Below are positions 1 to 64,000 of a stretch of 64,000 nt of DNA, piece by piece. The notes below the pieces were generated by a model. It was not told the origin of the DNA, searched no databases, and saw nothing but the letters and a program-made list of their open reading frames with translations. The translations under genes and the position numbers were made by a program. Numbering within the stretch: position 1 is the first letter of the stretch; the number at the start of each line of letters is the position of its first letter. The stretch is from a virus (taxonomy: Duplodnaviria; Caudoviricetes): IMG/VR virus record IMGVR_UViG_3300021256_000078, positions 1 through 64,000 of that record; one strand, given 5' to 3'.

Positions 1-239
1 ATATCGCTGTTATATTATATTTTTTGACCCTCCCCCGGGGTGTTTCTCTTTTATTTTTATTTATTTTTTTCTCTTAAAATCGCAAGACGCATAGACGTTG
101 TAGGATTTGATACTAGATAGCTTTACAAACTCATTAAATTCAATTCATAGTAATCAAATCAAATCTAAAGTCATTCATAAAGGCTATCTAGTATCACTAA
201 AAAGAAGTACTAACTATGTGGGTCGCTCATAGTTTAAGA

Positions 240-515
240 TTATTTGTTTTCTTTCTCTTTTACTTTCACATACAATGTTTCTTTACCAGTCAATTGATTA
301 ATCGGTCTTAGATCCATCTCACAGACTTCGTCAACTGCATCTTCGATTGCTCTATTCATTTCCATTTCTGTCAGATCTGGAGATGTTATTGCAATTCTTG
401 CTAATAAGTTACTTGTAAAGTACCCTGCAACAACTTCGTCATATGATTTCCAAGCATCAAACTGCGTAAACGGATTATATGGATTGTCGAGGGTCGACAA
501 CATAGTTCTTGCCAT
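240..515 (-). CDS. hypothetical phage protein
   Basis: 91-aa ORF coupled to the RNAP gene, SD GGGG upstream. Confidence 0.75.
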   Translation of the reverse strand: MARTMLSTLDNPYNPFTQFDAWKSYDEVVAGYFTSNLLARIAITSPDLTEMEMNRAIEDAVDEVCEMDLRPINQLTGKETLYVKVKEKENK

Positions 516-517
516 TG

Positions 518-3343
518 TTATCTGTCCCCCATTCCTTTGAAGTTATTGAATTCTTTCGCTAAAGTAGTAACTGAAATACCAAGTTCTTCTGCAACTTCGG
601 CCGGAGAGTGACCAGAATTTAAGAGTGCTCTGGCTCTGGCTTTTGTAGAGTCTTTCATGCCAGTGTTAGCTCTCGGCATGGCCCTCTTCTTGATTGCATC
701 AGTATCTGCATATCTCAGAATTGTCTTAAGTTTCGTATCAGAGATGGCTCCTGCTTGAATGGCATCCCATTCTCTATCTGTCACATCAATTCTGTATCTT
801 CGGATTGTGTTATTCTTTTCATCCAATCCAAAGACCAGTTCTCTGGCATGGTTCATTTCTTTCTGTGACAGTTTACGAAGCTTGTCTGCATTCTCTTTCA
901 GCTTCAAGTCGGGATTGGCTTCCTTCTTTGCTGCAATGTTGCTAGCTGCAATGAGGGTTGCCTGCCTTTCTTTCGGAGCTTCAAGCATGGCTCTCGAAAC
1001 CTTTTCATTCAAGGATCTGACTTCATCCTTATATGCAAGCTCAGCATCTCGGTTATACTTCAGATTCCCGGTCTCTCTTGCTTCCTTTCTAGCAAGGTTA
1101 CCAAGGGCCTTCATTCTGTTTGCATGCTCAGCATAGATGTTCTCAATCTCATAACCTGAAGACAACTTGTACGCATCCGTCTCTTCTTCCATTCTGGTAG
1201 AGGTTCGGGTATTAGGTACAAGTTTCCCGGCTTTGTTCTTGTGCATCTTCCCAGTATTGCGATAGATGACTTCGCCTCTGTTATACCGTTCCTTTTCTTC
1301 GTCGGTCATATCATTGTATGAATAGACTTCCTTGCGTTCTGGAAGGTTATGCACTTCACCTTTAGCCTTTGAGATCAGAGTTGAGGATCCGCCTTTCGGT
1401 CCGTTCTGATAATCCTCTCTGAGCTGAGCAATGTTGTTGTCCCGTTCGGAACGCTGCCAGTCGAGGTTGTGTTTCTCGGCATCGATGACAACCATGGAAT
1501 GCTTAACGGCTCTCTCAATTTCATCGAGACTTGCATTCTTGATTGTCATATCTGTAATCAGGTTTGAGGCCATGCCCATCTGAACCTGTTTGTTAAATCC
1601 ATCGCCCTTCTTACCGTCACGGCTCTTGCCTGTACAAGTGGTGTCGTCGGGATCTCTGGCGTATTCATCAGTGCTGAATCCTTTCAGACCGGGCAAGGGA
1701 TCGCTGGTCTTCAGTTTTTGTCCCTTTGTCGGAATGACAAGCACTGTATCGCCGTCAAAATCTGCTCCTGAAAGCTGAGCTGCCACATTCACATTAATAC
1801 CAATAGCATGAGCTGCTTTCAGTCCGATAGAATCGATGGCATCTTTGTTCTTGTTATTAACCTTCAGCCTTGGAATTTCAAATGTTCCTGCATGAGGGTG
1901 TCTTACAAGAATGACTTCTTCGCCATCGTTGTACATAGGTGCAAAGACTTCATTGTCTTTCAGACTTTTGACTGGCAGAATGGCGAATGATCCCTGTCTT
2001 GGAAGAGCAGCCGCTTTCAGAAAGACTGCTGCTGAATCACAGGAATCTGCAAAGTCTTCACAGAGCTGTCTTTTAAGCGTCGGATTGGTCAAACTCTTCA
2101 GTTCCTCGAATTCATCTGCGAATTCCTTATACCGAATGTCCAACTGTCTCTTGGCCAAAGACGGCATCTGCTTAGAAAGAAACTGTGATGACAGATTTTT
2201 CTTCCATCCTTCCCAGTCTTCATCGTCGTTGACGATATTCATTGGGGATCTGACTTTATTTCCATCAGCATCCTCATAATCCCATCCTCTGAATGCCGAT
2301 CCGAACGGATTTGTCGGATCTTTCTTCATGATTTTCAGAACTGTGTGGTCGCTGTCTGGCCCAAGCGGAGGTGTTCCCTTCTTGTAGTGCGAGTTGTAGA
2401 TGATATCGATACCGGGTGGCATATCGTCAGGATTCCCATAAATGGCCATTCCCTTCATATAATGCGTCCCGTCGACCGCAACTCGAACCTGAGCGTAGTT
2501 TCGTCCTCCAAGGGATACGTCCTGAACACCTGGTCGAACCTCAATCACACCATCTTTTGCAGCTCCTCCGTCTTCAGCGTATTTCACAAGAATTCTTGAA
2601 GAGTCGATGCTCGTGATAGGCTGTGAGAAAACAGCTTCTTTGCCGAAATCTTTGAAATACACACCTTTTGGAGAAGTAATCTCTCCAAGATGAGCTCTCA
2701 TTTCAGCATAGGTTGCATCTTCCGGACATAGGATTTTCATGTTGGTATGCTGCTTCGGATTGGTTACCTGATTCAGCTTGTAGGAATAGACATTATAGCC
2801 TTCGTCCTCCAGAAGCAACGTCGCTGCATGAAGCTGATCGGCACTGATATTTAGCTGTTTTTCCACGCCTTCACCAACGTCCAGGAACCGTTTGTGTTCG
2901 AGTTCCTGTTTCAGAACGTCAGCAATGCCCTTGACGGTGTCTTCACGCCTCTTTTTGTTCGGGTTCAGCAGATTTCGCACAGTTCCTTCAGAAACGCCGA
3001 GTTTTTCAGCAATTGCTGTATTGCTGTAGCCCTTGGCGCTCCACTTTTCGGCCTTAATCTGATTTTCCGCGTCAATCTGATTTTTGTAGATTTTCCGCAT
3101 GGCACGGTAATCCTGGGTTTTCATGCCCATAGCGGCTGCAACTTCCTTCTGTGGAAGTCCCTGCGCAACCAGATCATCGGCTCTCTGAAGCCAGTTTCTG
3201 TTTCTTTGGGGATTTTTACCTGATCCCCATGGATAACGTCCCGAATGCCTCGGTGTTCCGTAATGAGCGATATAACCTTCAGAAGGTGCATCATCATTTT
3301 CGCCAATTACCGGGTTTTCCTGTTCAACATACTGGTCATCCAT
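518..3343 (-). CDS. single-subunit double-psi-barrel RNA polymerase (YonO/cellular-RdRP-like) with multiple HTH motifs
   Basis: SGADFDGD metal-binding loop (DFDGD at 1748-1762), VRHP motif, QVR...MKG barrel motif; HTH-like segments such as GYSNTAIAEKLGVSEGTVRNLL and C-terminal GHSPAEVAEELGISVTTL; start moved to ATG 3343 with SD GAGG. Confidence 0.8.
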   Translation of the reverse strand: MDDQYVEQENPVIGENDDAPSEGYIAHYGTPRHSGRYPWGSGKNPQRNRNWLQRADDLVAQGLPQKEVAAAMGMKTQDYRAMRKIYKNQIDAENQIKAEKWSAKGYSNTAIAEKLGVSEGTVRNLLNPNKKRREDTVKGIADVLKQELEHKRFLDVGEGVEKQLNISADQLHAATLLLEDEGYNVYSYKLNQVTNPKQHTNMKILCPEDATYAEMRAHLGEITSPKGVYFKDFGKEAVFSQPITSIDSSRILVKYAEDGGAAKDGVIEVRPGVQDVSLGGRNYAQVRVAVDGTHYMKGMAIYGNPDDMPPGIDIIYNSHYKKGTPPLGPDSDHTVLKIMKKDPTNPFGSAFRGWDYEDADGNKVRSPMNIVNDDEDWEGWKKNLSSQFLSKQMPSLAKRQLDIRYKEFADEFEELKSLTNPTLKRQLCEDFADSCDSAAVFLKAAALPRQGSFAILPVKSLKDNEVFAPMYNDGEEVILVRHPHAGTFEIPRLKVNNKNKDAIDSIGLKAAHAIGINVNVAAQLSGADFDGDTVLVIPTKGQKLKTSDPLPGLKGFSTDEYARDPDDTTCTGKSRDGKKGDGFNKQVQMGMASNLITDMTIKNASLDEIERAVKHSMVVIDAEKHNLDWQRSERDNNIAQLREDYQNGPKGGSSTLISKAKGEVHNLPERKEVYSYNDMTDEEKERYNRGEVIYRNTGKMHKNKAGKLVPNTRTSTRMEEETDAYKLSSGYEIENIYAEHANRMKALGNLARKEARETGNLKYNRDAELAYKDEVRSLNEKVSRAMLEAPKERQATLIAASNIAAKKEANPDLKLKENADKLRKLSQKEMNHARELVFGLDEKNNTIRRYRIDVTDREWDAIQAGAISDTKLKTILRYADTDAIKKRAMPRANTGMKDSTKARARALLNSGHSPAEVAEELGISVTTLAKEFNNFKGMGDR

Positions 3344-3917
3344 TGTTCTCAACCTCTCTCAACGATTCTGAAGCCCAGGCTTCTTTTTCCTTTATCAAGC
3401 AGATGACCTCTTCCATACGATCCTTATCCGGACTGTACTCCTGAATGTCGTCATTCTGATAAATGCGAAGATTCACCTTCGTGTTGAGAGGATTGACGCC
3501 CATAACCCGTTCATATTCCATCAGAAACAGAGCAGCATAAACTTCAAGCTGCTCCATATGAACCGGGCCTGTTCCTGTTTTCAAATCATGAATCCTGAGG
3601 ATTCCTCTCCCGAAGTCAATCGTGTCTGCATGTCCAAAACAGTTATCCGTGTATTTCAATCCGACTTCAGGCGTCATGCCATAACCGATTGCATCATTCA
3701 CATAGTCAACGAAAGTCTGACCTTTGCCTTTCAGCTTATAGGTTCCTTCACTGATCAGACTCGCTGCGAGATTATGGAGCCAGGTTCCTCTGGCAGCAGC
3801 GTTCTGCGAAATGATATACTTTCGGATCTGGTCCTGTGTATAATTCAGCCAGTATGGCTTACTCGGACTCAGAATGGCATGCTTATCTTTCAACTCCAAA
3901 TGCTTGTTGAAGATCAT
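3336..3917 (-). CDS. PD-(D/E)XK exonuclease, Cas4/DUF2800-like
   Basis: HAILSPS, GTWLH, E...GHAD...DLKTG, QL..YA motifs; start at ATG 3917 with AGGAGG. Confidence 0.7.
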   Translation of the reverse strand: MIFNKHLELKDKHAILSPSKPYWLNYTQDQIRKYIISQNAAARGTWLHNLAASLISEGTYKLKGKGQTFVDYVNDAIGYGMTPEVGLKYTDNCFGHADTIDFGRGILRIHDLKTGTGPVHMEQLEVYAALFLMEYERVMGVNPLNTKVNLRIYQNDDIQEYSPDKDRMEEVICLIKEKEAWASESLREVENNG

Positions 3918-4179
3918 CGAGTACCTCCTGTTTGTTTTCAGGATAAACAAATCGACTGAAGGACATTTGATTTGCCCTGTCGACATAGTAATCCTGATTC
4001 GGTTGATGACTCGCGACTTTCGACTGCTTGCATTCGAGAAGCGCCCAGTGGTCTTCCCATAGAACGGTCAGATCCGGCAGACCTTGCCGTGACTCGTTCT
4101 TATAAATCAGAGCTCCCGGAAGCAAGCTTTCAAGTTCGCTGATAAGTTCTTTCTGAAATTTGCTTTCGCGCAACTCCAT
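3883..4179 (-). CDS. VRR-NUC family nuclease / resolvase
   Basis: ESKFQ..., GLPD, LECK, Q motifs in 98 aa. Confidence 0.7.
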   Translation of the reverse strand: MELRESKFQKELISELESLLPGALIYKNESRQGLPDLTVLWEDHWALLECKQSKVASHQPNQDYYVDRANQMSFSRFVYPENKQEVLDDLQQAFGVER

Positions 4180-4269
4180 TCACCTCGAAACGCCATAGAG
4201 GCCGTCGGATTTACGACGAGCTCTATTTTTCATTTTCATTGTTTGGTTTCAGTAAATTACCTGAAACGC

Positions 4270-4309
4270 AAAGAAAATAGACCGAGCGTTATCTCGGTCC
4301 TCCCTCTCT
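4270..4309 (-). ncRNA. promoter-driven mini hairpin RNA (second copy 4394-4433)
   Basis: promoter followed directly by GACCGAG-ATAACG-CTCGGTC and a U-rich tail, no ORF. Confidence 0.5.
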
Positions 4310-4586
4310 ACTATAGACGGTGTAAATTTTACGAATTGCCTATAGCCGAAAATATTCGTAAAGTCTTGGAATCCGTCAAATCTGGCGAATCCCAAAGAAA
4401 ATATACCGAGCGTTATCTCGGTCCTCCCTCTCTACTATAGACGGTGTAAATTTTACGAATTTCAGAAAGTGTAAAAATGCACAAAGCTTAGAGAAGTTGC
4501 CAGAATTGAACTGGTTTCTCTTATTTCTAAGTGCGTTACCGTCACGCTCTCCCTCTCTACTATAGACGGTGTAAATTTTACGAATT
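4300..4586 (-). promoter_or_regulatory. three identical tandem phage promoters (38-bp repeat, 124-125 bp period)
   Basis: ctccctctctactatagacggtgtaaattttacgaatt at 4300, 4424 and 4549. Confidence 0.8.
4490..4558 (-). ncRNA. tRNA-like small RNA lacking an anticodon
   Basis: AGAGAGG/CTTCTCT closing stem; D arm GCGT-GACGGTA-ACGC; CTTA-GAAA-TAAG; T arm CCAG-TTCAATT-CTGG. Confidence 0.6.
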
Positions 4587-5833
4587 CAGGTATTTCGAGA
4601 TTTTATGAAGCTGCTTTCGTTAAAGTTTTTCTTTCTCTTCAGTGCGCGTGTAATGGCAATGTCAATTGGGGCAAATGTTCGAAAGCTGTAGTAATACAGA
4701 TCCTTGAACGGCGTGTTCCGTCTGTCGATCCTTCCCATTGCCTGTTCTGTCATCTTGTAGGAATAGCTCTGGGAATAGAACAGGATGGCATTAGTCTCAA
4801 TGCAGTTCCAGCCTTCGGCTCCCGCTGCATACTGGACAAGGTAAACCCAGCGTTCGGCATCCGGAATCTCCTCATGGCGGTGTCCGTTCCATTCCTTCAA
4901 AACGGTTCCTTCTGGCCAAGCTGCCGCTCTCATGATTTCCAGTTCATAATCGAAATTGTAGAAGATGATCAGCTTCGGATGTTTGTCCGCAATTTTCACA
5001 ACTTCCGCAATCCGGCTTGGATCCGCATTCACAACTTTCCGAAGCAGGTAGCAAAGTTCCGAAACGTTTTCAATTGGCTTGTTCTCAAAGACATTCCAGC
5101 GGTCCTTCATAATCTGCCGATACAGTTCCTTGTTGAAATCGGCGAGCAGTTCCTGCTTATGTCGTTCGGTGTGCTTGTCGTAATCGATGTTCACCAGGAT
5201 AGCATCCCGCATTCTCTGCAGAATGAAGTCGTCAACATACCGGTCGACCTGAGGGTACTTAGAGAATCGGTTGTAGATCACATGCCGGTTTTCAAAGTCT
5301 CTTTTGTTCTTAAAGAATCCATTGGCTATGAAAATGGACAGATAGTCCATCCAGCAGTCCCCTGGTGTTGCGGTTAGAAATATCCATTGATTCGACCTAG
5401 CGATCTTGATGAATGCCTTAGCCCATGCGCCGTACCCGACGACCCTCTGTTCATCAAACAGAAAGAATGCGTCTTTAATGTCAATGTATTTCTGGATGTT
5501 GTTCCAGGAATCAACAACGACCTTAACTTTATCTTTGTAGTAACTGACGCTCTGGTCGTCGGATAGCAGGAACCAGTTGAGTTCATCTTCCCATTCCCGC
5601 TTATCCCGTTTCTTGGCCGTTGTGATAATGTACAGATTCTTCGGATGCGGCATTGGAACAAAGTCCTTGTCAAGACCGTACGTTCGGCCATCAATCAGAC
5701 CGCCGCCGACTTTGCAGTGATAATAGGCAAGGCCGGTCCGACTCTTGCCGGAACCGACCCCACCGCAAAGTATATTTCCGTTCCGAAGCTTACACAGCGC
5801 TTTCAGTTGCCCCTCATCCAGTTTCGGAACCAT
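4586..5833 (-). CDS. SF2 (SNF2-like) helicase
   Basis: GGVGSGKS, DEQR, TATPG, EQAMGRIDR motifs. Confidence 0.85.
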   Translation of the reverse strand: MVPKLDEGQLKALCKLRNGNILCGGVGSGKSRTGLAYYHCKVGGGLIDGRTYGLDKDFVPMPHPKNLYIITTAKKRDKREWEDELNWFLLSDDQSVSYYKDKVKVVVDSWNNIQKYIDIKDAFFLFDEQRVVGYGAWAKAFIKIARSNQWIFLTATPGDCWMDYLSIFIANGFFKNKRDFENRHVIYNRFSKYPQVDRYVDDFILQRMRDAILVNIDYDKHTERHKQELLADFNKELYRQIMKDRWNVFENKPIENVSELCYLLRKVVNADPSRIAEVVKIADKHPKLIIFYNFDYELEIMRAAAWPEGTVLKEWNGHRHEEIPDAERWVYLVQYAAGAEGWNCIETNAILFYSQSYSYKMTEQAMGRIDRRNTPFKDLYYYSFRTFAPIDIAITRALKRKKNFNESSFIKSRNT

Positions 5834-5843
5834 TTGTCAGAAC

Positions 5844-6464
5844 TTAGTTAAACGGAACCTCGTCACCGTTCGATCCGACCGGTGCCGTCATGGATGCCTG
5901 CGGAGCTGCGGCAGGCTGCACACCGAAGTTTCTCAAATATCCATACTGATCGTTGACGTAGTTGGATGCAACGTTGGCGATGATGCCGGTGGCGAAGACC
6001 TGATGATACTTGATCCCGTTCTGGTGTTCCTTCTCCTTGGCGCTGATCTCAAGAGTCAGGCACATATTGGAAATATCAAGATCATTGAGCACCTTCACAT
6101 GATCCTTGTCCAAGAAGGTCGGAACGCCGTTGGTCACGCTGATGACCTCGGGAGCAGGGCGAAGACCCTGATCACTCAGATAATAGGACAGTGTCACTGC
6201 CACATAGGGCTCCGGAACGTCGTTCGGACCCTGAACGTTGGTCATTCTGATCTCACAGCCATACTGGGCAAGCTCATCGGCAATCTCCGGTGTAAGGTAG
6301 AGCAGGAAGTTCCGGTTGCCGTCGCCGTTCACGATCTTTCCGGTCACCGGATGACGCTTCTCCACACCGCCGAAATTGCGGGAACGAATCTGTCTGTCGC
6401 CGATTCCATCGATAACTACGCTGCTGAGTCTGTCGTTATAGTACTTTCTTTCCATGATCTGCAT
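5844..6464 (-). CDS. putative single-stranded DNA-binding protein
   Basis: lies between Pol and helicase; flexible tail ending DEVPFN. Confidence 0.6.
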   Translation of the reverse strand: MQIMERKYYNDRLSSVVIDGIGDRQIRSRNFGGVEKRHPVTGKIVNGDGNRNFLLYLTPEIADELAQYGCEIRMTNVQGPNDVPEPYVAVTLSYYLSDQGLRPAPEVISVTNGVPTFLDKDHVKVLNDLDISNMCLTLEISAKEKEHQNGIKYHQVFATGIIANVASNYVNDQYGYLRNFGVQPAAAPQASMTAPVGSNGDEVPFN

Positions 6465-6500
6465 GATGTTGTTCTCCTTTTGTTTTGTAATAATTTAAAA

Positions 6501-9500
6501 TTAGTTTTCCGCCACAAATGTGTTAAAATCTCCGAAAGTGTTAATCGCATCAATGGCTTCCTGAACCTGGGCGTTGAAGTATGACATGTCAATCTTATCC
6601 TCAAGACCGAGGTCCTTTACTGTTTCGGCTTCCAGCCAACGGTAGCCTTTGGCTCCTGCTGCATAACCGAAATTTCCATTATTTTCACGGACCAGCCGAC
6701 CGGCTCCGACTCCATCCACAATGGGGCAGAACAGACCCGCTTTTCCGATGAAACGGTAATCATGGCATCTCCGAATATCCTCTTCCAGTTTGCAGAGTCT
6801 GACGTAATCCTCATGATAGGCCGCCTGCGCAAACTGTTCGATTCTCTTATCAGAAATGCCGGTGAGGTTTGGCGCGAACCGGTTGACCAGATCGGCATCG
6901 TTCTGAGCATTCAGCTCAAACCCGACCTTTTTCCATTTGGCAACCAGCCGATCCCGCTCCTTCTCCATCGGTTCGGAATCCTGGAGATCCTCATCCATGT
7001 CCAGGTAAAGTCCGCCTCCTGTACTGACCGTCTGTGTCACACACAGATCGTAGAAATCAACGGGCTCATGGCTGAACAATGTCTTAAATACATAAGGACT
7101 GGTCTCTTTCTTAAACTGAGCACCGGTTCCTTCCCACTTCCCAGCATCTTTTCCGTTTGCCGGGTCATCCTTATACTTGCAGATGTAAACCGCACGATTG
7201 ACAAGGCAAAGCCGGTCGAACTTATGTTCCACCTCAAATGTGTAACCGAACTTCTTGCCATAGTCATAGACAAACTGGAAGATCTTCTCATCCGGTTTAT
7301 CAATCTTGATACTGTCCGTCTTCACATGGATAACGGTGTAGCCCATTTCCTGCACCTTAAGCATCAGATCGATCATGAACAGCGCGCCACGCTTTGCCAC
7401 CCAGTTGTCAACGTTTCTAGGATCGCGCAATTTGTTCGGAAATTTGGCCCCTGTGAGGCCATAAACGCTGTTTATAGCGATTTTCAGTGCCTGGCTGAGT
7501 TGTTTTGCATCTTCGTCTGAAGTTAAATACGGGGCAAGTATGCCGCCGTAGAGGCTTCTAACCCAGTCATAGTCTTTATGCTTAATATGCAGGCGAATAT
7601 CAAGAAGTGTCTTGAAATTCTCCGTGTATGGACCGAAGCCGTTTTTGGCGATGATAGTCGACGGATGGTGTGAAGCCGAGTCGTAACAATCTGCTCCGTA
7701 GTAGATGCCCGGCCGTTCATACACAAATCCGCCTTCTCCGGGGTCATAGCCCTTATAAAACGAGAATCCTTTGATCTTGGTGTTCCGGTAGTACTGTTTC
7801 CCAAAGAGTATTTCTTCATCCTTGGTCTTCACATACTCTCCGTTGATGTCCATTTCGAAGAAACCGTTAAGCAGTGGGTTTCCGTTCGGAATATCAGTAA
7901 CCGGCAGCATGAATTTCTCCTTCGGAAAGCCATACTGACTGAACTCATACCCTGGGAACTCTTCACTGAGGTTCGGATAGTTGAACAATCCCTGCGGATG
8001 CTTCTCTTTTCCTACAATCAGCTTGGCGGTCAGCGTATTCGTCATGTCATTGACTGTAGAACCGGGACCTCTCAGGGCATTGGCCAGATCCACCAGAATC
8101 TCTCTGGCCTTGAAGTCGGACTGCGTAGCCAGAAATACTTGTTCCGTTGCGTTTACATCATTGCAACAGTATTCTGCAACTCTCTTCCATTTGTCTTTCG
8201 GAACCGGTTTATCCCATGGGAGTCCGGCTTCATCATGCCGAATTGGCACGCCCTTCTTCTGAAGCGCAATCTCCCACTTCTTCAGACTCTTCTTTTCCGA
8301 GCAGTAATCGTAAACGTCGGTATAGGACAGGTTTCTTGCGTTGTAATCCACGTAGCGGTTGAAAGTCTCGCCTTCGTCGTCCTTTTTCTTCTTGTTCGAA
8401 TTGATAATGTTCTGAGACCGTTCGAACAACTCAAAATTGGACGCTCCCTGCATTCTCAGATAACAGATTGTATTATCGTATCCTAGGTTATTGAAACCGA
8501 TCATGTTATACGTTTGGAATATATCAATCAGCTCATGACCGGTTGGGTTGATCATGGGGATACATTCTTTTCCAAGCGGCTTGTAGCAGAACACAAACAA
8601 GTTCGGGAACACTTCGCTATCAAAGAACGCGATGGTCTTTTCTTCACCCATTTTCGGCGGCTCAATCCACTCCGCCTTCTTATTGCTTGAATACTGGAAA
8701 TTGGATGCCTTATCCACGCAGCTGATGGCGTTGTGGGTTGAAGACAAAGCAAACGCCAGGATTTCGGGTTTCATGTCGCTCACATCAAACTCGATCCCGG
8801 CGTCAAGTGCATCCTGCAGAACCTTTCCGATATAGTCAACGCAGCATGTTGTCGAATACGGTTCAATCTCCTTCCGCAATGCCTTCCTGATAGCAGCCAC
8901 CAGATGCTTCTGATTTTCTATGGTGTACTCATTAATCACCTTCCGTTTCTCCTTTCTAAGCGGAAGACCGGATGAAATCGTCGCAATTGGAATATCATTG
9001 CAACGTGTCAGCTTTCTCCGAATCGAAGACAATCCTGTCAACACCTTGAGCTCCGTATTTTCATCGATTCTAGATGCCAACATGTTAATGTCGCCCGTGT
9101 AGAAATAGTACAAATGGATTCCGCCACCACTTCGGCTGATCTCTGCATAGGTTTCAGGCCATTTAGAGGCGGCTTCCATATTTATGGCAAGAGACTTCTC
9201 ACCGGTTACAGGATCCTTTCCGTCAAAGTCAATCCTCACCAGCTTGTTTCGAATCTCTTCCGGCGGTCTGGTATAGTGCAGTTCCGATGTGTTGAGATCC
9301 GCCAGCACTGTGTCGCACTTGTCCCAGGCCTTGGACGGCTGATCGTCGCCATTGGGCTTCACATAGGCATACGACGCCGGCCAGTCCTTTCCCATCTTGT
9401 CGAGAAGACTCTCGGTGGTATTGAACTGAAGCCAGGAACGACTCTCAATCTGTGACGGATCACTCCCCACGCTTCCGTCCGTGAACTTCTCAATCTTGAG

Positions 9501-10796
9501 GTTCTCATAAATACTTCTCGTCTGAGAGCCATTAAAATATCCACGATCCTTGTAAATCGAGAAATAGTTCTTCAGCTCTTCTTTGAACACCTTTTTTGAA
9601 TACGGATACGGAACCTTAGCGTCTTCGCAATAGGTTTTGTACAGGTTCCATGCCGTAAACAGAGTCGTGCCGCCATCCTTCGTGAATTTGTCGTAGTACT
9701 CTTCCATGAAGTTGTAGAAGTCATTGGTGGCCCCGATCATTGTTCTCGGAATATAATCGTCGTAATAATACGGATCAGCCTCAAAGACTTCCTTGCAGTG
9801 CCAGGCAATAGCCCCATGCTCGAATTCAATTGCTTTCATCAGCTGGTTGTACCGCTTTTTGGGAATCAAATTCCCTGTCGGCGAAATATCAACCAGTCTT
9901 CGGATCACGCCGGACTTGGAATCGGTAATCTTAACCGGTTTATTGGTGCCCATGAACAGCAGCGAATGAATTCTCATGACAAATTCACGGTCATACTTGG
10001 CGTTAATGGGCATCGGTTCGTGAGACACGACACTGTTGAGCGTGGTATTGTCATCAATCCTGCTCAGATCTCCATCATGCTGAATGGCAACCAAAGGATT
10101 GTCCTTGAAGGATTCCAGTGCGAAGTTCTGATTGGAAGAGCCCAATGCCTTGGCTTTGAACTTACCGCAGTATCCATTTCCATTCTTGTCACAGCTGAAG
10201 AGATCTTCGATAATATTCAGAATGGTTGACTTGCCGGTTCCGGAATCGCCGTAGAAAACGAAAAACTTCTGAAGTTCCTTTGACGCTCCGTTGACCACTG
10301 ATCCGATCGCCCATTCAATCTTGTGCCGCTCTTCAGGAGAGTACAATGTGCCGACCAGTTCATCCCATGCTTCATAGCTTCCGGCTTCAAGGGCGTACGG
10401 TAACCTTTTCGATGCATAGTCCTGCTTGTTGGTCGGAGTGTTCAGAAAAGTCAGATTTTCATCCAGCGGATGGAAGTTGTCGAGAGTCAGCTGCTTCACG
10501 TATTGCCAAAAGGCTTTCATCGATCCACTGCTGGAACGTCTCATGTACAGAATCTTGGCCTGGCTCAGATCCGGATGCTCTGCTTTGTATCGTTCCATCT
10601 CTGCATCGATCTCATTGATGACATCATCGATCTCCGTTGACCACAGTCCTTTTCGTTCGTTCCAGATGGCATAAAACGTTCCGCCTCGAACCATCAGGTC
10701 CTGGCTTTTTCGGGGATCGAAATCCGGGTAAATTTCAGGCGGTGAATTCTTACTTTTCTGTCGGTCATATATCTTGACAAAATCCGTACGACCCAT
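6501..10796 (-). CDS. fused SF3 helicase - AEP primase - 3'-5' exonuclease/family B DNA polymerase
   Basis: GDSGTGKST and GTN (SF3); RIDFDG and SRSGGGIHLY (AEP); FDSEV, GFNN, YCCND (exo); YDSASHHPS, KIAINSVYG, HVKTDS (PolB); start at ATG 10796. Confidence 0.85.
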   Translation of the reverse strand: MGRTDFVKIYDRQKSKNSPPEIYPDFDPRKSQDLMVRGGTFYAIWNERKGLWSTEIDDVINEIDAEMERYKAEHPDLSQAKILYMRRSSSGSMKAFWQYVKQLTLDNFHPLDENLTFLNTPTNKQDYASKRLPYALEAGSYEAWDELVGTLYSPEERHKIEWAIGSVVNGASKELQKFFVFYGDSGTGKSTILNIIEDLFSCDKNGNGYCGKFKAKALGSSNQNFALESFKDNPLVAIQHDGDLSRIDDNTTLNSVVSHEPMPINAKYDREFVMRIHSLLFMGTNKPVKITDSKSGVIRRLVDISPTGNLIPKKRYNQLMKAIEFEHGAIAWHCKEVFEADPYYYDDYIPRTMIGATNDFYNFMEEYYDKFTKDGGTTLFTAWNLYKTYCEDAKVPYPYSKKVFKEELKNYFSIYKDRGYFNGSQTRSIYENLKIEKFTDGSVGSDPSQIESRSWLQFNTTESLLDKMGKDWPASYAYVKPNGDDQPSKAWDKCDTVLADLNTSELHYTRPPEEIRNKLVRIDFDGKDPVTGEKSLAINMEAASKWPETYAEISRSGGGIHLYYFYTGDINMLASRIDENTELKVLTGLSSIRRKLTRCNDIPIATISSGLPLRKEKRKVINEYTIENQKHLVAAIRKALRKEIEPYSTTCCVDYIGKVLQDALDAGIEFDVSDMKPEILAFALSSTHNAISCVDKASNFQYSSNKKAEWIEPPKMGEEKTIAFFDSEVFPNLFVFCYKPLGKECIPMINPTGHELIDIFQTYNMIGFNNLGYDNTICYLRMQGASNFELFERSQNIINSNKKKKDDEGETFNRYVDYNARNLSYTDVYDYCSEKKSLKKWEIALQKKGVPIRHDEAGLPWDKPVPKDKWKRVAEYCCNDVNATEQVFLATQSDFKAREILVDLANALRGPGSTVNDMTNTLTAKLIVGKEKHPQGLFNYPNLSEEFPGYEFSQYGFPKEKFMLPVTDIPNGNPLLNGFFEMDINGEYVKTKDEEILFGKQYYRNTKIKGFSFYKGYDPGEGGFVYERPGIYYGADCYDSASHHPSTIIAKNGFGPYTENFKTLLDIRLHIKHKDYDWVRSLYGGILAPYLTSDEDAKQLSQALKIAINSVYGLTGAKFPNKLRDPRNVDNWVAKRGALFMIDLMLKVQEMGYTVIHVKTDSIKIDKPDEKIFQFVYDYGKKFGYTFEVEHKFDRLCLVNRAVYICKYKDDPANGKDAGKWEGTGAQFKKETSPYVFKTLFSHEPVDFYDLCVTQTVSTGGGLYLDMDEDLQDSEPMEKERDRLVAKWKKVGFELNAQNDADLVNRFAPNLTGISDKRIEQFAQAAYHEDYVRLCKLEEDIRRCHDYRFIGKAGLFCPIVDGVGAGRLVRENNGNFGYAAGAKGYRWLEAETVKDLGLEDKIDMSYFNAQVQEAIDAINTFGDFNTFVAEN

Positions 10797-10820
10797 CCTC
10801 CTTTCTTTCCAAAAAATCGC

Positions 10821-11242
10821 AACAAGTACAATATGACACTTTTTTTTCAAAACTTTTCTATATATAGTAATTATTAATATTTTTAAAAATATAATCTTTT
10901 ATAGGAAAATTTTGTACTTATTGTACTTGTTTTACCGAAAAATCACGAAAAAACGCCCAAAAACCCCTAAAAATGGCCATTTTTTGCCCTTTTTTGCCCA
11001 TTTTTGGCGATTTTTTCGTAAATCAACAAGTACAAATTGTCCTAATTTTGTACTTATTTTTGTCCTATTTTTGAATTTTGTACTTGTTTTTTGCCACTTT
11101 TTGTCACTTTGAAAAATTTTCATCTCTCAATTTTTGACTCATTTTTGTCATAAGTACAAACTGAAAATCATTTTGTACTTGTTTTTGTCCTGTAAAATGT
11201 CCTGTTTTTCGCAGAATTTTTACAAAAAATTTCACGAAAAAA
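10821..11242. other. putative replication origin
   Basis: 8 copies of TTGTACTT/AAGTACAA, an AT-rich core at about 10855-10910 and phased A/T tracts, directly upstream of the primase-polymerase gene. Confidence 0.7.
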
Positions 11243-11803
11243 TCACCAGTTTCCAACCGGAAAATTCTCCTGAAACCACATGTTTAACTGCAGCCAAAGG
11301 TCGATTTTTCGCATGTCAAAGCGTCCGTTTTTTACGACAAACAGACCTCCGCCACTGCCGTCCGGAGCGTACTGATGACCCAGAAACCGCCTCAAAATAT
11401 CATCGACATTTGACTCAAACCAGTGGCAGTCATCGTACGCATCGAGCCCAAGATTCTTCAAAAATATCCAGAACCAAACGCTTGTCCGGTCACCGTAATC
11501 GGGGTCATACATGAGGTGATCTTCGGTGTCTTTTGCCAGAGCGACGAGCATTTCAAGCATGCTGCATCCTCTCGAAACGCCTCGAAAATCCACCAGATCG
11601 AACCCCATGATGCCCATTTCCTGACCAAAATAACGCCTCAGATATAGCCCGTCTGCCGCCCTATTTTTATCCAGCTTGAGCTCATAAACGTAGTCCGTGA
11701 CGAATAATTTCCAGAGCAGTTTCTGATAAGGTTGAGCTGAAAACTGACTGTCAGGCGGACAAATGAACTCTACAAGCCAGCTAAAATACCGATCGGCAGG
11801 CAT
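11243..11803 (-). CDS. hypothetical phage protein
   Basis: 186-aa ORF with SD, in operon. Confidence 0.8.
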   Translation of the reverse strand: MPADRYFSWLVEFICPPDSQFSAQPYQKLLWKLFVTDYVYELKLDKNRAADGLYLRRYFGQEMGIMGFDLVDFRGVSRGCSMLEMLVALAKDTEDHLMYDPDYGDRTSVWFWIFLKNLGLDAYDDCHWFESNVDDILRRFLGHQYAPDGSGGGLFVVKNGRFDMRKIDLWLQLNMWFQENFPVGNW

Positions 11804-11818
11804 GCTTCATCCGTCCCC

Positions 11819-12436
11819 TCAGTCGTCTCCGTCAGGAAATTCGTCTTCGTAAAGGCACTCCATGACGGTGATTTCATAGTCATTTGACAGTTTTTCGTTC
11901 CTCACGAAAGCCGTTTTCGGGGCGTATTTGCCGATGGAATTCTTCCAGTTTTCGCCGATCAGCACGTCATATGCCTTCAGAATTGTGCCACTGTCGGTTG
12001 CGACAATCTCCTGTTCCGGGAAATAATACAGCCCGGAATTGACATATTCGCTGTTGTGCATGAACTCATCAGCGTCGATTTCGTGAATTCCACCGTCCAA
12101 TTCACTGATTCCGACAGGTTCCGGCTCAATGATTTCGTCATCATCGTCGTCATTTTCTGCGGAATACATGGTCTCATAGGCCGTATGAGGCCCCTGAACG
12201 GCCTTCGCAAAGCCCTTTGTAGCGGTCACGACAGGCATTTTTTCCTCTTTTTTGGCCTCATTTGTGCTCTCAGAGGCCTTCTGACTCTCTTCCGAGCCGA
12301 CAGTGAAGGGCATTTCACCCATATTTCCATCGATTCGGATGCTGTCAAGCTCTTTTTTGATCTGTTTATGCAGCAAAAGCATCGCAATTCCGGTGCCGAC
12401 AGCCACACCGGCGACAAATATCACAGCATTTTTCAT
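11819..12436 (-). CDS. hypothetical protein with N-terminal hydrophobic helix
   Basis: 205-aa ORF abutting the upstream gene. Confidence 0.8.
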   Translation of the reverse strand: MKNAVIFVAGVAVGTGIAMLLLHKQIKKELDSIRIDGNMGEMPFTVGSEESQKASESTNEAKKEEKMPVVTATKGFAKAVQGPHTAYETMYSAENDDDDDEIIEPEPVGISELDGGIHEIDADEFMHNSEYVNSGLYYFPEQEIVATDSGTILKAYDVLIGENWKNSIGKYAPKTAFVRNEKLSNDYEITVMECLYEDEFPDGDD

Positions 12437-13423
12437 TTAAATCATCCCTTCCATTGGATAAAAGTTGAAATCAAGGCGCAGACAGGGCTTCCAGAGCTTC
12501 ATATCGCGGGTATGGTCGTATACTTCCCGGTATCCTTCCAGCGATGTCACCTCAAGTTCGGGTCCCTTGCAGGTAATTCCGTTCCTGAGCAGCTCTTTGT
12601 AGTTCGGATCGTTGAAAATTGCGTCCTCATTGTAGCCGAGCATCCTCAAAACATCGACTCCGGAGTATGCCCGTGCAATTCCAAGCTTAATGTCGTCCTT
12701 GATTCGCTTGACTCTGGCCGCCAGATAGTGATCCGCAAAGGAACGAATGTCAAAAGCATCCGAAGTTTCCTCAGTAAAGTTCCTTGCAAAGACGGATCCA
12801 GGCTGGTTGATGAAAATATCACCGCTTTTTTCGACAATTTTCTCTTCACCAGTCGCCTTATCGACCTCCAGGACCTGCACAACGCCGGGTTCAGCCCCCA
12901 AAAAGAGCTTCTGTTCGGCTTCCGGACCGATCAGGGCCGCGTTTCTCCGCCTGTATTCATCGAAAGCCTGCTGAATGGCCGCCGAATGAGCCAGCCAGTA
13001 CTTCCCGATCTTCCGAACTTCCTTGTGGGCATCGAAAATCAGGCCCATACCGCCGAACCAGAGCAGTGCCGAGACGCCCCAGACCTTGCAAAGTGCGTAT
13101 AAAGTGGAAGCCATGACCGTCACATAGCTCTTTCCGGCGTCCAGTTTGGCCTTCTGGAGGGCGTTTTTGTCCTCTCCGACACTCTCTTTAACGGCTTTAT
13201 AGGCCGCATCGACCGCTTCCATGTTCTCCTTGGCGCTCTGAAGGACTGCTTTTCCCTCTTCCGCCTTCTTGATCGCATGAATTGTACCGACAAGGACACT
13301 CACACCGCCGACAATGAGCATGATTTCGGGCTTCACTTCGGCTGCTTTCATGCAGAGACCACCGATACTGCCCCTTGCATAGTCCTTGAACGTGCCATTT
13401 TTAATAGAATCGAGCCATTTCAT
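12437..13423 (-). CDS. DUF6353-like phage protein
   Basis: PEIMLIVGGVS...AIKKA hydrophobic segment, YRRR, C-terminal LDFN. Confidence 0.55.
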   Translation of the reverse strand: MKWLDSIKNGTFKDYARGSIGGLCMKAAEVKPEIMLIVGGVSVLVGTIHAIKKAEEGKAVLQSAKENMEAVDAAYKAVKESVGEDKNALQKAKLDAGKSYVTVMASTLYALCKVWGVSALLWFGGMGLIFDAHKEVRKIGKYWLAHSAAIQQAFDEYRRRNAALIGPEAEQKLFLGAEPGVVQVLEVDKATGEEKIVEKSGDIFINQPGSVFARNFTEETSDAFDIRSFADHYLAARVKRIKDDIKLGIARAYSGVDVLRMLGYNEDAIFNDPNYKELLRNGITCKGPELEVTSLEGYREVYDHTRDMKLWKPCLRLDFNFYPMEGMI

Positions 13424-13468
13424 ATGAAAATTCTCCTTTTTTATAATAGTAAATCGACAATCACTATG

Positions 13469-14158
13469 TCACTTAATCATGACAGGTGGCGGGAAATCAA
13501 TCATCCAGCGTCCGTCCGTACGCATCAGGGGCTTTGCCTGTGAAAGATCGTACCAGCCGTTCGACTGCAGCGTCCAGTTGCTCTCCTGACCGGTAATTCC
13601 AGCAAACGTATAGAAGTCAGCCGCTCTGACCTTCTGATACTTCCGAATTTCTTCCTGCATGCGGTCAATCACGAGCAGGGCATCGTCCCTTGAATCGAAG
13701 GAAATATCATTGAGAGTGATTCGCTGCTGATACACAGCCGGCTGAACCTGAGGCTGAGCGTATCCATAGCCTGCCTGCGGGTAACCATACATTGTATTGT
13801 ACGGTACGGGGTCTCTGCGTGCGTTTGACGAATATCCAGCACCATACCCGTATCCACCCATAGGCGGTACTCCGGCGCCTCCCTGGCCTCCGTAAAGAGC
13901 CATCTGAAGAGCTCCTGTGCCCAGTTTGAAGATCAGATCACGAAGGGATGGTCCCAGCACATACCAGGTCAAATAGTTTGCAACGGAATCGATTTTGTCT
14001 GAAAACAGAAACCCGACGACCTTCTTGGCGATGTTTTTCTCCTGCTTGGCCTTGCCCTTGATGACCTTGCTCTTCGGTTCACTTGATAGATCGTTGTAAT
14101 TGGTTTGCTGAGGTTGTCCGACCTGTCCCTGAACCGGAGTATTATTCTGTTCTGCCAT
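13469..14158 (-). CDS. hypothetical phage protein
   Basis: 229-aa ORF, AGGAGG SD. Confidence 0.8.
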   Translation of the reverse strand: MAEQNNTPVQGQVGQPQQTNYNDLSSEPKSKVIKGKAKQEKNIAKKVVGFLFSDKIDSVANYLTWYVLGPSLRDLIFKLGTGALQMALYGGQGGAGVPPMGGYGYGAGYSSNARRDPVPYNTMYGYPQAGYGYAQPQVQPAVYQQRITLNDISFDSRDDALLVIDRMQEEIRKYQKVRAADFYTFAGITGQESNWTLQSNGWYDLSQAKPLMRTDGRWMIDFPPPVMIK

Positions 14159-14322
14159 TATTTACCTCCTATGTTGAAAATATAAACCCAGAATTGCCCA
14201 CTCTTCGAGCGTGGCAAATTCAGTATTTTTATTTTTCTTTCTAGCAAAAGAAAAAGCAAAACCCAGAGAAGCTGTTACGCTTCTCCAGGTCTTCCTGCAA
14301 ATAATCTTGAAAATTTAATTGA

Positions 14323-14766
14323 TTACTCAACACTCTCGGTGCTCGGAGCGCTCGTCTGCGCCGGGACTTCCGTGTACTGGCCCTCAATGTAGTTCTGAGG
14401 GGTTTTTCCGCCCTGGTTTCCAGCCGAGTTTCCGTTGGCTGCCTCCATGATGGTGACCGCGATATCCGCCGCCTTCTTCAGCGCATACAATCCACCGCCA
14501 ATAATTGCTGCGGTTTTGATGATGCTGCCTTTCTTCTTCGGCTTCTCGCTGGTCTCCTGCTTCTTGGGTTTCTCAACCTTCCGGATCTCGTATCCGAAAA
14601 TGACCTTGGGCTTCTTGACTTCCTCCTTCTTCTCAGAATCCACGTTGGCCGGGGCCTCAGCTGCCTTCTCAGGCTCTTCGGTCGCCTCCGGTGCAGGAAC
14701 GGTCTGCTCCTGAACTTCTTCCTTCACTTCTTCGTTTTTCGTGTTGTTGTTAGTCTGTTTGCTCAT
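14323..14766 (-). CDS. hypothetical low-complexity protein in a promoter-terminator cassette
   Basis: SD AAGGAG, own promoter at 14815, terminator at about 14255-14292. Confidence 0.75.
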   Translation of the reverse strand: MSKQTNNNTKNEEVKEEVQEQTVPAPEATEEPEKAAEAPANVDSEKKEEVKKPKVIFGYEIRKVEKPKKQETSEKPKKKGSIIKTAAIIGGGLYALKKAADIAVTIMEAANGNSAGNQGGKTPQNYIEGQYTEVPAQTSAPSTESVE

Positions 14767-14814
14767 TGTTCTTTCTCCTTTTAATATATTATTTGCGGAA
14801 GATCTCTCTTCCTA

Positions 14815-14839
14815 CTATAGGAAATGTAATTTTTACGAA
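14815..14839 (-). promoter_or_regulatory. phage promoter
   Basis: TTCGTAAAAATTACATTTCCTATAGT. Confidence 0.75.
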
Positions 14840-14979
14840 TCAGTGCTCCGTAGGAGCAGTGTTATCGTATTCTTAACGAACGCAGTGAGGTCTTTTACGA
14901 ATTAGTGCCATTATTAACGCGAAAATGTAGGGAAGATGCCGTTTTTACCGACAAATTCCCCACATTTTCACCTTAAAAC

Positions 14980-15981
14980 TTACGGTTCTCGCTCCTGAAG
15001 CTCTTGCGTCCCGTGAATCCACGGATTGAAGTTCACATAGCATAGCACCGGAACCCCTGTTACCGGATCTCGCGTTGGATCCATGTCGAACACCTCATTG
15101 AAGTTCAGGAAGTCTCCCTCACCATAGTAATGGCGAACCTCAATGATGTCTCCCATGTCTGTCTTGTCGCCTCGTTTCGTGAACCCGAGAGCTTCCAGCA
15201 GGGCATCATAATCCAGTGTCACATATACGTCCGTGTCGTCCGGGTACGGACTGTCCGATGCGAAGAAGGCATCCCCAAACTTACGTTTGTAGGCCTTGCC
15301 GACACGTGCATCCATGTCATCGCGAATATCATAGATCTTTCGCTGCATGGTTGTAAGGTCTCCCCAGACCTTCCGTCCGGTCTTTTTCTCGATAAACAGT
15401 GTCCGCCCCTCGCCGCCTGCCGTACGACCTTCCTCGATCATCTTTTCCGGTGGATACTCCTCACGAGTGGACTTCTTTTCGTACTCATCCAGCTTCTTCT
15501 TGCCGGCCTCCGGGTCCTCCAGGATCTGCTTTTTGAGCTTCTCCCCGTCCTCCTTGTACATCGAAGCCAGCATCAGAGCCGAAGTAATCTCATTCATCGA
15601 GAACTTTGCCCCATATGCCGAGAGTACATCCGCTCCAAGCTTCACAACCAGTGACGGCCAGCAGCATTCCAGATACATGATGGCCTTTTCCTGCCAGGTG
15701 AGATCCCGTTCGGCCTTCATTGTGCCGAGAACATTGTCTCCTGTTGCTACTTCGGCATTCAATGTCGCGACCTTAATATCAATGCGCTTCTGGGCGACAA
15801 GCAGCTCCTTCCCGAACAGGAACAGTGCGCCCCAGTTCATCGCGATGCTGCCTCCAGCTGCCAGAGCAGGTGCGTTCTTTTTGCCGAAAGCCATGGTCGC
15901 TGCAGCAGCCTTTTTCAGATCAATCTTGCTGCCGACGCTCCCAAGTTTGCCGAAAATATCAATCTTGTCCATGAAACCCAT
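14980..15981 (-). CDS. DUF6353-like phage protein (paralog)
   Basis: KKNAPALAAGG N-terminal segment; architecture similar to neighbours. Confidence 0.5.
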   Translation of the reverse strand: MGFMDKIDIFGKLGSVGSKIDLKKAAAATMAFGKKNAPALAAGGSIAMNWGALFLFGKELLVAQKRIDIKVATLNAEVATGDNVLGTMKAERDLTWQEKAIMYLECCWPSLVVKLGADVLSAYGAKFSMNEITSALMLASMYKEDGEKLKKQILEDPEAGKKKLDEYEKKSTREEYPPEKMIEEGRTAGGEGRTLFIEKKTGRKVWGDLTTMQRKIYDIRDDMDARVGKAYKRKFGDAFFASDSPYPDDTDVYVTLDYDALLEALGFTKRGDKTDMGDIIEVRHYYGEGDFLNFNEVFDMDPTRDPVTGVPVLCYVNFNPWIHGTQELQEREP

Positions 15982-16000
15982 TGTTATCCCTCCATTTCTG

Positions 16001-16924
16001 TTATGCAATCAGCTTCTTGGCGCCGATAATTCCGGCTCTTTCAGCACTGGTCGGCGGATATGCGAACTGAATGGACGGGAACGTGGCTCCCATGACTGTG
16101 ACAGTACCGATGGATGGCTTGAACGGTGCATTCGGTCCCCACCACTTTTCAACGTATCGGTTCTGGCCGGTCTGTCTCCGGATTTCCTCCTTTGACAATC
16201 CGAACATTTCCAGATACTTTGACTGGCTGAATCCGTTCTTGCCGCAGCGTTTGAAATAGTCCTCGGCATGATCCAGGGTATCCTGAGCATCCTTCAGGTC
16301 CATCTGAAATATAATTCCCTCGTCAGCATCAACCCACAGGCGGTTTCCGAGTTTCGGTGAAAACTTCCTTGCCTGCGGTCCGTCCTCCCCGAAGAAGTTC
16401 TTGAGAACTTTCTCCTCGATGGTCTTATCATCGATCTCTTTGAACTTCTCTTCACCAACGACTTCCTTGGTATGGTTCATGAAGCTCTTCAGCTTGTCCT
16501 GATACCTGACACCCAGGGCCGTAAGTCCTGCGATGGTCATGCCGTCAATCCACTTGGTAATCATCATCAGAATGGCTGACAGGATGCCGAACAGAATCGC
16601 CCATTTGTATATGAAAATATACTTGAAGTTGCGTTCAGTCTTGATTTCCTTGATTTTAGTGGCCTTCTCAGGCTCAGAAATGGCCTCAGATTGAACTTTT
16701 TCAATCTTCCCGGCCGATTCCTCTTTTTCCTTTGAAATCGCCTCAGCGGCCTTGAAAGCCTCATACAGAGACACTCCAAGCGTCACAATCGAGCCCACCA
16801 TCGTGAGCGTAGAGGCGTTTTCACTGACGAAATTCGCGATTCCGCCTACCAGTCTGTTGTTGGTCAGGCTGAATCCACCAATTCCGATTTTGTTTTTCTT
16901 CATTGCATCAAGAACATTGCTCAT
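16001..16924 (-). CDS. DUF6353-like phage protein (paralog)
   Basis: NASTLTMVGSIVTLGVSLYEAFKA; EVVGEEK motif. Confidence 0.5.
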   Translation of the reverse strand: MSNVLDAMKKNKIGIGGFSLTNNRLVGGIANFVSENASTLTMVGSIVTLGVSLYEAFKAAEAISKEKEESAGKIEKVQSEAISEPEKATKIKEIKTERNFKYIFIYKWAILFGILSAILMMITKWIDGMTIAGLTALGVRYQDKLKSFMNHTKEVVGEEKFKEIDDKTIEEKVLKNFFGEDGPQARKFSPKLGNRLWVDADEGIIFQMDLKDAQDTLDHAEDYFKRCGKNGFSQSKYLEMFGLSKEEIRRQTGQNRYVEKWWGPNAPFKPSIGTVTVMGATFPSIQFAYPPTSAERAGIIGAKKLIA

Positions 16925-16930
16925 TGCTTA

Positions 16931-17506
16931 TCATACCTCCCTGTAAAATTCTGTCGGATAGGAATACTCATCCGCAAACTCAATGACGACAACTGGTCTG
17001 CCCAGCTCCTTGAATCTCGCGAAATAGCTGTTTTCCAGTTCGTCGACTTCGATTCTCGTCACATTGATGCCAAGATCCTGCCGATAACCCTCAGCATTTG
17101 TGAACCCCCAGTGATCGCCGAACTGAGACTGGACAATTGGAAACTTCTGATACAGATCGTTCAGGTTAAATACCTCAACGTAAGACTGTGCCGGGTCCTC
17201 CTCCGCGTTTCGACAAGCCCGTTTGTATTCATCGACAAACTCTTCGGCGCATCTCTTGGCGTGATCCTCCGAATCCAGGAAAAACCGTCCGCTGAATCCC
17301 AGATAACACAGGTCCTCTCCATTGCCTGTCGGTTCCGCAAAGCACGCAAGCTTCGGGTCCAGCATCTCCCCATACTGCAGAAGCGGATCCACAGTATCGG
17401 ATACCTTCCATGCCGGTCTGCCCGTCGGAACACTCAGAATCTTCAGCGGCGATCGTTCCCTCCTCTCTGATTTTTCAGTTTCCTGCCATGGTACTTCTTT
17501 GCTCAT
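16931..17506 (-). CDS. hypothetical protein resembling the C-terminal half of DUF6353-like proteins
   Basis: LCY..FSGRFF, LNDLY, GDHWGF; start at ATG 17506 with AAGGAG. Confidence 0.5.
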   Translation of the reverse strand: MSKEVPWQETEKSERRERSPLKILSVPTGRPAWKVSDTVDPLLQYGEMLDPKLACFAEPTGNGEDLCYLGFSGRFFLDSEDHAKRCAEEFVDEYKRACRNAEEDPAQSYVEVFNLNDLYQKFPIVQSQFGDHWGFTNAEGYRQDLGINVTRIEVDELENSYFARFKELGRPVVVIEFADEYSYPTEFYREV

Positions 17507-17529
17507 TTTTCTGTTAACACTCCTTTCCG

Positions 17530-17592
17530 AAAAATAATAGAGGAAGACCCGATTGGATCCTCCTCCATTATAGACTCTGTAAATTTTACGAA
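17530..17592 (-). ncRNA. phage promoter (17568-17592) with immediate hairpin and U-tract
   Basis: GAGGAGGATCC-AATC-GGGTCTTCCTC-TATTATTTTT. Confidence 0.5.
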
Positions 17593-17598
17593 TGCAGT

Positions 17599-17829
17599 TT
17601 ACGACATTACAGGTGCAACCCAGCCGCTCTGACCACATACATGCCTGATGAAAATATAATTGTCTGACAGGTTGCGTGCGAACTTCTCATCAATGTCCAT
17701 CTTCGAGAGGGCAAGATAGGCATCCTTCATGCGGCGGAAGATCATTTCACGCCGGTGCGGGTTCTCCGATGAGCTTTTCATCATTTCAATCCGGGCCTCA
17801 GACAATTCCCTGACGCAGTCTTCAAGCAT
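17599..17829 (-). CDS. hypothetical protein
   Basis: ATG overlapping the end of the upstream gene, 76 aa. Confidence 0.6.
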   Translation of the reverse strand: MLEDCVRELSEARIEMMKSSSENPHRREMIFRRMKDAYLALSKMDIDEKFARNLSDNYIFIRHVCGQSGWVAPVMS

Positions 17830-18142
17830 CAGCAGCCTCCTCAATAGGTTCCTTCGGGGTGCCGGTCTGCTTCTTTGACTTTTTCTCATTGGTCGCAGTC
17901 GGAATAGGATTGTGGTCATCAGCTTTCTCGGGAATATCAGTCGCGGTTTCCTGAACATTTGCGGCCGGAGCAGGAGCAGGAGCCGGGGTAGGAGTATCAT
18001 TCGCTGCGGTGACAACCTCTTCACCCTCCAGGCAATGATTAAATTCCTCAACACTCATGCCGAGGCTCATGGCGATCTGGATCTTATTCATACCTTTTCT
18101 TTTCTGCTCGATGATATAAGCTCTGAGTTTCTGCTTATCCAT
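17822..18142 (-). CDS. hypothetical protein with N-terminal HTH-like segment
   Basis: KRKGMNKIQIAMSLGMSVEEF; SD AAGGAG. Confidence 0.6.
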   Translation of the reverse strand: MDKQKLRAYIIEQKRKGMNKIQIAMSLGMSVEEFNHCLEGEEVVTAANDTPTPAPAPAPAANVQETATDIPEKADDHNPIPTATNEKKSKKQTGTPKEPIEEAADA

Positions 18143-18168
18143 TGTTTTTTCTCCTTTAAATATAATTA

Positions 18169-18474
18169 TTATTTGACGGTCTTGTCTTTCGGGGCCGTCT
18201 TCCCGTTTCCATTCCTTCCCGACAGATAATTGTTGAACCTCCGACTCTCATAGTGAGGCTTTCCGTCGTCCTCATGATCCTTGGCTTCTTCCGTAACGGG
18301 CTCTTCGTCCGGAATATCCACGACGACGAGAGCCTTTTCAAGCGCTCCAACAATCACGTAACTCATCGCAATGACCGAGTGCGTGGGGTTTTCGGTCATA
18401 TACTGATTGATCTGGTCTTCGATGAAGTCTTTCGGATTCAGGGCGCTTGCTGTAAATTTAATCACCTTTTCCAT
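18169..18474 (-). CDS. hypothetical protein
   Basis: SD AAGGAG before ATG 18474. Confidence 0.7.
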   Translation of the reverse strand: MEKVIKFTASALNPKDFIEDQINQYMTENPTHSVIAMSYVIVGALEKALVVVDIPDEEPVTEEAKDHEDDGKPHYESRRFNNYLSGRNGNGKTAPKDKTVK

Positions 18475-18523
18475 GGCTTGATTCTCCTTTTCACAAAAAT
18501 AGAAGAGGAACCGTAATAGTTCC

Positions 18524-18763
18524 TCATTCATTAATCTGGTATTTACTACCGCCTGGCAAATACGGATCGAAATGGCGCTCGATTATTCCTTCATAGAAAG
18601 CTATTTTGTTGGCGATTCTCTGAAACAATTCGTCTTCTGAAATTTGATCCTTAAAGCCCTCATGCTGGCAATAACCCTGCATGATGCTTTTAATTTCTTC
18701 TTTTTCAATATTACGAACCGCCATCTTTGCTTGTCCTGCTAAAAGTGATCGATTGTCTTCCAT
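18524..18763 (-). CDS. cassette ORF, hypothetical
   Basis: promoter at 18784, AGGAGG SD. Confidence 0.7.
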   Translation of the reverse strand: MEDNRSLLAGQAKMAVRNIEKEEIKSIMQGYCQHEGFKDQISEDELFQRIANKIAFYEGIIERHFDPYLPGGSKYQINE

Positions 18764-18852
18764 CGGTTTTACCTCCTTTCCTATCATAGAGGCTGTAAAA
18801 CTTACGAGAAAAAGAAGAGGACCTGTTAATCAACAGATCCCCATCTTTCTGT

Positions 18853-19095
18853 TTAATTGCCGTAGAAAGCTTCCTTCATTGCAAGTAACTCAGATTTCGT
18901 GTCAAACTCAGTCTTCTCGATGACGCGGTCCAAGTTGCCGAGTGCTGTGAGGGTGATCGTTTCAGAATACGACTTGAGCTCTTCAATAGTGTCTGCTTTC
19001 ACTTTGAACTCAAGGCCATTCTCCTTCGTCACCTCCGGTTCGTACCCGTTGCTTACCGACTTTCTGCATCGTACAGTTACTGTGCATTCCAACAT
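18853..19095 (-). CDS. cassette ORF, hypothetical
   Basis: promoter at 19139, terminator at about 18808-18850. Confidence 0.7.
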   Translation of the reverse strand: MLECTVTVRCRKSVSNGYEPEVTKENGLEFKVKADTIEELKSYSETITLTALGNLDRVIEKTEFDTKSELLAMKEAFYGN

Positions 19096-19178
19096 AATTC
19101 TTGATTCCTTTCATGCAATAATGTCAGATTTCTCTGCATTATAGACGTTGCAGAAATTACGAAATAGAAGAGGACCTG

Positions 19179-19358
19179 TTAATTAACAGATCCTCCAATC
19201 TTTTTTAAGACTTTTACTTTAAACATTTCAAAAGCCATTTGTCTACTCGCTAGTCGTTTACATTGTGCTCTGTCGCCTTTTTCATCATAAATATCCCATA
19301 ACTCTTCGCATTCTGCAATTTCTTCATCGATTAGTTTAATAAATTCTTCTGGTGTCAT
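19179..19358 (-). CDS. cassette ORF, 59 aa (not in ORF track)
   Basis: GGAGG SD, MTPEEFIKLIDEE...GGSVN*. Confidence 0.65.
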   Translation of the reverse strand: MTPEEFIKLIDEEIAECEELWDIYDEKGDRAQCKRLASRQMAFEMFKVKVLKKIGGSVN

Positions 19359-19431
19359 GTTTAAAATCGCCTCCCTATAAAGGAGCCTGTAAATCTTACG
19401 AGAAATTTATAGGACCTGTAAGTTACAAGTC

Positions 19432-19698
19432 CTATATACCCATTATTGTATCAAATACCAAACTAGTATAATGTAATACGTCATCTTCGGTGTCGTCTCT
19501 AAACATTTCAATAGCAATAATATCAGCTGTTTCTTTCAATTGCTCATATGTCTGATCGATTAGTTGAATAACTTCTTGAGTGCTTGATTTAGTACTCAAT
19601 ATTTCGTCAACCTCTCGTTCATAACGTCTTTGCAACCCTTTAAAAATCATCTCATATTTATGCCTATCATGCTCGTTTAATAAACTATAAATTGACAT
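19432..19698 (-). CDS. cassette ORF, hypothetical
   Basis: promoter at 19715, AGGAGGT SD. Confidence 0.7.
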   Translation of the reverse strand: MSIYSLLNEHDRHKYEMIFKGLQRRYEREVDEILSTKSSTQEVIQLIDQTYEQLKETADIIAIEMFRDDTEDDVLHYTSLVFDTIMGI

Positions 19699-19765
19699 AT
19701 TATCACCTCCTTCTAATAAAGGAGCTGTAAAACTTACGAGAAAAAGAATGGAAGCCGCTGATTTC

Positions 19766-19948
19766 TCAAACGGCCTCCTTTTTCCATACTTTTATTATTC
19801 TATTATGTTCTGTTAACTCATAAAGTTGTGTGTGGTCGTATAAAGATCTGTCTTTCTCGTTAATTAGACCTCTTTCAATCATATCGTCTAACGGAGAAAG
19901 ATAATTTGTTTTATGCAACTGTCCTTCAAATTCATAAGTTATATACAT
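19766..19948 (-). CDS. hypothetical protein
   Basis: GGAGG SD overlapping the upstream gene. Confidence 0.6.
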   Translation of the reverse strand: MYITYEFEGQLHKTNYLSPLDDMIERGLINEKDRSLYDHTQLYELTEHNRIIKVWKKEAV

Positions 19949-20205
19949 AAATCTTCACCTCCATTAAAGAAACTGCAAGAATTACGGTTTTTACACTGCA
20001 TATTGCACATTTCGCCGTCAAGTTTGCAGAACGGAATATTAGCGTGCATATCCTGCTCCCACTCAACACTTGGACAATTCTTCATGAATTCAGTATCTGC
20101 CTTCTCTTGTTCGAGTATGTCGCTGAAACTTAATTCTTTGCCTTGCTCTTGCGCTGAATATAATAGAAGAAAAAGTATCAGCCAGACATTATCATTATCA
20201 AACAT
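19939..20205 (-). CDS. Cys-rich hypothetical protein
   Basis: GGAGG SD, 88 aa. Confidence 0.65.
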   Translation of the reverse strand: MFDNDNVWLILFLLLYSAQEQGKELSFSDILEQEKADTEFMKNCPSVEWEQDMHANIPFCKLDGEMCNMQCKNRNSCSFFNGGEDLCI

Positions 20206-20237
20206 TCTGAATCCTCCATAAAAAAGAAGAGGAACTG

Positions 20238-20459
20238 TCAGTTCCTCAGTGCTTGTTTAAGCTTTCTATCCTCATAGCATCCGATGAATGTTCGCAACAT
20301 ATCAAGTCTACTTTCAGCGCAACGAAGTAACCATGCATCATCATTGTCCTCGTTTACTTCGTTCAACTGCCCAATATATGCTTCGACTCCATCAATTTGA
20401 GTATTGAGCTTTTTAATGAGTTCAAGTCTCTCTTCTTTTGTCATAATACTTTCCTCCAT
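20238..20459 (-). CDS. cassette ORF, paralog of 26615-26818
   Basis: MTKEE...TQIDGVEAYI; promoter at 20485. Confidence 0.7.
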   Translation of the reverse strand: MEESIMTKEERLELIKKLNTQIDGVEAYIGQLNEVNEDNDDAWLLRCAESRLDMLRTFIGCYEDRKLKQALRN

Positions 20460-20502
20460 TTAAATAATGTCAGATCTCTCTGCATTATAGGAGTTGTTAA
20501 AA

Positions 20503-21630
20503 TTACGATTCTTCTTTCTTTAGATACTTCTTAAACCGATTCTCATCTCCGACCGAAATATCATTCTTCAGATCCAGACCGAACTCCTCAGCCTTCTCAA
20601 GGATCGCTTCCGCCAGTTCCTTCTCATGCTTCGGATCGACATAGTTAAAGAACCTTATAGCAGACTTCACGTGTTTCTTGTCGGGCATAGGGAATTTCTT
20701 AAGCTCCGGAACGCCATAGAGATCTTCGTCATCTTCAGGCTCGGAATGCTCCACGGTGACTTCAAGTCCATTTTCGGTTTCGCGAGTACCGACGACTTTT
20801 CCAATGGGTTCTGAATCTAAGTGCTTTACTAGTGATTCCATTTCTCGAACAGTCAGCACGTTAGGATGCCCGCATTCACATAATTGGCCCATTGCATCCT
20901 CATGATTCAGATCCGCATGCAGAATATAATTCTCCACGGAACTGAAGGGTGCAATCTGAGGAGGCCAGGCAGTTACTGGGATCTCTTCGCCGTTAAGCTC
21001 CCTGTCTGCATCCAGTTTCATCTTGATCTGCAGCAGGAGATCCTCTACCAGCAGCCTCGTTTTTGGATACATGTACTGTTTGTCCTTGTGCTCGGCGTAC
21101 CAGTCAAAAATCTCATACAGATTACCGTTTTTCCAGCTGAAGGACCACCAGTCCGCGATCATTTCGATAACGTACTCCTTCGGCATTTCCAGTGGTTTTA
21201 ACGGCTTTCTGCTCATGAACTCAATGGCTGCTACCATGGCATGACGAACCTCATCCTCAGTATAATTCTCTGGGTACGACAGAACCGTAATGACCTGCTC
21301 ACGGTATGCTTCATTGAAAAGCTCTCCTGTACCTGGTACGGGATCGTCTTCAATCAACACCCAGTGCTGCCAATGGTGCGGGTTGTGGTGGATATGGTGA
21401 AGCCATGCCCGATCAAAATCCTGACAGACCTTCCAGGTTTTGTTCTGACCATAAAAGTACTGGTCATAGGGATCATATTCTTCAATAGAATACTTCGAAT
21501 CGTCATGATTCATGGAATAGCGACCGGACCATTCCGGCTGTCCGAGATCTAGATTATCATACATCCAGGTCTCTGCTTTCTGAACATTTGCGATATGTTC
21601 ATCTAAGTACGTGTCATATGCTAGACTCAT
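20503..21630 (-). CDS. HD-superfamily (DUF5662-like) protein with extra C-terminal domains
   Basis: H...HDDSKY, WLHHIHHNPHHWQHW, EMIADWW. Confidence 0.65.
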   Translation of the reverse strand: MSLAYDTYLDEHIANVQKAETWMYDNLDLGQPEWSGRYSMNHDDSKYSIEEYDPYDQYFYGQNKTWKVCQDFDRAWLHHIHHNPHHWQHWVLIEDDPVPGTGELFNEAYREQVITVLSYPENYTEDEVRHAMVAAIEFMSRKPLKPLEMPKEYVIEMIADWWSFSWKNGNLYEIFDWYAEHKDKQYMYPKTRLLVEDLLLQIKMKLDADRELNGEEIPVTAWPPQIAPFSSVENYILHADLNHEDAMGQLCECGHPNVLTVREMESLVKHLDSEPIGKVVGTRETENGLEVTVEHSEPEDDEDLYGVPELKKFPMPDKKHVKSAIRFFNYVDPKHEKELAEAILEKAEEFGLDLKNDISVGDENRFKKYLKKEES

Positions 21631-21893
21631 TTGTTGTTTTCCTCCTCGAGATTTTTTTTACAAGCCCACTTATCCATTTTTTCTAAAAAGTCTTTTATAG
21701 AATTATTTGCAAAAATATTGCCATAATCATCGGTTCCGAAAACTTCAATTATGTCTTGTTTTTCCATACCGAAGCCAGGACGTAAAGGACAATTTTTAAA
21801 GAGCACATGAAGCATACATTCTACGGCCCTTAGACCTTCGTTATAGCCCTCGTCGTACAGCGTGCGACAATCTTCGGAAATATCACTCATCAT
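21627..21893 (-). CDS. hypothetical protein
   Basis: stop/start overlaps on both sides. Confidence 0.65.
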   Translation of the reverse strand: MMSDISEDCRTLYDEGYNEGLRAVECMLHVLFKNCPLRPGFGMEKQDIIEVFGTDDYGNIFANNSIKDFLEKMDKWACKKNLEEENNK

Positions 21894-22435
21894 TTTATCT
21901 CCTTAGGAAATGGTATAGCATCATAGTGCTTTCCGGTTTTACGGTAATGAACAAAATTATTTGTAGATTCGGCCCTCATTTTATCGAGATCAAACATTTT
22001 CATATAGTATTCAGTTCGGCCTAAATAAATAAAAGTTTTGTTATAATCCATGCTGCAGTCGTATGCACATATAATCTCGTCACCAACATGAAGTTCCTGT
22101 TCTTCTTTTTTCTGTTTAGTTTTCCATTCGAGCGTCTTGTCGATAATCTCTTCAGGAGTAAATCCAAGTATGATATTACATACCGAACAAATGTCAAATG
22201 CATCTTTTAAATCAGAAGTAGACATTCCATCTTCGGCAGCAATAATGCGAAAGGCTTCGTATAGATCTTTAGTCCCTTTATTGTAAGCTTCATCAATCTT
22301 CGCTTGTAATTCAGTGCTGGAGTCCTTTAGATAAGCTTTATCGATTGCCGAGTATGCATCCTGAAGCGCTTTATTTAAATTTTCTTCCGCCTGTCTTAGT
22401 TTACACATTGCATCATTGAATTTCTCGTAGTTCAT
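21890..22435 (-). CDS. hypothetical protein
   Basis: 181 aa, coupled overlaps. Confidence 0.7.
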   Translation of the reverse strand: MNYEKFNDAMCKLRQAEENLNKALQDAYSAIDKAYLKDSSTELQAKIDEAYNKGTKDLYEAFRIIAAEDGMSTSDLKDAFDICSVCNIILGFTPEEIIDKTLEWKTKQKKEEQELHVGDEIICAYDCSMDYNKTFIYLGRTEYYMKMFDLDKMRAESTNNFVHYRKTGKHYDAIPFPKEIK

Positions 22436-22737
22436 GCCAAACCTTCTTCTTTCTTCAATTTACGGAGTTCCTTTTCTAATTCCAGAATCCGTTCTTGCCG
22501 CTGAATATCACAGCTAACCAGTTCGGTTAAAGAGATATTAAACTTTTCAGAGATCTTAACCGCTCTGTCCAGATCGATTGGAGTCTCTCTTCGAAACATA
22601 GTCGCCAAATATCCGCGGCGAAAGCCTATCTCTTCTTCGAAATCCTGGATTCTGATTCCCTGCTTTTTACAGAAATATTGAGTATTCGAAATAAGGATCT
22701 GAGATGGAGTCATAAATAGTCGATTCCTACCTTTCAA
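22432..22737 (-). CDS. XRE-type HTH regulator
   Basis: GIRIQDFEEEIGFRRGYL...ISEKFNISLTELV. Confidence 0.65.
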   Translation of the reverse strand: MKGRNRLFMTPSQILISNTQYFCKKQGIRIQDFEEEIGFRRGYLATMFRRETPIDLDRAVKISEKFNISLTELVSCDIQRQERILELEKELRKLKKEEGLA

Positions 22738-23179
22738 CAGCCATCAAACGAAGGACCTCTTTCTCCAGTGCACGGTTAGTAAATCTACCCACAACCCAGT
22801 CGTTCATTATATATTGTATGGCCTGTTCTCTATCAGTAAAAAAGTGAATTCCATTTACGCACATGTATGGTTGTTCTTCGAAACGATCCGGATAAACAAT
22901 TTCTCCTGGATGATAGCAAAAGTTTGGATCGAAAAGTGAATATGCCGAATCTAAGTATTCTCGAGTTACTTCTACAATTGGTTCTAAAAGGCATCCCATG
23001 GTGTCAACTATTTTATTAATTTTCAGAACCCTGGCGACATTGGATCGATTCGAGCTCTCAAAACTATAGCATTTTAATCCAGGATAATCTTCAGGGATCT
23101 CAAGTTCAATTAACGCGTAACAAAAGCGGAGATCACCATTGTCTTCAATCTCACCTAATCCAATCTTATAGCCTTTCAA
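22727..23179 (-). CDS. DUF5758-like protein
   Basis: F.Y..G..V.PD.F...C..GIHFF..RE.A motif. Confidence 0.55.
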   Translation of the reverse strand: MKGYKIGLGEIEDNGDLRFCYALIELEIPEDYPGLKCYSFESSNRSNVARVLKINKIVDTMGCLLEPIVEVTREYLDSAYSLFDPNFCYHPGEIVYPDRFEEQPYMCVNGIHFFTDREQAIQYIMNDWVVGRFTNRALEKEVLRLMAVER

Positions 23180-23196
23180 AAGTCATTTCCTTTCTA

Positions 23197-23469
23197 TTAA
23201 TAGCCTTCAATTTCCTTGTATAATTCTTCAGCTGCACAAATCAGAATCCCATCAACACTGAGCTTCGAATTCTGATAGGTTTCCGGTAAAATACAGAATT
23301 TCGCATTGACGCCTGTCCGACTCTTTGAATAGTCACGAACATAAACCTGAATATCTCCCCATGGTCCCTGTTCGATGCTCCAGGTCACGCTGCGATGGGT
23401 TTTCACAAAATCCAGCAGCCATTCAGCGAACGTCTGGGTCTTTGGTTCGTTCATTTGATTTCTCCTCAT
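23197..23469 (-). CDS. hypothetical protein
   Basis: ORF in operon. Confidence 0.6.
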   Translation of the reverse strand: MRRNQMNEPKTQTFAEWLLDFVKTHRSVTWSIEQGPWGDIQVYVRDYSKSRTGVNAKFCILPETYQNSKLSVDGILICAAEELYKEIEGY

Positions 23470-23568
23470 GTTTCAGGCATACGACCTTAAAGTCAGTGTC
23501 TGTTTCTACGACTTCAAAGTACTTGCAGTCAACACAATTTGTGATCTCCGGATAAAACTTGCAATGGT

Positions 23569-23820
23569 TCATCTTGCCTCCAGAATGACATTACTGGCGT
23601 GTGTGAGGTATACGACGCCGTCAATCTTCACCTGTAGCTGATCGCCATCTTCAAAATCCGTCCACGACTGCACTTTGCCCTGTGCAACAATTTCTCCGCT
23701 AGGTGAATAGATCGTCGCATAGTCAAACCGAAATGTTGCATCTATCATCTGCCTATTGCCGCAGCCGGTGAGAAGCATTGCGAAAATAAGTACCAGGATT
23801 ATCGCGATAAGTTTTTTCAT
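23569..23820 (-). CDS. small phage lipoprotein
   Basis: signal peptide with LTGC lipobox. Confidence 0.7.
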   Translation of the reverse strand: MKKLIAIILVLIFAMLLTGCGNRQMIDATFRFDYATIYSPSGEIVAQGKVQSWTDFEDGDQLQVKIDGVVYLTHASNVILEAR

Positions 23821-24401
23821 ATATTTTTCCTCATTTCTTTAAAATAATCTCGACTCCTACACCATTCAGCGTGTAAAAGCACCCGTTTTTCTCTAACGTT
23901 TTCAGATTCTGATCCGGGAAATTCGGATTAATGCACTTCAGGACCGTGTTGATCTGTTCCACAGTCCCGATGACAATCATGTTCTGCGTTTCTGTCATCT
24001 TTACAATCCTCCTTTTTTAGGTAATATTATGTTGAAAACTCTTTACTTCAGAAATATCAGCCAGAACGGAACCCAATAGACCACGCCGAGAATCAGGAAT
24101 GTTCCGATAACGTAGACAAGATTTACCGATGCTTTATACTCCGTGCTCCACTGAAGTCCGGACTCAAGCAGTAACCACAATGCAAGAATAAGCCCTGCGA
24201 AAAAATAGTTCATAGTGACATCATTCCTTTATCTTGCGACACGATTCACGGCAAGACTGAGCGCTGTGGAGCTGTCCATTCCGAGTTCTCTCAATTTCAC
24301 CAGAATCGCATCCCGCTGTTTTTTGTCATTGGTATGGATCGCCTTTGCGAGCTTATAAATATAAAGTTCCTGTTCTTCCATAAGACATGATCTCCTTTGA
24401 A

Positions 24402-24692
24402 TTATTTATGCATTGGCTGATGCTGCAGCTCCCATTGACGGTCAAAGTCTGTTGGATCGTCAAAAAATTCCCGCATCAAAGAATTGTACTTTTTGCAGCA
24501 TGACGGACAAAGCAGCTTGGAACTTCCTGTATCATGGGTCGCCTTAGGATAAATCGTGTTCCAGTCAGTTGCTTCTTTAAATTTATCAAATTTGGTAAAG
24601 CCGCCATCCAGTTCTTCTTCGCCGATTTTTTCGAAAAACGAAGTTGTCCCGCATCGATCGCAAATATAATATTTACCCGCCTTGATTGACAT
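24402..24692 (-). CDS. zinc-ribbon protein
   Basis: CDRC...CPSC. Confidence 0.6.
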   Translation of the reverse strand: MSIKAGKYYICDRCGTTSFFEKIGEEELDGGFTKFDKFKEATDWNTIYPKATHDTGSSKLLCPSCCKKYNSLMREFFDDPTDFDRQWELQHQPMHK

Positions 24693-25101
24693 TGGAGTTC
24701 TCCTTTACTGATTCGGTATGATTATCGCAGTAATCCTGAATATCCTGCTGCATGAGTGAAAGCACATATTTCATTTCATTAAGTTGCTTAGTTTTGTCCT
24801 CATTGTGTTCTCGATTACGCTTCCATGAAATATAACGAAACGTATCGAGAATACTAAAATACAGGGCAAATGAATTTCCTGATGTTCTGTCAAGATATTC
24901 TATAGTGTAGTCGTCTAGGATCCACGAAGAGTCAGCGATCGCATATAATGCTAAAAACTGTCGGAACTTGATTTTTCCAGTTGCATTATACTTTCTGCCG
25001 AACATGATTTCATAAGCATCAACATTGAATGCTAACCACAAAATAACCATAACAATCAAGAAAAACATAATCCATAGTAATATAATGCCGAGCGTCTTCA
25101 T
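24673..25101 (-). CDS. membrane-anchored hypothetical protein
   Basis: N-terminal TM helix. Confidence 0.65.
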   Translation of the reverse strand: MKTLGIILLWIMFFLIVMVILWLAFNVDAYEIMFGRKYNATGKIKFRQFLALYAIADSSWILDDYTIEYLDRTSGNSFALYFSILDTFRYISWKRNREHNEDKTKQLNEMKYVLSLMQQDIQDYCDNHTESVKENSNVNQGG

Positions 25102-25601
25102 TGATTCTGTTGCTCCTGCTTTTCTTTTGACTCGATCATCCAGCCGAGATAAACCTGAGCCTTCTTCAGATCTTCGAGTCCATTCTTTTCTCTGAACCTC
25201 CAGACATATTTCATGACATTGCCTTTGCAGTATCCCTGAAATTCCTCAGGAGTCATGCTAGCTTCGATTGCCTTGATGCACTCAATGCCACCTTGGCAGT
25301 AGTGTCCTGGGTGATTAACGGCATCTGATTTTTCTTCGATTTCGGATTCGTAGCATCGCATCAATGGCGACTCATCGCACTGTACACATATTTCAACGTC
25401 TTGCTTTTTGTTCCTGCATTTCGAAAAAAGTCTTTCATCATGATACATGCAAAGAGTCTGTTCATTCTTTAGCAAATTATCAGCTTCAATACATCTATGC
25501 CCATAATTGTTTTCGAAGTTTTTATTTCTGCAAACAGTATCATCGTCAAAAACACAAAATCCCATTAATGGTTCCTCCAGTCGCAAAACTCTTCGAACCA
25601 T
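25098..25601 (-). CDS. DUF3310 (SaV / T7 gp1.7-like) domain protein
   Basis: VNHPGHY..GGIECI, GNVMKY.WR...KNG.EDLKKA..YL. Confidence 0.75.
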   Translation of the reverse strand: MVRRVLRLEEPLMGFCVFDDDTVCRNKNFENNYGHRCIEADNLLKNEQTLCMYHDERLFSKCRNKKQDVEICVQCDESPLMRCYESEIEEKSDAVNHPGHYCQGGIECIKAIEASMTPEEFQGYCKGNVMKYVWRFREKNGLEDLKKAQVYLGWMIESKEKQEQQNQ

Positions 25602-25756
25602 TCATTCCGAATGATTCCGAGAAATATCAGTACTTTCTTCCACCACGGAAACATCCAGGCCAGATCCTTCCACTCCAGCCATCGATTCCATCGGTGAATC
25701 AGTTTCTTCATCGTCGTACCCCTCCTTTTTTCATAAAATATCTCCTTTAAATCCAT
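25565..25756 (-). CDS. hypothetical Trp-rich protein
   Basis: ORF in operon; start may be internal. Confidence 0.5.
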   Translation of the reverse strand: MDLKEIFYEKRRGTTMKKLIHRWNRWLEWKDLAWMFPWWKKVLIFLGIIRNEWFEEFCDWRNH

Positions 25757-25804
25757 GTCTTAATTTCAAAAGCATATGTCGCTGTTTTTTCTTTCAAAAA
25801 GACC

Positions 25805-25831
25805 AGAGGACCTGTAAATTACAAGCCCTCT
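25805..25831 (-). terminator. repeated terminator family AGAGGGCTTGTAATTTACAGGTCCTCT
   Basis: near-identical hairpins at about 18817, 19169, 19411, 25805 and 26211, followed by U-rich tracts. Confidence 0.7.
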
Positions 25832-25838
25832 TGTTGGA

Positions 25839-26150
25839 TTATTCCTTTTCCTGTTTATGTTCTGCCAAATATTCTCGTGCCCAGGTTTCTAGTTCGCATT
25901 TTCCGCATGTCATAATGTTATATGTATCTACGGCATCGCCTTCAGAAATATAACTTATAGATCCGTCTTCTTTCTCAAATGGAATGTTCATCATCCATTC
26001 AATAAATCCATTTTCATCATGCCAATCTCCTCCGGCGATAATCCAGGATGCAAGATATCGTGACATGCGAATTCCTTTAATGAACTCATTCTCCCAACCT
26101 AGTTGTTTGCCTTCTAGAATACCATTTGTAAGAACATTAATAATTTTCAT
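25839..26150 (-). CDS. cassette ORF, hypothetical
   Basis: promoter at 26179, AAGGAG SD. Confidence 0.75.
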   Translation of the reverse strand: MKIINVLTNGILEGKQLGWENEFIKGIRMSRYLASWIIAGGDWHDENGFIEWMMNIPFEKEDGSISYISEGDAVDTYNIMTCGKCELETWAREYLAEHKQEKE

Positions 26151-26247
26151 AACAATTCTCCTTTCTGGAATATCTCCATTATAGGAGCCGTAAAACTTAC
26201 GAAAAAGATTAGAGGACCTGTAAATTACAAGCCCTCTTCCCTTACGT

Positions 26248-26493
26248 TTAGGTGTTTTTCTTTTTGTTATCCCAGTAGGCTATTTCGTCATGAACCCTAA
26301 AATCCTGAATTGCCAAGTTCCAGTCATTGCCCTCTTTGACTGACAGTTCCTGAATTCCGTCACTGATGCTTTTCAGTTCAGCATACGATTCCGGATATTT
26401 GTCGAAAAGCTCTGCCAGCCACATATTGTACCTATGTGCGAGAGACTCGACTCTTTCGGTATACTTAGGTTCTTCTTTTTTCCGTCTTCCCAT
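26248..26493 (-). CDS. cassette ORF, hypothetical
   Basis: promoter at 26527, GGAGG SD. Confidence 0.75.
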   Translation of the reverse strand: MGRRKKEEPKYTERVESLAHRYNMWLAELFDKYPESYAELKSISDGIQELSVKEGNDWNLAIQDFRVHDEIAYWDNKKKNT

Positions 26494-26614
26494 AAATAAA
26501 AAACCTCCTAAAATGTTTTTTCTTCATTATAGGAGTCGCAAAAATTACGAAACGTGTGTTTCTTTGAGAAAAAAGAAGAGAAGCCGTTAAGCTTCCCTTT
26601 TATGTTGGATCGAA

Positions 26615-26818
26615 TCAGAATTGATTCAGTGTATCAAGATCCTTCCTCAAATCCTCCAGATGAACCCAGATACGGTTAATGGTGTAGATGAAATCAAATT
26701 CTTCATCATTCTCATTAATCACTCTCGGCTCTTCGGAGGGCTTTGCAAGCTCTTGAATATAGCTTTCAAATCCATCCAACTGTGTTTCGGCCTTCTTCAA
26801 AATCTCTTCTTTCGTCAT
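26615..26818 (-). CDS. cassette ORF, paralog of 20238-20459
   Basis: MTKEE...TQLDGFESYI; promoter at 26864. Confidence 0.75.
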   Translation of the reverse strand: MTKEEILKKAETQLDGFESYIQELAKPSEEPRVINENDEEFDFIYTINRIWVHLEDLRKDLDTLNQF

Positions 26819-26881
26819 GATAAATTCTCCTTTTCAATATAGTTTAAGGATTCTTATCCTCTATTATAGGAGTTGTAAAAC

Positions 26882-27094
26882 TTACGAAGCATGTGTTTCT
26901 TCCCAGTGTTTCTTTGCGGTTTCCACCATATCGACATTATCCTCATGAAAATATCCACCGGCTTTTTCAATGGCAAAGATGATCTCTTCAATCGCCGCAT
27001 CGGTCTTTCCTTCTCTCAGAAACCGCAGCGCATTATTGAGCAGATCACACGACGGATATCTTCCGAACAGCAGATTTCGTCTTTTGATGTTCAT
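26882..27094 (-). CDS. hypothetical protein
   Basis: GGAGGAG SD. Confidence 0.6.
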   Translation of the reverse strand: MNIKRRNLLFGRYPSCDLLNNALRFLREGKTDAAIEEIIFAIEKAGGYFHEDNVDMVETAKKHWEETHAS

Positions 27095-27333
27095 TCTTTA
27101 ATCTCCTCCCACTACATAATAATTATTGCGATTTTAGCTTATAGTAATGCTTCCGTCATCAAGTTCACAGATCTCAATCGGCAGACCATAATCATAAGTA
27201 ATTTTAGTATCTTTTGGGTAGTTCTCAAGAACTTTGATTAGGTCTTCGACGGTTTTTATTTCACAATCTGTCGAATTCATTATTCCATCCAGCTTAGATC
27301 TTCGGCTTCCTTCAGAATATCAACAGCCTATTT

Positions 27334-28314
27334 TTATTGTTCTGCATCAGTTATGCTGCCGAGATCGAGAATATAATCATTCCCATCTCCAAGAACCGTT
27401 GTCGGAAGTTTGCCATCCCACTGCTTGATCCAGTAATAGTCAATAACATTTCCATTAAGAGATTCGCCGATTCGCTTATTCATTTCGGCTTCTTTTTCAC
27501 CGGCGTAAAGTGCGGCCTCTGCCTGAACCTTGACTACTTCAAGATCTGCATTGGCCGCGATAACTGCCTTTTCAGCCTCCGCATTTGCCGCGATAATGGC
27601 TCGTTTTGCAGTCTGCTCTTCTTCCATCGTCTTCTGGGCCTGCTCAGTTTCAGCCTTGAGCTTATTTTGAGCTGCCACCTGCTTGGCCTCAACAGCATTG
27701 GTAAACGTATCGGTAAAGTCAATATCGCGAATGGCAATGGATACGACATTGATTCCATAACGATTCATATCGGCAGCAACGCTTTCTGTTACCTTCTGCG
27801 ACAGAATATCACGGTTCCCAATTAGACTCTCAGCAGTATACTTTGCAAAAATAGTCTTAATATTGTCCTGAATTGGACCAAACATGACAGTTTCGTAGTA
27901 ATTAGTTCCAACTGCTTTGTAAATATCACGTGCTGCAGTCTGATCAATGCTGTAATTGATAGTAACCGCATAAGAAGCTTCCTGAAGATCACTTGAAAAT
28001 GCAGCCGATTCGAATTCCTGCTTCTGAATACGGTTATCCATTTTCACAACTTCCTGCCAGGGAGCAATAAAGTTAATACCGGATCCAACAGTTCGGTCCT
28101 CAACCCTGCCGAACGTGGTAAGAATTCCGGTATAGCCAGTCGGGACAACGGCGATGCAACTTGCGATGAACAGTGCAATGGAAATAAAGACCGCAATGAG
28201 AAGGGGCCAGGGAGTGAACTTCTTACCGGATTCTTCATCTCGCATGGCTGGAATGATGCAGCCTACTGCAATACCGGCGATAATTAAAATAATAGAAAAT
28301 ACAATTGCGAACAT
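27334..28314 (-). CDS. SPFH/Band-7 (prohibitin-like) membrane protein
   Basis: two N-terminal TM helices, VPTGYTGILTTFG, AVEAKQVAAQ coiled coil. Confidence 0.85.
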   Translation of the reverse strand: MFAIVFSIILIIAGIAVGCIIPAMRDEESGKKFTPWPLLIAVFISIALFIASCIAVVPTGYTGILTTFGRVEDRTVGSGINFIAPWQEVVKMDNRIQKQEFESAAFSSDLQEASYAVTINYSIDQTAARDIYKAVGTNYYETVMFGPIQDNIKTIFAKYTAESLIGNRDILSQKVTESVAADMNRYGINVVSIAIRDIDFTDTFTNAVEAKQVAAQNKLKAETEQAQKTMEEEQTAKRAIIAANAEAEKAVIAANADLEVVKVQAEAALYAGEKEAEMNKRIGESLNGNVIDYYWIKQWDGKLPTTVLGDGNDYILDLGSITDAEQ

Positions 28315-28375
28315 GTTTTTAGTCTCCTTTTTTAAATATAATTCAAATCTGCATTGATAAAAAGCACGCGATGAG

Positions 28376-28708
28376 TCACGAATCACCTCCCGATGTGTAT
28401 GTTATATGATTTACCTCATACGTTAATTGAGTCCGAATTTGTTGTTTATCCATATCAAGATACGAATGTAGTGTGAATGAGCCGAGAGTATTTCCGCCAT
28501 AAACAAGATAACAATATTTTATAAAATCATATAACCCATAAGTTGGTTTTTCATAAAGAGTAAATTCATCCGGATGAGCTCTAACATAATCAATATCTAG
28601 ACCATAATAATCTAATATTTTTATAATGGCTTTGTCCGTTGCACTATCGATCGCATCCCAATATTCGCTAAGCTTTTCACCGAGAACGTTTAATTGCTCA
28701 TTTGTCAT
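28376..28708 (-). CDS. hypothetical protein
   Basis: start MTNEQL with AAGGA SD. Confidence 0.6.
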   Translation of the reverse strand: MTNEQLNVLGEKLSEYWDAIDSATDKAIIKILDYYGLDIDYVRAHPDEFTLYEKPTYGLYDFIKYCYLVYGGNTLGSFTLHSYLDMDKQQIRTQLTYEVNHITYTSGGDS

Positions 28709-29375
28709 CGTCGGTTCCTTCTTGAATATCTTCAAGATGGGTATTCGCCGCGTCTCGATAATCATCGTCGGTCCATTCGTTACGAGCTTTCCACCGCAGA
28801 AATTCGTCAGTTTCCTCCAACTCAGCTTCGATTTCTCTTTGGTTAGATTTAATTTTCCAAATTGGACAATCAAGCATTTTATCCTCATACTTGAGGCCAT
28901 TCTTGCAATCCTCATAAGGGCACTCAAGGCACACCGTATCGCAAGCTTCATGAAGCGTCAGAGTGTACTCATCCTCTGTCGACATGTTTGCCAGATCTGT
29001 AATCTGAAAGCTTATTTCCTTCAATTTCTCAGAGCAGTGTTTGAATTGCTCATAGCTCTGAGAGTATCGCTCTTCGAAGGCCTTAAGCATTGAGGCATAT
29101 GATCTATGGATCTCGTCATATGATTTTGCCAGAGCATTTACCCCGGATTCAAAAGCATTGTTTAGTCTGTCTTCTCGGTCGAACACCTTTTTCAGAGCTT
29201 CAGTATGTTTCGGAAGCTGCTCACCGCAAAGATCGAGTGCCTGCTTGAGAACATCTTCTGTATCCTGAAGTGACTTGATCGTCGAAAGAAGATCATGAAC
29301 AACCCAGAATATGAGAAGTGTCAGAACAAGATTTGCAAGAAGCAGAGAAATGATGATTACTGTTGTTATGGGCAC
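28698..29375 (-). CDS. membrane-anchored coiled-coil protein with Cys cluster
   Basis: N-terminal TM helix, CxxxCxxCxxxxC. Confidence 0.7.
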   Translation of the reverse strand: MPITTVIIISLLLANLVLTLLIFWVVHDLLSTIKSLQDTEDVLKQALDLCGEQLPKHTEALKKVFDREDRLNNAFESGVNALAKSYDEIHRSYASMLKAFEERYSQSYEQFKHCSEKLKEISFQITDLANMSTEDEYTLTLHEACDTVCLECPYEDCKNGLKYEDKMLDCPIWKIKSNQREIEAELEETDEFLRWKARNEWTDDDYRDAANTHLEDIQEGTDDDK

Positions 29376-29391
29376 GATAGCATCTCCTTTT

Positions 29392-29667
29392 TTACCAGTT
29401 ATGTTTATTGAAATCGTCTATAGCATCAGCTAGCTCTTTTGCCTTTTTAGATAATCTTGTTTCAATTACGCGAAGATTCATAAGTTTTTTCTGAAAATTC
29501 TCATACTCAGTTCGTTGTATAGGATCTCCGAAAACGTCTTTTAAATATGCTTTATCTGCTCCTGCAAATTCCTTGAGTTTCTTACGGACTGCCGAAAGTT
29601 GCATATTAGTCGCATTAAGCTCATTCATCATAGCGTCATGGGCCATAGCTATTGTGAGATATGTCAT
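29392..29667 (-). CDS. hypothetical protein
   Basis: GAGGTG SD. Confidence 0.6.
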   Translation of the reverse strand: MTYLTIAMAHDAMMNELNATNMQLSAVRKKLKEFAGADKAYLKDVFGDPIQRTEYENFQKKLMNLRVIETRLSKKAKELADAIDDFNKHNW

Positions 29668-29817
29668 TTTCTTGTATCTTCACCTCTGGCCTTTTTATCG
29701 AACCATTTTTCAATATCACTTCGCTTGGTTCCTTTTGGCCAGCCAAAGAATTCCTCTATAATTCTTCCGGCAATATCAGTTGGAACCTCGTCCAGAAACT
29801 TGCGAACTCCATTGTAA

Positions 29818-30249
29818 TTAGTCATCTTCATTCTCCTTTTTACGATCGTCTCTGGTAGTTACCAGCTCTGTTCCACATTTCGGGCAATACAGAAAATCTT
29901 CATAGAATATCGCATAGATTCCTTTGCACTCCGGATTCGGACACACTCTGCGAACTTTGCAGTTATGCTTGAACTGTGTATGAAGATGATATTCCAGTTG
30001 CCGCATAAGACTGCAAGCTTCTTCAGTTGCAAGCCACGCTTCATCCGAGTCATCTTTGGTAATAATGTGACCAGGACGACAGATAGAACGTATTGTCAGA
30101 CGAATATTAGTCATGCAACGGAAAAAATTATCTTCTGTAAAAAGAACTTTTATGTTTTCGTTTCTGTTTCCATTCTGATCATAGATTTTTTCCCTCACAT
30201 GCATCATAAAAGTTTCAGAACTCACGATTTTCCTCCTTATATACATCAA
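29818..30249 (-). CDS. zinc-ribbon hypothetical protein
   Basis: CPNPEC...YCPKCG. Confidence 0.6.
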   Translation of the reverse strand: MMYIRRKIVSSETFMMHVREKIYDQNGNRNENIKVLFTEDNFFRCMTNIRLTIRSICRPGHIITKDDSDEAWLATEEACSLMRQLEYHLHTQFKHNCKVRRVCPNPECKGIYAIFYEDFLYCPKCGTELVTTRDDRKKENEDD

Positions 30250-30700
30250 ATTCTTGAAGAAGCCTTTTCTTATCTTCTTCTGTTAAATAAGCTGCATCAT
30301 CAATCGGCTGAATGCTCATACGATGACCACGGCTCTCAGCTTGAAACTCACGAGTTCTGGCAAGATCAGGAGGGGTACATATTAAATGTGCAACATTAAC
30401 GGTATTTAGTTGTTTTTCAAAAATATCCCAATTCTTAGCGCATTCCTCACCGAATATCTTCGTCCTTTGCTTCTTCATCAATTCCAGAAGACCACCGGGA
30501 TACATTTTGTTAAACCATTCGCAAATTTCGAAATCGTTAGTTCCTTTCGGAAACATCAGAAACGGTTCTTTAATGCAACGACAGACATCTTTCGAGGTAC
30601 TGCAGTATTCATCCCAATATTTTTCAAGAGACTCCGGCGATACGAGTATGGCTCCATCAGGTTTAATTACTTTCATTTCTGATTGTACAAATTCCGCCAT
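30215..30700 (-). CDS. hypothetical protein sharing a domain with 31379-31624
   Basis: E.FL...KGT...I..WF...YPGG. Confidence 0.7.
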   Translation of the reverse strand: MAEFVQSEMKVIKPDGAILVSPESLEKYWDEYCSTSKDVCRCIKEPFLMFPKGTNDFEICEWFNKMYPGGLLELMKKQRTKIFGEECAKNWDIFEKQLNTVNVAHLICTPPDLARTREFQAESRGHRMSIQPIDDAAYLTEEDKKRLLQEFDVYKEENREF

Positions 30701-31005
30701 TAAGTTTCCTCCATCGTAATAAACTTATAATTATCAGGCGTTCCGGAAACGTATACTGAGTTTATGTCAATGAACCCAACTAATTCTATATCTTTTTGAC
30801 CTTCCCACCAGTCAGACTCCCAGACCCAGTGGGGATCGGTCCAGTCTGGATCACCAGTTTCATAGATTAAGTATTCAACGCAAAGTTCTCCATTTATCCG
30901 TAAGGTAACTAAAAAACTGCTATAGTAATGTTCCTGGCACCATTCTTCGATTTCATCTGCAATAATATCATATGGTGTTTTAGATATTGATCCGAAATTA
31001 GCCAT
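30700..31005 (-). CDS. hypothetical protein flanked by a 28-bp direct repeat
   Basis: TAATG coupling on both ends. Confidence 0.7.
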   Translation of the reverse strand: MANFGSISKTPYDIIADEIEEWCQEHYYSSFLVTLRINGELCVEYLIYETGDPDWTDPHWVWESDWWEGQKDIELVGFIDINSVYVSGTPDNYKFITMEET

Positions 31006-31382
31006 TAAGTTTCCTCCATCGTAATAAATTCATATTGTGGAGCCTCGCCATCAAGCAAATATAACGCATATCGAAGACCATTACGAAAACCGACCATATA
31101 CTCGTCTGTTCCATTTGATGATTCGATCGCGAACTCAATTTTTGAATATAAACTGATCGGGTCGACAATTGATTCGGCAGTCTTTTCATCAGTAATTTCC
31201 AACTTGATGTCAAGAGCTTTGAGTATTTTCAGCGCTGCTTTTGTAGATCCTTTGCGCTTTCCGGTCTCAAGACGGCACACGGTAGCCGCTGAAGTATTCG
31301 ATATTTCGGCAAGTTCTCTACAAGAAAGCCCTTTACGAATTCGTTCTGTGTGAATAATGCTTCCGATTTCTTTTACTGTCAT
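31005..31382 (-). CDS. XRE-type HTH protein
   Basis: RIRKGLSCRELAEISNTSAATVCRLETG. Confidence 0.75.
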   Translation of the reverse strand: MTVKEIGSIIHTERIRKGLSCRELAEISNTSAATVCRLETGKRKGSTKAALKILKALDIKLEITDEKTAESIVDPISLYSKIEFAIESSNGTDEYMVGFRNGLRYALYLLDGEAPQYEFITMEET

Positions 31383-31624
31383 GTTTCCTCCAATCTCATC
31401 AATTTCACAACTCCACCAGGATACCTTTCATCAAACCAATGCCAAATATCCTCACGATTTGTTCCTTTCCGCCACCAGAGAAATGATTCCTGAATGATTC
31501 CATCGTCATCTACCGGAGTATTTCCGAATATATCCCAGAATCTTTCAAGTGTTTCAGCAGGATACATCAGTTCGACCGGTTCTTCGACTTCTCTCAAGTT
31601 TTTTACAAGCTTGTCATACATCAT
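31379..31624 (-). CDS. hypothetical protein
   Basis: coupled ORF, shared domain with 30215-30700. Confidence 0.7.
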   Translation of the reverse strand: MMYDKLVKNLREVEEPVELMYPAETLERFWDIFGNTPVDDDGIIQESFLWWRKGTNREDIWHWFDERYPGGVVKLMRLEET

Positions 31625-31978
31625 TTACCACCCTCTCCATGCTTGCATCCCATAATTGTATGGGTAGAATTGTGTTACAGGGACGTACTGCACAACTTGG
31701 GCGTACTGAGTAACCGGTCGCTGCATTTCTTTCAATGTGCGGTTATAGGTGGCAAGTTGTTCCTCGGTCAGCGTTGACAGTGTGTTGGCAAGTTTAGCTT
31801 TTATTTCTTGGTATTCCTTCTCTATTTTTGCTGCGCTTTTTCTTGCTTCTTCTGCCCTGAGTTTTGCCTCGAATAGTTTTATTTCATCCTTTGCTTTCAC
31901 GTGCGCAGCAATCGCTTGCACAATCACAAATGCCGTCACCGCGACGACAAGCGCAGCTATGGTCAATGTAGTATTCAT
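31625..31978 (-). CDS. membrane-anchored coiled-coil protein
   Basis: N-terminal TM helix. Confidence 0.65.
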   Translation of the reverse strand: MNTTLTIAALVVAVTAFVIVQAIAAHVKAKDEIKLFEAKLRAEEARKSAAKIEKEYQEIKAKLANTLSTLTEEQLATYNRTLKEMQRPVTQYAQVVQYVPVTQFYPYNYGMQAWRGW

Positions 31979-32343
31979 TATTTGTGATCCTCCATTAATG
32001 ATATTCTGTCATCTGAAAGTTTAGTCATCAGCTTTCCTCCAACGTAATCAGTTCCGCCCTTGCAGAGATTCATTAGGAGCTTGTGGTCATTTGGACCAAT
32101 CAATATGGTTTTGTCTTTGTTGTGTTTCATTCGCTCGAGGAATATTTCTTTATCATCAGGATCGTCTGAACAGTGATCGTAATAATCATCGTTCGGAATA
32201 AGATCATGGTAATAGTAAGCGCCTTCCTCCTGTGACTCCAAAAACCAGCTATCCGACTTCTCCCAGGAATTCATCGGATTTCTTGCACCTCTGATGGCTG
32301 CCTCCCAGCCGAATATCTGTACATTTTCAATTTTAATGCTCAT
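31978..32343 (-). pseudogene. probable truncated ThyX-related phage protein
   Basis: IKIENV..GWEAAIRG.RNPMNSWEKSDS...IGPND N-terminus recognised from memory; ORF ends about 20 aa after GGTD. Confidence 0.45.
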
Positions 32344-32620
32344 TTAATTCTACCTCCTGAATATAATAAAAAGATCCGAGAGTATAGTACCCTTCGAATA
32401 TTTGATCCCTGTTTCTATATGTTACTTGTTTTAGTTCGTCATCCCAGTCTTCTGCATCAAATTCCGCAAGTTCATAGAGCTTTTCTTTGGCCCTTTCTAT
32501 TGATGTCTCTGCGAAGTGCACTGCACTATGGCAACCAGAGTTAAGTTCATCTGCTGATACGTATGAATTCTCAGGATCCGTATAAAATCCCCAATCTTCA
32601 ACTACGAGAAATATTTTCAT
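32333..32620 (-). CDS. hypothetical protein
   Basis: coupled ORF. Confidence 0.65.
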   Translation of the reverse strand: MKIFLVVEDWGFYTDPENSYVSADELNSGCHSAVHFAETSIERAKEKLYELAEFDAEDWDDELKQVTYRNRDQIFEGYYTLGSFYYIQEVELNEH

Positions 32621-33409
32621 TTAGTTCTCCTTTAAAACACCATTTAGCCGATCTAAATCGACACTGAAACGATCGTAATCGCCAAATTCATCGTACGTTG
32701 TATAGCCTTTTACTTTAATTCCATGCTTATGGTACTTTTTAGTTACCAGTTTCCCTTTATACCAGATCCAGGACAGATGATCTCCATCAACATATGAGCG
32801 CCCTGAAATATCCATTTTCCCAGCGCAACCATCAATAGCCCCAATCCGAAGAAATGTTTTAATATCTTCAAGTTTCTTAAGATTCTCTTCGGTCATAATG
32901 CCATTACTCATAAGATAGTTGGTTATTGTTCCAATCCTATCATTCCATTCTCTAAAAACGACATTTGTATCGTAATATGCTTTAAGGCCATTATATAAGC
33001 AACCGAAATACCATTGCGCCGTATCCGGAGCTAAATTTTCTTTCAGTCGATCATCGCTTCTCCACCCCATGAAATAAGTGGTCTCGTATAAACAATCCTT
33101 CATTAATGAATATATTTTATTCGAAATGTCGGAGTGTTTATCGAGTTTTCCATAAAGTTTTGGAAGCTTTATGAATTCATCTCGGTTGCGCCATGTCTTC
33201 TCGTCTAATAGATCGTAGTCATAGAACGGACGATTAAGCCACCATCCGTACTCATAGATCTTATCTGCTGTTTTTACAACCAGAAAATCATCTCCATGAT
33301 CAGAATATAGTACTGCAGCAATAATATCTTCTGGCGCCTCGTCAACATCAGCTTTAAGCTTGATTCCGTCCCAATTGTAAATTGTGATTTCCTTAAAGTT
33401 TATGCTCAT
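32621..33409 (-). CDS. hypothetical protein
   Basis: AAGGAG SD before ATG 33409. Confidence 0.7.
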   Translation of the reverse strand: MSINFKEITIYNWDGIKLKADVDEAPEDIIAAVLYSDHGDDFLVVKTADKIYEYGWWLNRPFYDYDLLDEKTWRNRDEFIKLPKLYGKLDKHSDISNKIYSLMKDCLYETTYFMGWRSDDRLKENLAPDTAQWYFGCLYNGLKAYYDTNVVFREWNDRIGTITNYLMSNGIMTEENLKKLEDIKTFLRIGAIDGCAGKMDISGRSYVDGDHLSWIWYKGKLVTKKYHKHGIKVKGYTTYDEFGDYDRFSVDLDRLNGVLKEN

Positions 33410-33437
33410 ATTGTTCTCCTTTTTTATAAAAAAAATA

Positions 33438-33563
33438 AGAGAAGATGTCTTCAACTATTCCTCACTCGTCCTCACCTTGTTGCTAATGCGACGCGGCGAT
33501 TTTTTTTTGAATAGTTATCCAATTCCAACATCTTCTCTATTATAGAAACTGTTATTTTTGCGA
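33438..33563 (-). ncRNA. phage promoter (33540-33563) plus 101-nt rod-shaped RNA
   Basis: AGAGAAGATGT/ACATCTTCTCT and AACTATTC/GAATAGTT stems, U-tract, no ORF. Confidence 0.6.
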
Positions 33564-33577
33564 TTCTTTCGTGCAGA

Positions 33578-33838
33578 TCAATTGTAGTCTCCTTCCGCTC
33601 TGAGAAGCTCCACATCTAATTCCATCTCAGGATTTCTAACATATATTCTTTCATCCGGCAACATTTCTCTGGCTTTCATCAGAAGTTCTTTGCTGATGTA
33701 ATATTCCATTGTCTTATCATCAAGGGTATACAAGATTACTGGAGGCGTGCATACATTATCGTATACAATAAACTCCTTCTTGCCCCAGCTCATTTTGTCA
33801 TGGTTGTACTGATCTTCAGTAATTACAAATGGTTTCAT
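33578..33838 (-). CDS. hypothetical protein
   Basis: AAGGAG SD. Confidence 0.65.
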   Translation of the reverse strand: MKPFVITEDQYNHDKMSWGKKEFIVYDNVCTPPVILYTLDDKTMEYYISKELLMKAREMLPDERIYVRNPEMELDVELLRAEGDYN

Positions 33839-33852
33839 TTAGTTTCTCCTTT

Positions 33853-34050
33853 TCAAATATAATCCTTACAGATTCGGCAATCTAGACCCATCGCATCTAC
33901 TATTGCCACCATACTCTCTGGAAAAGTTCTTCCATCTCGAAAATCATTCCATGAGATAACGTCCATATAATAATCAGTATCGAGTTCGTACGGGTATGAT
34001 TTAATGAAATCGACAAATTCACCTCGACTTACTTTCTGCCAGTTTTTCAT
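33853..34050 (-). CDS. hypothetical protein
   Basis: start MKNWQK with GGGAG SD. Confidence 0.6.
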   Translation of the reverse strand: MKNWQKVSRGEFVDFIKSYPYELDTDYYMDVISWNDFRDGRTFPESMVAIVDAMGLDCRICKDYI

Positions 34051-34051
34051 A

Positions 34052-34324
34052 TTAATCTCCCTTCCAAAGCATGGGACTTCCGTCGGGATTAACCAGTACC
34101 GTGAAATTACCAGTATTATAGGTTCCACAAGATACAGCATACATGACTTTAGTATCACGATGATATACGATTCGATATGAGTCCATTCCGCTCCCTTCGA
34201 CGATAATAAACATCGAGACGGGTTTTTGCGGTTTCTCGTCTACTCGCTCAATTGGTGTACCGCAGCCAATTAGAAAGAACGCAAATATCACGCAGAGTAA
34301 TGCACAAATGATTCGTTTAATCAA
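34052..34324 (-). CDS. small phage lipoprotein
   Basis: LIGC lipobox; YHRDTKVMY...TVLVNPDG.P. Confidence 0.65.
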   Translation of the reverse strand: MIKRIICALLCVIFAFFLIGCGTPIERVDEKPQKPVSMFIIVEGSGMDSYRIVYHRDTKVMYAVSCGTYNTGNFTVLVNPDGSPMLWKGD

Positions 34325-34499
34325 TTGGTTCTCCTTTCCTATTTACCCAATCCAATGAACAAATATAACGAATTGACTCTACAGTACTGTATGAACATTT
34401 GTCGCAATGCCCATTGCATGTAGAATTTCGATTTAGACATCTAAATGACGTTTGAGGTATCCCATGTGCACAATGTTGACAGTTGTTCGAACAGGTCAT
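34317..34499 (-). CDS. Cys-rich small protein
   Basis: coupled ORF with two CxxxCxxC motifs. Confidence 0.5.
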   Translation of the reverse strand: MTCSNNCQHCAHGIPQTSFRCLNRNSTCNGHCDKCSYSTVESIRYICSLDWVNRKGEPID

Positions 34500-34963
34500 T
34501 CAGATTCTCCTTTCACGTTGCTTTCATCCACACCTTTAAACCCGCCATGCTTTTCGATGAGCTTCTCTACAATATCAACTGGAACATAGCCATAAACAGT
34601 GTTAATATAGTCATCGCCCTCAGCATATTCGTTGATAAGTTCGTCCTCTTCTGACGGATAGCCAAGTTCTACAGATTCGTACGGCGTGAAGCGATCGGTT
34701 TCGAAATTTCTTTGCGTTTTACTCGATGTCCACCAGCTGCCGTTAATAACCTGCCATCCATCTTCATTTTGCCACTGCGTATAACGAGGATCGCAATACA
34801 TGTATTCGCTTGCCTGCACAGATACAGAATATCCATCATTGCAGACAATCCTGGGTCTAACTTCTTGATAAAAAGGCTCTGGCCCTAAACTGATAATACT
34901 AATGGTTTCTTTAAGCCAATAATTCAGATCAAAGCTCATTATGATTCTTCTTTCAAATATCAT
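34496..34963 (-). CDS. hypothetical phage protein
   Basis: CNDG.SVSVQAS...VELGYPS...YGYVP. Confidence 0.7.
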   Translation of the reverse strand: MIFERRIIMSFDLNYWLKETISIISLGPEPFYQEVRPRIVCNDGYSVSVQASEYMYCDPRYTQWQNEDGWQVINGSWWTSSKTQRNFETDRFTPYESVELGYPSEEDELINEYAEGDDYINTVYGYVPVDIVEKLIEKHGGFKGVDESNVKGESE

Positions 34964-35267
34964 GCTCTAACAGTTCCCGTTCCCAGTCCTCAACTGGATG
35001 TGCATACAGTTTGACCATTTTCCCTGATGCCAGAGTGTCCAGCTCTCGCCATGGGAAAATATAAGTGCAGTCCATATACCAGTTATAGATTGTGTGACCT
35101 GTCTCGAAATTGTTCAGACAATAAGTCTCTCCGATAAAGTCACAGTTATTCCAGCTCAGCAGCTCTGAAAGATAGAGGACCTGGTCTTTCAGATAATCCT
35201 CCAGGTCCTCTTTCGGGATTCTCAGGTTGATGTTCCCATTCTTGAATTGTATGCACTTTTTGCTCAT
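34953..35267 (-). CDS. hypothetical protein
   Basis: ORF in operon. Confidence 0.6.
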   Translation of the reverse strand: MSKKCIQFKNGNINLRIPKEDLEDYLKDQVLYLSELLSWNNCDFIGETYCLNNFETGHTIYNWYMDCTYIFPWRELDTLASGKMVKLYAHPVEDWERELLEHDI

Positions 35268-35281
35268 TGTGCAGTTACCAT

Positions 35282-35833
35282 TCAGAGTAGCCTCTTCAGA
35301 AATTCCTTTTCGGCCAGAAGACGGAAATATAATTTCAGCTCCGGGATTCCTTCACAAATGATCGCAAGGCACTTATCATAATGCCATTTCGATAGTGTGT
35401 TCCCAGTTGGATGAATAAATTCCACCTCTTCGAAGTGCTTTGGATTCTCAGGCTCCTTGTTGGTTGCTGCCAGGATGTGATAGTCTGTTGAAAAGCTGAA
35501 ATTTTCAGTGACGTTCCGATACAGTTTCGGAAAATCAACGTCCTGGGCGATGCTCAGGATCCGGTTATATTGCCCATAGTCTGAGGAAGTACTCCCAATG
35601 CAGATCCAGCCGTCTTCAAACATACGGGACAATATGGCGATCAGCGTTGACTTTCCGCTTCTTGCCCCTCCGACCAGGGTTATCCATTTCGGCAGCCAGT
35701 GCATCATACCGAGTTCCATGTACTTGATGATGGTCTCGATTCGCTGTTTGCCGTCCGAACCATACAGGGTCAGGATCAGCTCATTCCATGCATCAATAGA
35801 TGCGTAATGACCGTTCATGTGTGTTCCCTCCAA
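35282..35833 (-). CDS. small P-loop NTPase (SF3-like)
   Basis: GGARSGKST Walker A, ATN. Confidence 0.6.
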   Translation of the reverse strand: MEGTHMNGHYASIDAWNELILTLYGSDGKQRIETIIKYMELGMMHWLPKWITLVGGARSGKSTLIAILSRMFEDGWICIGSTSSDYGQYNRILSIAQDVDFPKLYRNVTENFSFSTDYHILAATNKEPENPKHFEEVEFIHPTGNTLSKWHYDKCLAIICEGIPELKLYFRLLAEKEFLKRLL

Positions 35834-36562
35834 TCATTTCTCAAATTCCTTCCACATCATACTCGGCTGAATGCCGGAATTTTTCTGATACTTACCGCCA
35901 TCTTCGTATTTCATAATGTTCTTGTTGTCATCATCTGGAATCCAAATATCACAGTCAGGAGCAATCGTGTGATAATAGATTTGACAAATTTCCACCCCGG
36001 GATAAATTCTGATCGGCTGCACACAGCTGATTTCCAACGTCCAGTATCCACTGAACCCGATGTCCCCGAATCCAGCTGTCGAATGAACTGAGATGCCAAG
36101 CCGTCCAACTGAGGATCTCCCTTCCAACATAGGCACGAACTTATGGGTTTCGGTGTATTCCATGGTCCGTCCCAAATATAAGACCCCTGGCAAAAGCGTG
36201 TGGCCTTCTTTTGGGATCTTAAAGGAATAGGTCTCCATATTTTCTTTCATGTCAAGTACAATCGGATCGCTTAGACTGGAATATCTTTTGCGGTAAGATT
36301 CGAGAATCTGATAGTATTCTGTCTCGCTGACTCGCTTCTGTAGATATTCTTCATAAAGCTGTTTATGGGTCAAAATCGCATCCATAGACCGTACATAGTA
36401 TTTCCGTTCATCTAAGGATGGCAATGGATAACTGTATACTATCAGCTCATCCGCCAGTCTCAGATTGTAGCTGTTCGGATTGAGCCGTTTCTCATCCCAG
36501 TCCGAAATGCTGAGATAACCATGTTCTCTTGCCCATTTGATCTGGTTTCCGGTTAGAATCAC
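35834..36562 (-). CDS. dcd: dCTP deaminase
   Basis: PNSYNLRL, EGRSSVGRLG, AGFGDIGFSG..TLE, ICQ; extra insertion in the N-terminal half. Confidence 0.85.
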   Translation of the reverse strand: MILTGNQIKWAREHGYLSISDWDEKRLNPNSYNLRLADELIVYSYPLPSLDERKYYVRSMDAILTHKQLYEEYLQKRVSETEYYQILESYRKRYSSLSDPIVLDMKENMETYSFKIPKEGHTLLPGVLYLGRTMEYTETHKFVPMLEGRSSVGRLGISVHSTAGFGDIGFSGYWTLEISCVQPIRIYPGVEICQIYYHTIAPDCDIWIPDDDNKNIMKYEDGGKYQKNSGIQPSMMWKEFEK

Positions 36563-36804
36563 TCAAACTCTCCTCCAATCAGGCCTTCTTTGAGCCAGAA
36601 GTTGCCGATTCCCTGAATGTCCGACTGACTGAGTGAGATTTTTGGCGTTGTCGATATGGTTCCAGAACGATTCACATAATCGAACCAGATGAGGAATTCT
36701 TTTGGCGTTCCATCGCTGTCTCTCGTTATTTCACAAGTGCATCCTTTTGCCTCATAGGATTTTTTTCTGGTGTATTTTTCCTGAAGTTTCTCAAGTATTT
36801 TCAC
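36559..36804 (-). CDS. hypothetical protein
   Basis: coupled ORF. Confidence 0.55.
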   Translation of the reverse strand: MKILEKLQEKYTRKKSYEAKGCTCEITRDSDGTPKEFLIWFDYVNRSGTISTTPKISLSQSDIQGIGNFWLKEGLIGGEFE

Positions 36805-37013
36805 GATTTATTCTCCTTTTTATGTTCAATATGTTGTGCAAGCAGTTCTTTGAATAAGTCAGTGTAGTGTGATCCGGTAAATCCGCTGCCTTCCCCAAGA
36901 CCACGCCACGGTGACCAAATATCAGGTTCTGGTTCCGGATCGTAATACATCGTTACATCATCTGGCACCTTCCCGCTTGGCTCAAATGTATATCCTTCAA
37001 ATAGTTCGCTCAT
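36801..37013 (-). CDS. hypothetical protein
   Basis: coupled ORF with SD. Confidence 0.55.
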   Translation of the reverse strand: MSELFEGYTFEPSGKVPDDVTMYYDPEPEPDIWSPWRGLGEGSGFTGSHYTDLFKELLAQHIEHKKENKS

Positions 37014-37032
37014 CTAACCTTCTCCTCAGGAA

Positions 37033-37341
37033 TCATGAACCTTGACGCCTTGCCTTCGGCTTTACCGGATTCTGGTGAAGCTTTCTCTCTTCGGTCTGCT
37101 CCATGTAATAGACCGCATGAGCATAGGTGTCGCAATAAGGGCATTTGATGTACGGCAGGTCATCCATAACACCGCTTTTCGATGCCAGGAATTCACATCG
37201 CTTCTTAGTGACGGCAAACTCCTGTCCGCAGAACCAGCATCTGACCTTCGTACTAGCCGGCATCACCAGATGTTTGTTGTCTCCGCCGTACCGCATATCG
37301 ATTTCCATTGGGAACCTGACTTCTCCATGAGCTGATGTCAT
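37033..37341 (-). CDS. zinc-ribbon protein
   Basis: CWFC...CPYC. Confidence 0.6.
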   Translation of the reverse strand: MTSAHGEVRFPMEIDMRYGGDNKHLVMPASTKVRCWFCGQEFAVTKKRCEFLASKSGVMDDLPYIKCPYCDTYAHAVYYMEQTEERKLHQNPVKPKARRQGS

Positions 37342-37646
37342 CTGAATTTCCTCCTGCTTTTGTTCTTTTGTTCAATCACGACATCCGGGTTTTGGAAATA
37401 TAAATCCGAAAAATCCCGTTCAACGCTGCTGTTTCCACGGTTAAGATAGCGTCCGTGGATTCTCCAGTAGTTCCGATAAATACCGCGTTCCTCATCGAAA
37501 ACCCATTTTTCCGGATCCTGTGTGTCGAACATCATAACTTCGATCCGGTCCCTGACTTCCCGTCCTGTCTTTTTGTCGATGTACGGCCGATAGAAAATAT
37601 CACCGACTTCTACGGGGCACGCAACTTTCTGTGCATTAAGCGTCAT
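37338..37646 (-). CDS. hypothetical protein
   Basis: AGGAG SD. Confidence 0.65.
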   Translation of the reverse strand: MTLNAQKVACPVEVGDIFYRPYIDKKTGREVRDRIEVMMFDTQDPEKWVFDEERGIYRNYWRIHGRYLNRGNSSVERDFSDLYFQNPDVVIEQKNKSRRKFR

Positions 37647-37685
37647 TCTAAAGCTCCTCTATATAGAATTTCTGTTCCAAAAAAC

Positions 37686-37892
37686 TTATGAAATTCTCAC
37701 TTTTCCGTGAGCAATGCGTTCCCGGATCACGTCATCCAGAACCGTCTTGATGGTATACCGGTCCATTCCATTCGGTCTGAGTGTCCGTTCAAGAGCCCGA
37801 AGCTTTTCTTCGGCATCCTTTTTGTTCTGCTCACTCTTGTCTCCATGGTACCGAATAATGGCATCCGCCGCCTCTTTAAACAGTCTGTACAT
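37686..37892 (-). CDS. hypothetical protein
   Basis: AGGAGG SD before MYRLFK. Confidence 0.6.
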   Translation of the reverse strand: MYRLFKEAADAIIRYHGDKSEQNKKDAEEKLRALERTLRPNGMDRYTIKTVLDDVIRERIAHGKVRIS

Positions 37893-38067
37893 TATCGTTT
37901 CCCTCCTTTCTGATGTCCCTGAAGCTTTTCCAGCCAGATGGGTCTGGTAACCCGATAGATTTCCTTCGTTGCAAAGCAACCCTTTTCGAAGGTTGTCCAC
38001 TGACTGATGGGCCTGCTCTTGTAATTGCTGTAACGTTCCTCAACAATGTTGATGTATTCCTGACCTG

Positions 38068-38298
38068 TCATGAATTGTTCTCCTTTCCACTGAATGCTTT
38101 AATGAAAGCTTCTTCACCAATTGTTTCCATGTGCTTCTTACAATTCCTGCAAATATAACTGTTACGCCATTTGTAGAGTGTTACGTTCAACGCTCCGCAT
38201 CCGACACAGAAAACATGAGACCCTGCACGTCTGATCTTTTTCTGGTGCAGAATCTCATCAATCTGTTCTTGATAACCGATTTCGCCGACAGAACTCAT
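38068..38298 (-). CDS. zinc-finger small protein
   Basis: CVGC...CRNC. Confidence 0.6.
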   Translation of the reverse strand: MSSVGEIGYQEQIDEILHQKKIRRAGSHVFCVGCGALNVTLYKWRNSYICRNCKKHMETIGEEAFIKAFSGKENNS

Positions 38299-38302
38299 GG
38301 TA

Positions 38303-38839
38303 TCAGCCTCCGATAAACGGGTTCGGGCATTCCCAGAGCCAGTCCTTGTAATCGTGGCCTCCAACTTTTACAATCTCTCCATTGTGAATCTCGACCTCGT
38401 CATCGAACTCAAGCCCGCATTCCCATCCGAAAAGATGCAGATCGATATCGTAGTTTTTCGAAATATTAATCCAATCCTCGTAATTGATTCCAAATCCCCA
38501 GGCTTGCTTGACCGGAAGAATGACAAGCATTTTCCCGTCTTCAATCCACGAGAAAATTTCATTCTTCCGCATTCCGATACTCTGACCCCAATCGACAAAG
38601 GCTCTTTTGGTTCCGGAAATATAAATGTACTCGCCATTGTCCTTCAGATCCACGGGGATACCATAGCCATCTTCCAGATCCTCTTTCTTGATCCGTTCCA
38701 TCATTTTGCAGATGTACTTGGTCTGTCCATGAACATCACGTTCCCGCTCATTGTAAATCTCAAATCCCTCGTTCAGAAATTTCATGACGTTTTCTGTTTT
38801 GCCACGAAATCTCAGTGTTCCTGCACACCAGTTTGGCAT
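38303..38839 (-). CDS. YubB/Api92-like (MPNWC) protein
   Basis: MPNWC N-terminus, AW and E.G..F motifs. Confidence 0.55.
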   Translation of the reverse strand: MPNWCAGTLRFRGKTENVMKFLNEGFEIYNERERDVHGQTKYICKMMERIKKEDLEDGYGIPVDLKDNGEYIYISGTKRAFVDWGQSIGMRKNEIFSWIEDGKMLVILPVKQAWGFGINYEDWINISKNYDIDLHLFGWECGLEFDDEVEIHNGEIVKVGGHDYKDWLWECPNPFIGG

Positions 38840-38853
38840 TTATTTCTCCTTTC

Positions 38854-39120
38854 TTAGTCTTCATATGCGGGCAGTGTTTCGGTATCTTCCAGGATGACCT
38901 CACCTTCCCAATAGAGATCCTTTCCGTCTGCTGATCCATTCAGCTTGTGAAAACGCTCAGGATCTGTTCTCGGGTCGTCGCAGGGTCCGTTCAGCGCGTG
39001 CTTCGGATTAGTGGTGTGGTGACAATAATCGAATCCCGGTTTTCCGCATCGAAAACATCCGAGCTTGTCACTGCACTCATCCAGGCCGTCGCATATGTAA
39101 GCGGTCAGAATATCATCCAT
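38854..39120 (-). CDS. Cys/His-rich hypothetical protein
   Basis: AAGGAG SD. Confidence 0.6.
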   Translation of the reverse strand: MDDILTAYICDGLDECSDKLGCFRCGKPGFDYCHHTTNPKHALNGPCDDPRTDPERFHKLNGSADGKDLYWEGEVILEDTETLPAYED

Positions 39121-39280
39121 TGCTCTTCTCCTTATATCGCACGGGTTTCTCGGTTCCCTCTCGAACCGATTCCTCGAGGCAGTCGTCACAGTACTGGACT
39201 TCCACCCCATCATTCCAGTATTCGCAGTTTGGGCAATACTTGTCGAATCTCACAAGCTTGTTTTCACTGTTCGAGATCAT
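39113..39280 (-). CDS. small Cys-rich protein
   Basis: YCPNC...CDDC. Confidence 0.6.
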   Translation of the reverse strand: MISNSENKLVRFDKYCPNCEYWNDGVEVQYCDDCLEESVREGTEKPVRYKEKSNG

Positions 39281-39650
39281 TTTCGTCATCCTCCTCTTCA
39301 TATGATTTGTTTGTGGCCTCAACTCTTGCTTCTTCTGTCATTTTGTGAATTGCACGGCCGAGATCTAAACCGGAAATGGTCTCGTTCTTATGCTGGCTGA
39401 CATACACGGCGAGTCTCTGCCGAAAGCTCCGATAGCGCTCTTCCCACATGGATCCACGGTTCTTGGCCCGGATAAATGGCATGCTGAGATCCATGATGGT
39501 CCGATAGTCCGATTCGCCCAGACCGAATGTCCGTTTGATCTTTCCTACTGTGTCCCTGGTGTCCGCCCGAATGATTCGTTCCATGGTCGAAACGATAAGC
39601 TGAACCTGGTCCGGTGTGAGTTCCGGAAGCTTGTTATCTGAAGTTGTCAT
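39264..39650 (-). CDS. hypothetical protein
   Basis: coupled ORF. Confidence 0.65.
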   Translation of the reverse strand: MTTSDNKLPELTPDQVQLIVSTMERIIRADTRDTVGKIKRTFGLGESDYRTIMDLSMPFIRAKNRGSMWEERYRSFRQRLAVYVSQHKNETISGLDLGRAIHKMTEEARVEATNKSYEEEDDENDLEQ

Positions 39651-40144
39651 CAGAAATCTCCTTTCGAAATATCCGCGATGATTTCAATGATTTCGTTCCG
39701 GTAGTAGGTGCTGCGGCACTTGTCAGCCAGGGTTCTGAGCATAGTAATCGCATAGGTCATGGTGCTTGCCGAGATGCTGCTCTGGTTACTGCTCAGAATA
39801 TCCTTGATCTGATCGGCTGCCTGCGCGATATAGTATTCACTGCTGCTGGTGCTGATCGTGGACGTTACTGCTGCAATCCCGGCTTCAATGGGATTATTCG
39901 GAAGCAGCATGATGGTCGAGGGGTAGGAACTCTGGTTTCCGGAAGCTTTGCTCTCCACCCGAAGGCCATAGGGATCGGTCAGAACATCATAGGGGATGTT
40001 CAGTTTCTTGCAGAGCAGCGCCAGTCCGATGGTCGCTCCTCCGCTGACGATAAGCGGCATTCCGGCCGAGAGAATATCTCCGCAGGTTTTGCTGACGCCT
40101 TTCGCTACTTTTTCCCAGTCGATGCTGAAGTTGAATTTCGCCAT
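39650..40144 (-). CDS. hypothetical protein
   Basis: AGGAGG SD before MAKFNF. Confidence 0.7.
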   Translation of the reverse strand: MAKFNFSIDWEKVAKGVSKTCGDILSAGMPLIVSGGATIGLALLCKKLNIPYDVLTDPYGLRVESKASGNQSSYPSTIMLLPNNPIEAGIAAVTSTISTSSSEYYIAQAADQIKDILSSNQSSISASTMTYAITMLRTLADKCRSTYYRNEIIEIIADISKGDF

Positions 40145-40234
40145 GATTGGTTCCTCCTTAAAATAAAAAATTAGAGGAAGAGCCATTTCGGTCTCTCCCT
40201 CACTATAGGCTTTGTAGATTTTACGAATTGTTCA

Positions 40235-40283
40235 TTTCATTTTTGAAAGAACTCTTTCAAATCTGAAAATTTTATGTTAGGAT
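40235..40283 (+). promoter_or_regulatory. tandem TTTCA-N4-TGAAA operator with possible extended -10 (plus strand)
   Basis: 46-bp element repeated at 54104-54149; related pairs at 47482 and 50000. Confidence 0.55.
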
Positions 40284-40304
40284 GAAAAGGAAATGCGGCC
40301 TATC

Positions 40305-40568
40305 CTACAGTTTCTCACCGCAGAACGGACAATACTGAATCTTGACACTGACCGCTTCCAGCGCGATGCCCTTGAACTCACCTTCAAGACCTTTTACCTG
40401 AGCCTCAAGAGTCATGAATGGCTTCTCGCCTTTTCTGGCATTCTTGAGATCGGGATTCCAGCGCACCATGTACAGTTCAAGGGCCTCGTTTCTACTGTGA
40501 AACGGATTGGATTTCAGACGCTTGTTTACAACACGGTAGTCGTCACTCAGATCGCAAAATTCGCACAT
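40305..40568 (-). CDS. zinc-ribbon protein
   Basis: MCEFC...YCPFCG. Confidence 0.65.
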   Translation of the reverse strand: MCEFCDLSDDYRVVNKRLKSNPFHSRNEALELYMVRWNPDLKNARKGEKPFMTLEAQVKGLEGEFKGIALEAVSVKIQYCPFCGEKL

Positions 40569-40611
40569 AATGATTCACTCCTTAAAAATTAGTGTATTGG
40601 AGGTAATAACG

Positions 40612-40815
40612 ATGACAATTTGTGACAGATGCAGAGCCGAATTCAACATGGCCAGGGTAAAAGCTGACATCAATCGGCACTGGGGTCCAGGCCGGTATGA
40701 ATATGTTCAGCGACATAGCGGCACATTGTGCGAAGACTGTTGCACGGATTATCTTTACTGCGAAGATGAAGATGGCAATCCTATCGATCCGAAAGACATA
40801 GTTTATCCGGACTGA
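40612..40815 (+). CDS. small zinc-finger protein (only plausible plus-strand gene)
   Basis: GGAGG SD, CDRC...CEDC. Confidence 0.55.
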   Translation: MTICDRCRAEFNMARVKADINRHWGPGRYEYVQRHSGTLCEDCCTDYLYCEDEDGNPIDPKDIVYPD

Positions 40816-41149
40816 TTTCCCATTTTTCCTGTCTTAGGGGTTTCATTCGAAGGGTCCACATGATTTTTCTTACCGGGAAAATTGGGTACATGCCGTTTTC
40901 ATCAGGAACTGACGCATTCTCGTTAAAAAACCGTGGAAAGTTTTCATGAGCACAAATATCATAGGAAAGCCAGGGATCGACGGTGCCCCATCATCGAGCC
41001 TTGGTTTTTTCATTGTAACGTTCCTGAATAAGGATAATACCCTTGCCGCCTCGTTTAATAAGCGTGCATCTGTTGAACAGCACATGGTCACAAATATAAA
41101 TTTCTCCTGCACCGCTCCATTTCTCAGGTTTCTCGTAATAGTACTTCAT
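40781..41149 (-). pseudogene. phage protein interrupted by an in-frame TGA
   Basis: MKYYY...KAR*WGTVDPWL...IMWTLRMKP; TGA at 40991-40993, frame stays open to TAG at 40781. Confidence 0.6.
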
Positions 41150-41211
41150 GTCACTCCCATTTTGAAACAGAAAGGAAAGGCCCTGTCTCCAGAGCCCTTC
41201 CTGGTTAAACA

Positions 41212-41484
41212 TTATTCTTTTCCGATTTTGTCCGGATGCAGATAGCACTTGATTCCATGAGACGCCAACTTTGCCGTTTTCTCAATCAGGCCGACCTTAT
41301 CGTGTAATTCCTGCTTGTTTCTCGGAATCCGGTGGTCTCCTTTGGTCCACTCGTACTCACAGTCTGGATCCAGATTGTCCTTCTCCATCGCGAGGCCGGT
41401 AAGGGCCATTATGTAACACACCCATTCCTGAATAACCTTCGCCACGATGATGCCTCCGATTATTTTCGCTGCCGTTTTCTTCAT
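41212..41484 (-). CDS. cassette ORF, hypothetical
   Basis: promoter at 41535. Confidence 0.65.
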   Translation of the reverse strand: MKKTAAKIIGGIIVAKVIQEWVCYIMALTGLAMEKDNLDPDCEYEWTKGDHRIPRNKQELHDKVGLIEKTAKLASHGIKCYLHPDKIGKE

Positions 41485-41606
41485 GCTGTGTTCCATCCTT
41501 TCGATAAAAAATAGTGTTTGAGGTTTTATCCTCATTATACGAAGTGTAAAAATTACGAACGAAATAGAAGAGGAGCTGCAAATATAACAGTCCTCTTGCC
41601 TGAGTA

Positions 41607-41813
41607 TTAATCATCCACGCGGATGAAATCGTTGTTGCTCATGCCGCAGTAACTGAGAATGGTCACATACAGCAGGGCCTCATCAAATGATCCAAGCTTG
41701 TTGGTATAATATTGCACAATGCCGATGATTACGATTAGCATCCACAATAAAGCCAACAGGGCACTGATCCCTAACAGCCATCCCAGTGTGTGCCATATAA
41801 GTGTTGCGAACAT
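41607..41813 (-). CDS. cassette ORF, small membrane protein
   Basis: promoter at 41846, AGGAGG SD, TM helix. Confidence 0.65.
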   Translation of the reverse strand: MFATLIWHTLGWLLGISALLALLWMLIVIIGIVQYYTNKLGSFDEALLYVTILSYCGMSNNDFIRVDD

Positions 41814-41917
41814 AATGATTCCTCCTTGTATTTGTTTTGTTCTCATTACAGGAGGTGTTATTTTTACGAAAAGAAAAACGGGAGAAGACGTAATGTCTCC
41901 TCCACAGTTCATCTTTG

Positions 41918-42409
41918 TCAGATAATCTCGTCGTGGTAGAACCCGTTATCCAACATATGGAATATTTCCTTTCGGAAACTTCCCGATTTGTCCTTCACGG
42001 TATTCACCGAAAAGTACTCACCGGGCTCCATGTCCATGTTTTCGAACAGGCCCTTGACGAGCTTGAACTTGCTCTTGTTATTCTTCTCCCATTTTCCGTG
42101 GTTCTCCCACAGACTCTTGAGGTTGGCTCCAATGGCCATTCCTTCCGTCATATTGTCGGTATACCCGCACTGCTCCTTGAGTTGCTTGTTGAAGAGCTTC
42201 CCCTGCCGGATCTCGTGAACGAGTCCCCAGATCGTAGCCGCGGCACACACGCCCTGAACGGTATACACGATAGCATCTGTTCCGTGTCTCCGCCAGAAGC
42301 GTCTGAATCCGCTTGGCTTCACTTCGACCTGGACTTCATCCTCTACAGGCTCCACCTGCAGGTTTTCAATCTCTTCCATGCTTACTCCTTGAAATGTTTT
42401 CTTGCTCAT
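41918..42409 (-). CDS. cassette ORF, hypothetical
   Basis: promoter at 42455. Confidence 0.7.
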   Translation of the reverse strand: MSKKTFQGVSMEEIENLQVEPVEDEVQVEVKPSGFRRFWRRHGTDAIVYTVQGVCAAATIWGLVHEIRQGKLFNKQLKEQCGYTDNMTEGMAIGANLKSLWENHGKWEKNNKSKFKLVKGLFENMDMEPGEYFSVNTVKDKSGSFRKEIFHMLDNGFYHDEII

Positions 42410-42485
42410 TTGGGTTCTTCCTTTCGTAAATATGATTTTGAGGTTCTTTCCTCATCATAGAAAATGTAAAATTTACGAAAAAAAT

Positions 42486-42695
42486 AAGAGTTGTAAGCTT
42501 CGAACTTACGTCTCCGGTTTCATTCACCATCAGACACCACATTTCTGTGGCCCGGCGTGCTACCATTGCACCATTACGGCGTTAAGGCATTTCAGCCTCC
42601 GGGGCATGACCCCCGTGGAGTTTCCGAAACATTAAATCTGAATGTCGGTTGTCCTTCTCGGATGTCGATTCATCCATTTCGTTCGCCTCCTCTCT
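42486..42695 (-). ncRNA. structured RNA with tRNA-like 3' domain and embedded 31-codon ORF
   Basis: D arm GTGC-AATGGTA-GCAC, CCGG/CCGG stem with GCCACA-GAAA-TGTGGT, T arm GTAAG-TTCGAAG-CTTAC; promoter at 42697. Confidence 0.6.
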
Positions 42696-42778
42696 ACTAT
42701 AGTGGTTGTCAATCTTGCGAATTGATGAAAAAATAAAGGAGAGTCCGCCGATTTTGCGAATCTCTCCTCGAAATCACG

Positions 42779-42913
42779 TCATTTCATAATGAACAGGAGT
42801 AATGCACCCACCAGCACAATGCCTGCTGCTCCATAATATGCATATGCCAGGGCGCATAAAATCCCGATCATCAATACCTTTCCTGTGATTTCGGCATGTT
42901 TTTTCTCGCTCAA
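42779..42913 (-). CDS. cassette ORF, 44-aa membrane peptide (not in ORF track)
   Basis: promoter at 42956, AAGGAG SD, TTG start. Confidence 0.55.
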   Translation of the reverse strand: MSEKKHAEITGKVLMIGILCALAYAYYGAAGIVLVGALLLFIMK

Positions 42914-43028
42914 TTTACATCTCTCCTTTAATATTGATTCAGAGCCTTTGCTCTACTATAGGAGATGTATTTTTTTCGAACCAAAAAAGGAAAGCCATTG
43001 TAAGACTTTCCTTTTGCCTGAAGCTGAT

Positions 43029-43265
43029 TTATTCTGTTATTCCCAGTCTTTCGTTGATGCTGTCCTTGTTTTCTTCGGCCAGAGTCGCAAAAGTCTGTGC
43101 CACCATCAGTGCCTGCTCGCCATCGAGTCCATCGAGTACACTGAATATATCCTTCAGTTCTTGTTTGTGTTCCTCCATAAACCCGATAAATTTGTCAAAG
43201 GTCTCTGTGGCTCTCTGCACAACATTTTCTGCTCCTACAGTTTCTACAATGTTCCAATCATCCAT
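43029..43265 (-). CDS. cassette ORF, acidic
   Basis: promoter at 43314. Confidence 0.7.
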   Translation of the reverse strand: MDDWNIVETVGAENVVQRATETFDKFIGFMEEHKQELKDIFSVLDGLDGEQALMVAQTFATLAEENKDSINERLGITE

Positions 43266-43394
43266 CTCTTGAATTTCCTTTCTTAAATCTAAGATAGCAG
43301 ATCTTCTGCTTCACTATATGAGTTGTCAGATTTACGAAAGAAGATAGACCATGCAAATAGTTTTCGGTCTTCGTTCTGATTCTATATGGAATGA

Positions 43395-43634
43395 TTATTC
43401 GTAGTCTTCCTCAAATCCTGCATCGTATCGATTCGGGTTATGCAGCGCCTGCGAAATGTGCTTCCGAACGGCCTCTTCCGTTACTTCTTTCGATTCGTTC
43501 ACTACTCCATTTTCAAACGTGCTGCAAAATGCACCGTTCCGATATGTATAATAATTTTCGTACATTGAAGTTGAGACTGTAAATGTCTTTCCTGATTTGA
43601 TTCCTTCAATAATTTGATCTATTGTTTTATCCAT
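43395..43634 (-). CDS. cassette ORF, hypothetical
   Basis: promoter at 43662. Confidence 0.7.
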   Translation of the reverse strand: MDKTIDQIIEGIKSGKTFTVSTSMYENYYTYRNGAFCSTFENGVVNESKEVTEEAVRKHISQALHNPNRYDAGFEEDYE

Positions 43635-43737
43635 TATTACTCTCCTTTCGGTCTATCTTCATCATAAGCGTTGCGGATTTTTCGAATAATGCGAAAAAAA
43701 TAGAACCCGTGAAAATCACGAGCCCTATTCTTCGGAA

Positions 43738-44097
43738 TTACTTCCGTTTTCTCTCCTTGCGGAGCAGCTTCATATCCTGAAGTGCTTCTCCGGTTGTCTG
43801 TCCTTCCATGAGCTTGCTGTCCAGCTCCAGAATCTCCTGATTGGTCAGGGGATGCTTTGTCACGAAATCGAGTCCGGAAACGTCATCCTGTACCTTGCAG
43901 GCTTCGATCTTGCCCTGCTCAATGCTGTTGATCGTCCTGATCACTCCCAGTGCGACCATTCCAGCTGCCGTGAGCACGGGTTTCACGACCTGTGGATACT
44001 TTTTGACGGTTTCCTGGATGATTTCTTTCTTTTTCACCGCCTTTTCCTTAGTTTCTTCTGCTTTTTTCTTCACTGTGCTCCAGATTTCTTCGAACAT
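43738..44097 (-). CDS. cassette ORF, hypothetical
   Basis: promoter at 44140. Confidence 0.7.
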   Translation of the reverse strand: MFEEIWSTVKKKAEETKEKAVKKKEIIQETVKKYPQVVKPVLTAAGMVALGVIRTINSIEQGKIEACKVQDDVSGLDFVTKHPLTNQEILELDSKLMEGQTTGEALQDMKLLRKERKRK

Positions 44098-44215
44098 TTA
44101 CTTTTGGCTCCTTTCTGATATGGTAGCTTACTTGCTCCATTATAGACTCTGTTAATTTTTCGAAAAAAAAATAAAGAGACTGTCAAATTGACAGCCCCTT
44201 TACTCTGATTTTTGC

Positions 44216-44620
44216 TTACTTTCTGTTGATCAGCTTGTTTCGCAATTCCTTGATAGGTTCCATCATGCCGCGATAAGCCTGCTTTGTCTCGTCCATGTTG
44301 TACATGAGCGTCGGGCCTATAAACGTCCCGCCGGCAAACCATGTGATGTCCTCACAGACTCTGATGACCCGGTTGATCTTCTCCGCTTCGATCTTCGCCG
44401 TCTCGTTCGCAACCTTGTCTTCTTCGATATCGTTCTTCCGGTTGTTGTCGAGTCGGGTGTTCTCGCGGGTTTCCCATCCTCCGTTGATGTCGCTCAGAGT
44501 CTTGAGTGCATTGACACACTTCAGGTATTCCGAGGTTGTCGCCCCATATTTTTTCATTTCCTCAAGTATGAGACTCCTGGCTTCTTCGATCGCTTCATAG
44601 TTCGTCTTTGCGTCAACCAA
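44216..44620 (-). CDS. cassette ORF, hypothetical
   Basis: promoter at 44663, GGAGG SD, TTG start. Confidence 0.7.
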   Translation of the reverse strand: MVDAKTNYEAIEEARSLILEEMKKYGATTSEYLKCVNALKTLSDINGGWETRENTRLDNNRKNDIEEDKVANETAKIEAEKINRVIRVCEDITWFAGGTFIGPTLMYNMDETKQAYRGMMEPIKELRNKLINRK

Positions 44621-44674
44621 TTTTTGCCACCTCCAAAAATATAATGCAGGGATCTCTCCCTATTATAGAACCTG

Positions 44675-44908
44675 TCATTTTTTCGAAAGATTGTTCTGAA
44701 CCTTTACCGACAGAAATTTTCGTTTCAGTAGCTCATCCTCGCTGATTCCTGAAAAATCCCATAGTGCTTTTTCCCTGCCGTCCTCTTCCTGAATAGTAAT
44801 GATCCCGTCCGGTTTTCGGTGGCCTTCACCCTTTCCGAGAATTCCGATAACATAACCGAGCAGCATGCCAACCGCAAATAAAATGACGTACAGTACCTCC
44901 TGGCGCAT
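44675..44908 (-). CDS. small membrane protein
   Basis: AGGAGGT SD, TM helix. Confidence 0.6.
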   Translation of the reverse strand: MRQEVLYVILFAVGMLLGYVIGILGKGEGHRKPDGIITIQEEDGREKALWDFSGISEDELLKRKFLSVKVQNNLSKK

Positions 44909-44945
44909 AATTTCACCTCCTTTCGAAAAAAAAAAAAGAGACCGG

Positions 44946-45113
44946 TCAGGTCTCATTTGAAGCTGCCATTTGTTCCCAGAACTGATCCCAGAAGGCTTGT
45001 GCTTCTCCTTCTGCCCAGGTTCTTTCAGGCTTAATCTCCTTGAATCCTGCCGGTTTCTCTTTCTCCTTTACCAGTTTTTCACTGGTCCTGATTTCTCGGA
45101 TTTCTCTAAACAT
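44946..45113 (-). CDS. 55-aa ORF (not in ORF track)
   Basis: AGGAGG SD, MFREIRE... Confidence 0.55.
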   Translation of the reverse strand: MFREIREIRTSEKLVKEKEKPAGFKEIKPERTWAEGEAQAFWDQFWEQMAASNET

Positions 45114-45125
45114 AAATTTCCCTCC

Positions 45126-45290
45126 TTATTCGTCATCGTCATCAAGTTCGATTTTCGGTCCGATCAGGCTTGTGATGATTTTGCTCAGGAACATGATCTC
45201 ACCGGGGTCCAATGTCCCGATGAACTTCAGTACCTTCGCAATAAGCCCTCTCATTACCTTACGGTCTTCCTTGCTCATTTTCTTAAACAT
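45126..45290 (-). CDS. 54-aa cassette ORF (not in ORF track)
   Basis: promoter at 45327, AAGGAG SD. Confidence 0.55.
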   Translation of the reverse strand: MFKKMSKEDRKVMRGLIAKVLKFIGTLDPGEIMFLSKIITSLIGPKIELDDDDE

Positions 45291-45399
45291 GACTGAATTC
45301 TCCTTTTCTGTTTAAATTTCTTCCTACTATAGAAGCTGTAAATTCTTCGAATAACGATAAAAAGAGAAGTCGGTGTGACTTCTCTCAGAAATTCTGTGC

Positions 45400-45579
45400 T
45401 TAAATCATCTGTTGATAGATCCAGGTTGTGTCTTCACTTCCCAGGGATACGACCCTCCATTTTTCCTTCAGGATGTAGTGTTCATCCCGTAATTCGAACA
45501 CTTCATCCGTGTGGCCCGGTCTGATCGGTCCCATAAACTTGTTGTAAATTGCCGCCTTGATTTTTCTTATTTTTAACAT
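45400..45579 (-). CDS. cassette ORF, hypothetical
   Basis: promoter at 45603. Confidence 0.6.
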   Translation of the reverse strand: MLKIRKIKAAIYNKFMGPIRPGHTDEVFELRDEHYILKEKWRVVSLGSEDTTWIYQQMI

Positions 45580-45684
45580 TTTAAACAACTCCTTTCTTTC
45601 CACTATAGGAGTTGTAAATCTTACGAAATGGCAAAAATATAAGGGACTGTCAGCTTCGACAATCCCTTTTCCGTGACAAGGCCC

Positions 45685-45885
45685 TTACTTATCCATGTAG
45701 CCGGAAATGTATGCCATGAATGCAATAAGTCCAACCAGCCATAGCGCAAGTCCCAGTGTGATGCTGACGTACATCAGAACCGCTTCCCATCCGGTGTCTA
45801 CCGCATAGACGAGAAACACTCCGATTGCCATCGCCAGCAACGCCATCAGGATTGCAAAGATTTTTTCTGAGTTTTTCTTTTTCAT
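45685..45885 (-). CDS. cassette ORF, two-TM membrane protein
   Basis: promoter at 45922. Confidence 0.65.
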   Translation of the reverse strand: MKKKNSEKIFAILMALLAMAIGVFLVYAVDTGWEAVLMYVSITLGLALWLVGLIAFMAYISGYMDK

Positions 45886-45939
45886 AGTTTTTACTTCCTT
45901 TCTGACAATAAATCCTTGTCACTATAGGAGCTGTCAATC

Positions 45940-46389
45940 TTACGAAATATCAGTCCGTTTTCTCGGATCGTCGTACTGAAGGCCGTAAAACTCATAGAGT
46001 TCATTCTCCCGATCCCACAGTTCCATGAGTTTTGTTTCCATATACTGATCGGCTTTCGAAATATCATCAACCGTCCGAAGCACATCCATGACTTCCTCTT
46101 CAAACTGCGTAACAAGAAGCTGGCTCAGAATCGCACATTTCTGTGTTTTCATGTCCGGCTCTTCCGGAGCATTCGATGCGGTTTTCAGATCCGGTCTGTA
46201 ATGCTTCCAGATGGCTTCTGTTTCAGCGAAATATAATTCCAGCATCGGGCCAATCTGTCGATCAAGTTCCTGAACGGATCGGACCTCAATGAGTTTGTTG
46301 ACAACATCCCGTTCGAATTCCGATTTTGTCAACTTAATCAGAAGCCCGATTTTGTGCAGGGCAAAAAAGTCTTTGTTCGGTGTTTCCAT
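45940..46389 (-). CDS. hypothetical protein
   Basis: GGAGG SD before METPNK. Confidence 0.65.
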   Translation of the reverse strand: METPNKDFFALHKIGLLIKLTKSEFERDVVNKLIEVRSVQELDRQIGPMLELYFAETEAIWKHYRPDLKTASNAPEEPDMKTQKCAILSQLLVTQFEEEVMDVLRTVDDISKADQYMETKLMELWDRENELYEFYGLQYDDPRKRTDIS

Positions 46390-46438
46390 ATTTCCCTCCT
46401 GAAAAAATAAAAGAGAGTCATTGCTGACTCTCAGTTTT

Positions 46439-46756
46439 TTACTCGAGAACTCTTTCCTGAAGTTCATAACTGATTCTCTGTTCGGTGCACGTCCCTGCAG
46501 AACGTTCCAGAATATAACCAAGACGATACAGATCGGGTGTCCAGATATCCATGGTTAGTTCATTCTTGTGGCACAGATTTCCATTCCGGTATTCATCACG
46601 TAGCTCAGCGATATACTTTTCTGCTTCCTCACGTGTTGCAAATATCCGGCTGATCTCTGTGAAGCTGTCTTTTGTCTGACCTTGGCCCATCTGATCCCAT
46701 ATAATCTTATAATGGTCGTGCATGATAACGTACACCGTATTGATCTTATAATTCAT
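46439..46756 (-). CDS. cassette ORF, hypothetical
   Basis: promoter at 46784, AGGAGGT SD. Confidence 0.65.
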   Translation of the reverse strand: MNYKINTVYVIMHDHYKIIWDQMGQGQTKDSFTEISRIFATREEAEKYIAELRDEYRNGNLCHKNELTMDIWTPDLYRLGYILERSAGTCTEQRISYELQERVLE

Positions 46757-46801
46757 TTGTCTCACCTCCTTTTATTGTTCTCATTATGGGAGGTGTGATT
46801 T

Positions 46802-47122
46802 TTACGATCTTCTTTTCGAAAGTTCCCAGAAAAATAATCGATACTGATATCGAAGCTCTGTCGGCAGAACAGTCTGGCTATCGGTTACAAACCGCAAAAT
46901 ATCCTTTCCGACCAATCTGGCGCATTCCTCGATCAGTTCAATATTGCTACCGATCTGGGCACGCCGGATTCCATCACGAGAAGTCGTATCGCCTTCATTT
47001 TTGCTGATTTCGTCAGGCCAGCCGTCCAGTTTGGCATAAATACGTTTCCACTCCGGATACTGCAGACAGAAGTGTTTCAGCTCATAAAAACGGTGCTTAC
47101 TCAGTTGGTATTCAGTTTTCAT
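46802..47122 (-). CDS. hypothetical phage protein, possible transcription regulator
   Basis: SKHRFYELKHFCLQY.EWK ... YR.FFW.LS. Confidence 0.6.
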   Translation of the reverse strand: MKTEYQLSKHRFYELKHFCLQYPEWKRIYAKLDGWPDEISKNEGDTTSRDGIRRAQIGSNIELIEECARLVGKDILRFVTDSQTVLPTELRYQYRLFFWELSKRRS

Positions 47123-47387
47123 TGCACTTACCGGTTGGAAGCCCTAAAATATAACGAAGGTCCTCATTCGAAGCATTGAAGAGTCTGAGACAGGAGCAGA
47201 TAACATCAAATGGGGCCCGCTCAAATGATTCGACATGGTTTCGGTACCGCCATAGTGACGCCGGGCTGCAGTTAATCTTTTTGGCAAGAATATCAACGGA
47301 TTTTCGATACGTTCTCAGGTAATCCCTGACAAGTCTGTCAAAACGATCCATGCGTTTCTTGGTCTGCTCATACTTTTCGTCTTTCAT
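47112..47387 (-). CDS. HTH regulator (repressor candidate)
   Basis: SVDILAKKINCSPASLWRYR; operator-like palindromes upstream. Confidence 0.55.
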   Translation of the reverse strand: MKDEKYEQTKKRMDRFDRLVRDYLRTYRKSVDILAKKINCSPASLWRYRNHVESFERAPFDVICSCLRLFNASNEDLRYILGLPTGKCNEN

Positions 47388-47605
47388 AATAGCAATCCTC
47401 TTATGTAATAATAGATTGCCGGCCAGCACTAAAAATATAGCACGGACCGACTGCTTCATCAAGTAAATCTGTAGCCATTTGTTTCCATTTTGAAATTTTC
47501 TTTCAGCTTCGAAACATAAACTTTTCTTTCATTTCAGAAAGATCGTTGTTCAGGATGCTGAAAAAGAATAGATCCTGTAAAATTCAGGATCCATTCTTTT
47601 GAGTT

Positions 47606-47935
47606 TTACTCATTTTTGGTGCTTGCACGATACTGTTCCATGGCAGCTGTATACTTCGAGTACTCTTCATTGTACAGATCTTTAAGTTCTTCGTGTTTTT
47701 TCTGGCAACATTTTGCTTCTGCAAGTGCCTTATCGAATTTTTCGGTTGAGTCATAGTATGCGTGTATCGATGCATTTGCAATTTTTCTCATGGCTTTATA
47801 CCTGATGCTTTCGATTTCGGCCCTCAGAACGCATTTTGCCTGCTTTTTAAGGTTTTTAAATTCTTCTTTCCAGATAATTCGTGATCTGTTCCAATGGACG
47901 TTCGCTATTTCTCGATAGTTTTCCATTCGTTTCAC
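47606..47935 (-). CDS. cassette ORF, coiled-coil
   Basis: promoter at 47948. Confidence 0.65.
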   Translation of the reverse strand: MKRMENYREIANVHWNRSRIIWKEEFKNLKKQAKCVLRAEIESIRYKAMRKIANASIHAYYDSTEKFDKALAEAKCCQKKHEELKDLYNEEYSKYTAAMEQYRASTKNE

Positions 47936-48072
47936 ACCTCCTTTCTACCATAAAAGCTGTAAAAAATGCGAAAATGTCAATAAAAAATGCTTGCAGGAGC
48001 GAATGGAAATTCTTCAGATGAACCAATCATCATTCAGAACTCACAGAATCGCTCCTACAAGCACTGTTTTCC

Positions 48073-48324
48073 TTATAATCTTGTACTTTTGTAGACATCA
48101 TCGTTTCGAATCGCATGGTACAGATCTCCGACCGCGTACAGGGGCCATAATCCAGAGATAATGAAATTTGCTACAATGATACCTGCGGCATATGGGATAA
48201 GGCGATCTCCCTGGTGCCTTCGGTCTATGTTGTAGTGCTTCTTGAGATAATCCCAACTAAAAATCAGATCATACAGAAACGATAGCCCCCATCCAATAAA
48301 GTACAAAATCCATGAAACACTCAT
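48073..48324 (-). CDS. membrane protein
   Basis: two hydrophobic segments. Confidence 0.6.
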   Translation of the reverse strand: MSVSWILYFIGWGLSFLYDLIFSWDYLKKHYNIDRRHQGDRLIPYAAGIIVANFIISGLWPLYAVGDLYHAIRNDDVYKSTRL

Positions 48325-48343
48325 AGTTCATTCCTTTCATATA

Positions 48344-48760
48344 TCAAAATAGTTCCGGCATCACCTCCTTCATACTCACATAGTCATGTGGCGTAAATAT
48401 AAAGTGATCCAGAACACGAATACCGAGCATCCTGCCGGCTTCAATAATTACCTTCGTTGCAGAAATATCCTCAGTTGACGGATATGCCGTGCCTCCCGGG
48501 TGGTTGTGGCAGATAATAATGGAAACGGCATTCTGCAGAAGTGCAGTCTTGAACATTGTGCTGACCGGGAAGTGCGTCGCGTTCGTATCTCCGATTCCGA
48601 CCATATGGTAACTGATTGGTTTCCCACTGGACGTTACGTTCACGACATAAACATATTCCCGGTCAAAGTCGGCAAACTGCTCTTTTAGGATCCTTGCGGC
48701 GTCAAAGGTATTTCTGATCGGCTCTCTTGCATAAACGGCATTAATCTCTTCGATGTACAT
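48344..48760 (-). CDS. RadC-like JAB domain protein
   Basis: E...HNHPGG...PS.ED...LGIRVLDH. Confidence 0.8.
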   Translation of the reverse strand: MYIEEINAVYAREPIRNTFDAARILKEQFADFDREYVYVVNVTSSGKPISYHMVGIGDTNATHFPVSTMFKTALLQNAVSIIICHNHPGGTAYPSTEDISATKVIIEAGRMLGIRVLDHFIFTPHDYVSMKEVMPELF

Positions 48761-48794
48761 CCGGACATGAACTTCCGGAATTCTGGATTCATCC

Positions 48795-49112
48795 TTAGTC
48801 CGTGGTCCTCAAAAAATAGCTCATATCATCGTCCTTGAGGTTTTCCATGGCCCAGAGATCGGCCTTCTCCCAAAGACTCTGATATAGTTTGCTGTATGCT
48901 TCATTGAATTCGTTCCAGTACCAGATCTTCCAGTTCAGAACCATGACCAGTTCCGTGAGGTATACGACATTATCTTTCCAGCCTTCAAAGGCCCGATCGA
49001 ACGTATTCGTAATGGATGCCTCACCGAAAATATCAGCGGTACTGAAATCTTCCCAGAAGCTTGTCTGAGGTTCCAGACCGGTCATTTCGCACATGTTCTC
49101 GAAAAAGCTCAT
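48795..49112 (-). CDS. hypothetical phage protein
   Basis: TAATG coupling, 105 aa. Confidence 0.7.
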   Translation of the reverse strand: MSFFENMCEMTGLEPQTSFWEDFSTADIFGEASITNTFDRAFEGWKDNVVYLTELVMVLNWKIWYWNEFNEAYSKLYQSLWEKADLWAMENLKDDDMSYFLRTTD

Positions 49113-49507
49113 TATATCGATTCTCCAAAGATTTCACGAAAGAGTCCACGTTCCATCAGAACAGAATCCTGACCGGAATAATCGTTGACAAAAAGCTTCT
49201 CAGCAGCAGACTTCTTAAGGACAGCCCAGGACCCTGTCGGATAAATCCCATTTTGGATTTCGACAATATTCTCATGGATCGGCTCCTGAGTAACTTCGAT
49301 AACTGTTACACCGAGACACATCTGTTCCAAACAGCTGTCGCAGGGTTCATAATCTAGGATACAACGTTTGGGAGCTTCAAGGTCCTCACCCCTACCGCCA
49401 AGTTTTCCGAGAAGTGCAATCTCGTTCTTTTCCTGGCCACACCAGAAACAGACCGGAATGCTTGGATTAACACCATACTTTTTAGAGAGACGAATAGAAT
49501 TACTTAT
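49112..49507 (-). CDS. zinc-binding hypothetical protein with ATA start
   Basis: frame open from ATA at 49507 (GAAAGGA SD 9 nt upstream), CFWC...CDSC. Confidence 0.5.
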   Translation of the reverse strand: MSNSIRLSKKYGVNPSIPVCFWCGQEKNEIALLGKLGGRGEDLEAPKRCILDYEPCDSCLEQMCLGVTVIEVTQEPIHENIVEIQNGIYPTGSWAVLKKSAAEKLFVNDYSGQDSVLMERGLFREIFGESI

Positions 49508-49951
49508 AGTACATCATCCTTTCTTTTATTAATAATTATTTATGGTTTAGGCATAGCACTCACCTCAAATATAATTAGATTTGTCTAACTCTTTCCGAAA
49601 CGTAAAGCCTCTAACGCTTCACGCCCTCCATTGTCATAAACCTCAAGTAAGTGAATGGCAGTTCTCAGCGCAATCAGACATTCGAGAATGCTCTCTGCAC
49701 CTTCGATGTTCTTGAGCTGCTGATAGAGTTCAGGCCACACTTCCTTAAGGGCGTCTTCGAACATGGATTCGTCGTAGTTGTTGCCGCATTCCTCCTTTAA
49801 TAATATTTGTATCGGTCGGCTAATGAACGACTTACTATATAAAAATAAACCATGACGAAAATGATCTGGTCATGATTGCACAGCGAATAATTGGTGATGA
49901 TTTGATTTTTGGTCCCATTTCATTCCCGCCATGGTTTATTGACAAAAAAGT

Positions 49952-50182
49952 CGTGTGCACTTTCGTGTGCATTATTTTCTTTCACGTGTGCATTTTTCGT
50001 TTCAACCCTAATAAATATCTTTCAACTGTGAAACCGGTAAACCACCAGTAAAACTTAAGAGGCCCAGTATTTACTGAGCCTCTCAAATGGTGGAGATGAG
50101 GGGAGTTGAACCCAGTAAAATTACCCCTCAAACTACTAGCAATTACTGGCTTTCTTGAAAACCGTGTGCACTGTCGTGTGCA
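49952..50182. mobile_element. intact attP with ssrA(tmRNA)-3'-end core
   Basis: core 50088-50113 reads GGGTTCAACTCCCCTCATCTCCACCA on minus; CGTGTGCA arm repeats at 49952, 49964, 49985, 50163, 50175; replacement terminator at 50059-50083. Confidence 0.8.
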
Positions 50183-51219
50183 TTTTTGAATAGTTCTTCC
50201 ATTTTTTCGTTGATGACATCCGCAAACTGGTCTTCTTTGTCACGCATCACATGCTGATAAACAGTCTTGAGCATGTTGTCAGTTTTATGCCCCATCCGTT
50301 TCATGGAATACTTGTCAGGAACTCCTAAGCTGTGAGATTCACTAGCCGCAAAGTGTCTGAGATCGTGAAATCTGCATGGCTTAACCCCAACCTTTTCACA
50401 GATTCTCTGAAAGCCTTTGTAGATCGCAGCTCCGGTCATAGGACAAATATAATCGTTTTCAGATGCTCTTGGAAGCGCATCGATCTTTACAATCAGCGTT
50501 TCCGGAACCTTGATCCAACGATCTCCAGACACACTTTTGGTTGCCTTCAGGGTTTCTCCTTCTTCACCGGTCACTATGGCTCTCTGAATGTGAACCCGGC
50601 CATCCGAAATATCACTGAATCTCAGTCCTTTAATTTCACTGAGCCTGAGTCCAAGCCAGGAAGCAAGCAGAATCGGAATCTCATATCTGGTTCCTTCTGC
50701 TCCCTTCCAGACAGCCTGCATCTGTTCTTCGGTAAATATCATGGCTTCTTTAGGCTTTTTCTGCGGGAGTCTCGTAATGAGAACGAACTGAGGCCTGTAT
50801 ACCCGAAGCACTGCGCTTAGAAATCCATGGGCATTTCGAATGGTTTTTGGACTGACACCTCTCGCAATATCAGTTCCGATGGCACACTGAATATCTTCCT
50901 GCGTCAGATCCGAAATCTTGATGCCTTTCAGATCTTGAAGTAGGTTTTTCCGAATTCTCTTATACCCGAGAACCGTGGATGGTGACAAAGCTTCCTTCTT
51001 ACTTTCAATGTACTGGTCCATTGCCTTTCCGACAGTCAACGGAGTTTTCTTTTCGGTTTCTATTCCTCTCAGAATATCAAGATACTTTTCCTCTGCTTTT
51101 TCGATGACGACTACCTTGTCTTCATCGGTTACAGAGTATCTTGTTCCATCAACCTGAAACTGAATTCTCCAATTTCCTGACGGGAGTTTTTTCGGTTTTG
51201 GAAGTTTGACCTTAGGCAA
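50143..51219 (-). CDS. int: tyrosine integrase
   Basis: GLRLSEI, K, FHDLRH, MGH, VYQH catalytic set; N-terminal arm-binding domain. Confidence 0.9.
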   Translation of the reverse strand: MPKVKLPKPKKLPSGNWRIQFQVDGTRYSVTDEDKVVVIEKAEEKYLDILRGIETEKKTPLTVGKAMDQYIESKKEALSPSTVLGYKRIRKNLLQDLKGIKISDLTQEDIQCAIGTDIARGVSPKTIRNAHGFLSAVLRVYRPQFVLITRLPQKKPKEAMIFTEEQMQAVWKGAEGTRYEIPILLASWLGLRLSEIKGLRFSDISDGRVHIQRAIVTGEEGETLKATKSVSGDRWIKVPETLIVKIDALPRASENDYICPMTGAAIYKGFQRICEKVGVKPCRFHDLRHFAASESHSLGVPDKYSMKRMGHKTDNMLKTVYQHVMRDKEDQFADVINEKMEELFKNAHDSAHGFQESQ

Positions 51220-51260
51220 AGAAACCAGTCCTTAAATGAAATATCATTCTGAATTGTACT

Positions 51261-51575
51261 TCATTCCTGCGGATTTGTCAAACCCTGTTTCTTCTCATAG
51301 TATTCTTTGAGGGCAGTTGCGTAGTCCTGCTTATCGGGAACAGCAGGAAAGATTGTTCCGAAAACCTTGTATTGAGCAAAGGTCTCTTTGTCGCGATCTG
51401 CCATCTCAAGAATTTGCTTTATGACAACGTAGGCCGATTCGATTTGAACAGGATCATTCACTTTAAAGTCAATCTCGTTCGTAATTGAGTCGATCAGTTG
51501 CTCAGAACGACGGTCAATGGAGTCACAGATGGCTTGATATACCCGCTGGTCTTCACCCAACGTCTTGAATATCAT
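51261..51575 (-). CDS. hypothetical protein
   Basis: ATGA coupling with upstream gene. Confidence 0.65.
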   Translation of the reverse strand: MIFKTLGEDQRVYQAICDSIDRRSEQLIDSITNEIDFKVNDPVQIESAYVVIKQILEMADRDKETFAQYKVFGTIFPAVPDKQDYATALKEYYEKKQGLTNPQE

Positions 51576-52066
51576 TCTGTGGTCTCCTTTACGGTCTGGA
51601 CCTCAACGCCGGTGTCATCACTCTGTACTTCGGCCTCTGAAGGAATGAACCGCAATTTAACCTTCACATCTGAGAGATCAAGCGGTTCCTTCATATACTG
51701 ATTCTCGACAGCATAGTTCAGAACGGACTTCAGGAAATAAAATGCGTTCTTGACAGTCTTTTCGGATTTTCCGGAGCTGAGTTCGTCCCAAATGGCTTCC
51801 TGGATCAGTGTCGGTGTCAGGCTGCTGAGTCTGTGATACCGGATTCCCTGAAAATACTTGCTCTGATAGTTCTTGTAGGTTTTGACAGTGTTCTCGGACT
51901 TGGTCTCCCGACAGGCGTAAATATAATAGTCCATGACGTAGTCCAGTAAGCAGTAGTCTGCAGGATCCTCTTCGACTTTCTGCTGGAGTTCGGTTGAATA
52001 GCTGAATGTTTCCTTGAAGAAGTTTCTGATCTTCTTGAATGCTGCAAAAACTTTAGTGAGTGACAT
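51572..52066 (-). CDS. stand-alone integrase core-binding (SAM-like) domain protein
   Basis: SENTVKTY...LSSLTPTLIQ...GKSEKTVKNA...LKSVLNYA; no catalytic domain. Confidence 0.65.
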   Translation of the reverse strand: MSLTKVFAAFKKIRNFFKETFSYSTELQQKVEEDPADYCLLDYVMDYYIYACRETKSENTVKTYKNYQSKYFQGIRYHRLSSLTPTLIQEAIWDELSSGKSEKTVKNAFYFLKSVLNYAVENQYMKEPLDLSDVKVKLRFIPSEAEVQSDDTGVEVQTVKETTE

Positions 52067-52180
52067 TTTCTTTTTCTCCTTTATTATAATAGTAGTCATC
52101 GCCTGTTAATTAGGCCTTTAATCTAGTAGGTGCTATCAACGACAAACGGGCCTTTCATCTGATGCATTACAGTAGCCCTT

Positions 52181-52378
52181 TTAATTTAGGTAGGCATTAT
52201 CGACACCCAGAAGAATATTCATGTCAAACGGTGTCAATAAACCTCTTTTGTGCATTGCATCTTGAAAAGCGGCATATGCTATAGCTTCACGTTCTCTTTT
52301 CGATGGCGGTTTTGGCTTCGGTGGGATTTCACCGTTTTTAGCAGCAATCGCTGTCGGATTATACTTATGTTGACCCAT
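52181..52378 (-). CDS. hypothetical protein
   Basis: GAGG SD before MGQHKY. Confidence 0.55.
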   Translation of the reverse strand: MGQHKYNPTAIAAKNGEIPPKPKPPSKREREAIAYAAFQDAMHKRGLLTPFDMNILLGVDNAYLN

Positions 52379-52409
52379 TATAGTCGACCTCTTCCTCGCT
52401 GTACCACTA

Positions 52410-53138
52410 TTAATAACGAACCCGTCTGGCATAACCGTCAACTCCGAATTCGTTTGTCAAATAAATACCCTGAGGTGTCAGCTCTGCAAATCTATAGCTT
52501 ACATCCCAGGGCTTTGAGGTTTCGTGGTGCCAAGTCCAAATCTCTTCTCTGACAATGTCATAGTATTCAGTAAGGACCGGATTGTTTTCAGAATATCCGA
52601 GAAACTGCGCTTCCTGAGCGACAATGGAATTGAAATCGTTAACTCCGCCACCAAAGTCCACTCTGTCACACATGCAGCGGATATAGGTCCTGATGTCCCG
52701 TTCACTGTATCCGTATTTGTCGATAAAGTTCCGGATACCGTAAATGGCCTTTGCTCCGTCTTTGGCTTCCTTGTCGATAATGGCTTCCTCCGTCTTAAGA
52801 GCTGCTTCAGCCTGAGCCGCGATCTCTTTGGCCTTGGCATCCTGATTAGCCTGATAGTCAGCAAGGGCAGTTGCCGCGAAAGCTTCCGCAATCCGATTGG
52901 TCCGAATATCAAGGGCCCAGGAGACAAGTGACGCGATAAGCAGGATGACCATCAGAATGGCAAATGCTCTGGTCAGTGGCAGAACCCAGGGATGCTTGTG
53001 GTCCAGCCTCTGAATTTCGTCGTTGTATTCCTTGGTAAGGTCCTGAAGGATTTCCAGGTTGGTTCTCTTTTTATATTCTTTGACTGCCTTTGGTCTTTCC
53101 GCCTTTTTCGGCATGTAAATTCTCATCGTTTCGTCCAT
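52410..53138 (-). CDS. membrane-anchored hypothetical protein
   Basis: one TM helix, AAGGAG SD. Confidence 0.65.
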   Translation of the reverse strand: MDETMRIYMPKKAERPKAVKEYKKRTNLEILQDLTKEYNDEIQRLDHKHPWVLPLTRAFAILMVILLIASLVSWALDIRTNRIAEAFAATALADYQANQDAKAKEIAAQAEAALKTEEAIIDKEAKDGAKAIYGIRNFIDKYGYSERDIRTYIRCMCDRVDFGGGVNDFNSIVAQEAQFLGYSENNPVLTEYYDIVREEIWTWHHETSKPWDVSYRFAELTPQGIYLTNEFGVDGYARRVRY

Positions 53139-53748
53139 TGTGAATAGATTCTCCTTCCATTTTGATTTTGTCGAATAACTTGAAAACCTTATTGATGTCA
53201 TGGCGCTTCTTTCGGTTCTTCGCCGCATAATAGTATTTTCGATCCTGCTTTGACGACTTAGGAAGTTTTCGATAGTCTTCTTGAATAATCCGCTTGTTCT
53301 TGTCGTGAGCCAGGATATAGTTCAGAATGCTTTCGAAAGACTCCTGGGGTGCTACATCTTTCTGCCTGTGAAATCTTCCCTTCACAAGTTCCTTTGGGTT
53401 CAGATCAGGATCAAAGTGGTCACGTCCGAATGAGTTCATGTGATATAAACGCCAAAGTCTATCCTCCTTTCCGTAAACTGCTTTCCAGAATCCAATACTT
53501 GTTTTCACACAGATCGAATTGGAAAACTTGTCGAACATGCAGTCGAGTTTTTCTATAGTTCGGTAATAGTATGCGATGCCGGGTGGTCTCTGACAAAAAC
53601 TGCAGGGCTTGTAGCCTTGTTTTCTGAGTTCTCTGAAGTTACTTGTCTGCCATTTATTGTCGCTCTTGATATTTTTGGCATAGGGACACCAGCTGTCGTG
53701 ATAAATCTTCTTATCCTTGCTGACGACCCTGCCATATTTGTGTCTCAT
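53071..53748 (-). CDS. protein with Ada-like zinc-binding N-terminus
   Basis: IYH..WC...GYKPCSFC. Confidence 0.6.
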   Translation of the reverse strand: MRHKYGRVVSKDKKIYHDSWCPYAKNIKSDNKWQTSNFRELRKQGYKPCSFCQRPPGIAYYYRTIEKLDCMFDKFSNSICVKTSIGFWKAVYGKEDRLWRLYHMNSFGRDHFDPDLNPKELVKGRFHRQKDVAPQESFESILNYILAHDKNKRIIQEDYRKLPKSSKQDRKYYYAAKNRKKRHDINKVFKLFDKIKMEGESIHNGRNDENLHAEKGGKTKGSQRI

Positions 53749-53819
53749 AGTTCCATCACCTCCTTTCAGATAAAAGAAAAGAGAGCCGCTGTATAAACGA
53801 CTCTCATTTCATCCTCTTT

Positions 53820-53936
53820 CTACTTTCCAATCAGAAAAGTATCAATATACGCCTCCCCTCCAGTTGAATTCCACATGTTCCAGGCAATTCCTCCTTTACA
53901 CATATAATCCAATACCTTTTTGAGTATTGCTAACAT
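53820..53936 (-). CDS. 38-aa cassette ORF (not in ORF track)
   Basis: promoter at 53980, AAGGAG SD, terminator at about 53775-53805. Confidence 0.5.
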   Translation of the reverse strand: MLAILKKVLDYMCKGGIAWNMWNSTGGEAYIDTFLIGK

Positions 53937-53979
53937 AATTGATGCTCCTTCCTATAAGTAAAGTTTATTGTGTTCTCTA

Positions 53980-54083
53980 CTATAGAAAATGTAAAAATTA
54001 CGAATTTACCAAAATATGTTCTAAAAACAAAAAGAAAGGGCCACTGAATTCCCTTTCCACTATAGGAATTGTAAATTTTACGA
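53980..54083 (-). promoter_or_regulatory. two phage promoters; the copy at 54060 is followed only by a hairpin and U-tract
   Basis: copies at 53980 and 54060; GAAAGGG/CCCTTTC hairpin at 54034-54057. Confidence 0.7.
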
Positions 54084-54194
54084 GGCATTTACAATTGATA
54101 GCCTTTCAGTTCTGAAATATCTCTTTCAATTTTGAAAGTTTTATGTTAGAATTGCCCGGATCTTTCAAAAAATATAAGACGCTGTAAAACAAAC

Positions 54195-54253
54195 GAAGAG
54201 ACCGGAAAGTCCTTACGGATCCCAAAGGATTCATAAAGCTTTTCGGTCTCTTC
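54195..54253 (-). terminator. long hairpin ending the tail/lysis operon
   Basis: GAAGAGACCG...CGGTCTCTTC inverted repeat. Confidence 0.6.
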
Positions 54254-54271
54254 ATGCTTATGCGTGCTTAG

Positions 54272-54736
54272 TTACGGCAATTTTCCGATCAGTTTGAACA
54301 CTGCCATGTAGTTTTCGGCACCCTCCCGATCGACACAGCCCACACACGCGATATCAGTCGGGAGCCTGAGATACACTCCTGCCCCATCCAGCTGGTAGCC
54401 ATGCCGCAGAACCCTTACTCTTGCAACATAAAGGCATCTGTACTGCAGGGTTTCGTTCGGCATAATCATGAACGCAGTGTCATCCGGACGGCATTTCCAG
54501 ATATCCCAGCTTCCTTTTCCGGCATTGCTCTTGGATTCAGCATGATCGGCGATAAGTTTTCCGACACCGAAGTTCTGAATGGATGCCGCATTTTCCGTAT
54601 CGACAATCTTCTGAACCGTATAGCCGTTTGCCTTATATACCGGAATAGAAACGTTAAGCTCCGGAAGTTGCCAAACGCCATATGCTCCGATCGGAACTTC
54701 AGTCGTTCTCGGAATAGCAAAAACCGACGGATTCAT
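54272..54736 (-). CDS. sortase-fold-like protein
   Basis: LPELNVSIPVY, LIADH and IACVGC resemble sortase motifs. Confidence 0.4.
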   Translation of the reverse strand: MNPSVFAIPRTTEVPIGAYGVWQLPELNVSIPVYKANGYTVQKIVDTENAASIQNFGVGKLIADHAESKSNAGKGSWDIWKCRPDDTAFMIMPNETLQYRCLYVARVRVLRHGYQLDGAGVYLRLPTDIACVGCVDREGAENYMAVFKLIGKLP

Positions 54737-54748
54737 AGAAATTGCTTA

Positions 54749-55009
54749 TTATCCTTCGGTATTTTCCGGTTCAGGAGTCGGCTCCGGAGTGTGTTCGGGC
54801 TGTGCCTCGTGATGAATGAACTCCTTGTAGCCTTCAACCGCGTCAAGCTGCTCATCCGCAATCATGACATAGCCGGTGAGAACATCAGGGGCATTCCAGA
54901 GGGTCTGGCAGAGGCCGTGGAACTGAGTTTTTGCCTGTGCAATATCAGTGATACCCTCTGCATGCACAAAGAAGTTACCATTGATAACTTTAATAATAGA
55001 ATATTTCAT
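54749..55009 (-). CDS. hypothetical protein
   Basis: AGGAGG SD, PE-rich tail. Confidence 0.7.
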   Translation of the reverse strand: MKYSIIKVINGNFFVHAEGITDIAQAKTQFHGLCQTLWNAPDVLTGYVMIADEQLDAVEGYKEFIHHEAQPEHTPEPTPEPENTEG

Positions 55010-55257
55010 TGATTTGTCCTCCTAATTAAGAATTGGCGATCGCCTGAGCAATCTTATTGTTGATATAAAGTTTGGTATCCTTCGGAGCTATGACTTCAGC
55101 ATTATCTGTTAATAGGCTTTAACATCACCATCACCAAGGATTTGCCATCCATGTAAAGGCATCCATTAATAATTTCTCCTTTAGTGTGTATTATTGTATT
55201 CTAAATAGGCCGTTAAGTGACGTAAGATTGATTGCAAACTGTGGCATAAAGTGCCAT

Positions 55258-58200
55258 TTAATAAATGTTGTCATACGGTAACGCCAGCCCGATCAGGTTG
55301 ACGATCTCGCGGAACATGATCAGGTAGCCAGTATCGTTCGGGTGCAGGGTGTCCGATAGGCAGGTGTGCTCCCAGTCGGTGCCGGTGAACCTGCAAAACT
55401 TTGAAACCGCGTTGTATACGTTGCAAACCTGCACGTTATTGTTGAAGCAAATTTTCGAAATATAATTGGCAATGTCAAACAGATGAATCCACCGTTTCGC
55501 TCCCTCTACTACGTTCGTTTCGTCTGCCACTCCGCTCGGCGGCGGCGTATTGATGATGAAAGCAACGTCATTGTTCCGGCAATATTCAATGATCTGTTTC
55601 ATGTTGGATGTGAGCGTCGAAATTCGAAGGGCTCGGTTATTTTCAACAACTCGTTTCCGATCATTTGTGCCATATGATATGATTACCACATCTGTATCGG
55701 TTGGGATCAACGTCTGGATATATGTGAGAAGGAAACTACTGTCCGTTCCGCTGCACCCATTGTTCAGAACTGTTGCGTTGTAGTTGTCTTCAATGTAATC
55801 TTTGAAAAGGTTAGCCCAGCAATAACCGGAGGTATTCCGCTTATAGCTGAGGCCCGGAACGATTACCTCTCCATCATTAGCATATCCAGTGCCGCCGACA
55901 CCCGCTGTAATGCTGTCCCCGACTAGAACAACCTTTGTGGTTTTAGTTTCATCGACAAGCCGGTTAAGTGCCTCTTCAATGTTTTTCCAGTTTTCAAACT
56001 CTCTGGTGAAAGTTGTTTCGCGTTTCTTGATAACGATTTGCGCCGTGCCAGATACTTTGGTCGAAGCGATGATATAGTTGATGCTATCGGGGATGCTTAG
56101 CTTATAGTTGACAAACGTATACGTATCATTTTCGGCAATGCGATCAAGGATCGATGCCACAAAATAATTAACGTTTGGCTCACTATATCCGCAGACCCCG
56201 GAAAGCTTCTGGATTGTTCCAGTGTAATAATATTCTGCGTTATGATCGACCTCAATAAACGGAGTCCTTGCGTAGTTTTCGGATGCACTGCTTCGCTTCC
56301 CGTTTGTGCAATCTACATAGCCCTCTTCCTGTGTGAAGCTCAGATTGGTGTCCATGTACACATATCCACCCACAGCGTCGATCTTAGTGTTGAGCGCCGT
56401 TGTCTCGGCGTTAATATCGTCCAACGCGCTCGGTATCGTTTTGCCGCTATAAGACTCGCTCCCACTATTGTCATTAAGAATCAAAAACGCTGCAGAAGGA
56501 GGTGCGGTAATCACTAGATTTGCTGCGATCAGTGACTGGGGAGAAACCGATAGGACGTTGTATAAAGCATCAGTAAAGCACCAGAGCCGCTGAACGCCGC
56601 CTCCCTGGCCGTTGACAGTGAAAACGTCCCCCGGAACACACGGAACAACCATATAGCGCCACGAGTATGAGGCGCTGTATGACTGGCTATTAACATCAAC
56701 AGTGCTTCCATTAGTGATAAGGTAATAATGCTCTTCCGACCACCCGGTCAAGGAGGTACAGCCTGTAATGTCACTTAATTGGCGACTTAAGTCCTCAATG
56801 TCATTTTCCTTAATATCACTTATTTGCTGAGACAAATTATTTACTATGCTATCATTCCGACTTCTAATCTCTGAATCAACAGTGGTACTAACAATATTTG
56901 TCCCTGGTGTCAGCGTCGCACCTGCAGGAATAGCAGATGCTACCTTGTAAAGCTGATTATTGTATACAAGCATGTCCCCAACTGCATAAGACTTGCTGGC
57001 AGCTGAGGTTGTTTCAATGGTCGCGAACATTGACTGAGTGGCGGAGACTTCCGATTTTACAGCATCAGCTTTAGTGTCAACTATGGCCTTGGTGTCTGCT
57101 GGATAAGTGACCTCAACGTCTCCGGTTGAAGACCAGATGTTGTTTGTGCCGTAGAGGGTGGTCAGCTTGTTTCCAGTCAGAGTGTATTCGACAGGCTCGG
57201 CAAGCTCATAGCAGAGCTGAACGCCTGACATGGCAGTTTTGAACGATTCTGCATCTGAATACCGATTATCAATGATGTCAACATTCGCAGAGTTCGTCGG
57301 CACAGAACATGTTTTGTCTGATCTTACATTTTGTGCCACATATGGATAAGCAGAACAAAGTAGTTTAATTTTCCCAGCCGTATTTGTAATTTTCTTGATG
57401 AGTGGTATGGCAGCTCTAAAAAGAGTCCCTTGATCAACATTGTATTTTGTCCACGTCAAAGTTCCAAGATCTGGAATATATCCCATATCAGAAACATACT
57501 TCCCGCCAATAATATCGCCTTCGCCACCGTAGATCGTCTCTGGGAACGTGACTGAGATTTGGTCGCCGGTGTAAGGGTGGTACGTGGTAGCAGTAGAACC
57601 AAACTCTAATTGCGCAGGAATAGTACCATCAGCATTCTGTTTGAAAAATTCAACTAGTGAGCACCCTGACGGAACTGTGAATACGATTGGTTGATTTGTA
57701 TTGGAATAGTTCCAATGACTGCTATTTGAATGAGTCCACGAAGAATCAAGCCCTAATGCCGACTTTGAATCGTAATAATTTCCACTGCTGTCTTTCGCTC
57801 TCATGTACCAAAGACCACTCTGTGAAAACGCACGATTCCATGACAACACATAAGTTCCGGGCTTCAAATATACAGCTTTGGCCGTTGAAGATACTTTCCA
57901 ATCTATCAGGTTTTCCCCTGTCCCTGTCACCTCAGCGCCCGTCCATCCGCTGATCGGGCAAATGTTGGAGTAGGGAGAGAACTGCGCTGAAGGTGTTGAG
58001 CCGTTTTCAAGTTGAAAATATACTTTCTGGTTGTTATATGTCGTTCCGTTTGTAACCGCCGTACGGAAAAGCACGGTTGTTTCTTCTGAAAGCGTAAAGG
58101 TTGGACTTCCAGTAATAGCAAGCCTTGTGGAATCACTCGTCCTGTAAACTTCAAAACCGATATTATCTATCTGCCCGAATGCGCTGAGAGTGTAAGTTCC

Positions 58201-60819
58201 TGCTGGAAGTGTATCCGTGTATCCATTTGAAACCGCCAGCGCAATAGACGGGATTCCGGTTGTTGCTGCTGCCGTTCCGTTAAAAGTTACACTTCCGTCA
58301 TCTGCATAAGTGAATGTCACACCAGCACTGGCGTTAGTGCAGACATAAGGTTTATGCAGATTCTTCCCACCCCCCGCAGGCCACGGATGATCATACCCGT
58401 GCAAATCCTGCGCAGGCTCGATCTGAGCCACCAGCTTCTTCACGGGAACAGAATCTGCTCCATCGTCAAAGGATGCAATAGCCGCAGGACCGACTGTTTC
58501 CATAATGGCCGGGGCTTTGCTTCCAAGACCGGTTTCCGGATCGGATACGGTTTCTTCAAGCGTACTTACCTTTTCATTCAGAACTTCAATCGGCTCGGTG
58601 AACACTTCGCCATAGTGGATTGTTGGGTCCTTGTAGTAGGTAAGCTTCTGAATATCACCGCAATCAGCCCAGATGTTGTTTGTGCCGTGAAGGGTAGTCA
58701 GAATATCGGAGACTTCGGCAGAGGTGAGGTGGATGGTCTGAGGCGAGGCGAGCTGGTAGACCAACTGGACACCGGACATTGCTGTCTTGAATTCTGCGGA
58801 TGTCAGGCTACTATACAATTTTGATCTGACCCAAGTACGATGATAGGTGCCAACACGAAGTTCAATAACATTATCTTCAGCGGCCGTATAAGCTTGGCCA
58901 TATCGGAACATACTACAAAGTATATTTGTACTATTTGAAGCGCCAAAGTTCGTTTCGCTGAAAAACTGATAAAGACCGGCTTCGCCTTTCACCCATGCCA
59001 AACTGCCGAGATCAACCAGTCCTTTATCCACCACCAGCATCCCCGTTTTGTCGGGGTTGATCGTAAGCGTACCGCTGTAGACTGTGCCGCTATCACCAGC
59101 TTCTGACGGGAACGCGACGGAGATTTGGTTGCCGGTGTAGGGTTCGTAATCGGTAGCGGTAGAGCCGAGTTCAACCATGATATCAAATCGTGCAAAGATT
59201 TTTTCAAATGCTTCCTGTGTCTTAGGATAAATGAACAGGTTAGAACAAATAATACCTGAACGTATGCTTATATTCGAAGCGTTAGCAGAAACAGTGCTAT
59301 TTTGCAGTGCCCAGTTATATTCGATTGCTTTATCTACTTTGCTGAAATCATCAGCAGTAAATCCGACAGCTATGCCTTCCAACGAAATTGATGTATCCTT
59401 ATCAACAAATGTATATCGAGCGATTTGCCCGTCTGGTATGGCATTATTGATATATAAGTAACTTTTACCTGTAGACCATGCCGAAAAATCGGAATTGAAC
59501 AGATTCTTCCCCGTCCTCGTCACGTTTGCACCCGTCCATCCACTGATCGGGCAGATGTTGGAGTAGGGGGAGTAAGTCGTTATAGTCGCAGGATAATTGA
59601 TGGCGATGTTGTTGTTATAAGTCGTACCATACGATGTGACAGTCATGAAATTTATATAATAACAATCCGAAGATACGGAAAATGAAACGTCTGGGCCAAC
59701 AAAGTTTCCGCTGTTTCCTACACGCAAATAGCTCTTATCCGAATCATATTCAAACCAGCATATCCTTGCTCCTGTAATATAATACGTAGTTCCGGGAGTT
59801 ACTGGAATATAGTTTTTGTTCCTAATGCGATCGGTAGAAGTATTTTTTGCTCCGCTGTCATCGTGATATCCGCCGACTTCCCACTGCTCATCCCACTGAT
59901 TAGCTCCACCACCCGCAGGCCACGGGTTATCATACCCATGCAGATCCTGCACAGGCTCGATTCCAACCGTCAGGGCTTTAACTGGAATGTTGTCGGCGCC
60001 ATCGTCAAATGACGCGATTTTCGCATCCTCAATGGTGTTCTGCGGATAAACACCGCGCAGAAAATCGCCGACGATTTCAGCATCTGCCGCCTTGCCGGAT
60101 TGAGTCAGTGTCTCGTCGGTGTAACGATATACCGTAACACTGATCCCGGCTGCATCACTCGGTGCAATCGTTCCATTATTGGTCTTCGCAACCAGCAGAC
60201 GGATGTATTTACCATTTGAGTGCTGAATCATCGTGCTTTCACTGATCCAGTCAGGGGCCGCATCGACAAAAGTCTCTGGTGTGTCGCCGTTGTACGCAAA
60301 CCACTTGAACGTAAGACCGCTCGGAAGCGTCACGTGATAACCGCAGTCAGGTTCGATCTCATAGTAACCGGAACGCAGCCGGATCGTAGAATCTACCGTA
60401 GTCGGGATTCCATCTCTTGTGTCCAGGCTTCCGTTTTCAAAGCTGGGCTTCAGGTCGGACTCAGTCACAAGTCCCATTTTGAATTCTTCGAGATCGTCGA
60501 TTTCCTTCTCAATGGTTTCGATATTGGTATCGAACTCCTCAGAACTCGGCAGATTCTGAACCTTGTCCTGATCTTCGTTTGTATAGTCGTTCGTCGAAAG
60601 GCCTTTACCCTCAACTGCGTTCACAAGTCCAAGCTCAGTTCCGGTCTTATTCCCAGTCAGGGTAACGCCGTTGATCTGGGGCTTGTTCTTCAGCTGAACA
60701 TAGTTTTTCGTACCCTCGCCGATCTCATCGGTCAGATCCATACCGAGGAGCGACTGATCGGAGCCGAAATCCAATGCGTTGTTCAGATCGCCGTCTGTAA
60801 AAGTAACATCCAATTTCAT
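55258..60819 (-). CDS. tail fibre / receptor-binding protein with duplicated module and C-terminal SGNH (GDSL) hydrolase
   Basis: KPQINGVTL and GKGLSTNDYT fibre motifs; internal duplication; GDSIT, GTND, DTLHPN. Confidence 0.8.
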   Translation of the reverse strand: MKLDVTFTDGDLNNALDFGSDQSLLGMDLTDEIGEGTKNYVQLKNKPQINGVTLTGNKTGTELGLVNAVEGKGLSTNDYTNEDQDKVQNLPSSEEFDTNIETIEKEIDDLEEFKMGLVTESDLKPSFENGSLDTRDGIPTTVDSTIRLRSGYYEIEPDCGYHVTLPSGLTFKWFAYNGDTPETFVDAAPDWISESTMIQHSNGKYIRLLVAKTNNGTIAPSDAAGISVTVYRYTDETLTQSGKAADAEIVGDFLRGVYPQNTIEDAKIASFDDGADNIPVKALTVGIEPVQDLHGYDNPWPAGGGANQWDEQWEVGGYHDDSGAKNTSTDRIRNKNYIPVTPGTTYYITGARICWFEYDSDKSYLRVGNSGNFVGPDVSFSVSSDCYYINFMTVTSYGTTYNNNIAINYPATITTYSPYSNICPISGWTGANVTRTGKNLFNSDFSAWSTGKSYLYINNAIPDGQIARYTFVDKDTSISLEGIAVGFTADDFSKVDKAIEYNWALQNSTVSANASNISIRSGIICSNLFIYPKTQEAFEKIFARFDIMVELGSTATDYEPYTGNQISVAFPSEAGDSGTVYSGTLTINPDKTGMLVVDKGLVDLGSLAWVKGEAGLYQFFSETNFGASNSTNILCSMFRYGQAYTAAEDNVIELRVGTYHRTWVRSKLYSSLTSAEFKTAMSGVQLVYQLASPQTIHLTSAEVSDILTTLHGTNNIWADCGDIQKLTYYKDPTIHYGEVFTEPIEVLNEKVSTLEETVSDPETGLGSKAPAIMETVGPAAIASFDDGADSVPVKKLVAQIEPAQDLHGYDHPWPAGGGKNLHKPYVCTNASAGVTFTYADDGSVTFNGTAAATTGIPSIALAVSNGYTDTLPAGTYTLSAFGQIDNIGFEVYRTSDSTRLAITGSPTFTLSEETTVLFRTAVTNGTTYNNQKVYFQLENGSTPSAQFSPYSNICPISGWTGAEVTGTGENLIDWKVSSTAKAVYLKPGTYVLSWNRAFSQSGLWYMRAKDSSGNYYDSKSALGLDSSWTHSNSSHWNYSNTNQPIVFTVPSGCSLVEFFKQNADGTIPAQLEFGSTATTYHPYTGDQISVTFPETIYGGEGDIIGGKYVSDMGYIPDLGTLTWTKYNVDQGTLFRAAIPLIKKITNTAGKIKLLCSAYPYVAQNVRSDKTCSVPTNSANVDIIDNRYSDAESFKTAMSGVQLCYELAEPVEYTLTGNKLTTLYGTNNIWSSTGDVEVTYPADTKAIVDTKADAVKSEVSATQSMFATIETTSAASKSYAVGDMLVYNNQLYKVASAIPAGATLTPGTNIVSTTVDSEIRSRNDSIVNNLSQQISDIKENDIEDLSRQLSDITGCTSLTGWSEEHYYLITNGSTVDVNSQSYSASYSWRYMVVPCVPGDVFTVNGQGGGVQRLWCFTDALYNVLSVSPQSLIAANLVITAPPSAAFLILNDNSGSESYSGKTIPSALDDINAETTALNTKIDAVGGYVYMDTNLSFTQEEGYVDCTNGKRSSASENYARTPFIEVDHNAEYYYTGTIQKLSGVCGYSEPNVNYFVASILDRIAENDTYTFVNYKLSIPDSINYIIASTKVSGTAQIVIKKRETTFTREFENWKNIEEALNRLVDETKTTKVVLVGDSITAGVGGTGYANDGEVIVPGLSYKRNTSGYCWANLFKDYIEDNYNATVLNNGCSGTDSSFLLTYIQTLIPTDTDVVIISYGTNDRKRVVENNRALRISTLTSNMKQIIEYCRNNDVAFIINTPPPSGVADETNVVEGAKRWIHLFDIANYISKICFNNNVQVCNVYNAVSKFCRFTGTDWEHTCLSDTLHPNDTGYLIMFREIVNLIGLALPYDNIY

Positions 60820-60832
60820 GGTATCACCTCAT

Positions 60833-61189
60833 TTATTCGTCAACGAGAACCTGATCGTCAAGAACATCCTTCACATTGACAAACTTAATGTCGCTGGCAT
60901 ATGCATGATCGTTTGCATCCAGCACTCTCACCTGAACGGCCGCAACAGAATTGTACTTGCCGACCGAGAACGTGTTGGCTTCCTCCTGGGTAAGACGCAG
61001 GGATCCCTTGTAGATTATGCGTTCATCTTCAGTTTCCGTGGTGAAGGTGAGATCCGCTTCGGTCTTCTCAAACACCACGTTTCCGTTCTGAGAGTAGGTG
61101 ATCAGGATTTTCTTGTAGGTTGCAGGATCGTCCGGGAAAGTAAAAGTATGCAGTGGTGTAGTTGCACGAAACATGGCGTTTACCTCCAT
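60833..61189 (-). CDS. tail/baseplate-associated hypothetical protein
   Basis: RATTP...LTQEE...VQVRV, between lysin and fibre. Confidence 0.6.
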   Translation of the reverse strand: MEVNAMFRATTPLHTFTFPDDPATYKKILITYSQNGNVVFEKTEADLTFTTETEDERIIYKGSLRLTQEEANTFSVGKYNSVAAVQVRVLDANDHAYASDIKFVNVKDVLDDQVLVDE

Positions 61190-61193
61190 TAAT

Positions 61194-62798
61194 TTAGTTT
61201 GCGTTTATTTCCAAAAGCTTTTTCCAGGTTTCAAGGTCCACAATTCCGTTCGCCTGAAGTCCAAAATGCTTTTGAAAATCTGTTATTTTTTGCTGCATTT
61301 CCTTGCCGAAGATGCCGGTCACAACAATTGTATAGCCCCAGCAAAGAAGTGCCGCCTGGGCGAGTTTCACATCGGCCCCCTCATCTTCCATTTTAATTTC
61401 ACGAATCTGAATGACCTTGCGTGGAACTCCAGTGTCAGGTTCGGTTTCCAGTTCAGTTGTGGAGGACTCTGGTTTTTTGAGAATCTCATTAAGAACCTTT
61501 CTGGTGTCGTCGCCGACTTCTCCGTCAACCGGCTCAAGGTGATGCTGCCTTTGAAACTTCATGACCGCACGCTTTGTGTTATCGCCGTAGTCTCCGTCAG
61601 CGCCATCAGGACCGACATCATAACCCATTTTCAGAAGATCCTTCTGAAGCTGTCGGACATCTTCTCCTATGCAGCCGAGTTTCAGAATTCGCTCGCCCGA
61701 TGCCGGCTGGTCAACGTCGAATGCCGTATTGTCGTCCAGACTTTCCACAAGAGCCCAGTTTGGTCTGCCATAACCGATAATGTTACTCGAGTTAATCGGA
61801 TAGGTACGCCTTGCCACCATGTCGGACGTGTTGCCCTCAATCGTTGTGACGGTTCCATTTTGAACAGACTCGACCATTCCTGTATGACTGTATTCTCCCG
61901 GCGCATAGGTGAAAAAGATCTGGTCGCCAGGCTGAGGATTGCTCGTATACCAGGCTCCGTTCTGCTTATAGTATTGCGCTGAATAAAGACATCCGGCTCC
62001 AGCAGAACGAAGCGGCTGATAGAGCATACGTCTTCCTATGTCCGGTCCAAAGCATGTGACAAAGCACCAGTCATAGGCAACATCGCAGTAGGGATAGCCG
62101 TTTTTGCCGCCGTTATAAAAGTTTTTGAGTTTATCGAGATCTCTGGCGTACTTCGTCCAGTTCCCGGCTCCGGCATTCGCGGTTTTATCATCAAGCTGCG
62201 AATTGGAAGCTTTTTCGCAATAGCCAACTTCGGAACGTGCAAGATTAAGAACCGCATTCACGGCTTCCTGTTTTGTCATACTGCTCGTCCCTCCCGTATC
62301 GAGATTTTTGAATCGTTCATAGAATTGTTCAGAAGATGCATAACGGATTGGTTTCTGCCGGTCTTTGCCGTCCGGATTTTCCCATTTGTCCAGCAGCTGC
62401 CAGCTGAGGTCCGCCAGGTCATGGCTAGTTGTAACAAGCCGCCACTGTACCGGGAAGTTGTGCTGCATTTCCCAAAGCAGAAAAGCAATCTGCGTTTCCG
62501 AATCTCCGATGGACTTTCCTCGTGCCCGGCAGAAATCATACAGGTTCCCCTTGCGGTCCGGAAAAGTCCACTGAGCATAACCGTAACCGATTCCATCATA
62601 CATGAACTGGTGTCGGGTGATCAGTCCGCTGTCAACCTGACTTGTGTAAGCAGCATCATTTCTGCCCTTGGAATCTTCTGCGTTGTTAGAAAGAAAGACG
62701 CCTTCATGCTGAATCTGTCCGAGTACAGCACAGGCGCCTTCAATTGTCATACCGGCTTTTCGAAAAGTTCGGTACATATGTTCCTGGATGGTCATCAT
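61194..62798 (-). CDS. endolysin: tail-lysozyme-like + CHAP + two PG-binding domains
   Basis: GYGYAQWT; PYCD, HTGMV, TIEGNT; DGDYG..T..AV..FQ. Confidence 0.85.
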   Translation of the reverse strand: MMTIQEHMYRTFRKAGMTIEGACAVLGQIQHEGVFLSNNAEDSKGRNDAAYTSQVDSGLITRHQFMYDGIGYGYAQWTFPDRKGNLYDFCRARGKSIGDSETQIAFLLWEMQHNFPVQWRLVTTSHDLADLSWQLLDKWENPDGKDRQKPIRYASSEQFYERFKNLDTGGTSSMTKQEAVNAVLNLARSEVGYCEKASNSQLDDKTANAGAGNWTKYARDLDKLKNFYNGGKNGYPYCDVAYDWCFVTCFGPDIGRRMLYQPLRSAGAGCLYSAQYYKQNGAWYTSNPQPGDQIFFTYAPGEYSHTGMVESVQNGTVTTIEGNTSDMVARRTYPINSSNIIGYGRPNWALVESLDDNTAFDVDQPASGERILKLGCIGEDVRQLQKDLLKMGYDVGPDGADGDYGDNTKRAVMKFQRQHHLEPVDGEVGDDTRKVLNEILKKPESSTTELETEPDTGVPRKVIQIREIKMEDEGADVKLAQAALLCWGYTIVVTGIFGKEMQQKITDFQKHFGLQANGIVDLETWKKLLEINAN

Positions 62799-62848
62799 AA
62801 ATCACCTCCAGACTTCTATTTTGATTATTCAGTTTTGAATAGGTAAGC

Positions 62849-63999
62849 TCATAGTAGATCTACGATTTGATTGATAGCATCTTTAAGGCTGCCGGAACCG
62901 TTATACTGCGACGTTACAATCTCATCGCCAGCGGATACGGTTGACGGAAGCACAATGCTTGAGTTGTTTGGTATCATTGGATCAATATTGTTGCGAACTC
63001 TATTAAAATCAAACGCAGAGAATTCCTCTCCAGCGGTAACTTTATGAAAGTCGATTCGAGCCAGTCCTGCCTCTTCTCGCACATCATTGACGAAATCGAG
63101 AAAAGCATTCCATGCGGTCGCGGTAATGGCAAGATCCACGCGCTCTCCGACTGCAAAATAAGTCGCATCGGCCTGGTCGCTTCCATGCCAGTAGAACTTA
63201 TCTCGTGCTTTCCATACCGCGTACAATGTCAGACTGCGAGTCGGCGTAAATGATTGAAGCGGTTGTATCGTCTGTGGAAAGCCATCATCATCCGTATAGG
63301 ACCAGTGTTGAAAGACAGAACCGGCTTTGGTAAAATGGCACTGCCCGACCGTCCAAATATCGTAGGTAATTGCAAGCGGTGTATGAACCACGCTATTTCC
63401 CCCGCCGGAACCACCGTCGTTGTATGTCAGTGTGTAGCCGTTTTGCCAGATGGCATCGAGGATGAAGCTTATGGTAATCTCTAAGGTCTGTCCTGGCGTA
63501 TATATTATTGTAGTGTCATCCCGTCGTTGCCATCCGGTACATACCTGTGTTGTGGTAGGTTGAGGAGACGGAAGAGTAATTTCCCCACCGATTCTGGCAT
63601 ACAGAGACGAGCCGTATTGACTCCCATTGCTGTAACAAATAACAACAACCCGCCAGATGGCATACAGGACTGCAGATTCATTTTTGCTATAGGTGTCACC
63701 GGCTTCATACTGCCTAGCTGCCATTCGATCTGAATTTGTTGACCAACCGAAAAACGTATGTCCACTCCAAGTTGGTATAATGGTACTTAATGTCAGATCG
63801 ACATCTTCCCATTTTCGTTGGCTAGAGGGTACGCTAGCAGCATCGCCGCCATTGGCATTATATGAAATATCATAAAATGTCTTCCAGACGGCAAGCAGCG
63901 TAATACTTTCACTCAGGTTTTGAATGGTGGCGCCGGGAGAATAGGAGTCTGTACTATGGGCAACCTGCCACATATAGAGCCCTTTGCCCCCGGAATCTG
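62849..63999 (-). CDS. InlB B-repeat (Listeria-Bacteroides repeat) tail-associated protein, 5' partial
   Basis: YNANGG, F.GW, LYA.W repeats; frame open to the window edge. Confidence 0.7.
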   Translation of the reverse strand, partial: DSGGKGLYMWQVAHSTDSYSPGATIQNLSESITLLAVWKTFYDISYNANGGDAASVPSSQRKWEDVDLTLSTIIPTWSGHTFFGWSTNSDRMAARQYEAGDTYSKNESAVLYAIWRVVVICYSNGSQYGSSLYARIGGEITLPSPQPTTTQVCTGWQRRDDTTIIYTPGQTLEITISFILDAIWQNGYTLTYNDGGSGGGNSVVHTPLAITYDIWTVGQCHFTKAGSVFQHWSYTDDDGFPQTIQPLQSFTPTRSLTLYAVWKARDKFYWHGSDQADATYFAVGERVDLAITATAWNAFLDFVNDVREEAGLARIDFHKVTAGEEFSAFDFNRVRNNIDPMIPNNSSIVLPSTVSAGDEIVTSQYNGSGSLKDAINQIVDLL

Positions 64000-64000
64000 C

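Follow-up and report, generated by a model that had tools for sequence, protein, structure and literature searches.

The window analysed here, a 64,000-nt stretch of the 95,237-bp genome of a ~95-kb gut phage, carries on its minus strand a gene for a single-chain two-barrel RNA polymerase (RNAP; 518..3352), with a reading frame of 944 aa from a TTG at 3352 or 941 aa from an ATG at 3343. The protein aligns with PHROG 4291 along its whole length (residues 24–936; E = 0, 1035 bits), and a Foldseek search with its AlphaFold model (pLDDT 74) retrieved QDE-1 (E = 3e-8) and P32 gp64 (2.7e-5), followed by P74 gp62, RDR2, P23-45 gp96 and then cellular beta-prime subunits. All of 30 homologs share D531, D533, G534 and D535 of the catalytic metal-binding loop DFDGD (residues 531–535; 1748..1762, minus strand), and a weak PF05183 match falls exactly on this loop; among control genomes, B. 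subtilis alone matches PF05183. Profile, fold (QDE-1 and Thermus-phage RNAPs) and invariant loop bear out the earlier note, which had read this gene as a 941-aa DFDGD polymerase. Its assignment to a YonO-type class holds for the single-chain two-barrel architecture, on PHROG 4291 and the fold; the enzyme is a member of the 1706 family, which is sister to YonO and distinct from it. Homologs of the RNAP fall into at least 8000 clusters. Publications from 2010 and 2021 had already predicted that 1706-family proteins are polymerases, and in the literature searched we found neither a paper on the promoter of a 1706-family RNAP nor biochemical or transcript-mapping data on any member.

Helix-turn-helix (HTH) modules lie at both ends of the enzyme. 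The N-terminal helical region (residues 48–155; 2888..3211, minus strand) contains a sigma-region-4/LuxR-like HTH at residues 105–129, supported by Pfam HTH_23 (1.2e-12), Sigma70_r4_2 (1.6e-9) and GerE (3.4e-7) and by helices in the model, and the C-terminal region (residues 859–935; 548..778, minus strand) contains an HTH_7-like unit at residues 905–931 (Pfam HTH_7, 2e-6; PHROG 664 DNA-binding protein, 2.9e-13). With a fainter Pfam match at residues 69–90 and further helical HTH-like units at ~859–891 in the model, a previous count of four or so HTH motifs is reasonable. Upstream of the RNAP gene, and co-transcribed with it, is a Cas4/PD-(D/E)xK-type exonuclease (3336..3986, minus strand; PHROG 3953, 1.6e-56; Pfam DUF2800), a synteny kept in Bilo, Mudcat, P118 and D_HF4_2.

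The same strand carries a repeated promoter-like motif. The exact pattern TTCGHAA-N5-RCA-N5-TATRRT occurs 19 times, always on the minus strand (0.02 expected), and allowing up to two mismatches raises the total to 30 (0.79 expected), 29 on the minus strand and one on the plus strand. A 44-column position matrix, refined over the whole 95,237-bp genome, finds 32 sites scoring 27–48 bits between 4310 and 54084, every one on the minus (coding) strand, against top scores of 5.6 bits on the plus strand and 11 bits in shuffled sequence. The minus-strand bias reported earlier therefore stands, with the count corrected from 31 to 32. The whole-genome scan places no site in 54085–95237, the 41-kb structural and lysis arm, in agreement with the absence noted from the tail and lysis genes. 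All 32 sites align without gaps, which confirms both the near-invariant spacing and the 14-bp distance from TTCGTA to TATRRT; the motif described before is present, and the conserved block proves longer, with a TTTACA box and a purine-rich start region. The fuller form is TTCGTAA-N2-TTTACA-N5-TATRRT-RRRRR, ~32 bases, in which C3, G4, A6, C14, T23 and T26 are invariant across the 32 sites, the hexamer is TATAAT or TATAGT in 23, and the five bases after it are purines in at least 30.

Three tandem copies with a 124–125-bp period head the nuclease-exonuclease-RNAP operon: copy 1 (4559..4584; 47.3 bits), copy 2 (4434..4459; 48.0 bits; hairpin and T-run at +30) and copy 3 (4310..4335; 47.7 bits; repeat family D2; hairpin and T-run at +32). 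Along the minus strand, the next sites lie 47 nt ahead of g140 (14814..14839; 44.3 bits; stem-loop 1 nt past the hexamer) and ahead of g137–g139 (17567..17592; 42.3 bits; strong leader hairpin, dG -21, and T-run at +30). Between 18783 and 20509, sites precede g134 by 19 nt (18783..18808; 41.7 bits), g133 by 42 nt (19138..19163; 40.9 bits; stem-loop 1 nt past the hexamer), g132 by 18 nt (19377..19402; 27.8 bits, the lowest score), g131 by 16 nt (19715..19740; 36.9 bits), g130 by 14 nt (19963..19988; 29.7 bits) and g128 by 39 nt (20484..20509; 41.4 bits). Then come sites 27 nt before g112 (26178..26203; 39.4 bits), 32 nt before g111 (26526..26551; 42.3 bits), 44 nt before g110 (26863..26888; 42.7 bits; stem-loop 1 nt past the hexamer) and 84 nt before g95 (33539..33564; 37.1 bits), and one 15 nt before g75 that heads a ~6.7-kb gene run (40202..40227; 38.3 bits).

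Stem-loops begin right at the hexamer end in the sites 49 nt before g71 (41534..41559; 38.0 bits), 44 nt before g69 (42454..42479; 43.9 bits), 41 nt before g67 (42955..42980; 37.6 bits) and 41 nt before g63 (44662..44687; 40.6 bits; AGGGA-GAGA-TCCCT). Among and beyond these lie sites upstream of g70 by 31 nt (41845..41870; 37.3 bits), of an ATG by ~18 nt (42696..42721; 38.8 bits), of g66 by 47 nt (43313..43338; 37.3 bits), of g65 by 26 nt (43661..43686; 29.2 bits), of g64 by 41 nt (44139..44164; 38.3 bits; a terminator-like hairpin of 18 pairs stops 4 nt before it), of g60 by 35 nt (45326..45351; 41.5 bits), of g59 by 22 nt (45602..45627; 47.8 bits), of another ATG by ~35 nt (45921..45946; 40.2 bits), of g56 by 26 nt (46783..46808; 29.4 bits) and of g53 by 11 nt (47947..47972; 31.7 bits). 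Two further copies open the non-structural arm: the first after the lysis genes (54059..54084; 44.5 bits; hairpin and T-run at +26) and a second at 53979..54004 (37.7 bits).

In its placement the motif behaves as a promoter, found on the coding strand only, just before a Shine-Dalgarno (SD) sequence and open reading frame and often after a terminator-like hairpin. A start codon lies 11–60 nt downstream of 26 of the 32 sites, and the remaining six stand upstream of a hairpin and T-run or of another copy, much as previously described (SD and ORF, or structured RNA). Around 15 sites have a terminator-like T-run 4–28 nt upstream. Stem-loops start 0–2 nt past the hexamer in 13 of the 21 cases detected (binomial P = 4e-4), and likewise in 9 of the 11 sites with 39–49-nt leaders. 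In a relative, run X2 (90–95% identical), the deletion joints lie precisely between copies of the motif, and the copies do act as recombination substrates. Such joints are what one would see if the repeats were a non-promoter cis element (repressor operators, replication or packaging signals, or cassette-exchange recombination sites), but recombination is also an expected side effect of repeated promoters, and the strict coding-strand orientation, the fixed short distance to SD and ATG, the position directly after terminator-like hairpins, the A/T-rich melting box and the absence from the structural arm make this account very improbable.

To follow the motif beyond this genome, we compared polymerase-encoding phages of Rhodococcus, Streptomyces, Arthrobacter, Lactococcus and oral samples (33–61% GC). 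A core, TTTACA-N5-TATAAT-RGAG, recurs in all seven phages examined and favors the coding strand, with coding versus other-strand counts of 33/1 in this phage, 10/1 in ReqiPoco6, 3/0 in Bilo, 9/0 in P118, 12/0 in phage 1706, 6/0 in Mudcat and 6/0 in D_HF4_2; in three phages of the same hosts that lack the enzyme, the core turns up 0, 0 and 1 times. Co-occurrence of motif and RNAP in related phages, a check proposed in the earlier note, is thus positive across two host phyla. Matched against 50,697 phage records, the 58-nt promoter and leader of ReqiPoco6 has 957 hits in 185 records, which all belong to RNAP-carrying groups, and 80 loci from Clostridia and other genomes gave 114 coding-strand matches versus 11 on the other strand. 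Among GenBank phages, the 253 records with the primase/polymerase coincide with the 250 that carry the RNAP, leaving no relatives that lack the RNAP. Motif, RNAP and primase/polymerase module are inherited as one package, and for this reason their co-occurrence speaks to lineage specificity and host independence rather than to the RNAP as the reader.

The hexamer itself raises the question of the host enzyme. TATAAT is the universal sigma-A -10 element and the consensus in both host phyla, and the upstream element stands 13–14 bp from it, like a MotA box; in T4 middle promoters the box lies at a similar distance from the -10. A host sigma-A holoenzyme could therefore read TATRRT while a phage factor on TTTACA/TCGTAA replaces the -35 contact, as with T4 MotA/AsiA. 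That factor could even be the HTH modules of the RNAP, which would then transcribe, for example, late genes from one undetected promoter, as YonO does; the package inheritance would allow any lineage-conserved factor to be the reader, and the RNAP gene itself sits downstream of motif copies. The remainder of the site argues against sigma-A. The best -35 match at 16–18 bp reaches at most 3 of 6 bases in all 32 sites, and none has an extended -10, which -35-less Firmicutes promoters usually require; the sigma-A misfit noted earlier is real. Conservation runs on through the five purines, and these, with stem-loops at 0–2 nt, do not sit well with transcription beginning 7 nt past the hexamer. Across hosts with differing sigma-A promoters, the 5-bp TTTACA-TATAAT spacing stays the same. 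The genome shows no enrichment of canonical sigma-70-like sites, and searching it for other candidate readers returned neither a sigma region 2 nor a further sigma-region-4-like HTH, and no homolog of MotA, AsiA or a sigma factor. Nor did we find a repeated or conserved candidate late promoter for the RNAP. By contrast with the motif, the annotated early promoters of Lactococcus phage sk1, a phage transcribed by host RNAP, have 17-bp spacing. Geometry and the missing MotA/AsiA weaken the host-plus-activator alternative raised before, and a perfect sigma-A hexamer keeps it a minority possibility, the strongest of the competing readings.

We favor, with some confidence, the reading that the 32 sites serve as promoters for a transcription system encoded by the phage itself and are read by the 944-aa RNAP. 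The earlier note had proposed as much: promoter behavior, enzyme class, co-occurrence and sigma-70 misfit agree with it, and we infer the RNAP as reader. The protein would be a DNA-dependent RNAP whose fused HTH modules replace a sigma factor, docking it on a ~32-bp duplex made up of the upstream TCGTAA, the TTTACA box and the A/T-rich TATRRT box, with a start at or a few bases past the hexamer, inside the conserved purine run. Alternatively, the motif could be the RNAP's promoter and yet need a separate phage or host specificity factor, the HTHs serving in tethering, regulation or packaging. For YonO, Forrest et al. left the need for extra factors open; most of the ~100 small early and middle ORFs lack annotation, and a comparison of HTH sequence with the upstream element across lineages gave no clean covariation and one counter-example, L063. 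This alternative seems unlikely, however, given that every family member, in two phyla, keeps HTH modules at both ends (also in bioRxiv 10.1101/842583) and that, according to the same preprint, the conserved gene set holds no other DNA-binding protein. The N-terminal recognition helix differs among lineages; its C-terminal counterpart is near-invariant, paralleling the near-invariant core element.

If the RNAP is the reader, these promoters would drive early genes, arranged as small one-gene cassettes that each end in a hairpin and U-run, as well as middle genes for replication, recombination and nucleotide metabolism, and positive feedback would follow from the nuclease-exonuclease-RNAP operon lying under the same promoters. 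Since the RNAP gene is behind motif copies, something else must transcribe it first unless enzyme is injected. The first molecules probably arrive with the virion, as suggested by phage 1706 orf75, a homolog (36–49% identical) listed as a structural protein in its authors' own record, and by an invariant, predicted-disordered N-terminal peptide, HYGTPRHSGRYPWGSGKNPQ (residues 29–49; 3206..3268, minus strand; pLDDT <50), a candidate virion-loading tag. The peptide is invariant in 30 close homologs and 7 distant lineages including 1706 orf75; it had no match in Pfam, and its resemblance to the DUF7211 of g14 and g17 is one of skeleton only. The structural and lysis arm, without sites, would be expressed differently, with host RNA polymerase the likeliest enzyme.

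The 32-copy motif makes predicted promoter recognition by a 1706-family enzyme easy to test. The only bacterial relative with assay data, YonO, uses a single promoter to transcribe late genes; the early and middle role proposed for the phage RNAP here is of the opposite temporal class. In Thermus phage P23-45, pre-early to middle genes carry phage-specific motifs that single-chain two-barrel RNAPs read, and host RNAP transcribes the late genes, paralleling the route proposed here for the structural and lysis arm.

An earlier note had described TTCGHAA-N5-RCA-N5-TATRRT as a promoter-like motif in 31 minus-strand copies, with almost invariant spacing and none among the tail and lysis genes. We found 19 exact matches to this pattern, all on the minus strand, against 0.02 expected, and 30 matches when up to two mismatches were allowed, 29 of them on the minus strand. 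A position matrix refined on the whole genome yielded 32 sites between 4310 and 54084, scoring 27-48 bits and again exclusively on the minus strand, against a background of at most 5.6 bits on the plus strand and at most 11 bits in shuffled sequences. All 32 sites align without a gap, and six bases (C3, G4, A6, C14, T23, and T26) are invariant in every one. The five bases 3' of the TATRRT hexamer are purines in at least 30 of the 32; because conserved positions reach beyond the pattern as first written and into this purine run, the full element, TTCGTAA-N2-TTTACA-N4-C-TATRRT-RRRRR, is longer, at ~32 bp. The hexamer itself varies, reading TATAGT at 13 sites, TATAAT at 10, and TATGAT at 3. The motif is thus real, confined to the minus strand, and fixed in its spacing, as claimed, while its copy number and its length had been put too low.

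The sites follow the layout of the genome, in which the minus strand holds every credible gene. The viral record is 95,237 bp long and complete by CheckV, the window being its first 64 kb. Followed along the coding strand, ~41 kb of structural and lysis genes extend from 95237 down to ~54100. This arm encodes an HNH nuclease, large terminase, portal, and major tail protein, a tape measure of 1853 aa, Dit, tail proteins, an endolysin, and another protein of 1853 aa that ends in a GDSL esterase. The non-structural arm, from 54084 down to 1, carries numerous small genes that lack annotation, along with a tyrosine integrase, a primase/polymerase fusion, a helicase, and an exonuclease of the Cas4 type, and the 944-aa RNA polymerase (RNAP) ORF at 518-3352 is its penultimate gene; the series of helicase, nuclease, Cas4 exonuclease, RNAP, and small ORF at the right end of the genome is kept with the 1706 family. 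The whole-genome matrix placed no site in the 41-kb structural arm, in agreement with the earlier note, and candidate promoters occur only in the early and middle arm. A search of the structural arm for a late promoter was negative: motif scores do not exceed 12 bits, the gaps contain no repeated element, and sigma-70-like sites are not enriched. No known RNA family was found in the window with Rfam, and the 323-nt 'leader' 5' of the exonuclease gene is, by eye, mostly a small VRR-Nuc-like ORF.

Several further features of the record deserve mention. The two distinct proteins of exactly 1853 aa are encoded at 55258-60819 of the window and at 69670-75231 of the whole record, one being the tape measure (PHROG 4372) and the other a tail-region protein with a C-terminal GDSL/SGNH esterase domain at residues 1630-1839; their equal length looks like a coincidence. 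The palindrome CCCCGGGGG is present at both record ends, ~45 bp or less from the terminus (record positions 1-60 and 95180-95237), and beyond the last gene at the right end lie a 13-bp inverted repeat (GATACTAGATAGC...GCTATCTAGTATC) and a terminator-like hairpin; these terminal repeats may represent a cos or packaging region. Within the non-structural arm, a 6-kb motif-free stretch (47973-53978) contains the tyrosine integrase (50143-51219) and a partial integrase-like ORF (51572-52066). Directly upstream of the integrase, at 51253-51281 on the minus strand, is TTGACA-17-TACAAT, an 11/12 match and the sole near-perfect sigma-70-type site in the region, as if the integrase module had been left to the host RNA polymerase.

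The surroundings of the motif are those of a promoter. Downstream of 26 of the 32 sites, at a distance of 11-60 nt, is a start codon with a Shine-Dalgarno sequence, and ~15 sites lie 4-28 nt after a terminator-like hairpin and T-run. Between 40 and 56 kb, the number of terminator-like sites is about doubled (28 versus 14 +/- 3), and nearly every small gene there forms its own promoter-gene-terminator cassette; because the terminator finder is not strand-specific (42 hits on the coding strand and 49 on the other), only the spatial relation to the promoters was used. Four sites, at 54084, 17592, 4459, and 4335, are followed by a hairpin and T-run at +26 to +32. The nuclease-exonuclease-polymerase operon is headed by three identical 38-bp promoter copies with a period of 124-125 bp (4263-4586). 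Behind each of the last two comes the hairpin GGACCGAG-ATAACG-CTCGGTC with a T-run, an arrangement that could yield ~40-nt RNAs or attenuate transcription into the operon; in closer relatives, the tandem consists of two copies, 81 bp apart. A relative that is 90-95% identical (sequencing run X2) lacks whole small-gene cassettes, with joints 41530->41842, 43337->43694, and 41539->45919 (window 41530-45946). Both ends of each joint fall within promoter copies, and the repeated promoters therefore seem to be recombination points for the gain and loss of cassettes.

Stem-loops bear on the start of transcription. Of 21 stem-loops, 13 begin 0-2 nt past the hexamer (P=4e-4), as do those at 9 of 11 sites with a leader of 39-49 nt, which makes it likely that transcription starts at the end of the hexamer and not 7 nt downstream; stems of at least 5 pairs at an offset of at most 2 occur at 19% of sites and 11% of random positions, and significance attaches only to the offset distribution. 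Among three RNA runs, the only one to cover the promoter-dense region (X1, an animal gut metatranscriptome) contributed three contigs of 200-237 nt, which lie inside ORFs.

This geometry does not fit sigma-A, as the earlier note had argued from the 14 bp between TTCGTA and the hexamer. That distance holds, TTTACA lies 5 bp from the hexamer, the best -35 hexamer at 16-18 bp matches at no more than three of six positions in any of the 32 sites, and none has an extended -10 TG. Conservation also continues through the region where sigma-70 promoters have a loosely conserved discriminator, and canonical sigma-70-like sites are not enriched. We therefore rejected a plain sigma-A promoter, which would have another geometry and leave the conserved purine run and the stem-loops at the hexamer end unaccounted for. 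In the host-polymerase-dependent Lactococcus phage sk1, the annotated early promoters have 17-bp spacing. The hexamer is, however, also a perfect sigma-A -10, so the motif might be read by the host sigma-A holoenzyme together with a phage factor; we consider this unlikely, given that the genome contains no match to MotA or AsiA (PF09114, PF09010), although a non-homologous analogue is possible. The genome also encodes no other candidate reader in the form of a sigma region 2 or a further sigma-4-like HTH. In five Clostridia isolate genomes, the exact core pattern has two occurrences in 21 Mb, one of them within the R. torques prophage, and its reversed control has five; the core is not a common host promoter form, the pattern being so narrow that it says little more. 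A promoter study of phiSASD1 (PMC13722658) was considered as a test of host recognition and set aside, as this is a different type of phage with canonical -35/18 bp/-10 promoters.

The reader we favor is the phage's own polymerase. Its ORF matches PHROG 4291 over its full length (E=0, 1035 bits, with residues 24-936 aligned to positions 8-906 of the 909 in the profile), while Pfam detects only its HTHs. The catalytic DFDGD, the DxDGD loop of the beta-prime-like double-psi beta-barrel, lies at residues 531-535 and is invariant in 30 homologs; PF05183 (RdRP) gives a sub-threshold match exactly on this loop, and the only control genome to match PF05183 is that of B. subtilis, the host of SPbeta. 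In an AlphaFold model built from the homolog alignment (mean pLDDT 74, the core mostly 80-90), Foldseek returned QDE-1 first (E=3e-8), followed by P32 gp64, P74 gp62, plant RDR2, P23-45 gp96, and then cellular beta-prime and Rpb1, with a probability of 1.0 for QDE-1, P32 gp64, P74 gp62, and RDR2 and a global TM-score of only ~0.3. HTH modules are found at 105-129 (HTH_23, Sigma70_r4_2, LuxR-like) and 905-931 (HTH_7), with weaker units near 69-90 and 859-891. Both features reported in the earlier note, a single-chain two-barrel RNAP with DFDGD and several HTH motifs, were thus recovered, and from sequence profile and structural model the ORF is a predicted two-barrel RNA polymerase. No match to PF00940, the Pol I-like single-subunit RNAP, was found in the genome, in a search run without a positive control. 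All other ORFs above 700 aa have an assignment, as the tape measure, tail proteins, or the primase/polymerase.

The family is large, with at least 8000 sequence clusters and ~250 isolated phages. PHROG 4291 matches 250 phage records, 249 of them with at least 80% coverage, and the RNAP is 36-45% identical to those of Bilo, Mudcat, ReqiPoco6, P118, and D_HF4_2. The gene is also present in 289 representative bacterial genomes, mostly of gut Clostridia (Lachnospiraceae, Oscillospiraceae, Ruminococcus), cultured isolates among them. Homologs lie in large chromosomal contigs of [Ruminococcus] torques ATCC 27756, Hungatella hathewayi WAL-18680, and Blautia faecis, and likewise of Enterocloster lavalensis and Cuneatibacter caecimuris (two copies), among the loci L020-L099. 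As these contigs belong to cultured gut Clostridia, many members of the family are prophages in growable strains.

The motif accompanies the enzyme across this family. In five IMG/VR relatives, whose RNAPs are 59-65% identical, the window matrix found strong sites upstream of the exonuclease-RNAP operon. With a core-only matrix (TTTACA to RGAGA), we counted sites on the coding and the other strand, finding 33 and 1 in this phage, 10 and 1 in Rhodococcus ReqiPoco6, 3 and 0 in Streptomyces Bilo, 9 and 0 in Lactococcus P118, 12 and 0 in Lactococcus 1706, 6 and 0 in Arthrobacter Mudcat, and 6 and 0 in the oral phage D_HF4_2. The co-occurrence proposed as a check in the earlier note is therefore seen in 7/7 polymerase-encoding phages, and the controls without the enzyme (sk1, phiC31, and ReqiPine5) have 0, 0, and 1 core copies. 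In every polymerase-encoding genome compared, the sites begin right after the lysis genes, and one site precedes the RNAP operon. Among 50,697 phage records, 185 contained matches to a 58-nt query of the ReqiPoco6 promoter and leader, at 957 places in total. By group, these records are Arthrobacter 57, Gordonia 55, Streptomyces 47, Siphovirus 12, Lactococcus 8, Rhodococcus 4, and two others; each group lies within the RNAP-carrying set (there Gordonia 55, Siphovirus 12, and Rhodococcus 4), and no unrelated phage group was found among the matches. Across 80 bacterial-genome loci with the gene, coding-strand copies of the core number 114, compared with 11 on the opposite strand.

Among GenBank phages, we found no relative lacking the RNAP: 253 records carry the primase/polymerase and 250 the RNAP, and the two sets have the same composition. 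Given this agreement, motif, RNAP, and replication module are, as far as sequence comparison can tell, one inherited package. The comparison shows the motif to be a host-independent signal of the phage lineage, but it cannot by itself name the reader; the proposal that the motif is the promoter of this RNAP thus gains from promoter behavior and joint inheritance and stops short of an identified reader on comparative grounds. Most lineages have TCGCA or TCGCG as their upstream element, that of the window has TCGTAA, and P118 has TTTTAAG. This element varies, as does the N-terminal HTH helix, while the C-terminal recognition helix is nearly invariant, as is the core. This covariation of helix and upstream element in P118 and the lineage of the window is suggestive, and it is confounded by phylogeny and has a counter-example in one locus (L063).

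Weighing this evidence, we think it rather probable that the HTH-fused two-barrel polymerase binds the 32-bp duplex signal, starts within the purine run after the hexamer, and transcribes the early cassettes and middle operons, its own gene included. The structural arm would be transcribed by another route, probably the host RNA polymerase, as in P23-45. The candidate promoter, now defined as 32 bp with six invariant bases and a predicted start, makes it testable how a YonO-like enzyme finds its promoter, with one purified protein and a short DNA template, and the family includes phages with cultivable hosts (Lactococcus, Arthrobacter, Streptomyces, and Gordonia). If confirmed, the pairing would explain how early and middle genes are run in hosts as unlike as Streptomyces and Lactococcus, and it could provide a compact orthogonal expression system for Gram-positive bacteria.

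The RNAP operon itself lies downstream of motif copies, three in number, and we may reasonably infer, by analogy with P23-45 gp96, that the RNAP is delivered with the virion. In the 1706 GenBank record, the authors themselves labeled orf75 a 'structural protein', without 'putative'; two small ORFs amid the replication genes bear the same label, which suggests that the labels reflect virion proteomics and not positional guesswork. The ReqiPoco6 record copied the label, and the virion evidence consists solely of such GenBank labels. The N-terminal 20 residues of the RNAP (HYG-x-x-R-x-SGRYP[WY]GSG) are predicted to be disordered, yet they are invariant across seven distant lineages. Two predicted genes flanking the large terminase gene, g17 (record positions 84400-85023, or 4400-5023 of locus L005; 30.1 bits) and g14 (87668-88822, or 7668-8822 of L005; 31.4 bits), both begin with the Pfam DUF7211 (PF23847) motif …HYGI[RK]GQKWG[VQ]RR…, scoring above threshold. 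DUF7211 gives no match on the RNAP N-terminus even at E<=10; the RNAP peptide is longer and has in common with it only the skeleton Y-[IL]-x-H-[YH]-G...WG, plus a 4-residue insertion. The similar-looking N-termini of g14, g17, and the RNAP may be a shared virion-loading tag. The 'structural' orf62 and orf71 of 1706 were also considered as a link between DUF7211 and the virion, and neither carries the domain.

A bolder form of the proposal, which we put forward only tentatively, is a self-contained machine in which the two-barrel core and its own 'sigma' are joined in one chain: the C-terminal HTH would read TTTACA/TATAAT and the N-terminal HTH the upstream element, and the enzyme, loaded into the capsid by its N-terminal peptide, would be injected along with the DNA. 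On this view, phages of both Actinobacteria and Firmicutes, among them abundant phages and prophages of gut Clostridia, would carry out early and middle transcription without the host RNA polymerase.

Single-chain two-barrel RNAPs are regarded as models for the ancestral enzyme from which all cellular RNA polymerases derive. To our knowledge, work on them has been limited to YonO, crAss gp66, and the enzymes of Thermus phages, none of which is known to use built-in HTHs on duplex promoters. With the ORF75 family of Lactococcus phage 1706 (PHROG 4291), the present RNAP shares full-length homology, the DFDGD loop, both HTHs, the N-terminal peptide, and the penultimate gene position after a Cas4-type exonuclease; it differs in being less than 60% identical to that of any GenBank phage and in belonging to a much larger phage (95 kb, from the gut) with an integrase. 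The 1706 protein has been placed in one of five YonO-like two-barrel families, with the SPbeta protein in a separate one (Ruprich-Robert & Thuriaux 2010), and an HTH-flanked 'putative RNA polymerase' has been described as a signature of the actinophage/Lactococcus/Faecalibacterium supercluster in a paper in which the word 'promoter' occurs 0 times (bioRxiv 10.1101/842583, 2021). Published work on the 1706 family predicts polymerase activity and gives no promoter, assay, or link to a DNA signal, and our literature search found no paper assaying a member or describing its promoter. The RNAP is thus a new member of a family whose prediction had already been published.

YonO of B. subtilis SPbeta transcribes the late operon of this prophage and is the one bacterial relative for which processive, DNA-dependent RNAP activity has been demonstrated; its promoter and factor requirement were left open (Forrest et al. 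2017, PMC5467207). It resembles the present enzyme as a phage-encoded, single-chain two-barrel protein of ~100 kDa related to QDE-1-type enzymes. The earlier note's 'YonO-type' holds for this two-barrel kinship but not for the family, since YonO belongs to another, with no fused HTH modules reported, and the 250 RNAP-matching records all come from the 1706/actinophage group, with no SPbeta-like Bacillus phage among the groups listed; in the present phage, 32 sites of the early and middle arm are the candidate promoters. The sigma-70 and T4 MotA promoters share with the motif a TATAAT-like hexamer, a TTGACA-like box (TTTACA), and an upstream element at about the MotA-box position, but the motif places TTTACA at 5 bp from the hexamer instead of 17 bp, with TTCGTA at 14 bp, the extended -10 is missing, and the genome has no homolog of sigma, MotA, or AsiA. 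Like promoters of the T7/SP6 type, the motif is a contiguous, highly conserved block of ~25-32 bp with fixed spacing that occurs in many copies on one strand; it ends in ...CTATAGT/AGAGA and passes into a purine-rich start. The T7/SP6-type enzymes are unrelated, with a Pol I-like right-hand fold in place of the two-barrel fold. The end of the motif resembles ...CACTATAGGGAGA of T7/SP6-type promoters, a resemblance that is probably coincidental.

A parallel in operation is found in Thermus phages, where a non-virion RNAP (P23-45 gp64, P74-26 gp62) and a virion RNAP (gp96) read phage-specific conserved motifs at pre-early, early, and middle genes and the host RNAP reads the late genes (bioRxiv 10.1101/2022.12.01.518664; PDB 8F72, 8F5M, 8H2M); co-occurrence of motif and enzyme also served as evidence in that study. 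These single-chain two-barrel enzymes are neighbors of our model (Foldseek P32 gp64 2.7e-5, P74 gp62 2.5e-4, P23-45 gp96 8e-3), but sequence identity is at most ~14% and they have no HTH modules. The Thermus system employs two enzymes, one of them fused to the tape measure, and two motifs (AT-rich and GC-rich), whereas here there is one enzyme and one tripartite motif. Relative to these systems, what appears new, and is well supported by comparison, is the proposed pairing of enzyme and promoter, together with a putative sigma-like function fused into a two-barrel chain.

Follow-up and report, generated by a model that had tools for sequence, protein, structure and literature searches.

The phage element described here is a tRNA-shaped RNA sequence in which a short, sealed hairpin takes the place of the anticodon arm, and it almost certainly belongs to a conserved, unannotated family of tRNA-derived small RNAs in the 1706/FP_oengus siphophage group. 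The element lies on the minus strand at 4490-4558 of the window (the whole 64,000-nt stretch of phage DNA that was analyzed), and it is not a chance fold. The family has a design that is both compact and natural, in which a tRNA core whose anticodon arm is sealed is joined to a helix that would serve as both the start and the end of the transcript. In the account favored here, family members act in trans as non-decoding tRNA mimics; this account as a whole is tentative, with a probability of about 42% (the mechanism itself is placed at roughly 40-45%).

The minus strand of 4490-4558 carries exactly the letters that were given for it in the initial annotation, and the four-way cloverleaf drawn there is both the unconstrained MFE fold and the centroid fold (Table 1). 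The MFE cloverleaf has an energy of -17.3 kcal/mol (z -1.8), and one more U:A pair extends the closing stem to 8 bp (-19.4 kcal/mol, z -2.1). One of the pairs in AGAGAGG/CUUCUCU, the stem of 7 bp, is G:U. By itself, the fold energy of the window copy is modestly unusual, and the strong case against chance is the comparative evidence. Both elbow elements are present in the window copy (the D-loop GG in GACGGUA and the T-loop motif UUCRANU in UUCAAUU), and the three-dimensional contact between them is a prediction. The mini-arm is 12 nt long (4 bp plus a GAAA tetraloop), compared to 17 nt for a canonical anticodon arm. Linkers of 4 nt and 2-3 nt bridge the junction, D-loop position 14 is G rather than A, and an A.C pair stands at the base of the T stem. 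As had been reported, no CCA is encoded: AAGC comes after the closing stem. The U-rich sequence begins only 4 nt past the stem, leaving no U-tract adjacent to it, and a terminator scan called no terminator-like site for this copy. The window copy is a divergent member, the least tRNA-like of the family.

Table 1. Features of the element, its surroundings, and the second family member, in window coordinates.
Feature	Position	Strand	Basis or remark
RdRP/YonO-like putative RNA polymerase, 944 aa, HTH domains	518..3352	(-)	phrog_4291
Endonuclease, 98 aa	3883..4179	(-)	phrog_93; first gene downstream of the three cassettes
Cassette 3: identical promoter, same hairpin as cassette 2, U-tract	4269..4335	(-)	
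Cassette 2: identical promoter, 5' hairpin ACCGAG-AUAACG-CUCGGU, U-tract, no ORF	4395..4459	(-)	
U-rich spacer between element and promoter copy 2	4462..4489	(-)	strongly variable between strains
tRNA-shaped RNA, capped arm replacing the anticodon arm	4490..4558	(-)	sequence, MFE fold, family model
Closing stem, 3' strand CUUCUCU	4490..4496	(-)	sequence, fold; AAGC next, no CCA
T arm (A)CCAG-UUCAAUU-CUGG(C)	4499..4515	(-)	sequence, fold, family model
Capped mini-arm CUUA-GAAA-UAAG, GNRA tetraloop, in anticodon-arm position	4520..4531	(-)	sequence, fold
D arm GCGU-GACGGUA-ACGC, with G18 and G19	4533..4547	(-)	sequence, fold, family model
Closing ("acceptor") stem, 5' strand AGAGAGG	4552..4558	(-)	pairs with 4490-4496; doubles as the promoter's conserved, purine-rich stretch predicted to be transcribed first
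Phage-specific promoter copy 1, TTCGTAAAATTTACACCGTCTATAGT	4559..4584	(-)	abuts the 5' end of the element
DNA helicase, upstream gene	4586..5833	(-)	phrog_62
Second family member, core	42493..42571	(-)	family models: 40.5 bits; R3: 39.2 bits, E 8e-10

The prediction that tRNA finders would overlook the element was accurate. ARAGORN reports neither a tRNA nor a tmRNA there and calls none in the window or in the whole 95-kb genome; its relaxed settings (-ps70/80) return hundreds of noise calls, which were discarded. The Rfam tRNA model (RF00005) matches 4492-4555(-) at 16.5 bits, under the gathering threshold of 29 bits, and no other Rfam family, including the Y RNAs, matches the element. Relatives exceed this threshold, at 35-45 bits, which speaks for a tRNA origin of the family. 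The window copy has neither the canonical anticodon arm (5 bp and a 7-nt loop with U33 and purine 37) nor the canonical acceptor layout (7 bp on the T stem, a 2-nt D linker, and a discriminator plus CCA).

Family membership is established by comparison. R3, a leave-one-out covariance model built from 22 look-alikes in other phage contigs and containing no window sequence, matches the window at 4499-4547 with 39.4 bits (E 7e-10); no unrelated match in the window exceeds 7.6 bits. Over the 64-kb window, R3 finds only this element and the one at 42493-42571. In an alignment of 20 distinct relatives, which was fitted to the model structure and leans towards it, 97% of cells are paired (28-51% in slid control alignments); compensatory changes occur in 12 of 13 core pairs, a number reached in 0 of 500 shuffles. 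The initial annotation had staked its reading on the conservation of the D-loop GG and the T loop in homologs, and both are kept: UGGUA and GGUUCGAAUCC are found in at least 90% of the 22 relatives, and they stay fixed while the stems covary.

The family design begins with the phage-specific promoter and a purine-rich 5' strand from about +1, which leads into a core made of a canonical D arm and a canonical T arm. The consensus includes U8/A9-like linkers, A14, G26, an AGNU-type (AGGU) variable region, and the T loop UUCRANU. The capped arm is 10-16 nt long in 19 of the 23 distinct family arms and ends in tetraloops (often GNRA, also UUCG) or in 6-nt loops; these cap loops have no conserved sequence, and only one member (L134) has a potentially canonical anticodon loop. 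The 3' strand is pyrimidine and is mostly followed by a U-tract. A closing helix is present in every member, ranges in length from 6 to about 25 bp, and lacks a discriminator or CCA; because of this variable length and these missing nucleotides, the acceptor end does not faithfully reproduce that of a tRNA. The 5' and 3' flanks of a given member pair better with each other than with swapped flanks (permutation p<0.0002). Conservation across the family is confined to the elbow and core.

Related loci were fetched with the phrog_62 helicase, and family-model matches are found in 28 of 48 related records, some of these matches being true tRNAs. Members occur in many gut and rumen phages and in two cultured phages: the Faecalibacterium phage FP_oengus (50.3 bits) and Lactococcus phage 1706 (39.2 bits, with an MFE cloverleaf at z -4.0). 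R3 has no matches in the actinophage relatives Lewando, Qui, and Bilo. A blastn search of GenBank phages with the locus gives no match. The exact D-arm/T-arm pattern of the window copy has 0 matches in IMG/VR, so no near-identical copy of the window element was found at another locus. Among related strains, whose variants were read from runs X1-X4, there is 1 change in the 69 nt of the element versus 9 changes in the 28 nt of the adjacent spacer (Fisher p 4e-5); a G-to-A change at 4534 in one run breaks one D-stem pair. A search for sequencing runs that carry 3300-6500 of the window listed no RNA sample. Retention of the design in related phages, the two cultured ones among them, marks 4490-4558 as a selected tRNA look-alike, and the low variation between strains is evidence of selection in the wild.

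The promoter is a 26-nt motif that ends in TATAGT and is identical at three places in this locus; looser copies lie ahead of coding-strand genes across the whole genome, and the motif likewise stands in front of the element in relatives and in Lactococcus phage 1706. Tandem Repeats Finder made no call for the 125-bp promoter repeats. The proposal that the element has its own phage promoter agrees with the positions, as the closing stem begins at 4558, on the base right after the end of the motif (4559), and relatives, FP_oengus, and 1706 show this layout as well; the promoter role is supported on sequence grounds, and the start site given here is a presumed one. At window position 47972, a Shine-Dalgarno sequence starts 4 nt past the -10 box, and transcripts should thus start no more than about 3 nt after the -10 box, which would place AGAGAGG at the 5' end of the RNA. 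Terminator-like sites are called in cassette 2 (4422-4405) and in cassette 3 (4300-4279), and the nuclease/RNAP operon is next after cassette 3. The phrog_93 endonuclease gene is also next after the element in two relatives (L044 and L116).

The 944-aa RdRP/YonO-like polymerase encoded at 518-3352 (see Koert et al., bioRxiv 10.1101/842583) probably reads the phage promoter. A PDB sequence search with the protein returned nothing useful. CTATAGTAGAG resembles the SP6/T7 promoters, a likeness that suggested a T7-type RNA polymerase; the PF00940 profile has no match in the phage genome, and as the control genomes are equally blank this result is uninformative. The observation that no Ro60/Rsr gene is seen extends from the window to the entire phage genome, in which no TROVE gene is found; CCA-adding enzyme, RNA ligase, and RtcB are also absent, and control genomes gave matches for all four. 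The phage thus has none of these tRNA-handling enzymes, and its genes give no pointer to an RNA partner.

In the favored account, each member is a self-contained cassette, and firing of the phage promoter would turn the purine-rich first bases of the transcript (AGAGAG...) into the 5' strand of the closing helix. Inside this helix the tRNA core would fold, with GG in the canonical D arm, UUCRANU as the loop of the T arm, and a variable region of the AGNU type; since a short capped hairpin replaces the anticodon arm, no codon could be read. The pyrimidine 3' strand would then close the helix, and the U-tract that usually lies behind it should stop transcription. The RNA expected from this is about 70-130 nt long; with both ends base-paired it would be stable, and it would display a tRNA elbow. 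Such a mimic may act in trans by occupying a host or phage factor that reads the body of a tRNA rather than its anticodon. Because helix length varies and neither discriminator nor CCA is present, enzymes that gauge the acceptor/T helix are doubtful partners for an RNA that has not undergone processing; among them are RNase P and RNase Z, the CCA-adding enzyme, the aminoacyl-tRNA synthetases, and EF-Tu. It is also conceivable, if rather unlikely, that abundant, doubly end-protected tRNA-shaped RNAs made by the phage RdRP-like polymerase constitute a counter-defense or takeover device. In one possible variant, the RNAs would bind and neutralize some host factor able to read the body of a tRNA whatever its anticodon (e.g., an acceptor-modifying or tRNA-cutting toxin); in another, they would bind and regulate the phage polymerase, by analogy with the action of 6S RNA on bacterial polymerase. 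Downstream genes vary from member to member, and an operator that autoregulates one tRNA-binding enzyme was rejected as a candidate on this ground.

The main rival to a stand-alone mimic is a cis-acting 5' leader, a serious alternative that is nonetheless on the doubtful side. The +1 helix would shield the mRNA from 5' exonuclease, much as a 5'-terminal stem-loop shields mRNA in Firmicutes, and together with the U-tract would form a promoter-proximal terminator or attenuator that controls how much transcription reads through into the genes behind it; the tRNA core would only provide a sturdy scaffold that folds fast, or a docking site for a termination-tuning factor. Hairpins starting at about +1 do stand behind almost every promoter of this genome, cassettes 2 and 3 hold a simple hairpin and U-tract in the same place, and the eight closest relatives (helicase 70-79% identical) carry only simple hairpins at this very locus. 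The closing helix also varies freely in length, as a terminator stem would. Yet a simple hairpin would suffice for this purpose, and despite large divergence at least 90% of members retain the elbow nucleotides. About two thirds of members lead directly into a ribosome-binding site and a gene without its own promoter, an arrangement that fits a leader equally well; in about 8 of 24 members, however, another promoter comes directly past the U-tract (twice in the window, and in L118a, L126, L135, L138, and FP_oengus), making the downstream gene independent of read-through, and two members (L133 and L134) carry a separate canonical terminator hairpin after the element. The combination of a stem and a U run that marks a terminator is present in cassettes 2 and 3 and, if the closing helix is taken as the stem, in most relatives, but it is absent from the window element, which has no U-tract beside its stem. 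An improbable alternative is that the element is a processing signal like mitochondrial tRNA punctuation or "t-elements," at which cuts by host RNase P and/or RNase Z set mRNA ends and the freed tRNA-like piece, possibly CCA-tailed, is a by-product. Both enzymes accept non-tRNA substrates that are tRNA-like, six matches in relatives (one in L044, two in L118, two in L116, and one in L070) score 35-45 bits on the Rfam tRNA model, above 29, and L127-type members combine a UA linker of 2 nt with an inner acceptor of 7 bp and a trailer rich in U. An extended acceptor helix without a single-stranded 5' leader disfavors RNase P and RNase Z, however, and this is the arrangement created by the leader-trailer pairing, which lengthens the acceptor helix to 8-25 bp. 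In addition, the distance from the elbow to the end of the helix is not conserved, and the unpaired linkers of the window copy break acceptor/T stacking.

The initial annotation had interpreted the element as a decoy for tRNA-targeting defenses, and the features on which it drew (the tRNA shape, D-loop GG, T loop, capped arm, and promoter) all hold. Phage tRNAs are known to counter such defenses (bioRxiv 10.1101/2023.03.15.532788), and an element that is tRNA-shaped and apparently promoter-driven would suit the role. As a sink for anticodon nucleases or anticodon-modifying toxins, however, it is a weak candidate and has a still smaller chance of being correct, because the 7-nt anticodon loop that these enzymes recognize and cut is precisely what is missing; in its place stand unrelated tetraloops and 6-nt loops whose sequences are not conserved. 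The element might instead be a tRNA pseudogene in decay, or a fold arisen by chance in a spacer rich in purines and pyrimidines; in favor of this are the 16.5-bit Rfam score, the modest z of -1.8, and the lack of the element at this locus in the closest relatives. This very improbable reading is largely refuted by the E value of the leave-one-out model (7e-10), by a short arm that stays paired through compensatory changes in many lineages, by the low rate of strain variation in the element relative to the spacer (1 in 69 nt versus 9 in 28 nt), and by the second copy in the same genome. Least probable of all is a feature acting at the DNA level, either a replication origin with tandem promoters or an attachment site containing part of a tRNA gene. 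The primary origin of T7 is marked by tandem phage promoters, and the element is located amid three tandem repeats within the replication module; proviruses occur among the relatives, and a tyrosine integrase is encoded by FP_oengus. Against this, members sit at varied genome positions with varied downstream genes, their orientation always follows that of the promoter, their stems hold G:U pairs, and they possess both a D arm and a T arm, along with a 5' strand that matches, whereas attachment sites carry only the 3' part of a tRNA.

Full-text literature searches found no description of a capped-arm family, and the only "anticodon-less" match concerns a cleaved host tRNA. In its main text, a 2023 catalogue of 10,006 viral structured RNAs presents tRNA-like candidates only generically. 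The family exemplifies phage genes that are missed by standard tRNA finders and Rfam thresholds, and it is coupled to a private transcription system of the phage, in which promoters and terminators have themselves received little study. tRNA mimicry is a recurring route for RNAs into the translation and RNA-processing machinery, and if either the host-factor or the polymerase-regulation reading is true, these RNAs would establish a new class of RNA effectors encoded by phages. Phage 1706 is virulent on Lactococcus lactis according to the literature; the unannotated members in cultured 1706 and FP_oengus (which infects Faecalibacterium prausnitzii) make the function of the family accessible to genetics and RNA biochemistry.

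Comparison to known RNAs highlights both the likeness of the family to tRNA and its departures from it. With canonical tRNA (RF00005) it shares a four-way cloverleaf, the order acceptor, D, (anticodon), and T, the D-loop GG, and the T-loop UUCRANU, but its 10-16 nt capped arm has no 7-nt anticodon loop, and its helix of 6 to about 25 bp would be built from the first bases of the transcript without discriminator or CCA. YrlA-type Y RNAs are likewise non-decoding tRNA mimics with 5' and 3' ends paired in a long stem; in YrlA, the ends leave from the anticodon-stem side, the acceptor-like stem is closed, and the RNA works with Ro60. In contrast, the ends of the phage element leave from the acceptor side of the fold, which bears out the D-then-T arm order claimed for it; here it is the anticodon arm that is closed, and the phage has no TROVE/Ro60 gene. 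YrlA RNAs also occur in phages (Chen et al. 2014, PMC4201824). The tRNA-like domain of tmRNA is another tRNA mimic without an anticodon, although it differs in having an mRNA-like domain, an alanine-accepting CCA end, and a reduced D arm. The mascRNA of MALAT1 has a reduced anticodon arm. Both mascRNA and the mitochondrial "t-elements" (PMC1920247) are tRNA-like folds inside longer transcripts; they are eukaryotic or organellar, defined by RNase P/Z cleavage, and unrelated in sequence, whereas the helix of the phage element is extended from +1.

A structural parallel for the inserts seen in some members is the engineered "tRNA scaffold" used to express RNAs stably (PMC3401473), a nuclease-resistant RNA in which the anticodon arm is likewise swapped for a hairpin or insert. 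This scaffold is man-made and needs normal tRNA end-processing and CCA, in place of which the naturally occurring phage element has a closed helix of great length. In the second window member, the D arm (GUGC-AAUGGUA-GCAC) and the T arm (GUAAG-UUCGAAG-CUUAC) flank a CCGG...CCGG arm expanded by about 33 nt, with a GAAA-capped hairpin inside, and a U7 tract and then the next promoter lie behind it. With inserts at the anticodon-arm position, this member and one in a relative (L118b) look like a natural "tRNA scaffold."

The minus-strand cloverleaf that the initial annotation claimed at 4490-4558 is present with exactly the described sequence, and it is both the unconstrained MFE and the centroid fold of this element (−17.3 kcal/mol, z −1.8); a second folding, with an 8-bp closing stem, gave −19.4 kcal/mol (z −2.1). 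By fold energy alone the element would be only mildly unusual. Because AAGC follows the closing stem, no CCA end is encoded, as had been stated. The Rfam tRNA model matches 4492-4555 (−) at 16.5 bits, short of its 29-bit threshold, the element has no meaningful match to any other Rfam family, and ARAGORN calls no tRNA or tmRNA in either the window or the whole 95,237-bp virus record, in line with the prediction that tRNA finders would miss it.

Related loci were fetched via the helicase protein. In the eight closest relatives the element's site is occupied by one to three promoter units carrying simple hairpins. At the corresponding site of the distant relative L044, a clear tRNA-like element stands behind a promoter. 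The search was then extended with R1, a core model made from two sequences, with a pattern scan of IMG/VR, and with a family model (R2) run over 48 related virus records; together these gave more than 20 distinct members sharing one common plan (see table). Beyond the U-tract of the members lies a ribosome-binding site and gene, or else the next promoter. Six relatives exceed the Rfam tRNA threshold (35-45 bits), and the family is therefore tRNA-derived. The third model, R3, drew on 22 members from outside the window and was searched against the whole window; this covariance check, suggested at the outset, recovered the element at 4499-4547 (−) with 39.4 bits (E 7e-10). A second match, at 42493-42571 (−), scored 39.2 bits (E 8e-10), and the next-best only 7.6 bits. 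The second copy has canonical D and T arms and an anticodon-position arm expanded by about 33 nt. It is much larger than other members, its 5' strand lying about 150 nt from the tRNA core, and its 5' part (42590-42680, −) contains a short ORF starting ATGGATGAATCG behind GGAGG.

Parts of the element, of its family and of neighboring or related loci
Feature	Location	Strand	Sequence or content	Followed by or remark
Closing stem, 5' strand		−	AGAGAGG	linker GAGA
D arm		−	GCGU-GACGGUA-ACGC	A
Capped arm (anticodon-arm position)		−	CUUA-GAAA-UAAG	AGAA
T arm		−	(A)CCAG-UUCAAUU-CUGG(C)	AA
Closing stem, 3' strand		−	CUUCUCU	AAGC
Helicase gene	4586-5833	−		one border of the three-copy motif array
L044 element, D arm			GUCU-AAUGGUA-AGAC	
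L044 element, capped arm			UCGG-GUAA-CCGA	
L044 element, T arm			GCAGG-UUCAAUU-CCUGC	
Family plan, 5' part			terminator of preceding gene, phage promoter, purine-rich 5' strand	2-nt linker, often UA
Family plan, core			canonical D arm such as GCUCAGUGGUAGAGC, G26, short capped arm	AGGUN variable loop
Family plan, 3' part			T arm GGUUCGAAUCC, pyrimidine 3' strand	U-tract
Contigs with arm GUG-GACAA-CAC	L139:1501-1553 (record of L089); L100, L102, L105, L107, L111, L114, L117			eight contigs

An alignment of 20 distinct relatives is paired in 97% of its cells, and for 12 of the 13 core pairs both sides vary, values that none of 500 shuffles reached; sliding the partner column by 1-3 positions lowers pairing to 28-51%, and a further covariation test agreed. 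The alignment was fitted to the model and is hence biased towards the structure, but the contrast is so large and the pair types so diverse that the covariation signal is unlikely to be an artefact. At least 90% of members retain UGGUA in the D loop and GGUUCGAAUCC in the T loop, so the lack of conservation or covariation of the D-loop GG and T-loop that the initial annotation named as counter-evidence is not what the homologs display. A closing helix is found in every member, with a length of 6 to about 25 bp, and each 5' flank pairs with the 3' flank of its own member better than with 3' flanks from elsewhere in the family (permutation p<0.0002). The canonical anticodon arm has 17 nt, whereas the arm at this position measures 10-16 nt in 19 of the 23 distinct versions; its loop is of GNRA or UUCG-like type or has 6 nt, the different loops share no sequence, and only the arm of locus L134 could accommodate a canonical anticodon loop.

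Contigs spanning 4432-4578 came from four public sequencing runs (X1-X4) in three studies. Ten sites differ in the strain of X3 and X4. Nine of them are in the 28-nt spacer that follows the element (4462-4489) and the tenth (4498) is in one of the element's unpaired linkers; stems, loops and promoter are unchanged (Fisher's exact test, element versus spacer, p = 4e-5). In X2 one change (4534) disrupts a pair of the D stem. Constraint on the element is therefore stronger than on its flank, but not absolute. At 4550-4585 one X1 contig crosses the promoter repeat with a "goes back 36" joint, and every short contig breaks at the repeats; strains may differ in how many tandem promoter cassettes they have.

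A 26-nt motif ending in TATAGT occurs in three identical tandem copies about 125 bp apart, the element lying behind copy 1; behind copy 2 and behind copy 3 lies a simple hairpin with a U-tract and no ORF. The border of this array opposite the helicase gene is an endonuclease/exonuclease/polymerase operon, also on the minus strand. A looser form, TTCG-N-TTTACA-N5-TATRRT plus a purine run, stands upstream of genes across the whole coding strand, and the motif spacing does not match that of a sigma-70 promoter. At the sequence level, this genome-wide repetition ahead of genes supports a putative phage-specific promoter and agrees with the claim of one directly before the element. A candidate reader of the motif is the phage's own 944-aa RdRP/YonO-like polymerase homolog, which has HTH domains; this protein has been proposed as a signature RNA polymerase of a phage group with hosts in both Actinobacteria and Firmicutes (Koert et al., bioRxiv 10.1101/842583). 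At window position 47972, a Shine-Dalgarno sequence begins 4 nt past the -10 box, so transcripts would start within about 3 nt of the -10, which would place AGAGAGG at the extreme 5' end of the RNA. A hairpin beginning at the inferred 5' end follows nearly every promoter of the genome and seems to be a general principle of how this phage builds transcript 5' ends. Where the first base of the motif is at 14839, 17592, 26888, 40227, 41559, 42479 or 42980 (−), the purine run directly after the -10 is the hairpin 5' strand in almost all predicted transcripts, and several transcripts predicted from this set have a U-tract between the 5' hairpin and the ribosome-binding site. Between cassette 3 of the array and the endonuclease gene, a 19-codon ORF (MKMKNRARRK...; 4183-4239, −) ends within that gene's ribosome-binding region and could be a leader peptide or due to chance.

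The element is structured, conserved, coupled to a promoter and derived from tRNA, and it is incapable of decoding. Transcription would begin at about +1 and, in most members, probably terminate at the U-tract, giving a predicted RNA product, about 70-130 nt long, whose ends both lie in a helix. The reading tentatively preferred, with a probability of roughly 0.4-0.45, is a stand-alone tRNA mimic acting in trans via its elbow and body, because the nucleotides of the tertiary contacts are strictly conserved and a mere hairpin needs none, about one-third of cassettes are followed by another promoter or an extra terminator, and the downstream genes vary. The competing reading, somewhat less probable, is a cis-acting 5' protective structure or attenuator, which three features favour: 5'-terminal hairpins are general in this genome, equivalent sites are held by simple hairpin and U-tract cassettes, and most members lie directly before a gene without its own promoter. 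A mimic in trans and a structure in cis are not mutually exclusive.

It is less probable that RNase P or RNase Z processes the element, given that the closing helix is extended and variable in length. The initial interpretation holds for structure, promoter coupling and mimicry of the tRNA elbow; the decoy role is hypothetical, and its version aimed at anticodon nucleases is unlikely, since the anticodon loop is exactly the part that is missing. The genome search found no phage-encoded Ro60 (whose absence from the window had been noted), CCA-adding enzyme, RNA ligase or RtcB, and any partner would therefore be host-encoded or unrecognised.

Like the tRNA-like domain of tmRNA, YrlA Y RNAs, mascRNA and viral tRNA-like structures, the element is a tRNA mimic, and it is similar to the engineered "tRNA scaffold", where another hairpin takes the place of the anticodon arm. 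It belongs to none of the tRNA, tmRNA, YrlA, mascRNA or viral tRNA-like families: in contrast to canonical tRNA it lacks the anticodon loop and CCA end, with the window copy under the Rfam threshold; its topology is opposite to that of YrlA, as the arm order had indicated, with no Ro60 partner in the phage; and no other Rfam family matches. A full-text literature search found no published description of a promoter-coupled capped-arm family, and a 2023 catalogue of viral structured RNAs treats tRNA-like candidates in general terms only.

The capped-arm family is real, widespread within one phage group and invisible to standard annotation, and it can be tested in two cultured phages. In Faecalibacterium phage FP_oengus, R3 finds an unannotated member between gp05 and gp06 (NC_047916.1 2945-2997, 50.3 bits), followed by the next promoter; the FP_oengus paper and the supercluster preprint do not mention such an RNA. 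The unannotated member in Lactococcus phage 1706, between orf42 and orf43 (NC_010576.1 31105-31155, 39.2 bits), has an MFE fold (z −4.0) in which the tRNA core is enclosed by a helix of about 24 bp, this helix ending in U8. It is preceded by ATTTACAAGTACTATAGTAGAGAAG, nearly the same as the window's promoter, so this private promoter is conserved from a dairy phage to the window's gut/rumen phage. Three actinophage relatives gave no R3 match. The near-identity with phage 1706 (L159:1445-1475) concerns the motif TTTACA-N5-CTATAGTAGAG..., which in the window lies at 4559-4584, 47972, 42702 and other sites (−).

Other tRNA-like stretches occur in further contigs. A 58-kb relative (L118:853-1032) has two tandem tRNA-like cassettes with one promoter each, the first arm GCAA-capped and the second 21 nt long, paralleling the window's tandem cassettes. 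The capped-arm tRNA-like stretch AGAGAGUG...CACUCUCU, with arm GUG-GACAA-CAC, is unchanged in eight IMG/VR contigs, whose different upstream region holds no recognisable copy of the window's promoter. An unrelated 77-kb contig (L128:1501-1548, −; record of L097, IMGVR_UViG_3300021255_004736) has about 29 tRNA-like matches clustered at 51-59 kb and, separately, a tRNA-shaped gene whose arm is truncated (CCUC-AUU-GAGG) and whose GCCA end is encoded, which is another kind of anticodon-less tRNA, its acceptor being normal.
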